64,000 nt of DNA. It comes from a virus. How positions within the stretch are numbered: the first letter of the stretch is position 1; the number at the start of each line of letters is the position of its first letter. Of this stretch, positions 1-64,000 are shown piece after piece. Both the position numbers and the translations under genes were made by a program. Below the pieces are notes generated by a model. That model saw only the letters and a program-made list of their open reading frames with translations. It was not told where the DNA came from and did not search any database. The DNA lies in the IMG/VR virus record IMGVR_UViG_3300010389_000007, positions 20,835-84,834 of that record, one strand, 5' to 3'.

Positions 1-126
1 ACTGCGTGCCTGGTAATCTTTCTTCAAGATTTCACCATTCCACTCAGGATAACCATCCCAGTGACAATATACACCAGAATAGGTATTGTCTTTGTGTTTG
101 ATTGAAATGAAACTACGAGTTCCCAT
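1..126 (-). CDS. Conserved phage hypothetical protein (5' part, runs off window)
   Basis: Manual translation MGTRSFISIKHKDNTYSGVYCHWDGYPEWNGEILKK; MGTRS...YCHWDGYP motif typical of phage early hypotheticals. Confidence 0.75.
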   Translation of the reverse strand, partial: MGTRSFISIKHKDNTYSGVYCHWDGYPEWNGEILKKDYQARS

Positions 127-146
127 TGTTTTGTTGAATAATAAAG

Positions 147-290
147 TCAGTCTTCAATCAGAATCCATTCATCTTCATCACTCTCAGTGATGGATTCCCA
201 ATTATCTTCAAAGAGGTCAAACATTGCCTCATTAGGCACTACACAATCAAACTCATCAATTTGAATATCCTCAAGAAATGCAGTAGACAT
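147..290 (-). CDS. Small acidic hypothetical protein (47 aa)
   Basis: Manual translation MSTAFLEDIQIDEFD...WILIED directly downstream of an early promoter. Confidence 0.6.
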   Translation of the reverse strand: MSTAFLEDIQIDEFDCVVPNEAMFDLFEDNWESITESDEDEWILIED

Positions 291-313
291 GAATCTCATT
301 TGATTACCTAGTA

Positions 314-371
314 ATCATAGCATGAGATCCCCCTGTTTGGAGATTTATTGTGACACTAGTACATGTGTCAC
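314..371 (-). promoter_or_regulatory. Early promoter with upstream palindromic box
   Basis: GTGACACATGTACTAGTGTCAC (350-371) then extended -10 TGCTATGAT (314-322). Confidence 0.7.
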
Positions 372-381
372 ATCAGTATAA

Positions 382-579
382 TCAATCTGCCTTTTTAGTT
401 TTTCTTTTTCTAGTTTTCTTGGGTGCTACTCCACCTTCCCATGCTTCATTTTCAGGGGTGCTAGGATCATCTGCAATAAAGTGTCCATTCTCATCCTTTG
501 CTCTCTTAGGAGTTTCTGTTACTTGCTCCTCAGGATCTGGCGTTGGAGTATTACCAATCAAATTAAGAAATCTGCTCAT
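382..579 (-). CDS. Conserved phage hypothetical protein
   Basis: RAKDENGHFIADDPSTPENEAW motif, basic C-terminus; late-promoter-like CTAAATA at 601-607. Confidence 0.75.
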   Translation of the reverse strand: MSRFLNLIGNTPTPDPEEQVTETPKRAKDENGHFIADDPSTPENEAWEGGVAPKKTRKRKTKKAD

Positions 580-609
580 TTTGCTATAGCAACTTAATTT
601 TATTTAGAA

Positions 610-680
610 TGGAGGATACCAGAGTCGAACTGGTGACTAATGCTTGCAAAGCACTCATTTTACCACTAAACTAATCCCCC
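610..680 (-). tRNA. tRNA-Ala(UGC)
   Basis: Cloverleaf, anticodon loop TT-TGC-AA, G3:U70 pair, GTTCGA T-loop. Confidence 0.95.
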
Positions 681-682
681 AA

Positions 683-764
683 TGCACATGAAAGGACTTG
701 AACCTTCATGGATTGCTCCACTGGAACCTAAACCCAGCGCGTATACCAATTCCGCCACATGTGC
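683..764 (-). tRNA. tRNA-Leu(UAG)
   Basis: GCACATG acceptor stem, anticodon TAG, long variable arm, GTTCAA T-loop. Confidence 0.95.
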
Positions 765-767
765 AGA

Positions 768-840
768 CTCCCCCACCTGGATTCGAACCAGGAACCAAGT
801 GATTAACAGTCACCTACTCTGCCTGTTGAGCTATAGGGGA
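768..840 (-). tRNA. tRNA-Asn(GUU)
   Basis: TCCCCTATAGCTCAA..., anticodon loop CT-GTT-AA, GTTCGAATCC. Confidence 0.95.
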
Positions 841-847
841 ATGAAGT

Positions 848-1018
848 TTATTCAGATTGCTTACACTCTAGCATGTATTCTACAGTGTTAGCAACATCTT
901 CCATTGCATCTCTAAGAAATGGTCTCTGTCCTGACTCCTGACGCATTGTATCAGAATCATCACAGAGAGTCCATCTCCATTGTTGTTGAGATGTGGAATA
1001 CCATAAGTTAATTTTCAT
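848..1018 (-). CDS. Conserved cyanophage hypothetical protein within tRNA cluster (56 aa)
   Basis: MKINLWYS...QWRWTL...QESG; start moved to ATG at 1018 so it does not overlap tRNA-Pro. Confidence 0.7.
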   Translation of the reverse strand: MKINLWYSTSQQQWRWTLCDDSDTMRQESGQRPFLRDAMEDVANTVEYMLECKQSE

Positions 1019-1036
1019 AGTCTTGTTAATGACTAA

Positions 1037-1110
1037 TCGGAATGACAGGATTCGAACCTGCGACATCTCGCTCCCAAAGCGAGTGCTCTACCAAACTGAG
1101 CTACATTCCG
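1037..1110 (-). tRNA. tRNA-Pro(UGG)
   Basis: CGGAATGTAGCTCAG..., anticodon TGG, GTTCGAATCC. Confidence 0.95.
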
Positions 1111-1185
1111 TGGTGGGAAATACTGGATTCGAACCAGTGACATACTGCGTGTAAAGCAGGCACTCTACCACTGAGTTAATCTCCC
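1111..1185 (-). tRNA. tRNA-Val(UAC), CCA encoded
   Basis: GGGAGATTAACTCAG..., anticodon TAC, ends ACCA. Confidence 0.95.
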
Positions 1186-1187
1186 AA

Positions 1188-1273
1188 AGGAAGGTTAGGG
1201 ATTCGAACCCTAGGAGGTTATTAGCCTCAGTAGTTTTCAAGACTACCACCATCAACCACTCGGTCAACCTTCC
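1188..1273 (-). tRNA. tRNA-Ser(UGA)
   Basis: GGAAGGTTGACCGAG..., anticodon TGA, long variable arm. Confidence 0.93.
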
Positions 1274-1280
1274 AAGTATA

Positions 1281-1298
1281 AAGGGGATTGCTCCCCTT
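1281..1298. terminator. Short hairpin between KTSC gene and tRNA cluster
   Basis: AAGGGGA-TTGC-TCCCCTT inverted repeat; ATAAATA late-type promoter adjacent at 1298-1304 (-). Confidence 0.5.
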
Positions 1299-1303
1299 AT
1301 TTA

Positions 1304-1534
1304 TCAGTTCTGAATGGGAATCAGAACCTTATTGTTTTTGAGTTTTGCAATCAGTTTGCCAACACTCTCAGCAGTACGAATTTGATCTTCAACACTCAGA
1401 GGATTGTCACATGCAAAGACATAGGACTTGTCAGGATTGCTAAGATAAGTCACACCAACTTGATTTTCATCATAGTCAAAAGAGACTTCAGAGATAGCAG
1501 AAGACTCAACATTGAGAATAACAGAAACAGACAT
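1304..1534 (-). CDS. KTSC domain protein
   Basis: VESSAISEVSFD...VTY...YVF...AESVGK matches the KTSC pattern. Confidence 0.7.
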   Translation of the reverse strand: MSVSVILNVESSAISEVSFDYDENQVGVTYLSNPDKSYVFACDNPLSVEDQIRTAESVGKLIAKLKNNKVLIPIQN

Positions 1535-1558
1535 TTGCCTTTGATTGATTACTTTGTA

Positions 1559-1616
1559 ATGATAACAGATCTGGAGGGAAAAGTCAAGAGGTTTGTGCCA
1601 CTTAGAGGAGTGTCAC
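1559..1616 (-). promoter_or_regulatory. Early sigma70-type promoter with palindromic box
   Basis: GTGACACTCCTCTAAGTGGCAC (1595-1616), TTGACT-17-TATCAT. Confidence 0.75.
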
Positions 1617-1754
1617 ATCCTCCCAGTTCTCTTTGAATATAAGCATCAATGCTTTACTGTTGAATGGATTAAAGGTTGCATATTGATCACAAACAAATAC
1701 AATTTGCCCCTTAAACCCATCATAATTAATACACATTTTCTCCTTAAGAATCAT
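1602..1754 (-). CDS. Hypothetical protein (50 aa)
   Basis: Manual translation MILKEKMCINYDGFKGQIVFVCDQY...; fills gap in packed operon. Confidence 0.55.
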   Translation of the reverse strand: MILKEKMCINYDGFKGQIVFVCDQYATFNPFNSKALMLIFKENWEDVTLL

Positions 1755-1765
1755 AGTATCAAAGA

Positions 1766-2059
1766 TCAATAGTTCCAGAAATCATCATAGTCATCTTGTG
1801 TTGCCAAAGATATGTTATGTGTGGAAATGCCTGTAGGAAGATCAGAAAGATCAATGTCTAACTTCTTATATCCCATGAGCAGTGATTTCACATCAACTGC
1901 CCTATTCATTTGCTTTTTGTGGTAATCAATCCAAGAGTCAACTTCTTCAATCAACTCATCATAAAACTCTTGTGGAGTTGTATCATCTTCATTAAGATAC
2001 TCAGAGACTAGATCTTCTAATCTCTTTTTCCTTTCAATTTTGTAGTTATCAGGATTCAT
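1766..2059 (-). CDS. Cyanophage hypothetical protein
   Basis: ORF track; overlaps neighbours as in a packed operon. Confidence 0.7.
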   Translation of the reverse strand: MNPDNYKIERKKRLEDLVSEYLNEDDTTPQEFYDELIEEVDSWIDYHKKQMNRAVDVKSLLMGYKKLDIDLSDLPTGISTHNISLATQDDYDDFWNY

Positions 2060-2237
2060 TTTCATTAGTCTTTTTCCATGATTTACGAACTCTCTTCAAC
2101 TCCTTGAGTTCCATTTTGATGTTCTGATAGGCAGTTTCACTGTCAATCTTGTCTGCCATTTCCATGGCAATGATAACATCAACTCTGGTGCCAAAGTGTT
2201 TAAGAGCAGTCTCAAAATTGTCTAAATCTTCATACAT
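2049..2237 (-). CDS. Conserved cyanophage hypothetical protein
   Basis: MYEDLDNFETALKHFGTRVDVIIAMEM...IKMELKELK. Confidence 0.75.
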   Translation of the reverse strand: MYEDLDNFETALKHFGTRVDVIIAMEMADKIDSETAYQNIKMELKELKRVRKSWKKTNENES

Positions 2238-2589
2238 TTTTTGATTCCTCAATGTTGTAAACTACTGGATGGATTTGGTCCATCTTAGACTCTAATCTGT
2301 TCTCTGCTTCATATAAAGCATTTGTAAGTCCAATGTTCTCATCCTGAAGAGATTTGACTTCATCAGAGAGTCTGTGGACTTCACTCTTTAACCACAGAAT
2401 ATCATCTAAATTGCCAACAATTCTTTCATCAAAAGACTTGATCCAATCCATAATGAAATGTTCCTCACCTGTCAAATCATTCTTTACTTTGTAATAGTAA
2501 TCTTCTTCAGGATCAGAGTCATAAGGATACAACCAATTTTGTAACTCTAAAGACCACCCCCAAAGTATAACTCTAATAGATCTAAACAT
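2230..2589 (-). CDS. Hypothetical coiled-coil protein
   Basis: ORF track; LQDENIGLTNALYE coiled-coil motif. Confidence 0.7.
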   Translation of the reverse strand: MFRSIRVILWGWSLELQNWLYPYDSDPEEDYYYKVKNDLTGEEHFIMDWIKSFDERIVGNLDDILWLKSEVHRLSDEVKSLQDENIGLTNALYEAENRLESKMDQIHPVVYNIEESKNV

Positions 2590-2768
2590 TAGATCACTCC
2601 TACTGATTTTAGATAGTTTCTATATGCTGCATACCTCTGCCATTTTGGTTGGTTTGGTACATCTAATTGATGACATATTTCACAGTACATTAACCATTCA
2701 TACCATGGAGTTGTTGGATCCAGGACATGATATGGGTACGATGTAGTAGTTGTTTGTGGGTTCATCAT
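2589..2768 (-). CDS. Cyanophage hypothetical protein (59 aa)
   Basis: Manual translation ...YHVLDPTTPWYEWLMYCEICHQL...RYAAYRNYLKSVGVI. Confidence 0.65.
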   Translation of the reverse strand: MMNPQTTTTSYPYHVLDPTTPWYEWLMYCEICHQLDVPNQPKWQRYAAYRNYLKSVGVI

Positions 2769-2916
2769 TCCAGTGCCTAATTACTCCAGCAACAATAAAA
2801 CAGTTAGTAATGAAATAAGTCAGTAAAATTACTGTCCTAATTTTTGCTACTTCGTCTGCTTCCTTGTCGCACTCGCTTGCTTTTTGTCCCAGGGATTTTG
2901 CCCACAATCTCCACAC
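2698..2916 (-). CDS. Conserved cyanophage membrane hypothetical protein (GTG start)
   Basis: WRLWAKSLGQKA...IRT...TNCFIVAGVIRHW. Confidence 0.65.
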   Translation of the reverse strand: MWRLWAKSLGQKASECDKEADEVAKIRTVILLTYFITNCFIVAGVIRHWNDEPTNNYYIVPISCPGSNNSMV

Positions 2917-3064
2917 CTTTGGTTGAGATAGTGTATTGTTTTGGGGCAAGACTTTCTCTTTCGATGAGTTTGAAAAGATGCTCTTGACACTGGAACCAGC
3001 AGATTCTATTCTCTTCTTTAATGTCGAGACGAATTGGAAAAGATACATATGGAAATTTACTCAT
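2837..3064 (-). CDS. Conserved cyanophage hypothetical protein
   Basis: FPYVSFPIRL...ICWFQCQEHL. Confidence 0.65.
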   Translation of the reverse strand: MSKFPYVSFPIRLDIKEENRICWFQCQEHLFKLIERESLAPKQYTISTKGVEIVGKIPGTKSKRVRQGSRRSSKN

Positions 3065-3221
3065 TGGTCTTCTTATTCTTTTCAGTGAAGTACACGTGAA
3101 ATGTCTTATTTAAGACATCTTCACAAAGTTTGTACTCTTTTCCATTAAAGGGTACACCATGGATCTGATAATACCTAATTGCATCATGAATAATTTTTGT
3201 TTGTTCAGGTGTGAAATCCAT
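3057..3221 (-). CDS. Hypothetical protein (54 aa)
   Basis: Manual translation MDFTPEQTKIIHDAIRYYQIHG... Confidence 0.6.
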   Translation of the reverse strand: MDFTPEQTKIIHDAIRYYQIHGVPFNGKEYKLCEDVLNKTFHVYFTEKNKKTNE

Positions 3222-3242
3222 TAGAATCCTTTGATAAAACCA

Positions 3243-3503
3243 TTATACAGCATCAGAATCTTTTTTGGAAAGTTCTTGTGCCAGTTTTTTTGCTGTCCTC
3301 ATATACTTCCTATCCATCCACCATTTACCTATAGGAGAAGAGAGAATGACTGGATGAAATCTAATCATCCAGAACATCCTCTCTACATTTACCCTTGCAG
3401 TTTTAGATAGAATGACAATAAATGTCCCTACATTGGGATCTATTATTACCATTCCAATTATGATAGCAAATATACTCAACCACACATACTCTACAGTCAT
3501 CAA
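3243..3503 (-). CDS. Hypothetical membrane protein
   Basis: N-terminal hydrophobic helix, DPNV and HP motifs. Confidence 0.7.
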   Translation of the reverse strand: MMTVEYVWLSIFAIIIGMVIIDPNVGTFIVILSKTARVNVERMFWMIRFHPVILSSPIGKWWMDRKYMRTAKKLAQELSKKDSDAV

Positions 3504-3679
3504 TGAAACTCCTCGTTCCTTCGTCTATCTAGGTACTCTAGAACTTCAGATCTCCACTCCATTAACTCGTTGAAACACTTTTGATTGTGTGCACATTGAC
3601 GCAGTGCTGGATCTGGTTTCAATACACTCTCATAGAACAATCCCAGGGCATCACGACGCTTTTCATGTTTTTCTGACAT
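3500..3679 (-). CDS. Conserved cyanophage hypothetical protein (59 aa)
   Basis: Manual translation MSEKHEKRRDALGLFYESVLKPDPALRQCAHNQKCFNELMEWR. Confidence 0.7.
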   Translation of the reverse strand: MSEKHEKRRDALGLFYESVLKPDPALRQCAHNQKCFNELMEWRSEVLEYLDRRRNEEFH

Positions 3680-3682
3680 AGA

Positions 3683-3880
3683 CTATTCTCCAATAGGTGT
3701 GTTAAAGCAAGAGGGATCTGTTCCATCAGCAAATCTTGAGATAAACTCAACTTTCTGATATGGAGTGAGTAACTCACTGGACATTACTCCTTCCACCAAC
3801 CAATCAAAGTCATCACAACTTAAGAGTAATTTTTCTGGAACTGGTTGTGCTAGTGCAAGAAGCAATGGTAGTTGAATCAT
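3683..3880 (-). CDS. Hypothetical protein with signal-like N-terminus
   Basis: ORF track; LLLSC...C pair. Confidence 0.6.
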   Translation of the reverse strand: MIQLPLLLALAQPVPEKLLLSCDDFDWLVEGVMSSELLTPYQKVEFISRFADGTDPSCFNTPIGE

Positions 3881-3881
3881 T

Positions 3882-4910
3882 TTAGATTGTAATCCATCTA
3901 CTATTATTTAATGTCCAGTTAGTAACTTCTGCAATCCTTTGTCTTACAGACATAGCAGGTTCCCACCCAAGTTCTTTCATCTTACTACCATCAAGAGCAT
4001 ACCTTAGGTCATGTCCTGGACGTGAAGAATGGAAGTCAATCAACTCATACTTGAGTTCTTTTCCTTGTGCTTCTGCAATGATCTGTGCTAGTTCTAGGTT
4101 GTTAAGTTCCTCAGATCCAACAATGTTGAACTTAGGACACTTAGCACCAGTTTCATCTGGTTTGAAACTACCTTTGTAATTCAATAGGAATAGAATTGCA
4201 CTGGATACATCCTCTGCATGTATATAATGCCTGGATCCTGGAATTGTGCAACTACTGTCGCTATGAATCGTTACAGTTTCACCATCCCTTGCTTTTTTAA
4301 TACACATTGGAATGTATTTCTCAGGATGCTGTCTCTCACCAAACACATTCATTGTGTGGGTGATATAGACAGGGAGACCATAAGTATTCTCATATGCTAC
4401 AGCAAGTTCTTCACCACCTGCTTTAGTTGCACTGTATGGATTGGTAGAGTTGTACCTATCATGCTCCTTATACTTAATACCATTAGGAGCAGGACCAAAT
4501 ACTTCATCAGTGCTGAAGTAAATGAACCTTTCTAGGTGTGGTTGTTGAGTTCTAGCAAACTCTAGGATGTTGCAGGTAGCAACAACATTATCCAGAACAA
4601 ACTCCATTGGATATTCAATACTGCGATCCACATGTGAACCAGCAGCAAGGTGGAGAATGTAATCTACTTTGCCAATCTCAGATCTAATAAGTGGATTAAG
4701 TTCTGCCTTTAGATCATGGAAAACAACCTTCACACGCTTACGATCCTCTGCTGTAAAGTCAGCAAGGATGTCATTCAACCTGTTCAGATTGCCACTATAA
4801 TCCAGTCTGTCTAGGGTGACAATTTCCCAGTCAGTGTGTTTAAGAACATAACCAATTAGATGGTGCGCAATAAAACCTGCACCACCTGTAATAAGAGCTC
4901 TCTTTGTCAT
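3882..4910 (-). CDS. NAD-dependent epimerase/dehydratase (dTDP-glucose 4,6-dehydratase-like)
   Basis: ITGGAGFI Rossmann motif, HLAAGSHVDRS, STDEVFG, YSATK, RPGHDLRY. Confidence 0.92.
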   Translation of the reverse strand: MTKRALITGGAGFIAHHLIGYVLKHTDWEIVTLDRLDYSGNLNRLNDILADFTAEDRKRVKVVFHDLKAELNPLIRSEIGKVDYILHLAAGSHVDRSIEYPMEFVLDNVVATCNILEFARTQQPHLERFIYFSTDEVFGPAPNGIKYKEHDRYNSTNPYSATKAGGEELAVAYENTYGLPVYITHTMNVFGERQHPEKYIPMCIKKARDGETVTIHSDSSCTIPGSRHYIHAEDVSSAILFLLNYKGSFKPDETGAKCPKFNIVGSEELNNLELAQIIAEAQGKELKYELIDFHSSRPGHDLRYALDGSKMKELGWEPAMSVRQRIAEVTNWTLNNSRWITI

Positions 4911-4912
4911 AT

Positions 4913-5173
4913 TCAATCAAGATAGTAATCTGAAGTATCCACCAATTCCCAACTTAAATCAAGATCTTCTAGGAATTGTGTCAACTCATGTTCAGTTGTA
5001 GGAAGGATCTCGTCTTCCTCTAGTGTGAATACCGCCTCACACAATGCAGGACCATATTCAGCAGGTTCAAAGTAAGTTTGTGCATGTGTTTGCACTGCAT
5101 CATCAATTATGGCAGCAACATAGATGCTACCATCTTCATGCTGGTTGATAGTGTCAATGTTAATAATGCTCAT
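4913..5173 (-). CDS. Cyanophage hypothetical protein
   Basis: QT..EPAEYGPALC motif; acidic. Confidence 0.7.
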   Translation of the reverse strand: MSIINIDTINQHEDGSIYVAAIIDDAVQTHAQTYFEPAEYGPALCEAVFTLEEDEILPTTEHELTQFLEDLDLSWELVDTSDYYLD

Positions 5174-5177
5174 GAAA

Positions 5178-5309
5178 TCAATAACTGTACTTGGAAATCA
5201 TTTGGTCCAGTTTATCCTCTCTATATTCATCTTCTGCTTCTTCTAAATTATCTTCTTCTAGTTCTTCATAGATGGTATCACCATCTTTTTCTAGAAAGAT
5301 TGAAGGCAT
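5178..5309 (-). CDS. Small acidic hypothetical protein (43 aa)
   Basis: MPSIFLEKDG...; CTAAATA late-type promoter at 5336-5342. Confidence 0.55.
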   Translation of the reverse strand: MPSIFLEKDGDTIYEELEEDNLEEAEDEYREDKLDQMISKYSY

Positions 5310-5349
5310 GGAGATAGTGAGTGCAAAGGATAATGTATTTAGAGGGAGA

Positions 5350-6447
5350 TTACTCTCCCTCTTGCTGCTGAAACTCAGCATCAATTTTATCATACAATTC
5401 CACAAAAGTGGACTTTGTTTCATCATCAAAACGATTCAGGCAGACCTTGAGTGCCTTATCTTTCTTGCCAAAGATAGAATATGCCTTGATGATATGAACA
5501 AGACGACGAGTAGAGATCACTTCATCAATACCACCATCATCAAAGGTTTTGCGAATAATCTCAGACCAAGTGCACAGATGCTTGATAAAATCTGTGTGCT
5601 CACGAATCATAGGAATACTGAGAGATTCTGCAACCTTAGTGAGAATCTTAGTCTCTACAGTAATGGTAGGATACTCCTGTTCAAAGGTGATAGGGAACCT
5701 CTCAAGAAATGCCTCATTGAGCACATTAGTGCCAATGAAACGTCCATCATCAGAACCCTTACCTTTGGTGTTAGCAGTAGCAAACACATTGAATCCTGCC
5801 TTAGGAACAATATGCTTACCAATCTTCTTCAAGAAGACACCTTTACCCTCAAGAATAGACTGAAGACACATGATCTTATTGGATGCAAGATCAATCTCAT
5901 CAAGCAGAAGAATTGCACCCCTTTCCATTGCCTCAACAACAGGACCATTGTGCCATACAGTTTCACCATTAACTAGACGAAAACCACCAATGAGATCATC
6001 TTCATCAGTTTCAATAGTGATATTGACACGAATCAATTCACGACCAAGTTGTGCACAAGCCTGCTCAACTCCAAAGGTTTTACCATTACCACTGAGACCA
6101 GTAATAAAGGAAGGATAAAATAAACCAGAGGATACAACTTTCTTAATATCACTAAAGTTACCAAAGTTGACGAAGGTATCATCTTTAACAGGGATTAGAT
6201 TTTGTTGAACAGGTGCAATAGTTTGAACAGTGTCCACACCTTCAGCAGCAGGAGCATTATAGGTTTCTTCCAGTTCTTTCACAGTTGCCTCAAGATTCCA
6301 TTTACCACGACCAACTTTGTAAGTTTGAAGATACTTACTTGCAGTTGCATAAGAAGTATTAAGTTGATCTGCTACAGTACGAACTGCTTGAGTATCAACC
6401 TCAACACCAAATTGTTCTTTGAGTAGGTTGACAATCTGTTCTTGCAT
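5350..6447 (-). CDS. cobS: MoxR/CobS-like AAA+ ATPase
   Basis: Walker A GLSGNGKT, Walker B LLLDEID, TANTKGKG, LNEAFLERF, STRRL; start at MQEQIV. Confidence 0.9.
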   Translation of the reverse strand: MQEQIVNLLKEQFGVEVDTQAVRTVADQLNTSYATASKYLQTYKVGRGKWNLEATVKELEETYNAPAAEGVDTVQTIAPVQQNLIPVKDDTFVNFGNFSDIKKVVSSGLFYPSFITGLSGNGKTFGVEQACAQLGRELIRVNITIETDEDDLIGGFRLVNGETVWHNGPVVEAMERGAILLLDEIDLASNKIMCLQSILEGKGVFLKKIGKHIVPKAGFNVFATANTKGKGSDDGRFIGTNVLNEAFLERFPITFEQEYPTITVETKILTKVAESLSIPMIREHTDFIKHLCTWSEIIRKTFDDGGIDEVISTRRLVHIIKAYSIFGKKDKALKVCLNRFDDETKSTFVELYDKIDAEFQQQEGE

Positions 6448-6470
6448 GTCTTTAACTTGATTACTTTGTA

Positions 6471-6528
6471 ATAATACCATGGATGGAGGGAGAATGGGAG
6501 AAATAGTAGACAGTCCCCCAACTGTCAC
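6471..6528 (-). promoter_or_regulatory. Early promoter with palindromic box
   Basis: GTGACAGTTGGGGGACTGTCTAC then TGGTATTAT. Confidence 0.7.
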
Positions 6529-6529
6529 A

Positions 6530-8674
6530 CTAGGCAATAGTATCAATGAAGGAAGACAAAAGTTTCTTATTTGTTTTCTTTTTGCTCAGCATTTTAACAA
6601 ATGCAGTCTTGATCTGTGCCTTAGATGCATCCTCAGGAACAACAAAATCCTCATCCTGTGCTAGAGCAGTGGAAGGAAGAATGTTGAACTGATCATAACC
6701 AGTTCCAGTGAAAGTGATGTACTGATTCTTCTTGAAAGTTTTCTTCACTGCCTCATAATCACCACTCTCTCTTCCATACCATTCATAGCAAGTTCTAAAC
6801 TCCCTGCTAGGAACAATCCTGAAGTTGATAAAGTTCACTGTAGGAAACTTATCCTTCAAAGTAGAAAGAAGAACCTTAGAATACTGAGGGAAGTTGCCAT
6901 AAGAATATGACTGATAGATTCTACCATTCTTCCTGTTACGAATAGTGGTGTTGTATGCTCTGGAATAACCAATATACTCTTCACCAACATGATTCTTTCT
7001 CACCTTGGTAATAGAGTTGACATATCCCTCACCATCAGTAAGGAAGACTACATTAACTTTCTGAAGTTTGTTCTTCTTTTGGAAGTCAGGAATTAGAGAA
7101 TGTAGGGTGAGCATGGTATCACCAAGAGGAGAACCAGAGAGATCAAGATGTCTGGGAGCAGCACCATTACCATACTGAAATGACCAGCAACATGCCCAGA
7201 TGTTCTTCATTTGCTCTTCTAATTGACGAGCATTTGATTTACTAGAGAAGAAATTCATCAGTCTGAAAGACTTTTCTGGAGCAACAATTCCTGCCATTCT
7301 GTCATACAAAGGAGGATGATCTGGTTGCACTTCAACATAAGAACTAGGATCAACAGTGAAAGCATACACTTCAAAGGGAATGTTTGCTTTCTTACAGAAC
7401 CAAATCAGGTTGTACATTTGCTTGCAGGTATCAAGAATCCAGCGTGCCATAGATCCAGACCAGTCAAGAATAAAGATCAATCCATGATTCTTACCATCAG
7501 GAACTACAGAAATCTTCTTGAACAGATCCTCATTGTACTTGTAAGTATGCAGTTTGCTGGTATCAAGAACACCAGTGCGTGCAGTGCTAGAACGAGCATA
7601 CTGATCTGCTGACTTCTTACACTCAAACTCTTTCATCAAGTAAGAAACTTCTTTCTCAGCAGACTTCTTATACTTAACATACTCAGAAATGACTTGAGTA
7701 TGCCATTCTTTTACCCAAGAAGAAGAGTTGGCATAGTATTCCTTAGTTGCATTATGGATATACTCATTAGGAACAATTACATTCTCAAGTTTAATCTCAG
7801 GTAATTCAGCATAGACAGTTTCTTCGCCAAACTTGTTAGTCAGTTCTTCTGCCTTCTCTTCAAATGATTGGGCAGTCTTTGACTCAAACTCACCATGTTC
7901 TTTGCTTGGTTCACTACCACCACCAGAGGGAATCTCTTGTTCCATAGTGGTTTCACTTTCATTGTTATCGCCAACAGAAGATTGCTCATTGGCATTAACT
8001 TCTTCATTGGCATTGTCGTTGGTGTTTTCACTAGCACCTTGCTGATTCTCAGGAAGTTCAACTTCTTCACCACCAACTTGACCCTGATCCTGAGAAATAT
8101 CAGGCATTTCACTCAGTTTCTTTTTCTTGTAGTTGAGGAAATCAACAATCTCCTGAGAGATCTTGAGAACTTCTTGGAAGGTTTCAACTGCACTAATGCG
8201 AGTCACAAAATCATCCTCAGCATCAGAGAATGCAATGTTATGGAATGCACCAATCTTAAAGTACAGATTGATACGATCAATGAATGAAAGTTCATCTAGA
8301 TTCTCATCCTTAGTGGAAAAGAAATCATCAGTATTCAGTTCATTGTAACCATGATAAAAAGTTTTAGATAGACCAGGATATTTCTTCTTCATTAGACGCT
8401 CTACACGAACATCTTCAATCACATTAACAAAATCTTTAGGTACATTAGGATATTCTTCACGCCAATCAATGTTATCTGTAAAGATAGCATGACCTACCTC
8501 ATGACCCACCAGAAGGTCATAAACAGTGGCAGATGCCCTATCCCACATAGGAAGAGTTAGAACCCTCCTATCAACATCGAAAGAGGCAGTAGAGACCTTT
8601 TTATGCTCAACGATAAGGTTCTCTGTTGCCAGACACTTAGCAAGGGATCCTTTTACTTCTAAATTGACTGGCAT
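6530..8674 (-). CDS. CobT-like protein: HEXXH metallopeptidase-like N-terminus plus vWA domain
   Basis: HEVGH...EDVRVE; MIDAS LDWSGSM, FLTDGE; adjacent to MoxR ATPase. Confidence 0.88.
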   Translation of the reverse strand: MPVNLEVKGSLAKCLATENLIVEHKKVSTASFDVDRRVLTLPMWDRASATVYDLLVGHEVGHAIFTDNIDWREEYPNVPKDFVNVIEDVRVERLMKKKYPGLSKTFYHGYNELNTDDFFSTKDENLDELSFIDRINLYFKIGAFHNIAFSDAEDDFVTRISAVETFQEVLKISQEIVDFLNYKKKKLSEMPDISQDQGQVGGEEVELPENQQGASENTNDNANEEVNANEQSSVGDNNESETTMEQEIPSGGGSEPSKEHGEFESKTAQSFEEKAEELTNKFGEETVYAELPEIKLENVIVPNEYIHNATKEYYANSSSWVKEWHTQVISEYVKYKKSAEKEVSYLMKEFECKKSADQYARSSTARTGVLDTSKLHTYKYNEDLFKKISVVPDGKNHGLIFILDWSGSMARWILDTCKQMYNLIWFCKKANIPFEVYAFTVDPSSYVEVQPDHPPLYDRMAGIVAPEKSFRLMNFFSSKSNARQLEEQMKNIWACCWSFQYGNGAAPRHLDLSGSPLGDTMLTLHSLIPDFQKKNKLQKVNVVFLTDGEGYVNSITKVRKNHVGEEYIGYSRAYNTTIRNRKNGRIYQSYSYGNFPQYSKVLLSTLKDKFPTVNFINFRIVPSREFRTCYEWYGRESGDYEAVKKTFKKNQYITFTGTGYDQFNILPSTALAQDEDFVVPEDASKAQIKTAFVKMLSKKKTNKKLLSSFIDTIA

Positions 8675-8696
8675 GTGCTTTCTTAACTGTCCTTAC

Positions 8697-8756
8697 AGGA
8701 TAGCATGAAAAAGGGGGGTCACCACTCCCCCCTAGTACACTAATTAAACTGTCCAC
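8697..8756 (-). promoter_or_regulatory. Early promoter with palindromic box
   Basis: GTGGACAGTTTAATTAGTGTAC then TGCTATCCT. Confidence 0.6.
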
Positions 8757-8811
8757 CACCAAGGACAGGTCTTTGGATCTCAAAGCTACAAAGAATCCTC
8801 AAGACTTTTAT

Positions 8812-8870
8812 ATAGTATCATGACTGAATATAAATGTCAAGTTGACAGAAACTTAAACTATGAGTAGGAT
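8812..8870. promoter_or_regulatory. Back-to-back sigma70 promoters
   Basis: TGTCAAGTTGACA core; minus TTGACA-17-TACTAT, plus TTGACA-17-TAGGAT. Confidence 0.65.
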
Positions 8871-8907
8871 AACTCTGTCAGGTTTCAAGATAATACTATT
8901 TAAAAAC

Positions 8908-9291
8908 TTAATCTCCAATAAACATTATTAATACTCTAGCGTGATCCGAAGCTCCAGAACCACTGGACTTGGTCATAATGACAGCACTAGTTGAAGTGTC
9001 AGCATTTGTGCCTTGAGGAACAATGTTGGGCACTGAAGTTCCTGTACTGTAACCATCATCACCTGTCCCAGCATAAACATAGTTAGCATTAGAGAAAGCA
9101 GAGCTAAAATTGACTGTATATTGACCTCCTCCTCTGTCTGTAATACTAGAGACATTAGAACTGGCATTAATTGTTACAGTTCCAGTGCCTTTGAACTGTA
9201 CCCAGGCACTCACTTTACCTTCAATATTTATATCTACTGGAGTAGAAGCTCCAGCAGTATTTTCTATAGTATTTACTCTTAAGGTACTCAT
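8908..9291 (-). CDS. Small tail-fibre tip-like protein, paralogue 3
   Basis: MSTLRVNT; AWVQFKGTG...NVSSITD..G.YTVNF. Confidence 0.75.
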   Translation of the reverse strand: MSTLRVNTIENTAGASTPVDINIEGKVSAWVQFKGTGTVTINASSNVSSITDRGGGQYTVNFSSAFSNANYVYAGTGDDGYSTGTSVPNIVPQGTNADTSTSAVIMTKSSGSGASDHARVLIMFIGD

Positions 9292-9334
9292 TCTAAATTT
9301 CTCCTATTTGATTTAAATACTATGGGTTAGTTAA

Positions 9335-9706
9335 TTAGCGGAAAACTGCTGCAAAAACATAATCACTGTTGCTGAAAGCGTTAGCTCTGGTTCTGACTTC
9401 TAGCCTAAATCCACCAGTTCCAACAAAAGCATTTGAAAGATCTCCAGCTGCTCCACTATAATTGTTTGGATTTGCTCCACAAACAGCAACATAACTTGAA
9501 TCAGAAAAAGCAGTGCTAAAATTGACTGTATATAGACCAGTACCATTATCTGTAATGCTGCTCACGTTGTTACTAGAGCGAATTGCAACAGTTCCAGTGC
9601 CATTGAAGTTCACCCATGCTTTTGCAATTCCATTTGAAATTTGAGCTGGAGTAAGACCGTTGTTCCCAGCAGCATCTTGTAATGTGTTTACTCTTAGTGT
9701 GCTCAT
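9335..9706 (-). CDS. Small tail-fibre tip-like protein, paralogue 2
   Basis: MSTLRVNT; KAWVNFNGTG...NVSSITDNGTGLYTVNF. Confidence 0.75.
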   Translation of the reverse strand: MSTLRVNTLQDAAGNNGLTPAQISNGIAKAWVNFNGTGTVAIRSSNNVSSITDNGTGLYTVNFSTAFSDSSYVAVCGANPNNYSGAAGDLSNAFVGTGGFRLEVRTRANAFSNSDYVFAAVFR

Positions 9707-9741
9707 AGTATTTCCTGTTTATTTTGTTTGGATGTCTGGAA

Positions 9742-10155
9742 TCAGTTGAATGCAGCAGCAGTAACCCACTCATGATCAACGTTGCTTCCACTAGAATTAG
9801 TAGCTCTAAGCGAGATAGATCCTACAGCGGGAGTATTAACTCCCTGTCCACCAAATTGATCACTATCATGTTGAACATATCCAGAACTAGTTTGTCCACC
9901 AGTCCCACAAACTAAACTGCAGTAATTAACATTTGGAAAATTATTAGCCCAGTTTACTCTATAATGTCCTGTTCCAACATCAGTAATACTAGAAACATTA
10001 AACGATCCATTAATAGAAATAGCACCAGTACCATTAAATCTAACCCATGCACGACATAAGGTTCCATTTTGAGTTCCACTTCCATCAGTGAACTGAACTA
10101 CATTATTAAAACCAGATGTAATGTGTTGAACTGTATTGACCTTAAGTGTGCTCAT
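9742..10155 (-). CDS. Small tail-fibre tip-like protein, paralogue 1
   Basis: MSTLKVNT; RAWVRFNGTG...NVSSITDVGTGHYRVN. Confidence 0.75.
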   Translation of the reverse strand: MSTLKVNTVQHITSGFNNVVQFTDGSGTQNGTLCRAWVRFNGTGAISINGSFNVSSITDVGTGHYRVNWANNFPNVNYCSLVCGTGGQTSSGYVQHDSDQFGGQGVNTPAVGSISLRATNSSGSNVDHEWVTAAAFN

Positions 10156-10158
10156 ATC

Positions 10159-10443
10159 TTATACCAGTGGGTTTTCTCCAAGGACATTAGCATCCCATAC
10201 TGCCTTGAGTTCATTAGTCACTCCAGTAACATCAGTAGAAGTAATGCTAGTATTATCAACGATACCAGTAGCATCTCTGAGTGCCTGCTTGCGTGTAGCA
10301 GATGCTGCTTGAGCAGTTGAGTCTGCTGCTTCAACAGCTCTCATGAAGGTTACATCTTCTGCTTGAAGCAGTGGGTTGCGAACCTCACGAATCTTATCCT
10401 TATGGATTGCTTTTGCTTTATCTACATTAATTCCAATAGGCAT
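10159..10443 (-). CDS. Tail-fibre assembly chaperone-like protein
   Basis: IREVRNPLL..ED...KQALRD pattern of Tfa-like chaperones. Confidence 0.65.
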   Translation of the reverse strand: MPIGINVDKAKAIHKDKIREVRNPLLQAEDVTFMRAVEAADSTAQAASATRKQALRDATGIVDNTSITSTDVTGVTNELKAVWDANVLGENPLV

Positions 10444-10456
10444 TGTTTAAATCTCC

Positions 10457-10654
10457 TTAATTAAAAGTCCAAGCATCTCTGTAAGTTCTATCTGAAGGAA
10501 CTTCAGATACATCAATAACTTGATAAGGTTTTCCTGGAGGAAGATCTCTCAGCAACCTTTCAAGAGATGGGCATTCTGGTGAAGGTACAATAATACTAAC
10601 TCCACCGTCATCATTGGGATAAATTACCCTTGTATTTGGATTTAGTTCAGACAT
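10457..10654 (-). CDS. Tail-fibre associated hypothetical protein
   Basis: IYPNDDGGVSIIVP...DLP.G.PY...PSDRTYRDAW, usually paired with the adjacent chaperone-like gene. Confidence 0.7.
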   Translation of the reverse strand: MSELNPNTRVIYPNDDGGVSIIVPSPECPSLERLLRDLPPGKPYQVIDVSEVPSDRTYRDAWTFN

Positions 10655-10679
10655 GATTTTAAAATTTTTGTACTTTTAT

Positions 10680-10853
10680 TTATACAACAGTCCAGTTGGC
10701 ACCAGAGTTAACTGTAACTGTGACACCACTATTTATAGTAATTGGGCCAACACTCATATAGTTGGTTCCATTAGAGAGTGTAGTGTTTCCTGTTACTTGT
10801 TGACTAGATTCAAAAAAAACTCCTCCACTACCTCCCCCTATAGTTTGTGACAT
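10680..10853 (-). CDS. 57-aa protein equal to the C-terminal motif of the 911-aa collagen fibre
   Basis: Manual translation MSQTIGGGSGGVFFESSQQVTGNTTLSNGTNYMSVGPITINSGVTVTVNSGANWTVV; ATG directly follows the upstream TAA; TATAAATA at 10677-10684. Confidence 0.8.
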   Translation of the reverse strand: MSQTIGGGSGGVFFESSQQVTGNTTLSNGTNYMSVGPITINSGVTVTVNSGANWTVV

Positions 10854-11276
10854 TTAGACCTCCTGTGCTCCAGAATAGTATTCTGTAGATTTCAAATGAT
10901 TGTATGCCTGAGTCAGAATTGAATCTGAACTATTGGGATCAATCATAAATTTAATCTCATAAGATTCTCCTTCAGTTACAATCCCATCAGGAATTTGTTC
11001 ACGAACAGTATCACCAAATTTACCAACAAATTTTCTACCATTTGATCTTGCTTCTGCAGAGGCAAACACAGTTACCTCAATAGATCCAACATATCCTGCT
11101 CTCCAATAGACCTCAGGACCCCTATCTCCAACAGTTAATCCATCTTCTCTAGAAGAATCTGGAGGTGGAGCGATGTCCTGAAGTCTTTTCTCAGTTCTGA
11201 CGTTAGTGACAAGATGATAGGCATTATCTACCACTACGCCAGTTCCAGGAATTTCAAAATCTCTCAGTAATGCCAT
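10854..11276 (-). CDS. Tail-fibre associated protein (possible chaperone)
   Basis: Directly downstream of the giant fibre; C-terminal QAYNHLKS.EYY.GA..V. Confidence 0.65.
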   Translation of the reverse strand: MALLRDFEIPGTGVVVDNAYHLVTNVRTEKRLQDIAPPPDSSREDGLTVGDRGPEVYWRAGYVGSIEVTVFASAEARSNGRKFVGKFGDTVREQIPDGIVTEGESYEIKFMIDPNSSDSILTQAYNHLKSTEYYSGAQEV

Positions 11277-11277
11277 T

Positions 11278-14200
11278 TCACTCTCCTAATTTTTTCTTGA
11301 GTTCGTCAAGTTCTCTTCTCATAGTATTTATTATTTCATTCTGTTCTTTAACTGCTTCAATTAACAGTGCAGTTAAGTTTCCATACTCAACTGAATACTC
11401 ATCAACGTCCTTAGCATGAGTGACAACTTCAGGTACAATTTGCTCAACTTCCTGAGCAATCAGACCCATCTTGATTCCTTCCTTACGGTTCTTAGCTTTT
11501 GTAAGATCCCATTCAAAAGTAACACCACGAAGTTTGAGAACCTTATCTAATGGACTCTCAATAGTTTCAATGTTCTTCTTGAGTCTGACATCAGATGCAG
11601 CAGTGATTGTGCCAGTTGCATATACATCACCACTAACATAAAGTTCATATGCAGATGATGTTGTAGATCCAGTAATACCAACACAATTATCGCCATATGA
11701 ATAGTAAACAGGCCATATTCCACCAGCAGAATAGTAAATTCCACCATTACCAGTGGCACTCTGAAACATTAAATGTGGACCTCTTCCTGAATCAAATAAA
11801 AATCCAAAATATCCACCTCTATTGCCATCTACTTTCCATGCACCATAAGATGTAGTTTCATTTGCTCTAAGGTCAGCATCATTAGTTGACTCATAAATTC
11901 CTTCATCAACTCTCAGTCTTTTGTAAGAATAGTTGTTGTTAGAAGTTCCATTGATCTGGAATCTAGCAGTGAGACTGTTATAGTCGTCCATGAACCTATA
12001 ACCACCATAATTAGAATTAGCACCAAAACTAATACCAGTATGGAAGTTAATTCTCAGATCTGGATATGGAGAATTCCATGTACCATCTTCTTGGAAAATA
12101 TCATAGGCATATGAACTAATTGAAAGGTTAGAATCACCACCAACATTCCTAGGTTTTAGAGTTCTATAAAGAAGTCTAGTTCCATCATAAGTGAGATTAG
12201 CAGCACCAGCAGGTGAACCATTGTTATTATAGATTAATTGTGTATCTGATCCTGCTACTGGACCAGGAATACCTTGGAATCCTTGAGCACCCTGACGACC
12301 TTGAGCACCTTGAGCACCAGCAGATCCTTGTCTACCTTGAGCACCTTGAGCACCTGCTGTACCCTGTCTACCTTGAGCACCTTGAGCACCTGTTGCACCT
12401 TGAGGACCTCTAGGTCCAGCAGATCCTTGTCTACCTTGTGCACCTTGTGCACCTGCTGATCCCTGTCTTCCTTGAGCACCCTGAGCACCTACAGCACCTT
12501 GTCTACCTTGAGCACCTTGAGCACCAGCAGCACCCTGGGCTCCAGCAGCACCTTGAGCACCTGCTGTACCTTGTCTTCCTTGAGCACCCTGAACTCCAGC
12601 AGCACCTTGGAAACCTTGGAATCCTTGTGCACCAACTGATCCCATAGGACCAAATACTATAGTATAAACTCCAGTAGTGGTGTTTATTGATGATGAAACA
12701 TGAAGTCCACCAGAGTGAGTAATAGATCTACTTCTTTGGAGAACACCATCCTTATAATACTTTACAGTTGATCCATCATAAGTTATTGAGAAAATAGTTG
12801 AAGTGGTATATGAACCATAAGTTCCAATATTGGATCCATTCTCATAAATTCTTGCTGTTCCAGCATTCACATACCAAGCATAATCAAGTGTTGTATATGA
12901 TGTAGATGCTGTTGGATCAGCAGTCAATGCAATCATTCCAACGCCACTAGTATTATTAACTTGGAATGCCATGTATGCATATTCATACTCTTCTGCAGAG
13001 TAAACCCTTGCATTCCATCCACTACCAGATGTTCTTTGGAATTGATTTGGTCCAGTTTGAGTTACTGTTGACAATACTGGTGTCCAAGAACCTCCTCCAA
13101 GTTGTCCTTGAGCACCCTGAGCACCACCAGATCCTTGAACTCCAGAATTTCCTTGAGCACCTTGTCTACCTTGTGCACCTTGAGCACCAGCAGCACCTTG
13201 AGCACCTGCTGCACCTTGTCTACCTTGGGCACCCTGAACTCCAGCAGCACCTTGTCTGCCTTGAGCACCTTGAGCTCCAGCAGCACCTTGTCTACCTTGA
13301 GCGCCCTGAGGTCCAATTGCACCTTGAGCACCTGTAGTTCCAGAAGCACCCTGAGCACCAGCAGCACCTTGAGCACCTGCTGCACCTTGTCTACCTTGAG
13401 CACCTTGTCTGCCCTGATATCCTTGTGCACCTTGTACACCTTGATTTCCTGTGGCACCTTGAACGCCTTGATTTCCTTGTGCACCTTGAGGTCCAATAGC
13501 ACCTTGAGCACCTGTAGTTCCAGAAGCACCTTGAGCACCCTCTACACCAGGAGATCCTTGTCTACCTTGAGCACCTTGAGCACCTGCTGCACCTTGAACC
13601 CCTTGGTATCCTTGAGCACCTTGTCTACCTTGGTGTCCTTGAGCACCTTGTCTACCTTGAGCACCTTGGACACCTGCAATTCCCTGTGGTCCTATGGATC
13701 CTTGAGCACCTACAGAACCTTGTCTACCTTGAGCACCTTGTCTACCTTGGGCACCTTGAGCACCTGTAGATCCTTGTCTACCTTGTGCTCCTTGTATTCC
13801 TTGAGCACCCTGAGCACCTGTAGATCCTTGAACACCTTGAGCACCTTGAACACCTTGAGAACCCTGAACACCTTGAGCACCTTGTCTACCTTGTGCTCCT
13901 TGTACTCCCTGTGCACCCTGAGGTCCAATTGCACCTTGAGCACCAGCAGATCCTTGTCTACCTTGAGCACCTTGAGCACCTACAGCACCTTGTCTGCCTT
14001 GAGCACCTTGAACTCCTTGAGCACCCTGAGCACCTGTAGATCCTTGAACACCTTGAGCACCCTGAACACCTTGAGTACCTTGAGCACCTACAGCACCTTG
14101 TCTACCTTGAGCCCCTTGTCTACCCTGTGCACCTTGAGGTCCAATAGCACCTTGAGCACCTACAGCACCTTGTCTGCCTTGAGCACCTTGAGCACCTACA

Positions 14201-17200
14201 GATCCTTGTCTACCCTGAGAACCCTGAATACCTTGTGCACCCTGGGCACCTACAGCACCTTGTCTACCTTGAGCCCCTTGTCTACCCTGAGCACCTTGAG
14301 AACCTTGGGGTCCTAAGAATCCTTGAGCACCTTGAGCACCTACAGCACCTTGTCTACCCTGAGAACCTTGTCTTCCTTGTGCACCCTGAACACCTTGGAA
14401 TCCTTGTGGTCCAATAGCACCCTGAACACCTTGGGATCCTTGTCTACCTTGAGCACCTTGGAATCCTTGGGCACCTTGACGACCTTGTGCACCTTGAACT
14501 CCTTGGAATCCTTGGAATCCTTGTGGTCCAATAGCACCTTGTCTACCCTGTGCACCCTGAGCACCTACAGAACCTTGTCTACCCTGAGCACCTTGAACAC
14601 CTTGTGAACCCTGCCTACCTTGGAATCCTTGAGCACCCTGAGGTCCTTGGAATCCTTGAGCACCTTGAGCACCTACAGCACCTTGTCTACCCTGAGAACC
14701 TTGTCTTCCTTGTGCACCTTGAGCACCTACAGTTCCTTGTCTTCCTTGTGCACCTTGAACTCCTTGGAAACCTTGAGCACCCTGAACTCCTTGGAATCCT
14801 TGTGCACCTTGAGGTCCAATAGAACCTTGAGTTCCATTTGTTCCTTGTACACCTTGGAATCCTTGAGCGCCTTGAGGTCCAATAGCACCTTGAACACCTT
14901 GAGCACCTTGTCTTCCTTGTGCACCTTGGAATCCTTGTGCACCCTGAACACCTTGGAATCCTTGTGCACCCTGAGGTCCATTTAGAGGTTGTGTCCACTT
15001 AACACCAGTTCCTGTAGATGCAAGAACAGAGTTTGCAACACCTACAGTTCCTGGAGTATCATATAGAGGTCCATTGATCTTTAGATTTGTTGTAGTGGTA
15101 AATCCAGAAGATCTAATATCATGAACTCTAATGCTTGGAGTTAGAGTTACAATTCCAGAAGATACTGATAGGTTAGTGGAATCAAAGGATGCAATACCTT
15201 TTGTAGAGCTTGTTGCTAATGTATGGGTGTTGCTAGTTACTCCAACAACCCTACCATAAGCATCTACAGTAAGATGTGAAATAAATTTGTCAGTCCCTGC
15301 AGATAGAGAAGTAACAGGAGTTGATACAGTTGCCAGATCAATATCATCAGGATTAATTACAATTCTTAGAGTGCTTGCAGTTCCAACATTAAAGTCTGCA
15401 CCAGAATCATATAAACCAAGACCAGCACCTTTCTGAGATGGTGATGAAATCTGAGTAAATTCAATTGCAGAAACACCAATTGCAAGTGCATAAGTGTCTC
15501 TGGTAACAAGAGCAAAACCTTTTCCTTGCTCTTCTACACCACCAATAATGAAAGCAAAGTCTCCAGTTTCAATTTCCCCAACTTGGTCATAGTCACTAGC
15601 TCTTGTTAATTCCCAAGAAGTTGATCCATTACCAACTCTGGTTACAGTGTAGAAACCATTTTCATATAGATTTGTCTGCTCTTTAATTAGGATTCTTTCA
15701 TCTAAGAATAAAGTGGTATCATCAATGGAAGTTGTACCTACACCAACACCATAGAGTTTTGCTCCAACACCACTAGCGCCATTATCATAATTTGAAACTA
15801 AGTTAATTGTAGATCCAAGAGAAACTGCCTTCTGAACCTGAATGCCTTGTGCAAAGGCATCAACATAATTCTTGGATGCAAGTTCTGCATTTTGTAGAGG
15901 GATTTGCTCATTGACAAATACTCTATCAACATAAAGATTGCTGCTGATTCCAACATCACCCTTGACCTCAAGGGTTCTTGTCATTACAGAAGTATTAACA
16001 CCAACCTTGTTTGTAGAATCATTGAAGTATAGTTCAGCACCACCAAAGTCTCCGCCATCATTATATTGAATCTGACCATCAGCACCGCCTGGAGTTACAT
16101 CAACTGTGATGGTTACACCAACTCCAGTTCCATCATTGGTTGCAGTAATATACTGTCCAACAAAGTTGAGTGCAGTTACACTTCCTGCAGTACCTACAAT
16201 AGATCCTTCATCTTTAATGGTTAGACCATTGAAGTTATTGACTGTTGCAAGTGGAACCCAATCAACACCAGTTCCAGTTGAAATTAGAACTTCATTAGCA
16301 TTACCAGTTTCTGCATTTCCATCATACAATCCACCAGAAACATAAAGACTGTTGGTTGCAGTTACAATACCAGCAGTTACATCACCATTCAGTGCACCAG
16401 AGAATCCACCAGTGGATGTTGTGACTCCAGTGATCTGAACTCCATTGTTTGTGGTCTCAAATTTCTTGGATCCGTTGTAGTAGAGTTCTACTGCACCATC
16501 TGTGATGAATTTTGCTTTAGTTTCAGTTCCATTGGTATTTTTTACTTCTAAATTATCAGCATTGATATTAAGATTTCCAGAACCAGTTTCTGAAATAATA
16601 GAATTATTATTGGAAGAGTTGTGGAAAATCTGTAAGTCAGTACCATCACCAAATCTCAATCTATCATCATCACCAAGATTTACATTACCTTGGAATGTAG
16701 AAACACCAGAGACATTCAGTGATGTGATTCTTGCATCAGCAACTGTACCAACACCAGAATAATTGAGATCTGTACCAGACAGAGTTGTTACAATACCAGT
16801 AACTATTCTTGCTTCTGTTGGTACATGGAGGTTGGTTACTGTTCCTGTTGTTGATGAAAGTGTGGTTACAATACCAGAAACAATTCTTGCCTCTGTAGGA
16901 ACATGCAGTGTTGGTGATGTAGTTACTCCTGAAACCTTGAGAGTATTTGCAATAACTACATTATCTGGGAGTCCAACTGTAACTGTAGCACCTTCACCAG
17001 TACCAGTAACTTCAATTTCATTTGTAGTTCCAGAAACTGATTCAACATAATCTCCAGTAGTATCAGTTCCAAGTTCTACTGAGTTTGGTTGAATAGTTGC
17101 TGCAAAAGATACATTACCTGTGCCATCAAAGCTAATGGGAGAAGCAAGTATATCTCCAGTAATTTGGAAAGTTCTTGCTGTTTCTAATTTTGTTGCATCT

Positions 17201-20127
17201 GTTGCTAATCCTGCATTAGCAGCATACACAGCATAAGTTGCTATATCTGCATTAGTTGCTATTCCAGCAGAAGCAGCATAAGTTGCATAGGTAGCAATTC
17301 CTGCTACATCAGCATAATCTGCTCTAGTGGCATTAGTTGAATCTGTAGCAAATCCAGCATTGGCAGCATAAGTTGCAAAAGTAGCAGCATCTGCATTGGT
17401 AGAAACTCCAGCAGAAGCAGCATAAGTTGAGTATGTAGAAACTCCAGAAGAAGCAGCATAGGTTGCATAAGTTGCTATATCTGCATTAGTTGCAATACCA
17501 GCATTAGCAGCATATGAAGCAAAAGTTGCTATATCAGCATTAGTGGAAACTCCAGCATTAGCAGCATAAGGAGTATAGGTAGCAACACCAGCATTTGCAG
17601 CATAAGTTGCATAGGTTGCTATATCTGCATTAGTGGATATTCCTGCATTAGCAGCATAAGTTGCATAAGTTGCAGCATCAGCATTAGTGGCAATACCTGC
17701 AGAAGCAGCATAAGTTGCATAAGTAGCAGCATCTGCATTAGTTGCTATTCCAGCATTAACTGCATAAGTTGCTATTCCAGCACTGATGGCATATGTTGCA
17801 ATACCTGCTGAGACTGCATAAGTAGATTCTGTAGAAATACCAGCAACTGCAGCATAATATGAGAATGTGCTAATTCCAGCATCAGCAGCATACACAGCAT
17901 AAGTTGCTATATCTGCATTTGTGGAGATACCAGCATTTGCGGCATAAGTTGCATAAGTAGCAATTCCTGCTACATCAGCATAATCAGATCTCGTGGCATT
18001 ATCTGCATTAGTAGAAACTCCAGCATTAGCAGCATATACAGCATAAGTTGCTATGTCTGCATTTGTAGAAACTCCTGCAGAAGCAGCATAGACTGCATAA
18101 GTAGCTACATCAGCATTGACTGCATTTGTGGCATCTGTTGCTAATCCTGCATTAGCAGCATAAGTTGTGAAAGTAGCAATATCAGCATTAGTTGCTATTC
18201 CAGCAGTTGCTGCATAGTTAGAATACGTTGAAATTCCAGCAACATCAGCATAATCTGCTCTAGTGGCATTGTTAGCATCAGTAGCAATTCCTGCTGTTGC
18301 TGCATAAGTTGCATAGGTAGCTGCATCTGCATTGGTAGCAATACCAGCATTAGCAGCATAAGGAGTATAGGTAGCAACTCCAGCATTTGCAGCATAAGTA
18401 GCAAAGTCTGCATCTGTAGATAGTCCAGCATTAGCAGCATATACAGCATAGGTTGCTATGTCTGCATTAGTAGCTATGCCTGCATTTGCTGCATATGGAG
18501 TGTAACTAGAGACTCCAGCATTAGCAGCGTAGGTAGCATAAGTTGCCACACCTGCTGTGCCAGCATAGGTAGAATAAATTGCAATATCAGCATTAGTTGC
18601 TATGCCAGCAGAAGCTGCATAAGTTGCATAGGTTGCAATACCTGCTACATCTGCATAATCAGATCTCGTGGCATTAGTTGAATCTGTAGCAAATCCTGCT
18701 GTAGCAGCATATACAGCAAAAGTTGCTATATCAGCATTAGTGGAAACTCCAGCATTTGCTGCATATGGAGTATAAGTAGCAACACCAGCATTAGCAGCAT
18801 AAGTGGCAAAAGTGGCATCAGTAGAAACTCCAGCAGTTCCAGCATATACAGCATAAGTTGCTATATCGGCATTAGTTGCTATACCCGCATTAGCAGCATA
18901 TGGAGTATAGGTAGCAACACCAGCATTAGCAGAATAGGTAGCATAAGTTGCTATGCCAGCAGTTCCAGAATATACAGCATAAGTTGCTATATCAGCATTG
19001 GTAGCAATACCAGCAGAAGCTGCATAAGTTGCATAGGTTGCTATTCCAGCTACATCTGCATAATCAGATCTAGTGGCATTAGTGGCATCAGTAGAAAATC
19101 CTGCATTAGCAGCATATACAGCATAAGTTGCTATATCAGCATTGGTAGCAATACCAGCAGAAGCTGCATAAGTTGCATAGGTTGCTATTCCAGCTACATC
19201 TGCATAATCAGATCTAGTGGCATTAGTGGCATCAGTAGAAAATCCTGCATTAGCAGCATATACAGCATAAGTTGCTATATCAGCATTGGTAGCAATACCA
19301 GCAGAAGCTGCATAAGTTGCATAGGTTGCTACACCAGCATTAGAAGCATAAGTTGCAGTATCTGCATTCCCAGTTAAATTTCCAGTAATATTACCAACAA
19401 AATTGCTTGCAGTAACTACTCCAGTAAAGTCAGCATCAGTTCCCTTTACATAATCAATAGTGCCAATACCAGAATAGTTAATATCTACACCAGAAAGGGA
19501 AGTTACAACACCAACTCCAATATCTGCTGTTCCTACATAAGCATTTGCATAACTTAAAGTGCCACCATCAAGAGTTTGTAGGGTACTAATGCCAAGAAAC
19601 TTGGCAGAAGTTCCTGTTAGAATATCAATATCACCAGTATCATAATCTAAAGAGGTTCCACTTAAAGATGTTACAACTCCAGTGTTAATATAACCATTGG
19701 TAAAATTGCCATTAGTATAGGTAGCAGTAGTTCCTTCTACTGTTGTTATCGTACCAATGCCATTATAATTTAAATCTCTTCCAGAAAGTGATGTAACTAC
19801 ACCTACTTCAAAATATCCAGTTTCTCCATTGACTAAAGTAGATGTAAGAGTTGTAACTACACCTACTTCAAAATATCCAGTTTCCCCATTAACTACAGTT
19901 CCCTGTAGAGTTGTGACTGTAGCAACACCAGCAGAAATATCACCACTAAATTGAGAAGCAGTAACTACCCCAGTTACTAATTGATCACCCTCAACTTGTA
20001 GTTCTGCAGTTGCATTGGTTGTGCCAATTCCAACCTTGCCAGTTACCTCTAATACTGTATCAGTATCATTGTAACCAGATAGACCAACCTTAATATCTCG
20101 TTGTCTTCTTGATAAAAAATCTGACAT
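11278..20127 (-). CDS. Giant tail fibre (2949 aa): A-x-x repeats, G-X-Q collagen, C-terminal S74 intramolecular chaperone
   Basis: ATKLETART fibre motif, GAQ/GRQ/GFQ repeats, SDVRLKKNI...GLIAQEVE...EAVKEQ. Confidence 0.9.
12270..14980 (-). repeat. Collagen-like G-X-Q repeat tract interrupted by a ~150-aa globular domain (~12650-13095)
   Basis: 9-nt periodic ccttgagca-type repeats. Confidence 0.9.
17190..19370 (-). repeat. Ala-every-third-residue repeat ([15 protein letters not shown]) with a near-exact 144-bp tandem unit at ~18970-19331
   Basis: tatacagcataagttgctatatcagc recurs at 18971, 19115, 19259. Confidence 0.9.
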
Positions 20128-20131
20128 TTAA

Positions 20132-20473
20132 TTACCTCTTGGCACTTTCTAGAACGCTAAGAACAATCTCCAGGGTTCCATCTACACTCCCCTGAACCTT
20201 AAAAACGTCACCTGTTTCCAAAATTAATCTTCCAGATAATAATGAAGTAGAATCATTTGCTGGAATTGGAGTTTCTTTTACTAACCTTGCATCAACTCCA
20301 CTTCTGGAGTGTGCTGCAGTAACTGTCTGGGTTGAGGTTCCTGTACCTACATTACTGACCTGAGCAAGCAAAATAATAGAGGCAACTCCAGTTGGAGCAG
20401 TATAAATCCCTACATTAGAAGTAGTGACATTATGCCTGATGGTCAAAAATTTATTAAGTGCTATTTGTGCCAT
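20132..20473 (-). CDS. Small fibre adaptor-like structural protein (paralogue of 27770-28153)
   Basis: MAQ..LN.F.T...IYT..TG..SI.L.AQV.N...IP.ND...L.GRL.LE. Confidence 0.75.
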   Translation of the reverse strand: MAQIALNKFLTIRHNVTTSNVGIYTAPTGVASIILLAQVSNVGTGTSTQTVTAAHSRSGVDARLVKETPIPANDSTSLLSGRLILETGDVFKVQGSVDGTLEIVLSVLESAKR

Positions 20474-20474
20474 A

Positions 20475-22706
20475 TTATCCTAACTGATCCAGGGCAATAA
20501 TTAGGGGTGTTACTGTATTTAGAAGACTCTGATCGAAGTCCCTACCACTGATTGTTCCTGTAAATTGGTTCACAGAAACACCATCACCAATTCTAAAGTT
20601 ACCTGCCTGATCTGTGCTGGTATAGACTACCAATCCACCATCTCTAAATACAACTTCATTATCTTGAATTGTTACTCCACCAAGAGCAGGTTTTGCTGTA
20701 AAGATGTTAGTTCCAGATCCAACATATTCAAATGAGTGTGATGAAGCAATTTGTAAACTTTGTCTGGTAAAATATGCAGTAGTCCCAGACCCAACTTCAA
20801 AATCAAGAACAGTTTTGAGAACAACTGTGCTAACACCAGCAATTGGTAATGATGCACTCTCAATAGAATAATAAATTGGTTGTAAAACAACAGTTCCAGA
20901 TGCTCCACCAGTTCCACCAACTGAAATGTTTGGTGGATTTTCTATTTCATACTGAGATCCAGTTGCAATAATTGTAAATCCAGTAACTGTTCCATCTAGT
21001 GAGACATCAGCAACTGCTTCTGCCCTAATACCAGATGGACCAGTTGGTGCATCAATAGTAACTGTTGGTGGATTGTTTAGATCATATCCAGATCCAGGAT
21101 TATCCACAATAATAGAATCTACTGTATAGTATAATTTTCCAAAGTACAGTGCCTGACCATCATAAGGTCTGTAAGAACCAATTCCAGAAATTGCAATTGT
21201 ATCAGTATCTTCTGCTGCAGTAGTGGAAACTTCCCCAGTCATTCTATAAATTGATCCAGAATCTGTACCACCAACACCAATTGAGACTAGACCTTCATTT
21301 CCAAATGATGAGTTTGAGTTTGTAATATCACACTGACCACCATTTCCTGTGTAAATTGCAATATCATCACAAATAGTAAATATAGAAACTAACTGTGCAT
21401 ATGCACCATTTGTGATGGTAACACCAATGCCACCCTGGTTATATTGGGTATAGGAGTCAACTGACATTGTGCCAGTAACACCAATGTCATCTTGATCTCC
21501 TGGTTCTGCATGGAAACCATCAACTTTCATTCCAATACTATCTGGAATAAAGTTAGTGCAGTTTCTAATATATGGACCCTGAGTGATTGGACCTACACCT
21601 GGGGAGAATGAAGGATCATTTTCAACTGAAGTTCCTAATCCAGAATTTCCTGGATAAGTTGTATTGAATCCTACTCCAAGAACTCCTAATCCTTGATCAA
21701 TAATTGCAGTTACAACACCAACACAAGAATAGATGGCAGATACTACATTGGCACATCCATCAACACTTTGATTTCCATATGCACCATCTGGTTGAATACT
21801 TAGGTCTCTTACTTGGAAATACTCATTTTGATAATTTCCATCCCAGACTACATTATTGATACATGATTTTGCAATGCCTGCTGCATAATACATTGCATCA
21901 ATTGTTTCAGTCTTAACTCCAACAATGTGTTGAAGTGCTCCTGCTTGTGTGTAATATGATTTTCCTGCTCCAACACACTTAGAGTTTCCACCTCTTGTTA
22001 TGTCATAACAGACTGCTTTGAATACTGATTTAATATCTTCTGCGCATTCTTTGGCAGTTCCAATGCCCATTGAGAATGCACCACCATTATAGTCAGTGCT
22101 AGTTAAATATCCTACTGTTTCTTTTGCAATAAAATCAAGATTCATCCTGATCATTCTTGCAGCATCAAAATATCTGAATGATGAAACTCCAACTAATGGT
22201 TGGAATGCAATAACTGATGCTCCATTGGACATTCCTGGTCCAACAAAACTTAAATCTGTAACATGAACACCATTGTTCACATGAAACAGATCTTCAGTTG
22301 TATTCTGTGGAGTTACCTGACAGTTTCTTAGTTCAGTTCCCTCAACAGATACATTTCTAGGAATAACTACTGGATTATTTTCTGCATAATAACCAGGATA
22401 GATCTTGATAGTATCACCAGGAAGTGCTATTGCTGCTGCAGCCTTAATGGTTGCTTTTGCATCTCCTTGGTTTAATCCTGTATTATCATCATCTCCATTA
22501 GTATTGACAAATATTGTTTTTCCTACTGATGATCCAGCACCAACTTCAATAACTCTTGTACCTACACCTACAGCACCTTGATCCTGTTTAAGAAAAAGTT
22601 TACCATCATACAAGTTGATGGCTAATTCTCCTGCCTGGAGTTGATCTATAGTGGGTTTCTTTGCAGGAACAGAAGACCTTCTTATCCTGATCTTAGGATC
22701 TGCCAT
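20475..22706 (-). CDS. Virion structural / fibre-base protein with pectin-lyase-like region
   Basis: N-terminal IRIRRS..GELAIN..DGK; GDD.N.G...A.ATIKAA; C-terminal STDQAGNFRI...TPLIIAL. Confidence 0.75.
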   Translation of the reverse strand: MADPKIRIRRSSVPAKKPTIDQLQAGELAINLYDGKLFLKQDQGAVGVGTRVIEVGAGSSVGKTIFVNTNGDDDNTGLNQGDAKATIKAAAAIALPGDTIKIYPGYYAENNPVVIPRNVSVEGTELRNCQVTPQNTTEDLFHVNNGVHVTDLSFVGPGMSNGASVIAFQPLVGVSSFRYFDAARMIRMNLDFIAKETVGYLTSTDYNGGAFSMGIGTAKECAEDIKSVFKAVCYDITRGGNSKCVGAGKSYYTQAGALQHIVGVKTETIDAMYYAAGIAKSCINNVVWDGNYQNEYFQVRDLSIQPDGAYGNQSVDGCANVVSAIYSCVGVVTAIIDQGLGVLGVGFNTTYPGNSGLGTSVENDPSFSPGVGPITQGPYIRNCTNFIPDSIGMKVDGFHAEPGDQDDIGVTGTMSVDSYTQYNQGGIGVTITNGAYAQLVSIFTICDDIAIYTGNGGQCDITNSNSSFGNEGLVSIGVGGTDSGSIYRMTGEVSTTAAEDTDTIAISGIGSYRPYDGQALYFGKLYYTVDSIIVDNPGSGYDLNNPPTVTIDAPTGPSGIRAEAVADVSLDGTVTGFTIIATGSQYEIENPPNISVGGTGGASGTVVLQPIYYSIESASLPIAGVSTVVLKTVLDFEVGSGTTAYFTRQSLQIASSHSFEYVGSGTNIFTAKPALGGVTIQDNEVVFRDGGLVVYTSTDQAGNFRIGDGVSVNQFTGTISGRDFDQSLLNTVTPLIIALDQLG

Positions 22707-22758
22707 ATATTATAGTGGTATATACCGTACCCCTGATATGTATCAGGATTTCTTTTAT

Positions 22759-22953
22759 TTATTCAAAAGATTCTGACTCAGTTTCAGTTTGTTGCTCTAT
22801 TTCTTTTTCAAGAGATTTAATTCTTTCATTCAATTCAGAAACTACTGTAGATAAAGCATTTATTTTTGCCTCATATACAATGTTTTGGTTAATTAATTCT
22901 GTTACTTTCTTTTGATAGGAAGCAAGTAGTGCATTATAATCTATATCAACCAT
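22759..22953 (-). CDS. Small coiled-coil protein
   Basis: DYNALLASYQKK...QNIVYEAK heptad pattern. Confidence 0.7.
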   Translation of the reverse strand: MVDIDYNALLASYQKKVTELINQNIVYEAKINALSTVVSELNERIKSLEKEIEQQTETESESFE

Positions 22954-24350
22954 TAGAATGTTCCAGCATCAACAGTAATATTTTCTAGGAATCTTTCTGA
23001 TCCTGTGCAAGAAACTAATTGAGATTGTCCAGCACAATCATTGACCCAGATAGATTCAATCTCTATAGCAGCATATGTGTTAATTGTCAACACACTACTA
23101 GATTCTGTTACATCTTTTGCTAATACAATTCTTTGAGCACTGTCATCCCAGAATGCAGCAGCTTTCTTTGCACTTCCATCATACCAGTGCATCAATAGAC
23201 CAACATCAATATTTAAATCTGATGCTGGAACATCAAGAAGACCACCACTATTGATAAGTCCAACCTCAATCAGACTATCTTCAACCTTCATGCTTTCAGC
23301 ATTCACTTCTACAGTGGTGCCTAATACATAAAGATCACCATTAACAGTTAGGTCATTAGTTGCACTTATGTTTCCAGTAAATGTGGATACTCCAGTAACT
23401 GCAAGATTTGATTGGAATCTTACTTCTCCACCAACATCAAGAGCATATCTATCTCCCAAAGCTGGGTTATCAATAATAACACCATCTTGGAATGTTGAAA
23501 CTCCAGTTACTTTTAGATCATTTGATTCTAATGCATTAGCAATATCTACACTTCCATTAACATCTAGATCAGTTGTTATGGTTGCACCAGCACCAACTAT
23601 AAGATCTTGAACATATAAATTTCTCCACTGTTTATCTGTGGCACCTAAATCATATGAATTTGTTGTAGATGGACCTACATTAGATGCAAATTCCCCACCA
23701 ACAATAATATCATCAGTATCATTATCGCCAATGTTAATTGTTCCACCTTTGAATGTTACTTCTCCAACAAAGGTTGAAACTCCAGCAACTTCTAAATTTC
23801 CTCCAATATTAACACTCTTTTCTACCCCAATACCACCTTCTACTACAAGTGCACCAGTATCCTTATCTGTAGAATCTGTTACATCCTGGAACTCTACTAA
23901 CTGAGTAGCAGTTAAGAATCCTACAGTTAAGTTATCAACTTCTAAATTTGTAAATTGATTGGACCAAGATAGTGATCCAGTTCCATCAGTTTTTAGGAAT
24001 GTGTCATCAATTGGTGTGGGTGGGAAAGTATATTGTACGTTTGCATCCAACCCATTTGGTGCTGCCAAAGTTACATAATTTTCTCCATTGTCTGATGCTT
24101 CTAGCAGATTAATACCACCACCAGTAGTGGAAGTTTCTTTTGACCAATACCTAGAAGAACCAAAAAACTTATTATTTGGTGCAGTAATAAGTTCACTGGT
24201 AATGGTATTGATACCAAGAGTTATGGTAGTGCCAGTGCCAATGTAAAAATCATAACTATCTGTGGTAAATCCTGGCTCCCCTGCTCTGAAAGTTACCAGT
24301 CCAACATTAGCAGCAGGGCCTCTCTTGAATTGTAATACAGCAGAAGCCAT
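22953..24350 (-). CDS. Tail-fibre structural protein
   Basis: N-terminal LQFKRG..GEPGFTTD; STDKDTGALVVEGGIGV; ends VDAGTF. Confidence 0.75.
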   Translation of the reverse strand: MASAVLQFKRGPAANVGLVTFRAGEPGFTTDSYDFYIGTGTTITLGINTITSELITAPNNKFFGSSRYWSKETSTTGGGINLLEASDNGENYVTLAAPNGLDANVQYTFPPTPIDDTFLKTDGTGSLSWSNQFTNLEVDNLTVGFLTATQLVEFQDVTDSTDKDTGALVVEGGIGVEKSVNIGGNLEVAGVSTFVGEVTFKGGTINIGDNDTDDIIVGGEFASNVGPSTTNSYDLGATDKQWRNLYVQDLIVGAGATITTDLDVNGSVDIANALESNDLKVTGVSTFQDGVIIDNPALGDRYALDVGGEVRFQSNLAVTGVSTFTGNISATNDLTVNGDLYVLGTTVEVNAESMKVEDSLIEVGLINSGGLLDVPASDLNIDVGLLMHWYDGSAKKAAAFWDDSAQRIVLAKDVTESSSVLTINTYAAIEIESIWVNDCAGQSQLVSCTGSERFLENITVDAGTF

Positions 24351-24375
24351 AGTTATCCCTAGTTTTTACTATTTA

Positions 24376-24684
24376 TTAAAAGGACCCACCGTCTAAATCT
24401 ATATTATCTCCTCTGGAAGAATTTGTATCCAAAGCATTAATGAATACTCCAGGAAGACCATCACCAGAAGACGAAGATGATTGTACAGTAGATGCAGCAG
24501 AAACTAAAACATCATCAGGATCAATGAAAGTGAATTTGCTTGATGTAGTGTCATATGCAAGAACATAATTAAATGATTCTGATGTAATGCCAGTAGCATT
24601 AACATCTATAAGATCTGTTAATCTGTTTGCCACGTTAGTTAAGACCTCTACTTCTGTTGTTGAGTTTAAATTAAGCTCTATCAT
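24376..24684 (-). CDS. Structural hypothetical protein
   Basis: L.DL.DV motif; ends LDGGSF. Confidence 0.7.
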   Translation of the reverse strand: MIELNLNSTTEVEVLTNVANRLTDLIDVNATGITSESFNYVLAYDTTSSKFTFIDPDDVLVSAASTVQSSSSSGDGLPGVFINALDTNSSRGDNIDLDGGSF

Positions 24685-25015
24685 TAGATGCAGATCCTCT
24701 TACTAGAACATTGCCTTCTAGAACTTTTGTCTTAACCCCAGAAACATTAATTGTAAAGAAGTCATAAACATGCCTTCCAACTGGAAGTTCAGTAGTCACT
24801 GCATTTGCCAGTTCAATTCTAACAACTCCAGCACTTTCTGGTGGAAGAACTGTTGTACTAAATGCATATCCAACTGGAGATCCATAATGTTTTCTCATTA
24901 CACAAGAGAATCCATAACCAGTTAAGTTTACCACTGCTCCATCAGTCTTAATCTTGAGGGCAGTGGAAAAGTCAGCACCCTTATCAATAGTAAAATTTAC
25001 TGCAGATACTGCCAT
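24671..25015 (-). CDS. Conserved virion structural protein (BppU-like)
   Basis: NFTIDKGADF...NLTGY...MRKH...GRHVYD...KVLEG. Confidence 0.75.
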   Translation of the reverse strand: MAVSAVNFTIDKGADFSTALKIKTDGAVVNLTGYGFSCVMRKHYGSPVGYAFSTTVLPPESAGVVRIELANAVTTELPVGRHVYDFFTINVSGVKTKVLEGNVLVRGSASNDRA

Positions 25016-25034
25016 ACTACTTACTTTATTTTAT

Positions 25035-27770
25035 TTAGATGATGACCCACTCTGCCCCAGATGGCACAGTAACTGTAACCCCAGAATTAATAAGTATTGG
25101 ACCAATACTCATGTTATTGTAAGATGCGGAAACTGAGTAATTTGATGAAATTGTACCAAGACTTCTAAAGAAAGGTACACCAGTCAAAGTAATTTCTGCA
25201 GAAGAATTGACTCCTCCAGATGTTAAAGGTCCTGCAAAAGATAATGCTCCAGTTCCTGGATTAAATTGGAATGCAGTAGCAGAAGCTCTTACTCTTGGAG
25301 TTGCATTGACTCCAGCAGAACTTACAAATACTGGATAGTATGTTCCATTTGAAGTGGTGTTTGTTGCATTAACAACATTAGATGGTCCTGGAGCACCTTG
25401 GAAACCTTGGAAACCTTGTGGTCCCTGGGGTCCAATAACACCATCAGTTCCCTGATTTCCATTTATACCCTGGAATCCTTGAGCACCTTGTCTACCTTGA
25501 TTGCCTTGGTTTCCTTGTGCCCCCTGAGGTCCTCTTGGTCCCTGTGGTCCAATTGGACCAGGAGTTCCAGCACCACCATCAAGTCCTGGTGATCCTTGAG
25601 ATCCTTGAGGTCCAACTGAACCTTGAGGTCCTAGTCCACCAAGAGCACCCTGAGGTCCTCTAGCACCTTGTGGTCCAATTGGTCCCTGTGGACCTTGGAA
25701 TCCTTGAGGTCCTTGAACACCTTGAGGTCCAATATTTCCTTGAGGACCATATGGACCTTGAGGACCTTGGCGTCCTTGGGCACCCTGAGGTCCTGCAGAT
25801 CCCTGTGGTCCAGTTCCTTGAGGTCCAATGGCACCTTGTATGCCTTGATATCCTTGAGCACCTTGTGGACCAATATTTCCTTGTGGTCCTTGGAATCCTT
25901 GTGGCCCTTGAACACCTTGAGGACCTCTAGATCCTTGTGGACCAATTTGCCCCTGTGGTCCCGCTAATCCTTGTGAACCCTGAACACCTTGAGGACCTTG
26001 GAATCCTTGAGGACCTCTAGATCCTTGAGGTCCTTGTGCACCTTGTGGACCAGTTACATATCCAGCATCAACATAAGAAACTCCATTACAAACATATAAA
26101 TGTCCATCTGCATTTACAATGTAAGCATCACCTTGAGTTCCACCAGTACAAGCTGGCAAATCTCCCACTGTAGCTACTGCACCTAAGATGTTAATTGCAG
26201 TTCCTGGTGCACCTTGAGGACCTTGGAAACCTTGAGGTCCCTGAACACCTTGAGGTCCTCTTAATCCTTGTGGTCCTTGTGGACCAAATCCTTGTGGTCC
26301 TTGGATACCTTGAGGACCTAAGAATCCCTGTGGTCCTTGGAAACCTTGGGAACCTTGTACACCCTGGTATCCCTGAACACCTTGAGGTCCTTGTGCACCT
26401 TGTGGTCCTTGGAAACCTTGAGCACCTTGGGGTCCAACTGGTCCTTGAGGTCCTTGGAATCCTTGTGGTCCTTGAATTCCTTGAGGACCTTGTGGTCCAA
26501 TTCTTCCCTGAACACCTTGAGGTCCCTGAACACCTTGTGGTCCTTTTTGGCCAACTTCACCTGGGAGACCTTGAGATCCTTGAGGTCCTTGGAATCCTTG
26601 TGGTCCTTGAACACCTTGAGGTCCTCTTAATCCTTGTGGACCAGTATTTCCTTGTGGACCTTGGAATCCTTGAGGTCCAATAAATCCTTGAGGACCTTGG
26701 GAACCTTGAGGACCTTGGAAACCTTGTGGTCCCTGAACCCCTTGTGGACCTATTTCTCCTTGAGGACCTTGAACACCTTGAGGTCCAAGATCTCCTTGTG
26801 CTCCTTGAGGACCTTGGAATCCCTGTGGACCTTGAATGCCCTGAGGACCTTGTGCACCTTGTGGTCCTGTCCCCTGTGGTCCAATAAATCCTTGTGGTCC
26901 TTGGAATCCTTGAGGACCATATCCTTGTGGTCCAATGAATCCTTGTGCACCTTGAGGACCTTGGAATCCTTGAGGACCTCTAGATCCTTGTGGACCTTGG
27001 AAACCTTGAGGTCCTTGTGGTCCAATTGGTCCCTGTGGACCTTGATAACCTTGGAAACCTTGAGGTCCAATAAATCCTTGAGGACCTTGGAATCCTTGAG
27101 GTCCTTGTGGACCCAATCCACCAGCAACATTAGTCCAAGTAAATCCTGCTCCTGGTCCTAATGATGTTAATACCTTTGGAAATGTTCCTACATCTCCAGC
27201 GTAGTTTGCAATATCTCCACTAACTCTTACTGTAGTTACGCCAATATCAACTCCAACAGTTGGATCAGTGCTACCAATTCCAAGTCTTGATGATCCTGGA
27301 ATGAAAACTAAATGTGTTGGTGCAATGTCAAATGCAGTTACAACACCTGGAGCTCTTTGATCTGTAAATCCAAGATAATATGGATTTAAATCTGCAGGTT
27401 CATCTGCAGAAATAGATGCTGTGATGGTAATTGTAGCAACACCTACGCCACCTGGCTCAATTGGTGTTACAGTTACACCAGAACCAACAAAATTTAACTG
27501 GGTGACAGATCCAGCTAAACCTACAATATTTCCTTCATCTCTAACAGTAATTCCTCTATCAATAACACCTGGAGGAAGTTGCTGCCAATATCTTCTTCCA
27601 GGATCAGTATCTACAGCAACAAGGATATATTGTTGTCCAATAGGTGGATTATCACCAGGGGGATCCCCCAAATTGGGTTCAGCCTGATTTAATCCAAGAT
27701 ATTGGTATCTATCAGCTGTTAATCTATCTTGGGGGGACTTAATTACCCTGCGACTAAGATACTTTGCCAT
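25035..27770 (-). CDS. Collagen-like tail fibre (G-P-Q repeats)
   Basis: MAKYLSRR; GPQG repeats ~25390-27115; C-terminal GPILINSGVTVTVPSGAEWVII. Confidence 0.85.
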   Translation of the reverse strand: MAKYLSRRVIKSPQDRLTADRYQYLGLNQAEPNLGDPPGDNPPIGQQYILVAVDTDPGRRYWQQLPPGVIDRGITVRDEGNIVGLAGSVTQLNFVGSGVTVTPIEPGGVGVATITITASISADEPADLNPYYLGFTDQRAPGVVTAFDIAPTHLVFIPGSSRLGIGSTDPTVGVDIGVTTVRVSGDIANYAGDVGTFPKVLTSLGPGAGFTWTNVAGGLGPQGPQGFQGPQGFIGPQGFQGYQGPQGPIGPQGPQGFQGPQGSRGPQGFQGPQGAQGFIGPQGYGPQGFQGPQGFIGPQGTGPQGAQGPQGIQGPQGFQGPQGAQGDLGPQGVQGPQGEIGPQGVQGPQGFQGPQGSQGPQGFIGPQGFQGPQGNTGPQGLRGPQGVQGPQGFQGPQGSQGLPGEVGQKGPQGVQGPQGVQGRIGPQGPQGIQGPQGFQGPQGPVGPQGAQGFQGPQGAQGPQGVQGYQGVQGSQGFQGPQGFLGPQGIQGPQGFGPQGPQGLRGPQGVQGPQGFQGPQGAPGTAINILGAVATVGDLPACTGGTQGDAYIVNADGHLYVCNGVSYVDAGYVTGPQGAQGPQGSRGPQGFQGPQGVQGSQGLAGPQGQIGPQGSRGPQGVQGPQGFQGPQGNIGPQGAQGYQGIQGAIGPQGTGPQGSAGPQGAQGRQGPQGPYGPQGNIGPQGVQGPQGFQGPQGPIGPQGARGPQGALGGLGPQGSVGPQGSQGSPGLDGGAGTPGPIGPQGPRGPQGAQGNQGNQGRQGAQGFQGINGNQGTDGVIGPQGPQGFQGFQGAPGPSNVVNATNTTSNGTYYPVFVSSAGVNATPRVRASATAFQFNPGTGALSFAGPLTSGGVNSSAEITLTGVPFFRSLGTISSNYSVSASYNNMSIGPILINSGVTVTVPSGAEWVII

Positions 27771-28153
27771 TATTGATTAAGAGTCTCCAGGATGCTTACT
27801 GTATATTTCATGTGGTTTGGATCAGATGTAGAAATTCCACTAATGGAAATTGCATCTGTTTTCAGTGCAGTTCTTTCAAGAACAAGTCTTCCCTCAATAA
27901 GAACTAAAGCATCATTTGGTGGGACTAAACCACCTTGAATAAGTTCATTGAAGTCTGTAGTAACCCCAGATTGAGATCTATTTGTTCTCTTGTGGGAGAA
28001 AGTGACTGTTCCAATGCCAGTTCCAGTATTTGCAACTTGGGCATAAAGTACAATACTTGTATAACCTGTTCTTGTAGTATAAATTTCAGTATTTTCAGTA
28101 GTGCTGACAATGCCAGTTACTGTTTTGTATGTATTTAGTGGTTGTTGTGCCAT
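27770..28153 (-). CDS. Small fibre adaptor-like structural protein
   Basis: Paralogue of 20132-20473. Confidence 0.75.
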   Translation of the reverse strand: MAQQPLNTYKTVTGIVSTTENTEIYTTRTGYTSIVLYAQVANTGTGIGTVTFSHKRTNRSQSGVTTDFNELIQGGLVPPNDALVLIEGRLVLERTALKTDAISISGISTSDPNHMKYTVSILETLNQ

Positions 28154-28160
28154 CTAGTTT

Positions 28161-31100
28161 TTAACCTCCTCCTAGGGCAATGATGAGTGGAGTTGTTTCA
28201 GCTTGAAGACTCTTACTGAATGCGGTACCACTGATAGTACCTGTATTTTGGTTGATAGTAATACCTTCACTGATTCTGAAGTTTCCTCCCTGATCTGTAC
28301 TAGTGAAAGGTACTCTTCCACCATTTGTAGCTACAATTTGATTTTCATCAATTGGTACTGCAGCCTTAGAAGGAATAGCATTAACAATGTCTGTTCCTGT
28401 TCCTATATATTCAAATGTAATGCCAGATGCAATAATCTTACTTGCTTGGAAGAAGTTGACTGAAGCACCTGCAGATACTGGATAAGTAATAAACTGATCA
28501 AAAGTAACAGTAGTAATTCCAGTTGGATCAACTGGGGTTGAAGAAACTACATTGAAGAATAAATTCTCCATAACAGCAGTTGCTGTTGCAGTAGATCCAA
28601 TTCCAGGGGTAGCATCTGGGGGTGGTGCAATTGTCACAGTTGGTGGAGACAGGTAACCTGTACCAGAAACTAAGATAGTAATTTCACCAATTGTACCATC
28701 TGGATTGACACCATCTTCAAAAATTGTTGCTTCTGCAGCAATAGCATCATCACCAAGTTCAGGTAATGAAAGTTGTACCTCAACTGGTGCACCAACTACA
28801 TATCCAAATCCAGGACTATCAATTCTGATTGTATTGACAGTAAAGTATTGAGTGTCAATAAATGTAACTTGACCATCATAAGGTCTTTGACCTCTTGGCA
28901 ATTGTCTTTCTGGAAGTGATCCAGTTCCAAGTCCAATTACACTAGTAATAATTCCTGCACTTGTTGTAATAATACCAACAATTAGAGGACTGTATCCATT
29001 CTTATTGGTATCTTTAATTTGGGGGATGCTATTAATTCCACTTTGGTAAGATTCTGGCAGATTTAAGTTTTGAATAACATAAGTTGAAATGCCAGCAAGG
29101 TAATTGATTGCTGAAATTTCACCATCTGCAACATATCCTGGAGTGAATCCAGTTGGGACTGGACTACTATCTCCAAGGTAAGAAACTGAATAATCTGCAG
29201 AATCTCTATATGCAAGTGCAGTATCAATAGAATTAATATTACTTTGTTGAATTAGATCAAGAGCAAATGTTTCTACAATAATCTTAGTATCTCTCTTACA
29301 CTTGTCTCTACCTGCTGCCACACCACCATAATCAAATGCTGTTCCTAGACCACCATAAGGACCATCAGTGCTAGTAACAAATCCTACAACCTCATTTGCT
29401 AAGAAGTCTGCATTTGCCCTGAGCAAATCAACAGCATCATCATATGCCTGAGTTGCACCTGCACCAACATTAAGGACAAGGCTATCAATGTTATCTCCTT
29501 CAGGAGTAACAGTAACAATGCCAACATATTGTAATGGGGTTGTTCCATTTGCCCATAGACCAAAATTACCAAAGGAAGCATTACTATTGTTCATGTCACA
29601 GACACCACCTGTGTCATTGTAGACTGCAATGTTACAACAAATTGTGAACAGAGAAACTAACTGTGCATATCCAAAGTTAGTAATTGAAACACCAATTCCA
29701 TTTTGGTTATATTGAGTGTATGCATCAAGAACCATGGACTTGAATCCACCTGCTCTTGCACCATCAATTCTCATTCCAACACTATCTGGAACAAAGTTTG
29801 TGCAGTTCTGAACATATGGTGACTGCCAATTCTTTTCAGTTCCATCTGCATAACCCAATCCAACTGTTGGGAATGAAACCATTGCATTTGGATTTGCTTC
29901 ACCAACAAAAGATTGTTGTGCAATATAGCAACCTCTTCTTACATGGTATAGATCAGTTTTTGCTTTTGTGGAAACAAGAGTTCTTCTTAGATCTTCTCCA
30001 ACAACAGCAACTCTTTCTGGAACTTGAATAGGACCATCTTCAACATAAAGACCAGCAAAGACTTTAACTGTGTCTCCTGGTTGTGCAATAGAACATGCTT
30101 TCTTAATGGTTAGGAATGCTCCACCTGGAGTATCTCCAACATTACTATCATTGCCATACTTAGCAACAAACCACTCATTACCAACCTTTGCTCCTGGTGG
30201 TTGCCAAGTTAATTCTCCTACTGGATTATTAATTTTTGGTGTTTCTGCTAATCCTTCTCCAATAATTGTAGTAACAATTCCAACGCAAGAGTGGATAGCA
30301 GAGTAAACATTAGCACAAGCAAATGGATTTGTGTTGCTATCTCCATCTGGAAGAAGTTCAGTGTCTACAACTTGTGCAATGCTTGCGACACCAGTAATAG
30401 TTCTGGTTGCTGGAAGTGTACCAAACTCAATTGCCTCAGTTATAATTTGAATAAATACTGTGATTGCAGATGCCTGGGTTGCACAATCTCCAGATACATA
30501 AACTCCAGGTAATCCTGACTGATCTCCAACTACAGAATTATCAATATATTGGACTTCAGAAGTATATCCACCAAGAGTAATAGTCTCATTGCGCATGGCT
30601 TGAATTGCCATGTCTCTTGCCTGCTGATAAGCATAGATAGACTCTGTTTCTTCTCCAGAGAGATAATCATTGTCTACATAAATCTTTGCTGCATCATATA
30701 CTTGATCATTTCCACCAAATTCTAAGTTGAAGCACATTGCTTCAAGTACATCAATAATATCATCAATACACTCTTGATTTCCACCTGGGACAGAGAATCC
30801 AGAGAAGTTGGCAAGCATTCTACCAACTGCAACCTCAGCAATGAGAACTTTATTTGCAAGAATTAGTCTTGCTGCATCTGCATAAGTTCCATTGAGTGGT
30901 GGAGTTTGATAAGACTTTGGAAGTCTTGAGTTATTAATTACATATCTGGCAAGAGTTGAAATGCTGCTGAATCCAACCAAAGTTGCCTGTTTAACATATC
31001 CAGTGCTAAATCCTGTTGGAATTACAGCAGAATCATCAAGATATTTTAGAACTGCTCCCTCATAATATGAAAGACCAGCACCAACTGACTTGGAGTTTCC

Positions 31101-32636
31101 TCCCTTAGAAATGTCAAATGCAATTGCATCAATTAAATATCCAATATCTCTTCTACACTTTACTCTACCAGTAGCAACTCCAACTGCACCATAATCAAAG
31201 TCTGGACCATAATAACCAAATGGACCATCAGTGCTGGTAATGAAACCTACAATTTCATTAGCAATGAATTCCTTGTTTCTGACCAGTAGATTTGCAGCAT
31301 CAAGGAATCTACCAGGAATGTTATATTTTGAAGATAATACAGAGTATGCAAAACCTACATTATTGTCACCATCTACAACTTCACCACCAATTCTTACATC
31401 ACCTTGAACATCTAAGGTTCTAGTTGCAACATTGGTTCCAATTGCAACTAATGGTTGAATAGTTTTTACGAAATCTGTTCCAAGAGTTCCATATACTTCT
31501 TCTGATGTGAAGTACTCAGAAGCAGAAAGGACAGTTCCTGCTATACCTACATCTAATTCTCCAGTTGTGGTAATTCCTAAAACATTCAGATTATCAATTG
31601 TTGAGATTCCTACTCTTTCTTCTCCAATGGAAGCAAAGTCAATAGTAGAGATCCCAACTACAGACTCTCCAATAGTTGCAAATCCTACAGTTGCAATACC
31701 AGAAAGTAATTGTGAAATTGTACCAATACCAATTGTTGAAACTCCAACAGTTTCTGAATCAATAGTTGCTGTTGTGACACTTGCAATGCCAATTGTGGCA
31801 ATTCCAGCATATACATCAGTTACAGTTGCAAATCCAACTGTAGCAACTCCGATTGCAGCATCAGTTATAGTTGCAAATCCAACTGTGGCAATACCAGAAT
31901 ATAGGGTGGTGGCAGTAACAAATCCTACAGTTGCAATGCCAATATTGGCATCAGTTACATCTGCTAAAGATATTGTTGCAATACCAATATTGGCATCAGT
32001 TACATCTGCTAAAGTTATTGTTGCAATTCCAATTGCAGCATCAGTTATGGTTGCAAATCCAACTGTGGTCAATCCTACTGTGGATTGTAGGACATCTGAA
32101 TACTCAACTGTTGATATACCAACTATCTCTTCAGCTACAGTAGCAAATCCAACTGTTGATACTCCAACAGTCTCTGCAGAAATATCAGCAACTGCAACTG
32201 TTGCAAATCCTGAGATTGTGGCAAAGGTCATGGATGTAAATCCTTGAACCCTTGCGTTCTGTAAAATGTCTAAATTATATTCAGGAACAGTAGAACCAAT
32301 ACCAACAGAACCAAGACCAGTTATAACTACTGATTCTGGAGCAAATACATTGACTTTAAATTTATTGGTTCCAGGATCTTCATCAATACCAATGCCATCA
32401 GTTACATATACCTTACCATCTACATCTAATTCAAAATTTGGTGCTGCTACATTAACACCTAGTCTATCCCCAACAGTCAGATTTGTTTCTACATTAGCAT
32501 CACCAACAACATCTAAACTAAAATCTGCTAGAGTTTTACCTATTGCTACTCTTTTTGTTGTAGAATCAGCATATAATGCTTCTGTTCCTACACCAAGACC
32601 TGTTCTAACTACAAAATAGTTTTCTTGTGATGCCAT
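28161..32636 (-). CDS. Large virion structural / fibre-base protein
   Basis: IGIAT/VGFAT repeats, repeated DA..L...N..FIA.E.V helical units, C-terminal STDQGGNFRI...TPLIIALG shared with 20475-22706. Confidence 0.75.
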   Translation of the reverse strand: MASQENYFVVRTGLGVGTEALYADSTTKRVAIGKTLADFSLDVVGDANVETNLTVGDRLGVNVAAPNFELDVDGKVYVTDGIGIDEDPGTNKFKVNVFAPESVVITGLGSVGIGSTVPEYNLDILQNARVQGFTSMTFATISGFATVAVADISAETVGVSTVGFATVAEEIVGISTVEYSDVLQSTVGLTTVGFATITDAAIGIATITLADVTDANIGIATISLADVTDANIGIATVGFVTATTLYSGIATVGFATITDAAIGVATVGFATVTDVYAGIATIGIASVTTATIDSETVGVSTIGIGTISQLLSGIATVGFATIGESVVGISTIDFASIGEERVGISTIDNLNVLGITTTGELDVGIAGTVLSASEYFTSEEVYGTLGTDFVKTIQPLVAIGTNVATRTLDVQGDVRIGGEVVDGDNNVGFAYSVLSSKYNIPGRFLDAANLLVRNKEFIANEIVGFITSTDGPFGYYGPDFDYGAVGVATGRVKCRRDIGYLIDAIAFDISKGGNSKSVGAGLSYYEGAVLKYLDDSAVIPTGFSTGYVKQATLVGFSSISTLARYVINNSRLPKSYQTPPLNGTYADAARLILANKVLIAEVAVGRMLANFSGFSVPGGNQECIDDIIDVLEAMCFNLEFGGNDQVYDAAKIYVDNDYLSGEETESIYAYQQARDMAIQAMRNETITLGGYTSEVQYIDNSVVGDQSGLPGVYVSGDCATQASAITVFIQIITEAIEFGTLPATRTITGVASIAQVVDTELLPDGDSNTNPFACANVYSAIHSCVGIVTTIIGEGLAETPKINNPVGELTWQPPGAKVGNEWFVAKYGNDSNVGDTPGGAFLTIKKACSIAQPGDTVKVFAGLYVEDGPIQVPERVAVVGEDLRRTLVSTKAKTDLYHVRRGCYIAQQSFVGEANPNAMVSFPTVGLGYADGTEKNWQSPYVQNCTNFVPDSVGMRIDGARAGGFKSMVLDAYTQYNQNGIGVSITNFGYAQLVSLFTICCNIAVYNDTGGVCDMNNSNASFGNFGLWANGTTPLQYVGIVTVTPEGDNIDSLVLNVGAGATQAYDDAVDLLRANADFLANEVVGFVTSTDGPYGGLGTAFDYGGVAAGRDKCKRDTKIIVETFALDLIQQSNINSIDTALAYRDSADYSVSYLGDSSPVPTGFTPGYVADGEISAINYLAGISTYVIQNLNLPESYQSGINSIPQIKDTNKNGYSPLIVGIITTSAGIITSVIGLGTGSLPERQLPRGQRPYDGQVTFIDTQYFTVNTIRIDSPGFGYVVGAPVEVQLSLPELGDDAIAAEATIFEDGVNPDGTIGEITILVSGTGYLSPPTVTIAPPPDATPGIGSTATATAVMENLFFNVVSSTPVDPTGITTVTFDQFITYPVSAGASVNFFQASKIIASGITFEYIGTGTDIVNAIPSKAAVPIDENQIVATNGGRVPFTSTDQGGNFRISEGITINQNTGTISGTAFSKSLQAETTPLIIALGGG

Positions 32637-32665
32637 AATCGGGTTCCACTATCCCCCTTTTGATT

Positions 32666-32673
32666 TATTTATA
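32666..32673 (-). promoter_or_regulatory. T4-type late promoter
   Basis: Exact TATAAATA ~30 nt upstream of the 1491-aa gene. Confidence 0.75.
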
Positions 32674-32708
32674 AGATATGGTATAATAACTTAAGAGAAT
32701 CAAACATC

Positions 32709-33194
32709 ATGCAAGTAATAGATAACTATTTACCAGAGGAAATTTTCAAACCTATTCAAACAATGATTCTTAGTGATGGATTTCCCTGGTATTGGAATGA
32801 TGCAAAATCAACTTATGAAAATTATTCATGCAATGATTTAGACAATTTTCAGTTAACTCATAGATTTTATGATCAATATAGCAAATGCAGCACTGCTAAT
32901 ATTGATCAAATTATAGTAAAATTAAACCCACAAGCAATTGTTAGAATTAAAGCAAATTTAAATCCAAAAACAACCAAAATTATAAAATATGGATTTCATG
33001 TGGATACTCATATTAATTGCAAGACTGCAATCTATTATTTAAACACTAACAATGGATATACAGAATTTAAAAATGGGGAAAGGGTTGAGAGTGTAGAAAA
33101 TAGAATGGTGTTTTTTGAGTCCCAGTTAGAGCATACTGGGACATCATGCACAAATCAGAAAAGAAGAGTTGTTATAAATTTTAATTATTTTTAA
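32709..33194 (+). CDS. 2OG-Fe(II) oxygenase
   Basis: GFHVD...TAIYYLNTNNG.T.F...ENRMVFF...HTG...RVVINFNY; own TGGTATAAT at 32679-32687. Confidence 0.85.
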   Translation: MQVIDNYLPEEIFKPIQTMILSDGFPWYWNDAKSTYENYSCNDLDNFQLTHRFYDQYSKCSTANIDQIIVKLNPQAIVRIKANLNPKTTKIIKYGFHVDTHINCKTAIYYLNTNNGYTEFKNGERVESVENRMVFFESQLEHTGTSCTNQKRRVVINFNYF

Positions 33195-36100
33195 GAAACT
33201 CTCATAATGTATGCAAGAGCATAGTATGGAGGTAAGTTTGCATTGGTTGCAGGTGAACCTTCAGTGGAAATTGTGGTTGTAGTTGATGTTGATGCTGTAG
33301 GTTGTGTGTAAGATACATTACCAGATGAAGTACTTAGACTTACTCCATCAACAACTTGTCCTCCACCACCAGAAACACCTTCAGTGCTTGTGCTAACAGA
33401 TGCTCCTGTCAAGAATGTGCCACTTGCATCTCCACCAGTTAGGGTTGTTGTTGATGATGAAGAGGCAGTGTGATTGTGTGAAACCAAAGTAGCATCTGCA
33501 CTACCACCAGTTGCTCCTGCAGAAAGTCCTGGATATGTAGTATCTCCAGTTCCACTGCTAGCACCAACAACAAATCTGTTTCTTAAGTTTGGAGTTCCAT
33601 TTGTTCCATCGCATAGTGCCCAGTTTGAAAGATCTCCAGTCCCAACAGAAGATGCTGCACCAGACCAAAGAATAATTCCACCAACAGGAATTGTTCCATA
33701 TCCATGAAGTGTTGTTGATGGTGGAACAATTACTTTTCCACCAGCAGAATTCAAGTATAAGTTATCTGATGTGGTAGTAATTGTGGTTGCTGAAGAGACC
33801 CCAACTGTAACATTACCAATTGTTGCATCATTATTAACTAAAAGGTTATTTCCAACTGCAACTCCCCCAGAAACTACAACAGCAGCAGTTGTTGAGTTAA
33901 TTCCTGGTTGAGTGTTTGCAAAAGTTACTATTCCAACAAATTCAGACTCACCTTCAACAGTTAATGATTGTAAGGTGGTTATTGCAGTGGATGCATCTAA
34001 AATATCATTTACAATTAAAGTATTAACTTCAAGGGTATCTGCTACTGCAGTATCTTCATCCTCTACTGGAACACCAACTGCAGTTTGATCTCCTGTAATT
34101 GCATCAAACTTAGTTCTTCCAATAAAGAACTCCCCATTGCTATTCATGCCAGTGTAAACAACTAGTCCGCCTTGAGAAACTAAAGATTGTGAAGTTAATA
34201 TCTCATCTTCATTTAGAATTCTATCTTGGTTTGATGGCATACCAGTAGAATAGTTACCAGGACCAAAACCAACATATTCAAATGTATGACCTGATGCTCT
34301 AAGAATGGAGTTTCTTCTAAGTTCAATTGGAACTACTGAAATTCTCTTAATTGCAGATCCAGTTAAGTGCGAAGATATTCTGGTTCCTAACTGACCTCTC
34401 TTAACATAAATTTCACCACCAGAAACTTTAGTCACCAACATAATTTCAGTATTTACCTGAATTATGTCTCCCTTTTGCAATCCATAAATGCTTGATACTA
34501 AGAAGTTAATATCAGATACTGAAATTGCTTGATTTGTTTTTGACTTATATCCATCATAAAGGGCAAAATGTCTTGATGCTAGATTTTCATTTTCAGCATT
34601 AGTTTCTTTTGAATTAGATGAAAGACCATATGCATAAACTCTATTTGCAGCTCCAGCATCTCCTCTAACAGTAAATGATGTGATTCCAATCACATTAGAA
34701 ACTGTGGATATTCCAATAGTTGGATCTGATCCAATTTGGTCATCAAACAATACTTTATTTCCAACTGCAAAATTATGTGGTTGTTGGGTTATAATAGTTG
34801 TTGTATTAGTTCCAGAATCATATACTGCTCCATCTGGAGAAGTTTGTAGTTGATATCCTGGACCACCAAATAAGATAACAGATTGCTCTGGAGTCTCTGG
34901 AATTCCTAGATTATTATAGTATGTTATAGTATTTGATGTTACTGACTTGATCAAGAAAGTTCCATTATTTCTTGAATTTTCACATCCAAGAATTTGAATA
35001 GTGTCTAAATCAGAAGATTCTTGATTTGTAGATGCAACAATAACACTTGCAGTATTTGAAGATCCTGGAATTCCTCTTAATGTTAGGGAATCTCCAACAG
35101 TATATCCAGAACCAAAGTTTTGAATTGCAGCAGTAGTTACACTATTTGAAGAAACTGTTATTGTTGCAGTTGCATCTTGCCCAGTTCCTCCACAAAGAGG
35201 AATATCATAATAAGTTCCATTTAAAAATCCAGATCCACCAGAACTAATAGTCAATCTCTTAATACCACCTAATCCATGATTTGTTGCAGTTGTTGCTGTA
35301 CAAACACCAACTGGACTAAATGTTGTTGTGTCTTGATAGGTAGTAATTCCAGTTATTACTTTTCCTAGATTAAAATCTGCTAAGAAAGATGATACAACTT
35401 CCTTAGTACTGCTATTCTTAGGGTCATTGACATTTACTACACCAATAATTGATCTAGATGCTTTTGTAATTGTTCCTTCAGGGTCTGAGTTTGGATTATC
35501 CTCATCAACCTTTGGATACAATCTTTCAATACTTTGTGATAGTTTGTATGTATCTGTATCAAATGGAGATACAGTTGGAACATTTTTAAATGCATTAACT
35601 GTTACATGATAAACTCCATCAGTAATTCCTTCCTCATAAGAAGTGATGGTGTCAATGTCATAAAGTTGATAATCATTTTGTACAGATTTCTGAACAAAAT
35701 ATGGCAAACTATTTCTGTTTGCATCATAGATTGTATAAGGTGGAATTCTATAGTTTGAAGTTTGAGCACAATCTCTTACAGTTAACCAAGATTCTGCAGT
35801 AGAAATGCCAACTGTAATTTCTCCAGGATCTCTAGATATTGCATAAGTAAATCTTAATTCATTAACAACTGCTGCAACAGTGAATTCCCCATTATATCCA
35901 GTTCCAGTACCAAGACCCACTGGAGCAGGTTCTGCAGAACTCTTTAAGTCATAAACTTTTATAGAATCTCCAACTTTTAAGTTGTGTGGTTTACTCGTTA
36001 CAATGGTAACAAATCCAGCACTATACCATGCATCAACAATTGCACCATTATTTCTAATTAAGGATAATTCATTGTTTGTAGCAGAAACCAAATCAGTGCT

Positions 36101-38500
36101 TTCTGCCTGTGGAAGTAAAGAACTTAGAGCATTTGATGCCCTCTCAATAATAAAACCAGAGGTGATGTCAGAAGCAGCTGAAGATTCTTTAGGGATAAAA
36201 ATTCTAAATCTATATGCTTTATCTTGATTTACTCTACTATCTAAGGTTCTCTTGATGTATGAAAGTGGTGCACTAACTGTGGCAAGATTGCTAAAGAATG
36301 AAGTTGCACCAGAACCTACAGAGTTTACTCCAACATACCAATTTTGATTTGCTGAGTCCCACTGAATTGGATGACCAATATCCCCAACATTCTTCTCATT
36401 AACAGAACTTCTGAAGACTAGGTTTCCAGTAGCAAAACCTACTTGGTTTTTAATATCTACTACAAAAACATCATTTTCTGCATTATTTACATTATCATAT
36501 AATTTAATTCCAGTTCCACCAGTTAATCTAACATTATACAGTTTATCATGTTCTATACCATCTGGAAGAACCCCATTTTTTGCAATTATTTTCCCAGAAA
36601 TTCCAGTAGAAATGCCTGTTATTCCAGATAAAGTAACTATATTGGTTGTGGTGTCAATTGTATTGATATCATATTCAATTTTATATGATGGAGTGATGGG
36701 AATTTGATATTCTACGTTAGCTGCTCTATAGTATAAAAGATCTTGATTCTTACCACCTACAGAAAATCCTCTAACTTTATTAGTTGGTGGTGAAAGTAAG
36801 TCTGTAAGATCGTTAAAATATACCCTGGTATTTTGATTTGATGCTGCAAGTGAATTTGTTAAAGTGGCATTAAGTTTTTCATATCTAATAACATTATCTG
36901 CTGCTGGGAGTTCTTTTGGTTGAAGTATATGAGTGATGTACGCATGATTATCTTTAGATAAAGCGTCTTTTTTATATCTTGATGAAAATAGTGCATTTTG
37001 ACCAAAATTACTGTTTGAGTTAGTAATTGATTGATCACCACCAATGTCAGCAACAAACTGCTTTGCATATCCAATAGCAAAGATAGAAACACACTGAATG
37101 AATGCATCATTAGATGCTTTTATGTGGAAAGTTTCCCATTCAGGTCTATATCTTGCTCTTGATGATTGGTGCAAGAATTTGTCTACACCAAAATTAGTTT
37201 GGAATTTATATGCTCCAGAAGTTGCATCATATTCTGCAAATGCTCTATCATCCTTTTGTAGAGAAATTCCAGTAAATTGTGCTGTGACCATGGATCTAAA
37301 TCCTTTGGCCTTTGATCCATCTGCATGGAGACCATTCATACCATAAACAGACTTCAAACTACAGTTGAAGACGTATGGAGATGCTGAGGAAACAGTATCT
37401 GAGATTACTTTTACCGATGCTCCAGTTACACTTGGGTTTAGAGTCTGAGTAGGAACATTAGATAGTAAATATGTAAATTCTGTTTCGCTTGTTACCTGAG
37501 CAACAACAAAATTTCCATTATACTCTAGTTCTGAGGTTGGACCTTCAGCCTGAGCTAATCCAGATATGATAATTGGGGTGAATGGTGATAGATTGTGTGG
37601 TGATTGAGTCTGAACAGTGATTACAGGAGTTCCGGATACACCATTTCCAGAAATTGCTGATGTAATAATGATAGAACCAGTTCCAAGTTCACCAACAATT
37701 CTATTTTCATCTACGTTAGGTTGGAAGTTATCATATCCATCTATGATACTTCTAGATGATTGGGAACCAAATCCCAAACTCAATTTGTAGTAGTAGTTTT
37801 CTAAATCTGTGTGACCAGTGCTAGTATTATTTTTTACTATTATATTAGTATCATCTGCATATTCAAACGCAGTAAGTTTATGGTGTGAAAAGTTTGGTAC
37901 AGTTGTATTTGTTGAATAATTATTATATACTTTTCCAATTGGATCACCATCAAAAATAGTAAATCCAAAGATATAACAAGCACCAGTTAGTTTGAATATT
38001 GCTGCTGGATCAATATTGTCATCTACTGGACTTGGAACAAATTTTGGTCTTATCTTTGTCTTTCTTAAATCATGAGCAACAAGAGAAGTTCCCTTTGGTA
38101 CTATGACCCCACCATCTACACTATTATAAATGTATAATTGGTTTGCAGGATCATTAATATCAAAATTAGTGGAAACGTTAAATTCAGTAATAGTTCTGGT
38201 GGCACTATTTACATCCTTTAATACGTTGGAACTATCTACCCAATATCCAGGTCTGTTGTCAATAAAGTGAGTTCCTGGGGAAAGTAAAATGGTGGTTTGG
38301 TCAAAAAGATCATTATTAGTTCCAGGAACATAAGAGAATCTTGCAGCTTCAATTAATGCCCTTTGAATGGTTTTAAAAGGTCTTAACCTTGAGTTTCCCC
38401 TATTATCAATAGAATCTGAAGCATCTAACTCATTTGGATCAACATATAGGGTATTACCATTGAGATTCTTCAAAAAGTTCTCTAATCTCGCTAAAGGCAT
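33191..38500 (-). CDS. Large tail fibre/virion structural protein with C-terminal tail-collar domain
   Basis: MPLARLENFLKN..G.TLYVDP; RPFKTIQRAL; C-terminal PVGGIILWSG...WALCDG.NGTPNLR.RFVVG...NLPPYYALAYIM. Confidence 0.85.
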   Translation of the reverse strand: MPLARLENFLKNLNGNTLYVDPNELDASDSIDNRGNSRLRPFKTIQRALIEAARFSYVPGTNNDLFDQTTILLSPGTHFIDNRPGYWVDSSNVLKDVNSATRTITEFNVSTNFDINDPANQLYIYNSVDGGVIVPKGTSLVAHDLRKTKIRPKFVPSPVDDNIDPAAIFKLTGACYIFGFTIFDGDPIGKVYNNYSTNTTVPNFSHHKLTAFEYADDTNIIVKNNTSTGHTDLENYYYKLSLGFGSQSSRSIIDGYDNFQPNVDENRIVGELGTGSIIITSAISGNGVSGTPVITVQTQSPHNLSPFTPIIISGLAQAEGPTSELEYNGNFVVAQVTSETEFTYLLSNVPTQTLNPSVTGASVKVISDTVSSASPYVFNCSLKSVYGMNGLHADGSKAKGFRSMVTAQFTGISLQKDDRAFAEYDATSGAYKFQTNFGVDKFLHQSSRARYRPEWETFHIKASNDAFIQCVSIFAIGYAKQFVADIGGDQSITNSNSNFGQNALFSSRYKKDALSKDNHAYITHILQPKELPAADNVIRYEKLNATLTNSLAASNQNTRVYFNDLTDLLSPPTNKVRGFSVGGKNQDLLYYRAANVEYQIPITPSYKIEYDINTIDTTTNIVTLSGITGISTGISGKIIAKNGVLPDGIEHDKLYNVRLTGGTGIKLYDNVNNAENDVFVVDIKNQVGFATGNLVFRSSVNEKNVGDIGHPIQWDSANQNWYVGVNSVGSGATSFFSNLATVSAPLSYIKRTLDSRVNQDKAYRFRIFIPKESSAASDITSGFIIERASNALSSLLPQAESTDLVSATNNELSLIRNNGAIVDAWYSAGFVTIVTSKPHNLKVGDSIKVYDLKSSAEPAPVGLGTGTGYNGEFTVAAVVNELRFTYAISRDPGEITVGISTAESWLTVRDCAQTSNYRIPPYTIYDANRNSLPYFVQKSVQNDYQLYDIDTITSYEEGITDGVYHVTVNAFKNVPTVSPFDTDTYKLSQSIERLYPKVDEDNPNSDPEGTITKASRSIIGVVNVNDPKNSSTKEVVSSFLADFNLGKVITGITTYQDTTTFSPVGVCTATTATNHGLGGIKRLTISSGGSGFLNGTYYDIPLCGGTGQDATATITVSSNSVTTAAIQNFGSGYTVGDSLTLRGIPGSSNTASVIVASTNQESSDLDTIQILGCENSRNNGTFLIKSVTSNTITYYNNLGIPETPEQSVILFGGPGYQLQTSPDGAVYDSGTNTTTIITQQPHNFAVGNKVLFDDQIGSDPTIGISTVSNVIGITSFTVRGDAGAANRVYAYGLSSNSKETNAENENLASRHFALYDGYKSKTNQAISVSDINFLVSSIYGLQKGDIIQVNTEIMLVTKVSGGEIYVKRGQLGTRISSHLTGSAIKRISVVPIELRRNSILRASGHTFEYVGFGPGNYSTGMPSNQDRILNEDEILTSQSLVSQGGLVVYTGMNSNGEFFIGRTKFDAITGDQTAVGVPVEDEDTAVADTLEVNTLIVNDILDASTAITTLQSLTVEGESEFVGIVTFANTQPGINSTTAAVVVSGGVAVGNNLLVNNDATIGNVTVGVSSATTITTTSDNLYLNSAGGKVIVPPSTTLHGYGTIPVGGIILWSGAASSVGTGDLSNWALCDGTNGTPNLRNRFVVGASSGTGDTTYPGLSAGATGGSADATLVSHNHTASSSSTTTLTGGDASGTFLTGASVSTSTEGVSGGGGQVVDGVSLSTSSGNVSYTQPTASTSTTTTISTEGSPATNANLPPYYALAYIMRVS

Positions 38501-38570
38501 TTTAGAGTATCCTTACGTATTTTCTTCTGTCTTATTTATCAATAAATACCATTATCAATCTTTTGTAATT

Positions 38571-40253
38571 ATGGAATTTCGTTCTCCTAAAGAATGTTTG
38601 TTGTCACTATATCAAGATAAAGTAAAATCAGATAATGAGCAAATAAAACAAATAGAACAAACTGAATCTGGATTTAGTATCCAATTGCCAGATGGAACAA
38701 ATTTTGAACTTCCTGCAATACAAGATACCCTAGATTGTTTTACTGACCCAATCAATAAAATAGACACTAGAATAGTCACTCTGAACAATCAAATTGTAGA
38801 CTTACAAAATTCTATTCTTCAAGTTGGACAGACTGCTAATAGTTGTGGGTGTGGTGGGTCTGTTGGATTTGGGAGCACTGGGGTTCCATTCTTTATTGGG
38901 ATTAATACAGTAACTGTATACGCAGATTCATTGCTTTGGAGAGGTTGGTCATACACTTCTCCAAATCCATTCTCACAAATCAGTGGAACCTTATCAGTTG
39001 GAATAGATTTTGCAATAACATCAGCAGAATATACTATCGGATCAACAACTTATCCAGTAAGAGGATATTTGTATGTTCCTCCAATATTAAGCACGTCTGT
39101 TGATGTGATAGTCCTTTATCATGGAACAATCTCAGATACTACAACAACAGTTCTTGAAGCTGCATCAAACTTCATGCAAATTGCAAAAGATAACATTAGA
39201 CTAAAAGATAAAATTATCTTTAGTGTTGCTTATCCACAAGACGCAATCCCTACAGCAAACTCTCTTGATGGAACTTATGGTGGTGTTGGAAATGCTGGAT
39301 TCTTATTTGAGGATAATTTGCCATTTGCCAGAGCAGCATTACTCTGGGCAAAAAATTCCTTGAATTCTTATATAGCATCTCAAGGTCTTAATAAGAGTAT
39401 TAATAGAGTTTTCATGTTTGGACATTCTCAGGGAGGTTCATTGGTCCATAAATTGAACACTTTAGAATCTACTGATGGTGTTATTGCAAATGCTCCAGGT
39501 CCAATAAGATTAGATTTAACTTGTCAAAACCAAGAAACTCTAGGATTAGTTGGTGCAGGAAAACCAATAACTTTACAAAATGCTGTTTGTCAGAAGTTAT
39601 ACAATGTCTATGGATCAGCATTTACATCATCTCAATATTTTGACAGATCTGTTCAAGCATACACTACTGGTTTAATATCTCCAACCTTATACATTCAAGG
39701 TCAGCAAGATACTACTGGTGCAGGTAGCCAAATTGATTGGATCAACACTTTATTTGCAGATGTGGAATCTCAAGTAGTCAGTGATGGAAAAGGTGGTTTG
39801 TTGAAAGTTCAAGGTGGTCATGATGCATTTGTCAACAATCCAATTGCACAACAAGCAATTAGAGACTTTGTAGAATCAACTGGGTCTGATGTAACAACGA
39901 CTGCAGCAGGAACTGTTGGTCTTGGTACTGAAGATCTAGTTGGACAATCCCTAATTGGAATTTACTATGGTGATGTTGGTGTTGCTAGAACAACTTTGAC
40001 AATTTGTCCAGGAATTACAACTTGTGATGCATATCCTAGTCAGATTGCAAGTTTACAGGCACAAATTACACCTTTAAGATCTGAGAGAAATTCGTTAATA
40101 GGAAAAGTAAATTACCTTAAGAGTGAAAGGAGTAAGTATGAAATAAGAAAATATGGGTTCAACAGACAAAAAGAGGAATTAAATGCAGATATTGCATCTA
40201 GCAATGCAGTGCTTAATTTCCTTAACGATCCTGCGAATGAAGAATGGTTATAA
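38571..40253 (+). CDS. Coiled-coil late protein with an inserted alpha/beta-hydrolase domain
   Basis: ATAAATA just upstream; LYHG, GHSQGG, QGQQD, GGHD; coiled-coil N- and C-termini. Confidence 0.75.
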   Translation: MEFRSPKECLLSLYQDKVKSDNEQIKQIEQTESGFSIQLPDGTNFELPAIQDTLDCFTDPINKIDTRIVTLNNQIVDLQNSILQVGQTANSCGCGGSVGFGSTGVPFFIGINTVTVYADSLLWRGWSYTSPNPFSQISGTLSVGIDFAITSAEYTIGSTTYPVRGYLYVPPILSTSVDVIVLYHGTISDTTTTVLEAASNFMQIAKDNIRLKDKIIFSVAYPQDAIPTANSLDGTYGGVGNAGFLFEDNLPFARAALLWAKNSLNSYIASQGLNKSINRVFMFGHSQGGSLVHKLNTLESTDGVIANAPGPIRLDLTCQNQETLGLVGAGKPITLQNAVCQKLYNVYGSAFTSSQYFDRSVQAYTTGLISPTLYIQGQQDTTGAGSQIDWINTLFADVESQVVSDGKGGLLKVQGGHDAFVNNPIAQQAIRDFVESTGSDVTTTAAGTVGLGTEDLVGQSLIGIYYGDVGVARTTLTICPGITTCDAYPSQIASLQAQITPLRSERNSLIGKVNYLKSERSKYEIRKYGFNRQKEELNADIASSNAVLNFLNDPANEEWL

Positions 40254-40260
40254 AAACCCT

Positions 40261-40300
40261 AGGGGCAATTTTTACCCAGAATTTTTTTTGCCCCTTTTTT
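40261..40300 (+). terminator. Terminator-like inverted repeat at a strand convergence
   Basis: AGGGGCAA...TTGCCCCT followed by a T-run; loop unusually long. Confidence 0.5.
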
Positions 40301-40323
40301 GGAATTAAAAGTCAATTTTGAAA

Positions 40324-40408
40324 TAGGAGTGGGGAGACTTGAACTCCCACGACCTTGATGGTCAACAGATTTTAAGTCTGGTGTGTCTACCTATTCCACC
40401 ACACTCCC
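40324..40408 (-). tRNA. tRNA-Leu(UAA)
   Basis: GGGAGTGTGGTGGAAT..., anticodon loop CT-TAA-AA, long variable arm, GTTCAAGTC. Confidence 0.95.
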
Positions 40409-40457
40409 AAAGTGGGAAGAGATCTCTCTCTTCCCTGCACTTCCTTCACACTTGGAT

Positions 40458-40486
40458 AGTATAAGTCAAACCCCTTTGACTGTCAA
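40458..40486 (-). promoter_or_regulatory. Sigma70 promoter of tRNA-Leu
   Basis: TTGACA-17-TATACT; spacer is itself an inverted repeat GTCAAA-GGGG-TTTGAC. Confidence 0.75.
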
Positions 40487-40653
40487 CCATCATAAGCAAG
40501 TTCACCTCTGAGTTCTGCAACCTTGGCAGTTGCAAAACACTCCACACAAGTCCAGAAAGTTTCACCACTGACCATGTTCTCACCACAGAAATGGGAGGCA
40601 ACATCCTCAAGAATGCCATTGAGTTCTTCCAGTTGGTCACGAGTGATTTGCAT
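40483..40653 (-). CDS. Conserved cyanophage hypothetical protein (56 aa)
   Basis: Manual translation MQITRDQLEELNGILEDVASHFCGENMVSGETFWTCVECFATAKVAELRG. Confidence 0.75.
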   Translation of the reverse strand: MQITRDQLEELNGILEDVASHFCGENMVSGETFWTCVECFATAKVAELRGELAYDG

Positions 40654-40680
40654 GGTGGGTACTGTCTTGCTTACCCATCC

Positions 40681-40737
40681 ATCATAGCACTAGGAGCAGC
40701 ACTCTGCAAGTTTGGTGGACAGTTCAGCAACTGTCTC
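40681..40737 (-). promoter_or_regulatory. Early promoter with palindromic box inside the 3' end of the upstream CDS
   Basis: GAGACAGTTGCTGAACTGTCCAC, TTGCAG-17-TATGAT (TGC extended). Confidence 0.7.
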
Positions 40738-41385
40738 CTTCAAGGTATCAATTTGCTTTTGCTGTTCTTTGATTGCTTCTACCAGAACAGCAGTTAAATG
40801 AGGGTAATCTAAAACTTTATTTCCCTCTGAATTATCTCTGACTAAATCTGGAATGACTTCCTCAACTTCTTGAGCAATCATTCCAATTTCATGCCAACCA
40901 TAGTCATTTCTATCATATTCAACACCCCTCAAAGTCATTACTTTCTCTAAAGAATTCTCAAGAGGTTTAATATTTTCTTTTAGTCTGATGTCAGATGTTA
41001 GTTCTACTGGAACTCCATTTGCAGTAAGACTTCCAACAACATTAAACGTTCCAAAAAATGTTCCTACTGGAGATGCTGCACTCCATGAAGGAGTTCCTTC
41101 AAACTTTTTAATGATAGCATCTGCTTTAACTCCAAGGTCTGCTTTCATTCCAAAGGATGAGCTAGCACCAAACTTTAAATGAGATCCAAATGCATTAGAG
41201 AGTCCAAAGGCATTATGGGTGCCAATTTGATTGGTCAATCCATTGAGGTTGTTGACTCCAGTTGTCTGAAGAGCAAATGGTTTTGTTGGATCAATGCTTT
41301 GCCAAATATCAACAGTTGCTAGTGGTGGAACAAGTGCTGCACCTGCCTGGATACCTTCAGCATCTATACTATTAATGTATGCCAT
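40690..41385 (-). CDS. gp5-associated spike-like protein with S74 intramolecular chaperone
   Basis: SDIRLKENI...GMIAQEVEEVIP...EAIKEQQ. Confidence 0.75.
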   Translation of the reverse strand: MAYINSIDAEGIQAGAALVPPLATVDIWQSIDPTKPFALQTTGVNNLNGLTNQIGTHNAFGLSNAFGSHLKFGASSSFGMKADLGVKADAIIKKFEGTPSWSAASPVGTFFGTFNVVGSLTANGVPVELTSDIRLKENIKPLENSLEKVMTLRGVEYDRNDYGWHEIGMIAQEVEEVIPDLVRDNSEGNKVLDYPHLTAVLVEAIKEQQKQIDTLKETVAELSTKLAECCS

Positions 41386-41963
41386 TATAATCCTCCAAAT
41401 ACTACTGTTTCTATTATTTTATCTACAAAATCTCCAAGATTTGTTGGGATCAAAGCTGCCTTTGGTTCTATAATTGTAACCCCACCAGTTCCTTTCATAT
41501 AAATTGCACCTTTTGATGCAAGTAGGAGTTTATTTCTAGCACCAATAGCAACATTGGCAGCATTAATCTTAACACTATCTGCTGCTTCAATAATAATATT
41601 TTGTCCAGATCTAATGACCATTGGTTCATCAGCTGCAGTGCATTCATATCTAATTTCTCTAGCAGCAAGAGTTAAAACACCATTGCCAGCATCAATCTTA
41701 ATTCCACCACCACCATCTGCAATAACAAATAAACCCTCTTTGGATCTACTTACTATATTATCTCCAGTATCATTTGGTTGACCACTTAACTCAAAACCAC
41801 CATCCTTGTACAGTTTTAAGTGAGCACCAGATGTAGAATGTAATTCTACCTGTCTTGTTCTTTCCTTAGATACAGACTCTCCAATGAAAAGAGTTCCATC
41901 TTTGGGATCACTAATTACAAATCCTGTTACTTCTTTTTCTTCAGGTTTTTTGGGTGTTGCCAT
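41385..41963 (-). CDS. gp5 C-terminal-like (beta-helix) baseplate protein
   Basis: Follows gp5; beta-strand repeats I.I.A..G.LTL.A..I. Confidence 0.55.
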   Translation of the reverse strand: MATPKKPEEKEVTGFVISDPKDGTLFIGESVSKERTRQVELHSTSGAHLKLYKDGGFELSGQPNDTGDNIVSRSKEGLFVIADGGGGIKIDAGNGVLTLAAREIRYECTAADEPMVIRSGQNIIIEAADSVKINAANVAIGARNKLLLASKGAIYMKGTGGVTIIEPKAALIPTNLGDFVDKIIETVVFGGL

Positions 41964-43987
41964 TATCTATCAGCACAAAGAATAACTTTTCTTACTGGTT
42001 GTCTATCCTCTGGGATTTCACCAACCTCTACAAACTTCAGAACAGGAACTAATATTGCACCTGATCCTGTTGTAGTATTTATTGCCAACTCAGGAACAGT
42101 TCTTATGACACCTGCATTTATGATTCTAGTGTCTACTATTCTACCATCAGGATCTACTACTGGATAAATTTCAACTCCACTATCACAATAGATGTTATAA
42201 ATTAAGTCCTCCTCAGTATATCCAATTCCAGTATTGATGATGATAACATCAGAAATATATGCAGTATATTCTTTACCATCATCTCCAACTGGATTAACAA
42301 AGCAGATATCATCTCCCTCAGCATCACTTGTAGGACCAAGATAGTCCATACCATTGCTAACCATGTAGACAGAATCTATTCCACCAGTTGTGGGATTTAA
42401 AATTGCATTGCCTCGTGCACCACCTCCAGTATTACAGGCATCTTCAAATGAAACATATGGTGCTGTTGTATAATCTGCCCCAGGATCCTTAATGTTTACT
42501 CCCATCACCTGACCAAGAACGTCAACAACAACTGCTCCAGTTCCACCACCTCCACCAAATCCACCAAAGAATGTTACCTTTGGTAGACCACAATTTAAAG
42601 TAGTTCCATCACAGTCAAAGTATGCAGCAAATTCATCCTTACTTACTCCTAATGCAGCAAGAACATCATCACTAGGATCTCCTCCACTATTTTGTCCCAA
42701 CCAACTTGAGAATTGTTGTGTTCCATCTGAGAAAAGATTCCTCACCCCTTGTGCTGGTGAATAATTAAGAATCTTTTGGAAGTTTACTGCACCCTTAGGA
42801 ACATATCCTTTATTCATCTCATAATCAAACTGTTTCTTACACTTATTGTCTTCACATGTGAAGAATGAAAGAACAGTTTTTGCATATCCAATTGCTTGTG
42901 AAATATATCCTGAAATTTGACCAACACCCTCACCAATAACTGAGGTTAATTCTTGTAGTGCTGGACCAATAGCATTTGCAATTTCATTTCCAATGGTTTG
43001 CATCATGCTTCCAATGAATGATTCTACTGCACAGAGGGGGACACTCACAACCTTCCCTACCATTTGTCCAATAAAATCAAAAACAAATTTTCCTATTTTC
43101 TTTAAAATGTTCTGGAATAAACACCAGATACCATCTACAGCTTTGTCAACTGCTAATTTCTTGGCAAGAATAGCATCTTTTGGGAGAAGTTTTTCAATAA
43201 CATCCTTAAGACCTCTGTATATCTTTTCTATAATATAATCTCTTGCAATTTTTGTATACTCAGATAGACCATCAGAAATTGCAGTTGTAACTTCCTGTAT
43301 CAAATCTGGAAGATTTTGAACATAATTTAAAGTTGGATTTACATAGATGTTAATGTAATTTTGAACTGTGTTTAGATAGTAAATAAATTTTCTAAGTGCC
43401 TTAGCAATTTTGGATACAGTATCAGTTCCTTCCTTACATTGTGGAACAATTGTTACAACTGGTGCTGATCCTGGTGCACTTGCTGCTTGCTTTTTACTTT
43501 CCTTATTGTCAGCAGTTCTACCTGATGCTAATGGAACTCCAGAATCTGGCGTTTTTCCAATTTTTGGTTGACTAGATGGATTTATTATAGTATCTCCTGG
43601 TTTGAATGGTTTGAATCCATCAGTTCCTTTATCAAATGTATTTGAATGCTCAATAGATGATCCAGAGAACAATGCCCCAATGATGACAGGTTGTTGACCA
43701 TCATCACCATCCATAAAGAATCCAATGACAGTTTCAGATCCTCTAGGGTTGAAACTAATTCCAGCACCACCTTCCCCAGCACCAAAGTTTAGTGGTACTA
43801 AGACATGTGCCCATGGAAGATCCTCATCTTTTACAACTGAAGATGAGGATGGGTGGTGACCTATGATTCTAACCTTTGCCCTATATCCATTCTCAGTATT
43901 CTTATACTTGGTAACGATTCCAGTAAACCATCTAAAGGAATCTTTACCAATAAAGTTTGGATTAATTAGGGATTGTTCTATTAGCAT
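41963..43987 (-). CDS. gp5: Baseplate hub subunit gp5 (OB-fold N-terminus)
   Basis: FRWFTG.V...RAKVRIIGHH...DEDLPWA...VIGFFMDG..GQQPVIIG. Confidence 0.88.
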   Translation of the reverse strand: MLIEQSLINPNFIGKDSFRWFTGIVTKYKNTENGYRAKVRIIGHHPSSSSVVKDEDLPWAHVLVPLNFGAGEGGAGISFNPRGSETVIGFFMDGDDGQQPVIIGALFSGSSIEHSNTFDKGTDGFKPFKPGDTIINPSSQPKIGKTPDSGVPLASGRTADNKESKKQAASAPGSAPVVTIVPQCKEGTDTVSKIAKALRKFIYYLNTVQNYINIYVNPTLNYVQNLPDLIQEVTTAISDGLSEYTKIARDYIIEKIYRGLKDVIEKLLPKDAILAKKLAVDKAVDGIWCLFQNILKKIGKFVFDFIGQMVGKVVSVPLCAVESFIGSMMQTIGNEIANAIGPALQELTSVIGEGVGQISGYISQAIGYAKTVLSFFTCEDNKCKKQFDYEMNKGYVPKGAVNFQKILNYSPAQGVRNLFSDGTQQFSSWLGQNSGGDPSDDVLAALGVSKDEFAAYFDCDGTTLNCGLPKVTFFGGFGGGGGTGAVVVDVLGQVMGVNIKDPGADYTTAPYVSFEDACNTGGGARGNAILNPTTGGIDSVYMVSNGMDYLGPTSDAEGDDICFVNPVGDDGKEYTAYISDVIIINTGIGYTEEDLIYNIYCDSGVEIYPVVDPDGRIVDTRIINAGVIRTVPELAINTTTGSGAILVPVLKFVEVGEIPEDRQPVRKVILCADR

Positions 43988-44199
43988 TAGTCTTCGTATA
44001 CTCTACACTCTAATGCATCTGGATTGGCATCACAGTATAGTTCTAGTGGTGTTGGATCATGACTATCCTCTGGATGATTCTCATGATATGTTTCCAACTG
44101 TCCCAATTCATCCTCAATATGCCTTCTTCTTTGGGAAGAAATCATTGGGTTCTGCAGTTCTTCTTTGTCCCTATTAATGTGATCTTCTATGTTTTTCAT
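43987..44199 (-). CDS. cp12: CP12 Calvin-cycle regulator (auxiliary metabolic gene)
   Basis: DPTPLELYCDANPDALECRVYED CP12 C-terminal signature. Confidence 0.92.
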   Translation of the reverse strand: MKNIEDHINRDKEELQNPMISSQRRRHIEDELGQLETYHENHPEDSHDPTPLELYCDANPDALECRVYED

Positions 44200-45452
44200 T
44201 TTCTTCCTCCATAAGAGTCTCTGATTAATTCTAGTCCAGTAAGTCCTTTATTGCCAAACTCATGTTTTAGTTTACTTATAATATATTTACCAGACTTTCT
44301 ATTATCTTTTTCCTCACTCTCCTTTGATATCTTCCCAAACTTGACCTCAACTACATCTCCTACTGTCAATGCTAAGTTTAAAGGTACTGTAATATTTAAC
44401 GCTTGACTGAACAATAAATTGTATCTTGTCACAGCCTGTGCCTGATACTCCATTCTCTTATCTGCTGCTTGGAGTTTCCCAGACTTATCCATCTGTCCAC
44501 TATCAAGCATACTAACCATCAATCTTGATGGACTATCTTCTAATCCTTCTGGTATTACTGGAGCATTATCACTATTACTAGAGTGATTCATTATCTGATA
44601 ACTATCCTTTAACTTGTATACATTTGAATAGAATTTTCTAGTGTTGGTATCAAAGAAATAGTTTACACTAGCATACATTCCAATTTTTAAATTGTCAATG
44701 ACACTAGAGTTCTTTCTGAAAACTGGTGGAGAAGTTATCTTAAAGTTTGCTTGTGAATCTGCAGGTCCTGAAAGTACTTCTCTGTAACTGTAAGTTGCTT
44801 TTGATTGTCTTCCTTCAGCAAATAAAGAATCTACACTTTTAAAATTATATCCATTTTGATTCTCAAAGAACATATATCCTGCAGTTCCAACCTCATTACC
44901 AGACTTTCCAATAGGTGGAATTCCTTTAGGACATAACCATCCCAATACTGTGAATGGTTTTCTAGCATTACCCATGAATGAGTATTTGTTAGATGTCTTT
45001 TCTATGTTGCTATCTTGATATCTAGTTGTCCCTAATTCTTTCTGTAGAATCTTGGTTACAGAATTATCTATTGTGTTATCATATCTTCTGAATACTCTAG
45101 TAGTTTCATTGGTAAAAAACTCTAGTGGAACTAAATCCAAAACAAATAATTCTCTAGTGGACTCTGTAGTTGAGTTTACAATGTTTCCAATGTAATAAGT
45201 ATTTCTATTCTCATCTGTAAGATTTATCTTTAACTTTGTAGCATCTTGTGATATAACCAGTCTGACTTTTTCTCCACCAGCAATCTTTGCCAAGAATCCA
45301 GAGGTGTTAGTTATGACAAGGGACACCAATGACATTGGTGAGGTTATGTTTTCACTATAAGATATTGAAACAACAGATTCTGTCAGGTCTTGAAACCCAT
45401 CTTTAGTTTCTATAAGAAACTCTTGAATTTTGTAATTGTAATATGATGCCAT
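44196..45452 (-). CDS. Baseplate hub protein (gp27-like)
   Basis: YSENITSP, YMFFENQNGYNFKSVDSL, ITVP.N..L.VGD, SGKYII..LKH, L.RDS. Confidence 0.6.
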   Translation of the reverse strand: MASYYNYKIQEFLIETKDGFQDLTESVVSISYSENITSPMSLVSLVITNTSGFLAKIAGGEKVRLVISQDATKLKINLTDENRNTYYIGNIVNSTTESTRELFVLDLVPLEFFTNETTRVFRRYDNTIDNSVTKILQKELGTTRYQDSNIEKTSNKYSFMGNARKPFTVLGWLCPKGIPPIGKSGNEVGTAGYMFFENQNGYNFKSVDSLFAEGRQSKATYSYREVLSGPADSQANFKITSPPVFRKNSSVIDNLKIGMYASVNYFFDTNTRKFYSNVYKLKDSYQIMNHSSNSDNAPVIPEGLEDSPSRLMVSMLDSGQMDKSGKLQAADKRMEYQAQAVTRYNLLFSQALNITVPLNLALTVGDVVEVKFGKISKESEEKDNRKSGKYIISKLKHEFGNKGLTGLELIRDSYGGRK

Positions 45453-47284
45453 TAACCTAGTACACTATAGTATAACATCTTTAACAATTTCTTATCTGCA
45501 TCATCTTGAATATTTATTGACATTGGTGATGAGGATTGGGATTGTGATGCCTGTGGTAGGGTAACTGGCATTGGAACTTCTATAACTTCTGGTGGCATTT
45601 CTGCCATTGCCATTTGATAAACCTTAGATTTATTTAAAATTGCATTTAGTATATCTGGAGAAACATTTTCTAAAGGATCCCCACCACTTTGTGTGTGTTG
45701 ATTGTCTACTGGCAAGACTGCTTCTTTTCCATGGAGTAAAGCAAAGTATCCACCCTTTGGTCCAGAAAGAATGTTTCCTCCATGAGATCCTTCTGACTCA
45801 TAAAATTCATTTAAAAGTGCTCTTACTCTCTTTGATCCATTGTATTCAGTTGGTCCAATAGGACCAGAACCATTCCACTGATGCCCAGGAACGTCAAAAG
45901 CACGTCCCTCATAGTGAGCAGATCCTGCAGTATGACCAGAACTAACATTCATTTCAGTAACTTCTATATTCTTGCTCTTCAAATATGCTGCTGCTCTTTG
46001 CATAGTATCTCTATCTTTAAAGGCAACATGGTCATGATAATTACCAACTGTTCCATGTGCTGGATCATATGCAGGACTTGATGGATCTCCAGTTAAGTAT
46101 TGTGAAAAGGATGCTTTCTGAGTAAACTCATAACCAGCACCATTAATTGGAGTAGATCCTGCACCTCTAGCCTCAACTCTTGCAGCCTCTAATTTTACAT
46201 CTTCTGGTGACATAAAGAGACCCTTGGTAAATTCTTTAGAGAACTCTTCAAACTTAACCAAAGCTGTACTGTAACTGTCTAAAGTTTTTGTGAATGTTAA
46301 ATTTCCCTTTGCCTCAGCTAATTTTTTCTCTTTCTCTGTTTGAGTTTTTAATCTATTCTTTTCAATTTCCTTATCACTTGCACCAATTAAATCTCTTGTT
46401 AGATTAGTCAGATCTAATGCAAATGATGCTATTGATGCAAGACCAGCTAATGGCAATCCAACACCAGTTGCAGCAGATGCAGCTGCAAATGCATCTAAAG
46501 ATGCTCCTGCTCCTGAGATAGCTGCTCCAGTAACATCACCCTCAGATGCTCTAATTGCAGCATCAGCAGCACCAACAACTGCACCAACTCCAGGAACAAT
46601 TGATGCACCAAACCTACCAAATGCTCTTGCTGCTCTACCCCCTTTAGTTGCAGTGCTTACTACATCACCAGTTTGTCTGGATCTTTTTAGTGCATCTTTT
46701 CCAAATCTATTCTTAAATGCTCTGTCTCCAAATCTCTGTCTATATCTGTTTTGTGCACTAGTGGATACTCTTCTTCCAGTGACATCAAATCCTCTTTGTG
46801 GTTTGGGACCTCTGCCAAAAAATCCTTGAATTGCACCACCAGCAAGACCAAGTAATCCTGGTGCCATTAATGCACCAGCAGCAACCATTCCTGGGGAAAG
46901 TGCTCCTAGCAAATCTCCCTCTAATAATTTTTCTAAAGAATTGAGTCCTGCAAGGGCAGCAATTTGAAACAAAGGATCACCACTCTTAGAGAAGAATGAT
47001 CCTTTAAATTTTGGAACCTTTAATTTTTCTTTTGTTGTCTTTTTAGTTTTCTTTTGATATGCCCTATCCTTCTCTTTCTGTATAGAATCTAATCTATTTT
47101 TGTATCTATTCAAGACAGACAGTTGTGTCTTTCTTTGATAGATACCCTTCTCAAAAGTCTTCCTTAATTTAGTAGAAGTTTTTCTTGCTTCAGTGGATAC
47201 CTTAACTAAGTTGTTGACCTTAGATACCCTAGCAACAATCTTGGGTTGTGGTTTTGGTGCTTCTAGTAGTTTTTGTGCGTCCAT
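45452..47284 (-). CDS. Baseplate hub/tape-measure-like protein with peptidase M15-like motifs
   Basis: HDHVAF and GH..GSAHYEGRAFD; LLHGKEAVLP. Confidence 0.6.
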   Translation of the reverse strand: MDAQKLLEAPKPQPKIVARVSKVNNLVKVSTEARKTSTKLRKTFEKGIYQRKTQLSVLNRYKNRLDSIQKEKDRAYQKKTKKTTKEKLKVPKFKGSFFSKSGDPLFQIAALAGLNSLEKLLEGDLLGALSPGMVAAGALMAPGLLGLAGGAIQGFFGRGPKPQRGFDVTGRRVSTSAQNRYRQRFGDRAFKNRFGKDALKRSRQTGDVVSTATKGGRAARAFGRFGASIVPGVGAVVGAADAAIRASEGDVTGAAISGAGASLDAFAAASAATGVGLPLAGLASIASFALDLTNLTRDLIGASDKEIEKNRLKTQTEKEKKLAEAKGNLTFTKTLDSYSTALVKFEEFSKEFTKGLFMSPEDVKLEAARVEARGAGSTPINGAGYEFTQKASFSQYLTGDPSSPAYDPAHGTVGNYHDHVAFKDRDTMQRAAAYLKSKNIEVTEMNVSSGHTAGSAHYEGRAFDVPGHQWNGSGPIGPTEYNGSKRVRALLNEFYESEGSHGGNILSGPKGGYFALLHGKEAVLPVDNQHTQSGGDPLENVSPDILNAILNKSKVYQMAMAEMPPEVIEVPMPVTLPQASQSQSSSPMSINIQDDADKKLLKMLYYSVLG

Positions 47285-47287
47285 TTA

Positions 47288-49306
47288 TCAACCTACATCT
47301 ACAATGTTCCATTGAGTTCTGTACAGTTGCCCAATTATATCATTTGAATTATTTGGATCCACAAAATCATCATTACTTCCACCATCAAGGTTCACAGAAC
47401 CAGGACTACCAGAACTTGTTGGAGTTGGAATCATGCTAACAAGAACTCCTCTTGATGGTGGTGCAGTAGAACTAACATCTACTCTCTTTTGCTTTGATGT
47501 ATATCCACCTCTCTCATTGCCACCTTGAATACTTTCAAATGCTTTTCTGCTTGCCTTTAAATCTTCCTCTGTTACTTTTGTGTTTGTTGTCCAAGCACCC
47601 CAACCTGAACTTCTAAGTATTGCCAATGCAGCTTGAGCATTTGTAACTGGATCAAACAAATCTTCATTGCTTGATAGATTGAATCTTTTTCTTCTTTCAG
47701 CACCAAGCATATATCCTGGTTCATCAAGCATGTTGATTTGCCATAACCCATAAGAGTTATCTGGATATCTTGGATTATGTTTCTTAGATCCTCCTCCAGA
47801 TTCATATTTTGCTATTGCTGCCAATCTTATTGCTTCTTCATCTGTAGCACCAACCTTCTTGAGTAATTCTATTCTTCCTTTCATATCAAAATATTCTCCC
47901 TCAACAGTTCCCCTGGTCTCCATGTTCATTTCTACTGGGTCACCACTAATCGGACCTCCAGTGGTTTGATCTGTAGTGCTACCAGTTCCTCCCCCACCAC
48001 CAGAAGAAGATCTTTTACCCATCATATGATCTATCATCTTTTCAAACTTTTGATTTAAATTTTGGAATCTCTTTAAATCATCTTGGGTAATTGCAGCATA
48101 TCCACCAGCAGCAAGTGCTTTCTCTTGTGCTTCTAGCTCATCTAACCTATCCTGACTATCACCTCCAGTTTCTTGGGATCCCATAAAGGCACTTCCCAAA
48201 GATAATGCACCTGCACCAAGAGTCATTAGTGCACCAAACTTACCAATTCCACCCATCCTAGGAGTTCTTCCCCTTGGTCCTCTCATGGGCATCCCACCTC
48301 TTCTACCAAAGGCAGCTCTACCAAACCCTTTAAGAAGTGATTTCAGAATTGTGCCAGCAATCATCATTCCAATTTGTGGAACAAAGGTAATACCAATTCC
48401 CATCAAAGATCCAATGACCTTTGTTAGATCTCCATTGATGATGCCATCCAGTAAATTAAATGCAGCAAGCCCTCTTATTGCACCTCCAACTCCAGAGAAA
48501 AATCCACCAACAAATGGTTTAATTATTTCTTTAAGACTTCTCTTATCATCACCAAGATTTTTCTTTGGAAGTCTTCTTTCTCTATTGGCAATCCTCTTTC
48601 TATAATCTTCAATCTCTTTCTTATTCTTTGCTTTTGTCTGAGCATAATCCTCTTGGATTACCTCAGTAATTTTATCTAAATTATTGTTGACAACTTCCAA
48701 GTCTAAAGTAAGTCTTCCTAAAGAAGATATTACTTTCTTACTTGGAGATGCTACAGTCTCACCCTCTTGCTCCTGTGTTATTGGAGCAGATATTTTATCT
48801 GCTACTTCTTTTGGAATAGGTCTCTTGGGAATAATCCCAGTCATCCTATTGACCTTTACTGATATCTTCTTTCCAGGTCTAAGAGTAGAAGGTGGAGATA
48901 TAAATGACTGTGCTTTTTCTCTTTGTGCTTTTCTCTGTTCTGTTATTTCTCTTACTCTAGATTCTATAGCAGCTTGTTCTATTTTCCTATTTGTCTCTTC
49001 CCTGAATGGACCTTCTAGGTATTCTTCTACCAACCATTCTTGATATGCTTGTAGATTAGAGTAACCTCCATCCTTTCCACGCTGATCCACCTGAGGATAT
49101 CCTCTAGGATCTTTCTTCATGTTTGCAATTAATCTATCAGCATCTGCTGATGTTATGCGAACAAAAGATGAATACTGTATGCCAGCACTATCTGTACCAC
49201 CAGTTAATTTAGCCTTGAGTCTGCTCCAAAGAGCGTCAGAAACCTTACCTTTATACCAAGGTTGTTGTGAGTCTAGTGTTCCCTTTGGTGGTTCAGTACG
49301 ATTCAT
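47288..49306 (-). CDS. Baseplate hub/tape-measure-like protein with lytic transglycosylase domain
   Basis: AIAKYESGG...SYGLWQIN...LFDPVTNAQAA...GWGAW. Confidence 0.7.
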   Translation of the reverse strand: MNRTEPPKGTLDSQQPWYKGKVSDALWSRLKAKLTGGTDSAGIQYSSFVRITSADADRLIANMKKDPRGYPQVDQRGKDGGYSNLQAYQEWLVEEYLEGPFREETNRKIEQAAIESRVREITEQRKAQREKAQSFISPPSTLRPGKKISVKVNRMTGIIPKRPIPKEVADKISAPITQEQEGETVASPSKKVISSLGRLTLDLEVVNNNLDKITEVIQEDYAQTKAKNKKEIEDYRKRIANRERRLPKKNLGDDKRSLKEIIKPFVGGFFSGVGGAIRGLAAFNLLDGIINGDLTKVIGSLMGIGITFVPQIGMMIAGTILKSLLKGFGRAAFGRRGGMPMRGPRGRTPRMGGIGKFGALMTLGAGALSLGSAFMGSQETGGDSQDRLDELEAQEKALAAGGYAAITQDDLKRFQNLNQKFEKMIDHMMGKRSSSGGGGGTGSTTDQTTGGPISGDPVEMNMETRGTVEGEYFDMKGRIELLKKVGATDEEAIRLAAIAKYESGGGSKKHNPRYPDNSYGLWQINMLDEPGYMLGAERRKRFNLSSNEDLFDPVTNAQAALAILRSSGWGAWTTNTKVTEEDLKASRKAFESIQGGNERGGYTSKQKRVDVSSTAPPSRGVLVSMIPTPTSSGSPGSVNLDGGSNDDFVDPNNSNDIIGQLYRTQWNIVDVG

Positions 49307-49485
49307 CTATTTGCCTTGGCTGCTTTTTCTTCCTCTTCTTTAATATAGTTTTCTAATAAAGTGAGATAGATTTCTCTTTCCCAAGGAATCATATTTTCAA
49401 TCTCTGTCAATGAATATTTATGGTGCTGCATCAAGGCAAAGTTTATTCTGTAGTATGCCTCAAGGTCTTCATGACCAAGGACTAA
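49303..49485 (-). CDS. gp51: Baseplate hub assembly chaperone gp51 (no proper start codon; probably reached by -1 frameshift from gp26)
   Basis: Manual translation LVLGHEDLEAYYRINFALMQHHKYSLTEIENMIPWEREIYLTLLENYIKEE. Confidence 0.85.
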   Translation of the reverse strand, partial: LVLGHEDLEAYYRINFALMQHHKYSLTEIENMIPWEREIYLTLLENYIKEEEEKAAKANR

Positions 49486-50210
49486 CCGAAAAAACTTGAG
49501 AGACCCTCCAGAACAATTTCATTATCCTTTCCAGTTACTGGATTGGTTACTGTCATAGTGTGAGTTAATTTTGGCATGGTGTTGAAGAAGTTTTCAACCT
49601 GCTTAAATTGTGATGAGTCAAAAGTTTGTAACCACTCAACAAGTTCTTTCTTTGTAACATCACTAGCAGACCATGATTCATCTTTGGTGTATACCATGTC
49701 AACACATGATGCCACAATGTCAAAGGATCTATCAATAGTTTCTCTACTATCATTAGTTTCAAAATTGAAGTTATTGTCAATGAACTCCTGCAGAGAAGGA
49801 TACTTCATCTTCAGGACGATCTGATCATCAACTTTAATCTCTGAGGTATGTTCCTCAGGGAACTTAACCTCAATCTCTCTAATATCTACTGTACAATCTA
49901 CCTGAGTTACTCCATCATCAGGACATGTAACTAAAAGTTCTACTGCCTCACCAACTGACTTTGCTCTAATGTTGAGAAACAGATATTCAATATCAAAACT
50001 TGGAAGAGTATCAATCTTAACTCCTCTTGTCAAGATACAATCTTTTAGGACTGTCTTGACTGCTCTAGTGATCTCAGATGACTCACCACTTTCCATGGCA
50101 AGGATCAATACCTTTTCTTCCTTGACCAAGAAAGGTCTATATGTAATTTTCTTTTTGTTTGAAGGTAGAATCAACTCATAAGTTGGAGTTGCAATCTTAG
50201 GTAAAGGCAT
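49482..50210 (-). CDS. gp26: Baseplate hub assembly chaperone gp26
   Basis: MPLPKI.TPTYEL..PS....YRPFLVKEEK.L...FDIEYLFL.IRAKSVGE. Confidence 0.9.
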   Translation of the reverse strand: MPLPKIATPTYELILPSNKKKITYRPFLVKEEKVLILAMESGESSEITRAVKTVLKDCILTRGVKIDTLPSFDIEYLFLNIRAKSVGEAVELLVTCPDDGVTQVDCTVDIREIEVKFPEEHTSEIKVDDQIVLKMKYPSLQEFIDNNFNFETNDSRETIDRSFDIVASCVDMVYTKDESWSASDVTKKELVEWLQTFDSSQFKQVENFFNTMPKLTHTMTVTNPVTGKDNEIVLEGLSSFFG

Positions 50211-50236
50211 AATGTCCTATAGATGTTTCAGTGTGA

Positions 50237-51094
50237 TTATTTATCCAGCAATTCACGTTGTCTTTGGTATGTACTTAGGAGATCATTAGATGAATCACTC
50301 TTAAATCTACCTGGAACATTTTCTGCTCCACCAAAGGATTGTTCAAATCCTTGTGTATATGCTCTAGCATATTCTTCTGGACTTAGGAGACTTCCTCTTA
50401 TTGGATTATCTGAATTAGTAGAAGAAAGTGGTGTTTCTACAGGATCTACTCCTGGACCAGATACTCTTCCACCACCTGTTGGGTTGTTATTAAACCTATC
50501 AGATTTATAATTATAAACATCATACTGAAATGTAACTGTTGTCTTTAGAATAGATGTCCCTTCATAAGAAACAGGAATGGATATTAAGTTAGATGGCCAA
50601 GCATTTCTTAGAGTATAAGTAACAGATTTTTTTGGTGCTGTACCAGCCTGTGTGGTCAACCTCTTGCCTGGAGAATGGAATTCTCTTTCAAATTTTGTTA
50701 TTAAAACTTCCTTTCTATATTGTGTTGGATATTTGTGTTCTACATAAGAATCTCCAATTTCTCCACGATTCTCAGAAATATAATCTATCCAAGACTGAAA
50801 ATAATTTATAACTTTATAATCTTTATCAACATAAAAACTTACATCTACTGGAGGATAAGATCTTCTTGTTGGGTAATACTCTGTTCTGCCTTGTCTATCA
50901 CCATATACAGTTCCTAATTCATATGATGTTCCTGGGAGAACTGCTTCATATGCCATAAAGTTGACATCTGTATTGGTAGATCCACCACCAGACCATCCTA
51001 TCCAAACATCAAATGTGTTTGTAAGTGCAGGTTTGAATTTTTTTACCAGACTATCAGTTGTGTAATATAGGTTTGTGTATGGATTAACTGACAT
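50237..51094 (-). CDS. Tail tube family protein (gp19/gp54-like)
   Basis: AVLPG...VSFYVD.DY...FQSWID...L.NAWP..L...VSY...VTFQY. Confidence 0.7.
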   Translation of the reverse strand: MSVNPYTNLYYTTDSLVKKFKPALTNTFDVWIGWSGGGSTNTDVNFMAYEAVLPGTSYELGTVYGDRQGRTEYYPTRRSYPPVDVSFYVDKDYKVINYFQSWIDYISENRGEIGDSYVEHKYPTQYRKEVLITKFEREFHSPGKRLTTQAGTAPKKSVTYTLRNAWPSNLISIPVSYEGTSILKTTVTFQYDVYNYKSDRFNNNPTGGGRVSGPGVDPVETPLSSTNSDNPIRGSLLSPEEYARAYTQGFEQSFGGAENVPGRFKSDSSNDLLSTYQRQRELLDK

Positions 51095-51124
51095 CTAAAT
51101 AGTGAGAGTGTTCCTATATTATGT

Positions 51125-51559
51125 ATGAGCTATAAAGGAAGATTTAAACCATCCTTCCCAGAAAAATATATTGGAGACCCAAACAATGTAATCTACAGGT
51201 CTCTGTGGGAATTGAAGTTCATGAATTACTGTGACAGAAATGAGAATATATTGAAGTGGTCTAGTGAAGAGATATGGATTCCATACCTATCACCACTAGA
51301 TAATAGAATACACAAATACTTTCCAGACTTTTACATTAAGTATGTTGATAAAAACAAAGTCACCAAAGAAAGTTTAATTGAAGTGAAACCAAAGAGACAA
51401 GTTAATGGTCCCAAAACTGGTAAGAGAGTGACCAAGAAACAACTTGTTGAAGTTAGAGAGTATGCAAAGAATCAAGCAAAGTGGAAAGCAGCAAAGGAAT
51501 TCTGTGCTGATAGAAGATGGGATTTTCAAATATTGACGGAGGATAACCTTGGCGTATAA
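51125..51559 (+). CDS. gp4: Head completion nuclease gp4
   Basis: YKGRFKP..PEKY.GD...YRSLWE...WSSEE...YFPDF...EVKP...NQAKWKAA. Confidence 0.93.
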   Translation: MSYKGRFKPSFPEKYIGDPNNVIYRSLWELKFMNYCDRNENILKWSSEEIWIPYLSPLDNRIHKYFPDFYIKYVDKNKVTKESLIEVKPKRQVNGPKTGKRVTKKQLVEVREYAKNQAKWKAAKEFCADRRWDFQILTEDNLGV

Positions 51560-52106
51560 AACAATCTTTGAACAAGTCAAAGAGTATGCCCCATCAAATC
51601 CAACAAGAGAATGGTACAGAACAGAAGTGTTTGGTGCCAAGACCATTCAATATGAGAATGATCCTACAGCATTAATAAGAGAAGAACAATCAGATGATGC
51701 AGGTGATGTTCTTCAAAGAGATACAAATGTAATGAGGGTTTATCCCAGAATCTTTAGCCTAATGCTCTATGGATATAAAGCAAAGTATAGAGAAGAACTT
51801 CCATTCTATGATAAGTATCCACTAGCATTTGTCTTGGATGTACAACCCAAGTCCTTCTTTGCTATAAATCTACATTACTATACACCATCACAAAGAATAG
51901 GAATAGTTCAAAATTTAGCAGAAAATAAGATTCCAAGATTTGAAAAAGGAGCACATAAATATTTACTATCAGAGGTAAGAACTCCTTATCTACATCTTGC
52001 TCAACAAGAATGGGAAACCATATGCATTTTACCACTAGAAGAATTTGTTATGGACTTGGGTGGAGTAGAAGTACCAATTCCATCAAATAAGGTGTGGGGT
52101 AGATAA
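51549..52106 (+). CDS. gp2: DNA end protector gp2 (TTG start, GGAGG RBS)
   Basis: YKAKY...LPFYDKYPL...INLHY...HKYL...LPLEEF. Confidence 0.85.
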   Translation: MAYKTIFEQVKEYAPSNPTREWYRTEVFGAKTIQYENDPTALIREEQSDDAGDVLQRDTNVMRVYPRIFSLMLYGYKAKYREELPFYDKYPLAFVLDVQPKSFFAINLHYYTPSQRIGIVQNLAENKIPRFEKGAHKYLLSEVRTPYLHLAQQEWETICILPLEEFVMDLGGVEVPIPSNKVWGR

Positions 52107-53792
52107 ATGGGAATAGTCAGCGGAGACAAAGGTGTAGGTGGAGGATGGTATCAGGATCCAGATAATCCAGATATCTATAGATCTTACATAAATCAAAAGG
52201 CTGCTGGAAGTTCAGGAGTTAGGGATTACATATATGAATTTAATATTAGAACTGGAAGTTCAAATGTTTTAACAAATGCTGCTACAAGATCTTCTATTTG
52301 GACTACAAATGGTAGCGATGGGAAGCAAGCAAATGTAAACAGTGATCTAATAAAAGAGTATAAAGAATCATTTGGATTAGATGTAACTGCATTAAGAAAA
52401 ATAGATCAATATTATGCTGAATCTGCTGTAGATAAATTTGCTACAGGACCACAGAAAGAACGATTAAATAAATTAGGAAGATTCAATACAGAACAAGAAA
52501 CCCCATCCCCATCTCCTAATGGTGGAGGCAACCCAGATGCTGGAGGAGCTAATACAAGACAACCTACATCAGAATCAGGTGCAAAGTTTCCCTTTGGTTC
52601 TTTAAGAACTGTAAACAACTTTAATAAAGGTGACACTGGATATCAAAACTTTAAGTATCCAACCACTATAGAGAGTGGGCAAGATTATATGATAATCAAT
52701 ATATTTAATTATAAGGTTGCAGATATATTTGGTTCTGGTGGTGTTGCTAATATAAGTCCTGGAGCATTTTTAGAAGGGCAAAGTTTATCCTCTAGACAGT
52801 TTAACGAGCTTAAAGAATCTCTGGCAAATATAAGACTCCCTGTTCCAAATAATATAATGGAAGCAAACCAAACAAAATGGGGATCTAAAGAACTAAACAA
52901 TCTTGCTGCTGGTTTATTGGCTGGTGCTACTGGAACAGTGGCAGGTGTTGCAGAAACAGATTTTATGACTGCTAGAGAATATACTAGGGACACAGTTAAA
53001 AGTATTCTAGAAGGAAACACCCCAGGAAAAACTCTCATAAAACAAAAATTAACTTTAGGTGCTGCATCAACTTTAATCAATAAACTTGGAGTTAAAGTTG
53101 ATGCTGAAGCATTTAGGGCAAGAGCAACTGGAACAGTAGTCAATCCAAATCTAGAATTACTTTTCAATGGACCTGCGTTGAGAGCATTCCAATTCCAATA
53201 TAAACTAACACCAAGAAGTTTAGAAGAAGCAAAGCAAATAAGAGGAATAATAAAAACATTCAAGAAAGCAATGGCTCCTAAAAGAGGAACTGCTACAGAG
53301 GATGCTTTTTTCCTTGGTGCACCTAATGTGTTTCAACTTAAATTCATGAGGGGAACTGGAGAAAATAAATATCTCCCATCAATTAAAACTTGTGCACTAA
53401 CAAACTTCTCTGCAAACTATACTGCTGATGGATTCTATTCTGCATACTATGATGGACAACCAATCTCAATTGATATTGTCTTACAGTTTGCTGAACTGAC
53501 TCCTATATACAATGATCATTATACAATTGATACTGATAGTGTTGGATTTAGGGCAGACTTAAATGAGTTAGAGAAGTCAACAACTGCCCCAGTAACAAGT
53601 GAACCTGCAGCAGAACCACCTGCAGACCCAGGACCCTCAAGAGGTGGAACATCAGGGGCAGTTGCTCCAGCTACAAGAATATTCCAACCAGGAGGACCAA
53701 CAGCAATTCCTGGAGATCCTGGAACACCACAACCAGGATCAGGAAGACCTGGATCAGAACCTGTGTACACAGGAGGAGTAAGAGGAATTTAA
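52107..53792 (+). CDS. gp48: Baseplate tail tube cap gp48
   Basis: LPVP...NPNLELLF.GP.LR.F.F.YKL.PRS..EA..I..II..FK...CALT...F.EL.PIY. Confidence 0.88.
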   Translation: MGIVSGDKGVGGGWYQDPDNPDIYRSYINQKAAGSSGVRDYIYEFNIRTGSSNVLTNAATRSSIWTTNGSDGKQANVNSDLIKEYKESFGLDVTALRKIDQYYAESAVDKFATGPQKERLNKLGRFNTEQETPSPSPNGGGNPDAGGANTRQPTSESGAKFPFGSLRTVNNFNKGDTGYQNFKYPTTIESGQDYMIINIFNYKVADIFGSGGVANISPGAFLEGQSLSSRQFNELKESLANIRLPVPNNIMEANQTKWGSKELNNLAAGLLAGATGTVAGVAETDFMTAREYTRDTVKSILEGNTPGKTLIKQKLTLGAASTLINKLGVKVDAEAFRARATGTVVNPNLELLFNGPALRAFQFQYKLTPRSLEEAKQIRGIIKTFKKAMAPKRGTATEDAFFLGAPNVFQLKFMRGTGENKYLPSIKTCALTNFSANYTADGFYSAYYDGQPISIDIVLQFAELTPIYNDHYTIDTDSVGFRADLNELEKSTTAPVTSEPAAEPPADPGPSRGGTSGAVAPATRIFQPGGPTAIPGDPGTPQPGSGRPGSEPVYTGGVRGI

Positions 53793-53795
53793 ATT

Positions 53796-54566
53796 ATGTC
53801 ATACTTCAGAAACTTTTCAGACTTCTTATACCAGTCTCCCCTATCATCAAGAACATCATCTTCTGATTATATCAGAGTAAAAAATATATTTCGTAGAGCA
53901 AAGATCAGAGATGATATCTTCCAAGCAGCAGTAGCATTTGATAAGTATCAAATTGTTGGTGAGGAAAGACCTGATCAAATTGCAGAAAAGATTTATGGAA
54001 GTCCTCAATATGATTGGGTAGTTTTACTTTCAAATAATATTATTAACTTAAGAGAAGAATGGCCTCTTTCTGACAGTGAATTTAATAACTACATTGCAAC
54101 TAAGTATACAGCAGATGAGTTAGGTGAAGTCCATCATTATGAAACAGTTCAGCATCTTGATACCAGGGGAAAAATGATTGTACCTGCTGGAAAAATTGTT
54201 GACTCAGACTTTAGTGTAACTTATTTTGATTATGAAGTGGAGCAGCAGAATGTATTAAGTGTTCCATACACATTTGATTCAAGTACAACCACATTTGATT
54301 CTACCACTGTAAGATTTGATATGGAAGAACAGATTGAAACTATTCAGGGAACTGCATATACAATTAATCCAGTTAAAGCAATCAGTGTTTATGATCATGA
54401 AATTGCTAGAAATGAAGAGAAGAGAAACATTTATGTTCTGAAGAGAAGATATCTCCAGACAATCATTGATGACTTTGAAGATATTATGAACTATGGATTC
54501 TCTTCTCAGTATGTAGATAGGACAACAAAAAGGGGAGACAACTTAAGAGTCATCTCCCCAAGGTAA
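53796..54566 (+). CDS. gp53: Baseplate wedge gp53
   Basis: YF..F....Y...KNIFRR...ERPDQIA..IYG...DWVVLL.NNI...WPL...HHYET. Confidence 0.9.
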   Translation: MSYFRNFSDFLYQSPLSSRTSSSDYIRVKNIFRRAKIRDDIFQAAVAFDKYQIVGEERPDQIAEKIYGSPQYDWVVLLSNNIINLREEWPLSDSEFNNYIATKYTADELGEVHHYETVQHLDTRGKMIVPAGKIVDSDFSVTYFDYEVEQQNVLSVPYTFDSSTTTFDSTTVRFDMEEQIETIQGTAYTINPVKAISVYDHEIARNEEKRNIYVLKRRYLQTIIDDFEDIMNYGFSSQYVDRTTKRGDNLRVISPR

Positions 54567-55490
54567 TCATTCTTCTGCCAGTCTCTGGAAGTAACTCAGA
54601 GCATCATCTTCATCTTCATCAGAAGAGGATGAACTTGCCTGATAGCTGGTCCCACCATACTTTCCCTCAGAAACTTCTTCCCTAGAAGGAACAGGACCAC
54701 GATCCTCTTCTTCATCTTCAAAGGATTCATCAACCTTGGGTGCAGCTTTCTGACCAAGGACAGACTTCAGACGATTATCAAGTTGTTCATAGGACTTGAA
54801 CTTGTCTGCATTAACAAAGTCCTCAAGAGAGTATGCTTTCTTCCAGATTCCCTCTAGAACATCATCATCAAAGTCACCAAGAGTAGAGGTTGATTCAAAC
54901 TCAGAACTATCATAGTTCCAATAACCAGCAACCTTCTTGATCTTCACCTTGAAGTTTGCACCATTCCAAAAATCAAAGGGATCAATTGGAGTCTCATCAT
55001 CAAACTCAGGTTGCATAGCAGCAGAGATCTTGTCAAAGATCTTCTTGCCATACTTGAACAGGAATACTTTACCCTCATTCTCAGGGTGTGCTTTATCACT
55101 CACAACATAGATGTTGGAGTAGTAAGAGAGTTTACGCTTCCTTTGACGTACAATCTCTTGGTTTGCTTTGCTACCAGTGTTCCACAACTCACGGTTTGCT
55201 TCACACACTGGGCAACTCTGACCAACAGTGGTCAGACAGTTATCAATAAACCATCCACCATTTCCTTGGAAGGCATGAGTATAAACTTTTGCCCAAGGAA
55301 GCTCCTCATTAGCAGGAGCAGGGAGGAAACGAATAACTGCAAATCCATTGCCTGCTTTATCTACTTCAGGTTTCCAGATGCGCTCATCAGCACCACCTGA
55401 ACCTGAGGTATTCATCTTCTCCACTTCTTGAACCAGTTTAGAAGTCAGAGAACCAAGCTTGGATTTCTTTTTAAGGTCTGCAAAAGACAT
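54567..55490 (-). CDS. gp32: Single-stranded DNA-binding protein gp32
   Basis: DKAGNGFAVIRFLPA, DNCLTT...CPVCE, FKYGKKIFDKI, acidic tail. Confidence 0.95.
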   Translation of the reverse strand: MSFADLKKKSKLGSLTSKLVQEVEKMNTSGSGGADERIWKPEVDKAGNGFAVIRFLPAPANEELPWAKVYTHAFQGNGGWFIDNCLTTVGQSCPVCEANRELWNTGSKANQEIVRQRKRKLSYYSNIYVVSDKAHPENEGKVFLFKYGKKIFDKISAAMQPEFDDETPIDPFDFWNGANFKVKIKKVAGYWNYDSSEFESTSTLGDFDDDVLEGIWKKAYSLEDFVNADKFKSYEQLDNRLKSVLGQKAAPKVDESFEDEEEDRGPVPSREEVSEGKYGGTSYQASSSSSDEDEDDALSYFQRLAEE

Positions 55491-55546
55491 TAGATTACCT
55501 CGGATTGAAAGGATTGTTTGGATTGGATCTGATTGATCACAGGACT

Positions 55547-55584
55547 ATCATACCCTGAGGAGACAGTCCTGTCAAGGTATTTAT
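55547..55584 (-). promoter_or_regulatory. Tandem late (ATAAATA) and sigma70 (TTGACA-17-TATGAT) promoters of gp32
   Basis: Direct motif match. Confidence 0.75.
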
Positions 55585-55916
55585 CTTTCTCTTATTGCAG
55601 TTTTCCTGAGACCATCAACTGTAGCCTTCATGGTTTTGAATACCTCATGGATGTCAGGGGTATCACCAAACCCTAGTAGTTGAGCAGAGTCTCTCATCTG
55701 CTGCTTCATTTGGAGTGCCTCTGGATCATCAGACAAGCAGAGTCTGGTGTAGATAATCTCCTGCTTCTCCAAAAGTTTCTCTAGCAAATCAATGTGTGCT
55801 AGTTTTTCTGCAGTTGTCATTGCAAAGAAAGCAGGCAACTCCTTAACAATCTGTCTCTGAATTTCAGAGATAGATTTCATATCTTCTTTAACCATGTCTG
55901 AATCAAAAAAAGACAT
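55581..55916 (-). CDS. DUF1825-like protein
   Basis: FFDSDMV...LLEKQ...YTRL.LSDDP.A. Confidence 0.75.
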   Translation of the reverse strand: MSFFDSDMVKEDMKSISEIQRQIVKELPAFFAMTTAEKLAHIDLLEKLLEKQEIIYTRLCLSDDPEALQMKQQMRDSAQLLGFGDTPDIHEVFKTMKATVDGLRKTAIRER

Positions 55917-55918
55917 TA

Positions 55919-56512
55919 TTAACCTCCTACAACAGTACTCTTTAAAATTTTTCTGTACTTGAATATATCAATATTTAGAAATGGGGAATATTTCTTGAGT
56001 TTCATAGAGACAGATTCCCAAATAGGATCCAAAAGTTTCTTGTCAAAATTACTCCCGAACAGGAATATTCTATCATAGATCACTAGTGTTTCCATAGAAA
56101 TTTTCCCGCTCAGGAACTTTTTTAAAATGATTGGGTGACCTTTAGTACAATCAAATACATCATCCACTTTGTATTCTGAGAATAATTCCTCAGACTCTTG
56201 TGTAAAAATGTACTGTAGACTTTGCTGTCTCTTGTTCCACTCTTGATAGTAAGTATCCCCTGACCTAATTACACTACCAATCCATAAACTGTTTGGATCA
56301 TCTGCAGCTACAAAATTAGCGATGAAGAAGTTTTTAATTTCCTCATCGCTCTTTTGTCTACTAAGTTTTTCAAACCAGTACTTGTCCTTTCTTTTATTGA
56401 AGGTTGCTACTGATGCCCTAGACTTACCTGCATACTTATGATAATCATACTTCTCTTTACTAAAGTGATTCTTCAGTGCAAGGTATTGCTTGTAAGCATC
56501 AAAGGGTGTCAT
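55919..56512 (-). CDS. gp59: Helicase loader gp59
   Basis: YLALKNHF...YDY.KY.G...F.KRKDKY.FEKLS. Confidence 0.9.
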   Translation of the reverse strand: MTPFDAYKQYLALKNHFSKEKYDYHKYAGKSRASVATFNKRKDKYWFEKLSRQKSDEEIKNFFIANFVAADDPNSLWIGSVIRSGDTYYQEWNKRQQSLQYIFTQESEELFSEYKVDDVFDCTKGHPIILKKFLSGKISMETLVIYDRIFLFGSNFDKKLLDPIWESVSMKLKKYSPFLNIDIFKYRKILKSTVVGG

Positions 56513-56766
56513 ATAACAAGTTTTGCTCTAGATGTTCTCTTCAAGAAATTCAAATTAATAGCATCACACTTAAGTTTTTCTTTGAGTGGTTTGCTAACTA
56601 ACTTACCTACAGATTCTACCTCAATATTGTTCTGTTCGCAATAGTAGATGATAGCATCAATGTAGTTCATGTCTTTGTTGACTTTGACAATCTCTTCAAT
56701 GATCTGAGAAAACTTTGCTTGACACAAAAACTTTGATTCTAGTGCAGACTTTAATTTACTTTCCAT
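56509..56766 (-). CDS. gp33: Late transcription coactivator gp33
   Basis: YIDAI..YCE.N.IE.E...KL.SKPLKEKL..DA..LNFL. Confidence 0.9.
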   Translation of the reverse strand: MESKLKSALESKFLCQAKFSQIIEEIVKVNKDMNYIDAIIYYCEQNNIEVESVGKLVSKPLKEKLKCDAINLNFLKRTSRAKLVI

Positions 56767-57436
56767 ATTCTTTTAGTTTTGATTCTATAAAATCCTTAAT
56801 GTAATGTGTCAGAAGTTTCATGTACTTGAGTTTATCATACTCCTCATAAACAACGCAATCCCCATCTTCACATGCCATTAGAATAACTAGTTTCTTAACA
56901 GGAATACCAGTGAGTTCATAGAACATGCAAGCATATGCTGCTGCCTGAACAAAATAATGTTCAATCCATTCTCTGGGTTTTGCTTTCTTTGAAGTCTTAA
57001 AGTCTATTACTGATAGTTCACCATTATACTCAGCAATGCAGTCTACTGTACCTGCTATGCCTAACTGCTGACTGTATAATGAAGATTCAAGTGCATAGAT
57101 ATTATTTATCTTTTTTAATTCTGGAGTAATAATTCTAAAAAGATGCTTTGCAATTAAAGACTTCTCAGGAATCAAAGGCATGTTAAGAAGGTAATGCTCA
57201 ACCAGACTGTGGAGATCAGTGCCTCTACTAGTTGCCTGTTTGTTTACCCTATTAGCCTCTTCTTCTCCAACTCTTTTTCTCCAGTCTTCAAAGATATGTT
57301 TATTGTGGTGACTGGTGACAGAAGTAATGGAGACAAGTTTTACTAACTCATCTCCATCAGGGATTTTGTAGTATCTTACACCATCAATAGTCTCCCTATC
57401 TAACTTAGGGAGACTAATATCAACATGATTAAACAT
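56756..57436 (-). CDS. PD-(D/E)XK exonuclease (Cas4-like)
   Basis: SITSV, RGT.LH, AGTVDCIA, IDFKTS, YFVQ..AY. Confidence 0.88.
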   Translation of the reverse strand: MFNHVDISLPKLDRETIDGVRYYKIPDGDELVKLVSITSVTSHHNKHIFEDWRKRVGEEEANRVNKQATSRGTDLHSLVEHYLLNMPLIPEKSLIAKHLFRIITPELKKINNIYALESSLYSQQLGIAGTVDCIAEYNGELSVIDFKTSKKAKPREWIEHYFVQAAAYACMFYELTGIPVKKLVILMACEDGDCVVYEEYDKLKYMKLLTHYIKDFIESKLKEYGK

Positions 57437-58194
57437 TAAAAACCTGCTGCCATCTTATTAACAATGTAGGATTTAACTAGACCAGATCTAACAATGTCAT
57501 CAACACCAAATTCAATTGTCTCAAACTCTGGCATTCTTTCAATGATCTTCATGAAATCTAGGATTCCATTTCTCTCATTGGTCTTTGTAAGGTCTGACTG
57601 TCTTGCGTCTCCACAAAACACAATCCTTGAGTTGTCACCAACCCTAGTAATTATACTATCAAGTTCATGAAAGTTCAAGTTTTGACATTCATCAACAATG
57701 ATAATTGAGTTATCAAGAGTAGTACCTCTGATGAAAGAAGTAGACCAGAATGTAACTGTCTCTTGAGATCTTAAGTTGCCATACAGCATTTCAAAGTCTG
57801 CATCTGTTGGCATCTCAAACATGTACTTAACCATGTTCTTGTATGGGATCTGATACAAGGCTGACTTGTCATCATGATCACCAGGCAAGAAACCAATCTC
57901 TCTAGTAGCAACCAGAGATCTTACAATAACAATCTTTTGATATGGGGTGATTTCACTGAGGACATCTCTCAATGCATTGTAAAGTGCAATGAATGTCTTA
58001 CCAGTTCCTGCACAACCATATACAAAAAGATGTTTGTCTGAATTGTATGCTTCAAAAAATTTCTTTTGATTCTCTGAGGCAGGGGTAATATCCAGAAGGA
58101 AGTCTGTATTGATTGGTTTCCTTCTCTTCATTTGCTTTGCAGTCATGCCAATTCCAATTGGCTGATTGTCATTGCTTCTTTTTTTTCTTGCCAT
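57436..58194 (-). CDS. phoH: PhoH family protein
   Basis: GCAGTGKT, IGFLPG, FIRGTT, VDECQN, CGD..QSDL, DIVRSGLV. Confidence 0.95.
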   Translation of the reverse strand: MARKKRSNDNQPIGIGMTAKQMKRRKPINTDFLLDITPASENQKKFFEAYNSDKHLFVYGCAGTGKTFIALYNALRDVLSEITPYQKIVIVRSLVATREIGFLPGDHDDKSALYQIPYKNMVKYMFEMPTDADFEMLYGNLRSQETVTFWSTSFIRGTTLDNSIIIVDECQNLNFHELDSIITRVGDNSRIVFCGDARQSDLTKTNERNGILDFMKIIERMPEFETIEFGVDDIVRSGLVKSYIVNKMAAGF

Positions 58195-58436
58195 TAGATT
58201 TTCTTTACTCTAGAACCAGGGGCTTTTGATGCTTTATGGAGGACATCATTCCATCCAGGATTTTTGGAGACTAGTTTATTTCTCCAGTCTCCAGTTTCTC
58301 CTGGACTTGCACATCCTTCTGACCAATCCCTTTTCCATTCAGGATTGTCCTTGTACCATTGCTGAATGTCATTGACACTCATTTCAATCTCTTTCTTTTC
58401 CCCAGTATCTACATGAATAATAGGATAAATTGCCAT
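58194..58436 (-). CDS. Conserved cyanophage hypothetical protein
   Basis: YP....TGE.KE..MS...W..DNP.W.RDW...GWNDVL. Confidence 0.8.
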   Translation of the reverse strand: MAIYPIIHVDTGEKKEIEMSVNDIQQWYKDNPEWKRDWSEGCASPGETGDWRNKLVSKNPGWNDVLHKASKAPGSRVKKI

Positions 58437-58463
58437 ACTTTAAATCAATTATAAAGGTATTTA

Positions 58464-59099
58464 TTATTCCCAGTCAAGAGCTTCTGCAACTGTAGGGAAT
58501 TGTTGTTTAAAGATTTCCTTACAGGCAAGAGCAATATCCATGTGCTCCTTCTGAGTTCCATGAGCAGAACGAAGATCAATGTAATGAATCCAAGAGCGAC
58601 ATGAACCACTCATGTAGATTCTGGTAGGAGTGCAGAGTGGCAGCACATTACGAGCACACTCCTTTGCTACGCCCAACTCAAGCATTTGTTGGTACAATGC
58701 CATGGATGAACTGAACAGAGTTTGCATTTGCATTTGCAGTTTCTGGACAGTGAAGTCATCAAGATCATCAATAGAGTTTTGACGATTCTTGGTGTCTTGT
58801 CTACGAAGATCAGGTAGAGGAATATCTTTGCTCAGCAGAGAAGAATCTGCATAGCGTTGTGAAAATTCCTGGAAGGTAAAAGACCTATGACGCAAAATCT
58901 GAGCTGCTATTGCACGAGTAGTTTCAATCTCAAGGGTCATGAAACTTTGTTCAAATACAGACCAGTGATTATGCTTCACACAATACTTAAGGAGTCCAGC
59001 AACATTAGGGTTTTCTTGGTTGGCAGGATTACTAACTCTAGCAACATAACCCATGGTCTGTTCAGCATCAGGGGTAATTGAAACTAGTTTAACTGTCAT
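58464..59099 (-). CDS. thyX: Flavin-dependent thymidylate synthase
   Basis: HWSVFE, QILRHRSFTFQEFSQRY, GVAKECAR. Confidence 0.96.
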   Translation of the reverse strand: MTVKLVSITPDAEQTMGYVARVSNPANQENPNVAGLLKYCVKHNHWSVFEQSFMTLEIETTRAIAAQILRHRSFTFQEFSQRYADSSLLSKDIPLPDLRRQDTKNRQNSIDDLDDFTVQKLQMQMQTLFSSSMALYQQMLELGVAKECARNVLPLCTPTRIYMSGSCRSWIHYIDLRSAHGTQKEHMDIALACKEIFKQQFPTVAEALDWE

Positions 59100-59244
59100 T
59101 ACTTTCTCCTTTCATGTGTTTGAATTTAAGTGCTTTTTGGGCAAGTTTTTTTGCCTTCCTCATGTATCTGAGTTCTTCCTCATTATACATCCATGGTTGC
59201 TTCAATGCAATCTTTGACATTCTTACTGTGGTTTTGAAATCCAT
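59089..59244 (-). CDS. Hypothetical protein (51 aa)
   Basis: MDFKTTVRMSKIALKQPWMYNEEELRYMR. Confidence 0.65.
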   Translation of the reverse strand: MDFKTTVRMSKIALKQPWMYNEEELRYMRKAKKLAQKALKFKHMKGESNDS

Positions 59245-59245
59245 A

Positions 59246-59419
59246 TTAGTCTGGGTATCCATCATCATCAAAACATTCATCATAGTCCACAAAAGGAGTA
59301 ACTCTATCTCCCTTATCCTGTGGAACATATGATTCTACATCTGAATAAACTTCAGACTTTAAACTCTCAACTAATAGTTCTAGATTCTTTACTATTAGTT
59401 TTAACTTTTCTCTTTCCAT
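59246..59419 (-). CDS. Conserved cyanophage hypothetical protein (57 aa)
   Basis: Manual translation MEREKLKLIVKNLELLVESLKSEVYSD...DDDGYPD. Confidence 0.75.
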   Translation of the reverse strand: MEREKLKLIVKNLELLVESLKSEVYSDVESYVPQDKGDRVTPFVDYDECFDDDGYPD

Positions 59420-59448
59420 ATCCAATACGAAGATACCTAATTCTAGAT

Positions 59449-59475
59449 AAAAAAAAGGGGGATGTCAATCCCCCT
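59449..59475 (-). terminator. Rho-independent terminator of the DUF4278 operon
   Basis: AGGGGGA-TTGACA-TCCCCCT followed by a T-run on the minus strand. Confidence 0.75.
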
Positions 59476-59620
59476 CAAAGTTAAAAAGTTTTTCAAACCA
59501 TTCATCTAAATGAATTATATAGCATGACCAATATTTACATCCTCTGTATGTTAATTGATAACACGCAGGAGGTCTGTTATCTTTATCCATATCATCATAG
59601 TGATATGTGTAATGCTCCAT
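59465..59620 (-). CDS. Small YRG-motif hypothetical protein
   Basis: YQLTYRGCKYW. Confidence 0.65.
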   Translation of the reverse strand: MEHYTYHYDDMDKDNRPPACYQLTYRGCKYWSCYIIHLDEWFEKLFNFEGD

Positions 59621-59739
59621 TACTTCACCTTTGCTGGACAGTGACCTGCCATACAAAGTTGTGCATTGTGAAGTTTAGTTTCCTTAACTTGCTTTGCCTT
59701 GATGACAGAAAGCCAGTTAGATGCAACTACTTTCTTCAT
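59620..59739 (-). CDS. Small hypothetical protein (39 aa)
   Basis: Manual translation MKKVVASNWLSVIKAKQVKETKLHNAQLCMAGHCPAKVK; stop/start overlaps on both sides. Confidence 0.6.
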   Translation of the reverse strand: MKKVVASNWLSVIKAKQVKETKLHNAQLCMAGHCPAKVK

Positions 59740-59882
59740 TTGATAACCTCCACTTTTTCTTCATGCTTGCAACCACGATAGGTCTCAAGAATGGTGTGGG
59801 TCTCAACTTCCTTCTTAGCATGGGGATCATAAGAGATACCACGATAAGAAGTATTGTTGCTGTAAAGGTTAAGAAGATTCAT
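59736..59882 (-). CDS. DUF4278-family small protein
   Basis: Two YRG motifs; AGGAG RBS; downstream of glutamine riboswitch. Confidence 0.75.
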   Translation of the reverse strand: MNLLNLYSNNTSYRGISYDPHAKKEVETHTILETYRGCKHEEKVEVIK

Positions 59883-59918
59883 CGTTTTACTCCTAAAGAA
59901 ATGAGATGTGTTAAGATC

Positions 59919-60015
59919 CCGTTCCTTCAGTCTTTTGCGTTCTCCATTTGCTATTTGCAAATAGAGAATGAACGATCCGTTCCGAGACTTACTTGCGTCC
60001 CATAGGGATGAACGT
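59919..60015 (-). ncRNA. Tandem glutamine riboswitch (glnA / downstream-peptide class)
   Basis: Two units CGTTCAT-hairpin-ACGCAA...GGAACG between a TTGCAT-17-TATAAT promoter and DUF4278. Confidence 0.85.
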
Positions 60016-60058
60016 ATGGTCATTATAGACCTAGCAAACTATCTATGCAACTAATTTT

Positions 60059-60072
60059 GTAAAATGTGATAC
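60059..60072. promoter_or_regulatory. NtcA-type box
   Basis: T-GTA-N8-TAC-A in AT-rich flanks, 8 bp upstream of the riboswitch promoter -35. Confidence 0.6.
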
Positions 60073-60086
60073 AATTTTATTATGTT

Positions 60087-60206
60087 TTAATCTTTCTTCT
60101 CTACAAATCCTCTGAAAGTGTTTGTCTGATCCCATACCCAAACAGTTTCCTTACCATCTTTATCAATAACTGAGTAATGAGGTCTAGTCTCTTTGTCTCC
60201 AGTCAT
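60087..60206 (-). CDS. Small hypothetical protein (39 aa)
   Basis: MTGDKETRPHYSVIDKDGKETVWVWDQ. Confidence 0.45.
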   Translation of the reverse strand: MTGDKETRPHYSVIDKDGKETVWVWDQTNTFRGFVEKKD

Positions 60207-60501
60207 CTGGTTTGTCTTGTTTGAACCAATCTGCGATTTCATCAGCACTACCAAATCCTGTTCTGTGATTAGATGGGTCAGGATCACCTAAACCCATCTT
60301 GTTCATAAAATCATCCATGCTTCCTTCTACCATCTCAGGATTAGAAGCTTGTCTCCTTGCCCTATTGAGCATTTCCCTGGCAGATGTATTTGCCTTGCCC
60401 AACTTCTCTGCCCAGATCATATCATCTAACTTTACTTCTTCACCATTCACAATGCACTTGCAAATAAATTCTAATCTGAGCCTATATTTCGTAGACAACA
60501 T
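60184..60501 (-). CDS. Conserved cyanophage hypothetical protein
   Basis: MLSTKYRLRLEFIC...DMIWA.KL...GLGDPDPSNH...DWRQRD. Confidence 0.85.
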   Translation of the reverse strand: MLSTKYRLRLEFICKCIVNGEEVKLDDMIWAEKLGKANTSAREMLNRARRQASNPEMVEGSMDDFMNKMGLGDPDPSNHRTGFGSADEIADWFKQDKPDDWRQRD

Positions 60502-60530
60502 ATTGTCTCTCCTTATATGACCTATTTATT

Positions 60531-60857
60531 TTACCTCTCGATATAACTGAGGGTATGATTATCAGATTTTAATTGATGAATGATAATGTCACACCCAATT
60601 TTTGGATTGGATTCTCCACATGTGAAGATATCCACAGCTGCTTCACCTTTCTCTGGCCAAGTGTGGATGCTAATATGACTTTCAGAAAGAAGACTTATAG
60701 CAGTTACTCCTTGTGGATCAAACTTGTATGAAATGGTTTCTAAAACTTTTGCTCCACTTGATTCAGCAGCAATCTCTAAAAGATCTCTGAGAAAAGTTTC
60801 ATTATTTAAACAATCAAAATCACAACCATAAAGGTTTAGCAAATAGTGTTTTCCCAT
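60531..60857 (-). CDS. speD: S-adenosylmethionine decarboxylase proenzyme
   Basis: GKH, F.PQGVT, LSESHISIHTWPE, DIFTCG. Confidence 0.95.
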   Translation of the reverse strand: MGKHYLLNLYGCDFDCLNNETFLRDLLEIAAESSGAKVLETISYKFDPQGVTAISLLSESHISIHTWPEKGEAAVDIFTCGESNPKIGCDIIIHQLKSDNHTLSYIER

Positions 60858-60858
60858 T

Positions 60859-61107
60859 TCACTTCTTCTTTTTTTGATTTGGATTAGACCAAACTTTAGG
60901 GTTTGCTCTCCCCTCAGATTGAGTCATTCTAATTAAGTCTTCCCTATAGTTGTCCCAGTAGTAATCAAAAATTTCTACTCTTTTAGATGCCACAACAATA
61001 TCAAAATGTGTCATACCATCTTGAAGATATTCAACTAGGTATGCAGTATGTGGCAGAGTTCTATCATCTGCCAATGATGGATCACAATCTCTATAAATGA
61101 TTTTCAC
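60859..61107 (-). CDS. Conserved cyanophage hypothetical protein
   Basis: DRTLP..AYLV.Y...IFDYYWD.Y...GRANPK.W. Confidence 0.8.
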   Translation of the reverse strand: MKIIYRDCDPSLADDRTLPHTAYLVEYLQDGMTHFDIVVASKRVEIFDYYWDNYREDLIRMTQSEGRANPKVWSNPNQKKKK

Positions 61108-61111
61108 AATT

Positions 61112-61546
61112 TTAATTAAATACTAAATTTGGGAATGCATCCTGAACAACTGCTTTTGTAATCTTATATCTTTTGTGAAGTTGCTTGTCCTTCATGTGAC
61201 ACAATAGTTCTGCTTCAGATGCATGAAGAGACTCCAGGAGTTGGATAAACATCATCTCCTTCTTCATCTTTGTGGTGTTAGTGACACCTTTAACAAAGTG
61301 ATTAAACTTTCTCCATTCATGAATCAGCTTAGAGTGCTCAGTTCCAACTGGGGCATCATTAGCTGTGTATGGAACTTCTCCATCTGGAAGATCAGATTGG
61401 ACTCTTGAATCAAAGTTCCAAGTGAGAACTGCTCTTAGAGCAGGACTGTCATAGTGTCTTAAAATTGTAATCTTTTCATCTCTATTCTTTGCATTAGAGA
61501 CTCTTTGAATAACTTCAGACACCAGTTGATCTGGTGGCAATTTCAT
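61112..61546 (-). CDS. Conserved T4-like hypothetical protein
   Basis: LP.GEVPY...E.MFIQLLESLH..EA.LL...KDK.L. Confidence 0.8.
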   Translation of the reverse strand: MKLPPDQLVSEVIQRVSNAKNRDEKITILRHYDSPALRAVLTWNFDSRVQSDLPDGEVPYTANDAPVGTEHSKLIHEWRKFNHFVKGVTNTTKMKKEMMFIQLLESLHASEAELLCHMKDKQLHKRYKITKAVVQDAFPNLVFN

Positions 61547-61564
61547 AAATCATTCTCCATTTAA

Positions 61565-61780
61565 TTAATCTTCAGGTTCTTCATCATCCATATCACCTTC
61601 AAATCTAAAGGCAATTATTTCATCTGGGATTACGTTTCCATCTTCATCATACATTTCAGGATGCAACTTAGCAACTTGTTGTGCCCAGGTGTGTTCTCTA
61701 TAGATCCACCCAGCTAAACTTCCAACAACTAATGACATCAACGCAAACATTACAGAAAAAACAAGAGTGATTGCTATCAT
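61565..61780 (-). CDS. Small membrane protein
   Basis: TM helix then HPEMYDEDGN..PDEI.A.RFE. Confidence 0.75.
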   Translation of the reverse strand: MIAITLVFSVMFALMSLVVGSLAGWIYREHTWAQQVAKLHPEMYDEDGNVIPDEIIAFRFEGDMDDEEPED

Positions 61781-61793
61781 TGTCCTACTCCTT

Positions 61794-61973
61794 TTATTGA
61801 GACTTCCTTATATCAAAGGAAAAATTTAAGGAGATGGTCACTTCTCTTTTTAGGAAGGAAACCATCTTATCAAAACAGAATGAAAAAGTTTTCTTTCTGG
61901 GTTTCCTCCTTCTCAAAATAAGTTCAACTCCTCTGTTCATTTCAGAGGGATCTGGATTATTTATAGAGGTCAT
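61794..61973 (-). CDS. Conserved cyanophage hypothetical protein
   Basis: NRGVELILR...KRE. Confidence 0.6.
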   Translation of the reverse strand: MTSINNPDPSEMNRGVELILRRRKPRKKTFSFCFDKMVSFLKREVTISLNFSFDIRKSQ

Positions 61974-62218
61974 AGAAGAGAATTTTCTGCAAGATACTTT
62001 ACAGTATCTGTACATCCTCCTAACTTAGTTGTTCCCATAATGACTTGTGGGAATGTGGATCCTTTTCCAAACTCTGCATAGAACTCTTCTCTGGTAAAAT
62101 CAGTTCCAAGTTCATATGCAACTGCTGGATATCCTTTTTTAATACTTAGATCCCCCAATATTGTTTTAATCTTATCACAATATGGGCAACCTTGTTTACT
62201 GTAAATTGTGAAATTCAT
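61970..62218 (-). CDS. nrdC: Glutaredoxin
   Basis: GCPYC, STFPQV, GGCTD. Confidence 0.92.
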   Translation of the reverse strand: MNFTIYSKQGCPYCDKIKTILGDLSIKKGYPAVAYELGTDFTREEFYAEFGKGSTFPQVIMGTTKLGGCTDTVKYLAENSLL

Positions 62219-62222
62219 AGGT

Positions 62223-63479
62223 TTAAATTCTAACTGGATGTGGTCTACGTTTGTCTGATTTAATTGCACATAACCATGCAGTTGTTACTGCAATATTATC
62301 TTGCCACCAATTAGTTTCAAGTCTAAATTCTTGAAATCTAATATCAGTGTTTCTAATAAATTGTGCTTTGTCTCTCCTGGTGTAATACCAGAAACTATTC
62401 TCATTCCAAAAACTAACATGGGTTGGATCTTGCCATGCTCCTCTACCATCAGTAGAAGGAACTTCAATAAATGCCCAACCACCATCACAAAGAACTCTAT
62501 GGATCTCTTTCATTGATTTGATTGGATCCTTAAGGTGCTCAAGAACATGGCTAGCATTGATAACACCAACACTATTATCCTCTAGAGGAATGCCATCATT
62601 CAAATCACAAATAATATCAGCATCACACTGATCAATTGTTATATATCCAGGTCTTGGGAACAACCCTCCACCAATATCAACTTTCATCAGACCATTAAGA
62701 TCTGCATCCCTCTCAGCAAGTGCTTGTCCATATTGATGGAACAACTCAAAAGTCTTGATTTGAATGTTATCAATCCTTTGAGTTTGTGTATTGTTGTTGT
62801 CAGGAAGCCATCTATAGTAATAAAGAATCTTATCAATAAAGTGAAACTTAGTATTCAAATAAGATCTGATGACTAGTTCATGGTCATCACAGATATTTAA
62901 TTCAGGATTGTGCCCACCAATTTCATGGTAGAAACTGGTTCTCCATGCCCTCACATGATCTGGAGCATACCAGATAATACCAATACTATGAGCAGTTGCA
63001 GGGAAACTATTAATTTTCATAAAAGTTTCTCCCCTGAACTCAACCCATTCATTGGTCCATCCATTATCAGCATTCCAGGGGATCTTATATTGATCTCCCC
63101 TCATGTCATACTGAACCTCCTCACTAAAAGCAAAACCAACTTCAGGATCTTGGAACGCTTGATTGAGTTCCTCAAGACAATCTAATGTGAGTAGGTCATC
63201 ATGATCCACCTCAACAAGAACATCTCCCCTGCCTAAGAAGAAAGCTTTGTTCTTAATGAATCCAACATTTGGGTTTGTAATTCCAGTGTGAATTCTAACC
63301 CTATCATCATCTTTAATTTCTTGAGGGATATGATGTGGTTTACAATCACCATTCAAATACAAAACCCACTCCCAATTAGAGTAGGTCTGATCTCTGATTG
63401 TTTCATATAGTTCTAAAAGAAAGGGCATGTTCTTAGAACTATGCTCTGGTGTAATGATACTAAACTTGTGATTAATCAT
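62223..63479 (-). CDS. GT2 glycosyltransferase fused to class I SAM methyltransferase
   Basis: FSIITP.H, QTY.NWEW, VDHDD, CDD.EL; then DIGGG, HVLEH, EIHRVL..GG, DPTH. Confidence 0.85.
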   Translation of the reverse strand: MINHKFSIITPEHSSKNMPFLLELYETIRDQTYSNWEWVLYLNGDCKPHHIPQEIKDDDRVRIHTGITNPNVGFIKNKAFFLGRGDVLVEVDHDDLLTLDCLEELNQAFQDPEVGFAFSEEVQYDMRGDQYKIPWNADNGWTNEWVEFRGETFMKINSFPATAHSIGIIWYAPDHVRAWRTSFYHEIGGHNPELNICDDHELVIRSYLNTKFHFIDKILYYYRWLPDNNNTQTQRIDNIQIKTFELFHQYGQALAERDADLNGLMKVDIGGGLFPRPGYITIDQCDADIICDLNDGIPLEDNSVGVINASHVLEHLKDPIKSMKEIHRVLCDGGWAFIEVPSTDGRGAWQDPTHVSFWNENSFWYYTRRDKAQFIRNTDIRFQEFRLETNWWQDNIAVTTAWLCAIKSDKRRPHPVRI

Positions 63480-63480
63480 A

Positions 63481-63979
63481 TCAATCAAAAAAGAAAATGT
63501 GAAATAGTCTTGAGTCTTCTATGGTTTGTCCAAAGTATTCTGATGCAGCATGGATTTGTTTTGCATCAAATAATATTAGTCTGTTGAAAATATTTCCAAC
63601 AACATCTACCAGTCTAAATTTTGTACTGTCATAAAATCCACCAGAGAATGCTTGATCTGAATTAGGATCTGATTCTTGTCTTGCTCCACCCTCATGAGCA
63701 TAGAAAGAAGTACCACATTGGTAAGGAGCATTGGGTGTTAAGTATACCATACCTGCCCAAGTTTGTCCATCCCAATGATAAACTAAAGAATCTTGTGGAG
63801 TGCAGTATTGAAATCTACCACACATTCCATGAGACTCCCACTCAGTAATCTTATGTCCCATTATATTTTCAATTTCTCTTTTTGTACCAGGGACAAAATG
63901 CTGCTCTACAGTTCTTCTTCCCTTGTACCATTCTGATTGATCTTCATATTGTTGCTGCATAGCATATTCTCTTACAGCA
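63481..63979 (-). CDS. 2OG-Fe(II) oxygenase-like protein (5' truncated)
   Basis: HWD...WAGMVYL...GTSFY...NRLILFD...HAAS...R. Confidence 0.75.
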
Positions 63980-64000
63980 CTGTCTCTTATACACATCTCC
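63980..64000 (+). other. Nextera/Tn5 mosaic-end adapter (sequencing artefact)
   Basis: Exact CTGTCTCTTATACACATCT followed by CC. Confidence 0.97.

Follow-up and report, generated by a model that had tools for sequence, protein, structure and literature searches.

Paired terminal motifs in the tail-fibre gene cluster of a T4-like cyanomyovirus and their possible role as joints between fibre segments

Do the conserved ends of the fibre proteins encoded at this locus join separately encoded segments to one another? The window, i.e. the whole stretch of 64,000 nucleotides that we analysed, lies within an IMG/VR contig of 84,834 bases, which is a fragment of a T4-like cyanomyovirus, and the region discussed here is the tail-fibre gene cluster of that phage. 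A tblastn search with its 743-aa protein matched 262 phage records, every one named cyanophage or marine virus, and the best named relative of this protein is that of S-SKS1 (62.3% identity). All genes of the cluster are on the minus strand. At its head is a 1769-aa tail fibre protein (33191..38500), which matches phrog_529 'tail fiber protein' with 1177 bits and, in its C-terminal part, phrog_1800 'tail collar fiber protein'; the three motifs described below are all absent from it, and it had no match in the Pfam scan.

A sequence-only reading had reported three recurrent pairs of C-terminal and N-terminal motifs in this cluster, and all three were found when we read the termini directly. In pair A, the 102-aa protein (24376..24684) ends in ...NIDLDGGSF and the 465-aa protein (22953..24350) in ...NITVDAGTF; the latter starts with MASAVLQFKRGP...AGEPGF and the 743-aa protein (20475..22706) with MADPKIRIRRSS...AGELAIN. 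In pair B, the 1491-aa (28161..32636) and 743-aa proteins share the end TSTDQ.GNFRI...TPLIIAL, extended by GGG in the 1491-aa protein, and their last 75 residues are 53% identical. Each is followed by a small protein and then by a collagen-repeat fibre: the 1491-aa protein by one of 127 aa (27770..28153) and the 911-aa fibre starting MAKYLSRR (25035..27770; Pfam Collagen, 248.6 bits), the 743-aa protein by one of 113 aa (20132..20473) and the 2949-aa fibre starting MSDFLSRR (11278..20127; Pfam Collagen, 350.3 bits). The two small proteins are paralogous (41-44% identical). In pair C, the end GPI.INSGVTVTV.SGA.W.(V/I)(V/I) is found in the 911-aa protein and in a 57-aa ORF (10680..10853) that is hardly more than this motif, and the last 48 residues of the former are 52% identical to the latter. 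The matching start MSTL(K/R)VNT opens three ORFs, of 137 aa (MSTLKVNT, 9742..10155), 123 aa (MSTLRVNT, 9335..9706) and 127 aa (MSTLRVNT, 8908..9291). A regular-expression scan of all ORFs of at least 30 aa in the six frames of the contig confined each motif to these ORFs of the window, with the sole exception of a 31-aa ORF outside it that satisfies the loose pattern for A N-termini.

We consider it fairly probable that the fibres are made of separately encoded segments, attached end to end via conserved terminal modules at three types of joint. The segments would presumably be homotrimers, joined as in the T4 long tail fibre. At joint A, an (I/V/L)-D-x-G-x-(F/Y) C-terminus would meet a gp37-type / Mtd_N N-terminus, so that the 102-aa, 465-aa and 743-aa proteins would form a chain. 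Joint B would have three parts, i.e. a hydrophobic tail (..TPLIIAL or ..AIALG), a jelly-roll protein about 110 aa long and a (Y/F)LS(R/G)R start, and would link the 743-aa protein to the 2949-aa fibre through the 113-aa protein, and the 1491-aa protein to the 911-aa fibre through the 127-aa protein. The cap at joint C, about 45 C-terminal residues (GPITI.SGVTVTV.SG..W.VV), would take distal knobs by the MSTL(K/R)VNT peptide, with the three MSTL paralogues as alternatives for the tip. Physical contact at joints B and C is our inference, and so are the oligomeric state, the order in which segments assemble and any branching. The idea of joints is sound but new only in part, joint A being known from T4.

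The proposal that the three pairs make up an undescribed system was therefore not upheld: pair A, as judged from sequence, is the joint between the gp36 C-terminus and the gp37 N-terminus of the T-even long tail fibre. In T4, trimeric gp36 is described as binding the N-terminal region of gp37 (Leiman 2010, PMC3004832); gp36 ends in ..QDFGYY and gp37 starts with an (I)QFKRS...GELAINL segment. The gp36 proteins of Acinetobacter DP45, Merlin and GEC-3S end in ..LDYGTF, ..QDFGYYS and ..IDFGTF, respectively, and a gp37 start of the same kind follows each of them. Residues 5-46 of the 743-aa protein align with residues 6-47 of T4 gp37 (BLASTP, 17/42 identical, E 5e-7), and its residues 3-46 match phrog_1699 and phrog_19966 'long tail fiber protein distal subunit'. 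Residues 7-42 of the 465-aa protein match Pfam Mtd_N (PF18454; 34.2 bits for a cut-off of 26.3); its body shows no similarity to gp36, and we found no homologue of it in S-SKS1, S-T4 or S-SCSM1.

The association of the two A motifs recurs across IMG/VR loci. An (I/L)x(F/I)(K/R)R..GE start directly follows 62 of the 66 distinct ORFs ending in D-x-G-x-F/Y, and an A-type end lies at most 400 nt upstream of 62 of the 79 distinct gp37-type starts in 186 loci that were not selected for pair A; in these and the other neighbourhood counts identical sequences were removed, kinship is uncorrected and many loci come from few clades. Among 5593 distinct ORFs, 67 end in the A motif, for 0.17 expected from amino-acid composition, and all 67 are on the coding strand. 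In the window, the succession of the 465-aa and 743-aa genes does carry the motif pair, but the two are not adjacent: a 64-aa coiled-coil-like ORF (22759..22953; weak coiled-coil Pfam matches only), missed by the sequence-only reading, intervenes. ORFs of this type (52-82 aa) follow A- or C-type ends in five other loci. Equivalents of the 102-aa protein, of 70-102 aa and ending in (D/N/E)GG(N/S)(F/Y), directly precede gp37-type starts elsewhere; the window protein has no Pfam or PHROG match, and its Atlas neighbours are viral hypothetical proteins. The 114-aa protein (24671..25015; phrog_1084, E 2.4e-21; phrog_3304 'L-shaped tail fiber protein assembly', E 3.1e-18) is of a type found at the head of the pair A chain in numerous phages, and in many loci the short D-G-G-x-F/Y protein is immediately preceded by one of about 113 aa; the 114-aa protein had no match among solved structures.

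Pair B is conserved as a trio of C-terminal tail, protein of about 110 aa and next N-terminus in all 24 cyanophage loci fetched with the 113-aa protein (the downstream start was read by hand in two of them), and is retained in S-SKS1 and S-T4. There is a second flavour, with a MANTFKS-type small protein, in which the upstream protein ends in ..[IV]ALG in 52/60 cases and the downstream one starts with M.(Y/F).G in 46/60. The three parts therefore vary together. The expectation that such proteins are found in virions is supported by labels for this trio: gp026, gp027 and gp028 of S-SCSM1 form it and are labelled virion proteins in the GenBank record, gp027 ('virion protein') being the homologue of the 113-aa protein, and the S-SCSM1 paper describes mass spectrometry of CsCl-purified virions. 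Residues 1250-1489 of the 1491-aa protein align with phrog_17885 and phrog_3442 at their C-termini, and the 127-aa protein matches phrog_1276 (E 9.1e-11), with no match in the Pfam scan. The AlphaFold2 monomer of the 113-aa protein (pLDDT 90.1) is a jelly-roll of nine strands, with VIA-align Z of 9.3 to 7a02, 9.2 to 7dou and 9.2 to 1nlq, a generic fold, as numerous unrelated chains reach a Z of about 9 against it. The 2949-aa fibre that follows it carries a C-terminal intramolecular chaperone (Pfam Peptidase_S74, 57.8 bits for a cut-off of 22).

Pair B might be explained differently, although we regard this as rather unlikely: the jelly-roll protein would close off the upstream fibre distally, either as an assembly chaperone that is retained or as an adhesin at the tip, and the next fibre, with its (Y/F)LSGR start, would attach elsewhere. 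The position of its gene, directly after the fibre gene, fits an action on or near the C-terminus of that fibre, and the virion label in S-SCSM1 is equally expected of a retained chaperone or adhesin. The modelled fold is common to TNF/C1q-like heads and a phage cement protein. The family comprises 2216 representatives (E <= 0.001), and its long members have loops of 307-1480 aa inserted into the jelly-roll, rather than fusions; this suggests that the small protein is an exposed structural protein, and would also suit a possible scaffold for surface display or adhesion. However, the downstream N-terminus varies with the flavour of both the small protein and the upstream tail (24/24 and 46/60, as above), and the small protein matches no Pfam family, chaperone families included. 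Moreover, in L007, an 88%-related locus, the 2949-aa stretch is cut into proteins of 690 and 659 aa, with such a tail and a 110-aa junction paralogue in between, which by sequence looks like a joint set inside a fibre.

Pair C is not exclusive. The cap is found on the same strand in 48 of the 80 loci fetched with an MSTL tip protein; over three sets of loci it is on the coding strand in 48/80, 2/24 and 16/80, and never on the opposite one. Conversely, among the 62 cap-fetched loci with at least 1500 nt downstream, a tip gene starts at most 300 nt after the cap in 19 (displayed gaps are of 4-5 nt), and in 41 the next 3 kb contain no tip gene. An MSTL-like start follows 44 of 103 distinct caps; behind others there are MPITIDG-like starts (9, not counting similar ones classed elsewhere), gp37-type starts (4), short ORFs of the coiled-coil kind (8) or something else (31). 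Co-occurrence of motifs in gene neighbourhoods across phage metagenomes is strongly positive for all three pairs, as had been anticipated, the end motifs being neighbours in hundreds of other marine phages. The pairs are not strictly cognate, however, the C C-terminal motif preceding several types of start or none.

In structural models the MSTL proteins take the form of distal knobs. Residues 27-123 of the 123-aa protein gave an AlphaFold2 monomer (pLDDT 85.7), a knob-like beta-sandwich, with VIA-align Z of 8.4 to the C-terminal domain of the phiAB6 tailspike (5js4, residues 454-563) and 8.0 to the C-terminus of the Pam1 tailspike (7eea, residues 688-758). Its 127-aa paralogue is 49% identical to it, and the 137-aa and 127-aa proteins match phrog_11355 'tail fiber protein' (E 2.1e-15 and 7.3e-15). 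The MSTL start also heads several unrelated bodies. The 57-aa ORF, which matches the C-termini of phrog_34255, phrog_5342 and phrog_36881, is kept at 57 aa in six loci, L007 among them, directly before MSTL/MSIL-type genes, and mini ORFs of this kind (66-79 aa) occur in other phages. Between it and the 2949-aa fibre is a 140-aa ORF (10854..11276) with no Pfam or PHROG match, whose position is kept in L007 and two other loci. Two further ORFs lie beside the tip genes: one of 65 aa (10457..10654; ..IYPNDDGGVSIIVP..), with homologues of 62-66 aa beside MSTL genes in four loci, and one of 94 aa (10159..10443; phrog_20196, E 2e-21), a possible chaperone with a weak match to Pfam Phage_tail_APC (17.8 bits, short of the 26.6 cut-off) and equivalents of 75-86 aa in three of these loci.

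Comparative counts exclude chance as the cause of the motif pairs. The adjacency of the motifs could be inherited synteny. It is a doubtful but conceivable alternative that the fibres are independent, each anchored by its N-terminal motif to one shared site (baseplate, neck or a hub), the C-terminal motif being a folding or trimerisation cap or a handle for a chaperone; adjacency would then arise merely because fibre genes are clustered, translationally coupled and co-inherited. The variety of starts after the cap, or the short coiled-coil ORF that closes the fibre genes, agrees with this, and the likeness of the cap to beta-helix rungs (a weak left-handed beta-helix match, E 0.05) would suit a folding cap. 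In addition, neither an A-type nor a C-type end lies upstream of 12 of the 79 gp37-type starts, most of these being at sites of HNH endonuclease genes, and the single A-type C-terminus of S-T4 is on a 72-aa ORF, 83 kb from the gp37-type gene. This ORF adjoins one of 112 aa, and the corresponding neighbourhood of S-SCSM1 is annotated as neck genes; no A-type C-terminus was found in S-SCSM1 itself by a scan that missed genes spanning cut points. Against independent fibres, the homologous T4 proteins of joint A are described as binding each other (PMC3004832), and the matching start comes right after nearly all A-type ends over clades with differing bodies. Furthermore, proteins of 57-136 aa made of bare N- and C-terminal motifs are implausible as free fibres; they include adaptors of 104-136 aa that are scarcely more than a gp37-type start and a C or B end. 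The knob domain, too, is covalently part of some fibres, being the C-terminus of single longer ones in 38 ORFs and stand-alone in 93.

The prediction of modular swapping was supported, in that termini are kept and protein bodies exchanged: among 71 cap carriers, similarity over the final 60 aa holds for all 2485 pairs, 1105 of which have nothing else in common. The ends might be DNA-level recombination linkers for the exchange of cassettes, with no role in protein contact, and mosaic bodies with common ends, like the B C-terminal copies of the window (68% nucleotide identity, same codon at 25/39 identical residues), are in line with this; yet it is very improbable, because the two cap copies are 54% identical in DNA, against 52% in protein, the A and B N-terminal copies 40-41% in DNA, and motifs persist among loci whose proteins are just 30-50% identical, far under what homologous recombination needs. 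By the codon comparison, selection acts on the protein and not on the DNA, since only 9 of the 25 identical cap residues share a codon.

If the segments are indeed joined, the closest known system is the T4 long tail fibre (gp34-gp35-gp36-gp37), likewise made of segments encoded by adjacent genes and joined end to end. It has the D-F-G-Y-Y end of gp36 and the gp37 start segment, the latter common to the 743-aa and 465-aa proteins. We found no similarity of the small junction protein to gp35, of the C cap to the gp34 C-terminus or of the MSTL tip protein to gp36, and therefore joint A alone is tied to T4, whereas the cluster described here has joint A twice running, two more types of joint and collagen-repeat shafts. 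Mtd_N is the N-terminal domain of the major tropism determinant of a Bordetella phage; the 465-aa start passes its Pfam cut-off, and the 743-aa start, though alignable to T4 gp37, is under the Pfam reporting level for it. Pfam describes the domain but not its partner, and the D-x-G-x-F/Y rule for the upstream partner comes from the present analysis. Chaperones or tip adhesins of the T4/T2 gp38 type occupy the same position as the small junction protein, directly after a fibre gene, and act at the C-terminus of its product, but there is no sequence match between them, and here the co-varying N-terminus of a further fibre follows. Marine podoviruses of the phiRIO-1 group (ICP2, SIO1) have side fibres of several polypeptides; the description that we consulted (Hardies 2016, PMC4819975) names no terminal motif pairs, small junction protein or rule linking a C cap to MSTL starts, and it is by this description that we set them apart. 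In branched receptor-binding proteins of the Klebsiella and K1-5 type, according to the abstracts (PMC8262889, PMC13579863, PMC12692247), a conserved N-terminal part attaches the variable, receptor-binding part either to the particle or to a second protein of the receptor-binding kind, and these anchors and adaptors make swaps possible. The Pfam scan reported no anchor-type domain of this kind in the window proteins and, compared with these branched systems as their abstracts present them, the chain here appears linear, with several types of joint.

We interpret the minus-strand tail-fibre cluster as encoding multi-segment fibres joined at conserved terminal modules, which is the best-supported reading of the data. 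All of its genes lie on the minus strand of an IMG/VR record of 84,834 bases (CheckV completeness 47%) and encode, in transcription order, proteins of 1769, 1491, 127, 911, 114, 102, 465, 64, 743, 113, 2949, 140, 57, 65, 94, 137, 123 and 127 amino acids (aa), the large ones being tail fibre proteins according to a PHROG scan. A sequence-only reading of the window had proposed three pairs of terminal motifs as docking interfaces of an undescribed system. In pair A, a C-terminal D-x-G-x-F/Y end (102-aa and 465-aa proteins) precedes a gp37-type start (465-aa and 743-aa proteins). In pair B, a TSTDQ.GNFRI...TPLIIAL tail is followed by a small junction protein of ~110 aa (113-aa and 127-aa proteins) and then by a (Y/F)LSRR start. 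In pair C, a C-terminal cap, GPI.INSGVTVTV.SGA.W.(V/I)(V/I) (911-aa protein and 57-aa ORF), goes with tip proteins starting MSTL(K/R)VNT. Every motif listed there is present at the termini, and a six-frame scan of the whole contig confined each of them to the ORFs named, with the sole exception of a 31-aa ORF that lies beyond the window and matches the loose A N-terminal pattern. That reading had overlooked a 64-aa coiled-coil-like ORF that separates the 465-aa gene from the 743-aa gene. The cluster is broken by two ORFs on the plus strand, of 161 aa (32709-33194) and 628 aa (38367-40253).

A tblastn search with the 743-aa protein hit 262 phage records, every one of which carries the name Synechococcus, Prochlorococcus, cyanophage or marine virus, and the best named relative of the protein is in S-SKS1 (62.3% identity); megablast of window positions 20000-33000 against named phages returned no match. 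Pfam matches are limited to three families: Collagen in the 911-aa (248.6 bits) and 2949-aa (350.3 bits) proteins, the Peptidase_S74 intramolecular chaperone at the C-terminus of the latter (residues 2845-2902, 57.8 bits for a cut-off of 22), and Mtd_N (PF18454) at the start of the 465-aa protein (34.2 bits for a gathering cut-off of 26.3). The 743-aa protein has no Mtd_N match at E <= 0.01. Solved structures were searched by sequence with the 113-aa, 743-aa, 123-aa, 465-aa and 114-aa proteins, with T4 gp36 and with the tip and cap profiles; none of these queries had a credible match, the 743-aa protein hitting a beta-agarase CBM alone (E 0.0046).

Joint A is tied to an experimentally known contact: Leiman et al. 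(2010, PMC3004832) describe trimeric T4 gp36 as binding gp37 in its N-terminal region. Residues 5-46 of the 743-aa protein align with residues 6-47 of T4 gp37 (40% identity, E 5e-7, BLASTP), and its N-terminus matches phrog_1699 and phrog_19966, 'long tail fiber protein distal subunit'. In T4, the gene preceding this alignable gp37 start encodes gp36, which ends in ..QDFGYY; in three further, more distant T4-type phages gp36 ends in ..LDYGTF (DP45), ..QDFGYYS (Merlin) and ..IDFGTF (GEC-3S), each time followed by a similar gp37 start. Our own reading of these four phages suggests that a D-x-G-x-(F/Y) end is a hallmark of gp36, and the A ends of the window, ..LDGGSF and ..VDAGTF, match this pattern. 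Pair A corresponds to the known gp36/gp37 joint, for which binding is established in T4 alone, and the claim of an undescribed system is not supported for this pair, its gp37-type start and its gp36-like end both being shared with T4. The body of the 465-aa protein, the one upstream protein compared, has no similarity to T4 gp36 (best BLASTP E 2.1).

We then counted pair A in 186 loci (1.76 Mb in total) that had been fetched for pairs B and C and were not selected for A, defining the gp37-type start by an HMM from alignment A5 and the A end as [DEN][GA]G[STN][FYW]. The two motifs co-occurred in both directions. An A-type end lies at most 400 nt upstream of 62 of the 79 distinct gp37-type ORFs (5 others have a C-type cap upstream and 12 have neither), and a gp37-type start follows 62 of the 66 distinct A-ending ORFs with room downstream. 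The A endings are on the coding strand in 67/67 cases, with 0.17 expected in total from composition. These and all other motif-pair counts ignore the phylogenetic relatedness among loci. Joint A occurs twice in succession in the unrelated loci L088, L161, L163 and L180, preceded by a ~113-aa protein of the same family as the 114-aa protein of the window and in the same gene order. No adjacent A partner is found where an HNH endonuclease gene sits upstream of the gp37-type gene. The 465-aa protein has no homologue in S-SKS1, S-T4 or S-SCSM1; the sole A-type ending of the S-T4 genome is on a 72-aa ORF 83 kb away, and a scan of S-SCSM1, which misses genes spanning cut points, found none.

Some further arrangements were observed around joint A. 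A 123-aa ORF, annotated as HNH endonuclease in S-SKS1, directly precedes the gp37-type gene in many cyanomyoviruses (L015-L026 and L003, the latter being S-SKS1), where it occupies the site of the 465-aa and 64-aa genes of the window, i.e. a mobile endonuclease at a module boundary. In L012:2796-4349, a 454-aa A-ending protein and a 62-aa coiled-coil ORF read as one 517-aa ORF, which, set against L010:2796-4348, may be explained by a genuine fusion or by a one-base sequencing difference. In S-T4 (142983-143767, loci L282-L283), a 2459-aa structural gene and then a 68-aa coiled-coil ORF precede a 112-aa protein of the 114-aa family and a 72-aa protein ending in ..IDGGTY. In S-SCSM1 (L195:129-1580), genes with a neck-protein annotation come after the same neighbourhood, so the neck, and not the baseplate, might be where the A-type chain starts.

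For joints B and C, the argument draws on gene neighbourhood, co-variation, mosaicism and fold models, which suggest joining at these ends as well. The main rival explanation is that the cluster encodes separate fibres, whose ends serve for anchoring and folding. In 71 complete cap-carrying proteins (206-1266 aa), the last 60 aa are similar in 2485/2485 pairs, while 1105 of these pairs have no other similarity at E < 0.001. Some proteins of only 104-136 aa consist of a gp37-type start and a cap or B tail. The tip domain forms the C-terminal end of longer single-chain fibres in 38 ORFs and stands alone in 93, and the MSTL start is found on several unrelated bodies. The B unit also recurs inside fibres. 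In L007, an 88% relative, the 2949-aa gene is replaced by three genes, encoding a 690-aa protein (ending in ..VALAIALG), a 110-aa junction paralogue and a 659-aa protein, so that one and the same fibre has been split, or else fused, at a B-type joint. The corresponding stretches are L007:6347-10752, on a 180-kb contig, and window positions 11278-20127.

Pair B forms a conserved unit of three genes. The 113-aa protein retrieved 24 IMG/VR loci, in all of which the preceding gene has the TSTDQ.GNF...TP.I.AL ending and the next gene an x(Y/F/K)(L/V/T)S(G/K)(R/T) start (24/24 each, with L027 and L028 read manually on account of the length of their small protein, 328-332 aa); several of these loci are near-duplicates, so that the independent cases are nearer ten. 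The three-gene unit is also present in S-SKS1 and S-T4. Retrieval with the paralogue of locus L034 gave a second flavour, with 60 distinct small proteins, on contigs whose lengths range from 4 to 252 kb. Here the upstream ORF ends in [IV]ALG in 52/60 cases and the downstream ORF starts with M.(Y/F).G in 46/60, a mini cap ORF being found in 6/60. The tail, the small protein and the next start therefore change together.

A second rival, restricted to pair B, regards the small protein as a distal cap or else as a retained chaperone. The 113-aa and 127-aa proteins match no Pfam family at E <= 0.01, tail fibre assembly chaperones included, and 77 relatives have no precomputed Pfam domain. In S-SCSM1, 'virion protein' is the label of the small protein (gp027) and of both its neighbours: gp026, which has a gp37-type start and a B tail, and gp028, which has a B start and a chaperone end; the source paper (PMC9602691) reports 45 phage proteins by mass spectrometry of CsCl-purified virions. 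The model of the 113-aa protein is a nine-strand beta-sandwich (pLDDT 90.1) with a generic jelly-roll fold, close to a spore-appendage subunit (Z 9.3), a trimeric phage cement protein (Z 9.2) and a nucleoplasmin-like core (Z 9.2), and a Foldseek search of the PDB returned nothing at E <= 0.001. Comparison of its alignment, A3, with T4 gp35, the kneecap, revealed no similarity (hhalign probability 0.14%, 5 columns aligned). The family counts 2216 representative clusters at E <= 0.001, always named 'hypothetical protein'. Its long members were considered as fusions with neighbouring fibres, which we rejected, as they carry insertions in the jelly-roll loops. In P0098, P0127, P0130, P0137, P0126 and P0143 these span several hundred to 1370 residues, some being repeated helical units, and the first and last strands are retained.

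The association proposed for pair C proved widespread, not exclusive. MSTL proteins were retrieved from at least 600 IMG/VR stretches; among the best 80 loci, which we kept, many come from ~40-kb contigs, beyond cyanomyoviruses, and a cap-motif ORF is on the same strand in 48/80 and on the opposite strand in 0/80. The 57-aa ORF was retrieved from at least 599 stretches, and is retained as such in close relatives, directly 5' of MSTL- or MSIL-type genes. Among the matches listed, 62 cap loci have at least 1500 nt downstream, with a tip-domain ORF within 3 kb in 21 and within 300 nt in 19. Classing the 103 distinct caps over all loci, again among the matches listed, by the start of the next ORF gave 44 MSTL-like, 9 MPITIDG-like, 8 short coiled-coil, 5 mini cap, 4 gp37-type and 31 other ORFs, and 2 caps that lack a next ORF within 120 nt or have no room. 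Of the 31 other starts, several resemble variants of the MSTL-like or MPITIDG-like classes.

The cap has no Pfam family, its profile giving only a weak match to a left-handed beta-helix, and it shows no similarity to the C-terminus of gp34 (hhalign of 29 caps, A6, against four gp34 ends, A7; probability 0.1%). Profile comparison of the tip with T4 gp36 was also negative; the gp36 start, MADLKVGS, resembles MSTLKV over a stretch too short to support a claim. The tip body is modelled as a beta-sandwich (pLDDT 85.7) that aligns with the C-terminal domains of the phiAB6 tailspike (5js4 residues 454-563; Z 8.4, rmsd 3.0, 92 aligned) and the Pam1 tailspike (7eea residues 688-758; Z 8.0, rmsd 1.8, 69 aligned), and more weakly with pyocin fibre feet and lectins. 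Since these values are near the stated background of the tool (Z 7-8), a distal knob is a lead; Foldseek against the PDB found nothing at E <= 0.001 (best 1.9e-3). Beside the MSTL tip genes, at window positions 10159-10654, lie an ORF of ~65 aa (IIYP.DDGG) and one of ~75-94 aa with a weak Phage_tail_APC match, which may be tip chaperones; the pair travels with MSTL genes in unrelated phages (L032, L034, L043, L180). A second MSTL-start family, of 170-185 aa, ends in ..MEVSA or ..LMEISA (L109, L111, L127, L139, L145), and each gene is followed by a ~100-128-aa ORF ending in ..KYPKP or similar that looks like a dedicated helper.

The weakest alternative, that the ends are DNA-level recombination linkers, failed a codon check: paralogous ends in the window are conserved in protein and not in DNA, which argues against recent gene conversion or mere linkers.

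Beyond joined segments as such, we tentatively consider a broader reading, possible if somewhat doubtful, in which a single combinatorial joint code would be common to marine phages of several morphotypes. This code would have at least three C-terminal sockets (D-x-G-x-F/Y, the ..IALG tail plus jelly-roll clamp, and the GPITI..W.VV cap) and at least four N-terminal plugs (gp37 type, (Y/F)(L/I)(S/G), MSTLKV and MPITIDG), allowing short adaptors and long shafts of unrelated lineages to be chained and exchanged. The ~110-aa jelly-roll family would be a new type of kneecap, connecting one trimer, at its hydrophobic C-terminal tails, with the N-termini of the trimer that follows, possibly by strand addition. 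Tail fibres determine which cells a phage infects. In marine cyanophages and other phages of the ocean, most of them carry the annotation 'hypothetical protein'. Should the motif pairs be joints, sequence would reveal in which order the segments of a fibre follow one another, and thousands of small 'hypothetical' ORFs would be adaptors, kneecaps or tips, given the size of the junction family and the hundreds of stretches with tips and caps. Defined break points would then allow host-range swaps to be traced among ocean phages, or to be carried out in laboratory phage-host pairs.

The novelty claimed by the sequence-only reading stands in part. The concept is in print, for T4 and, in Hardies (2016, PMC4819975), for multi-segment fibres of marine podoviruses; anchor-and-swap designs are known in Klebsiella phages. 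The motif grammar, the junction protein family and the cap/MSTL rule had no description in the literature searched, and no paper naming the motif pairs was found in a search that left most subscription journals outside and for motifs that are not text-searchable. Compared with the T4 long tail fibre, the small protein is unlike gp35, the cap unlike the gp34 end and the tip unlike gp36, which leaves joints B and C untied to T4. The body of the 465-aa protein is likewise unlike gp36, whereas the start and the end that form joint A are shared; if our reading is true, the gp36-gp37 joint, hitherto a T-even feature, would extend to a rule in very different phages.
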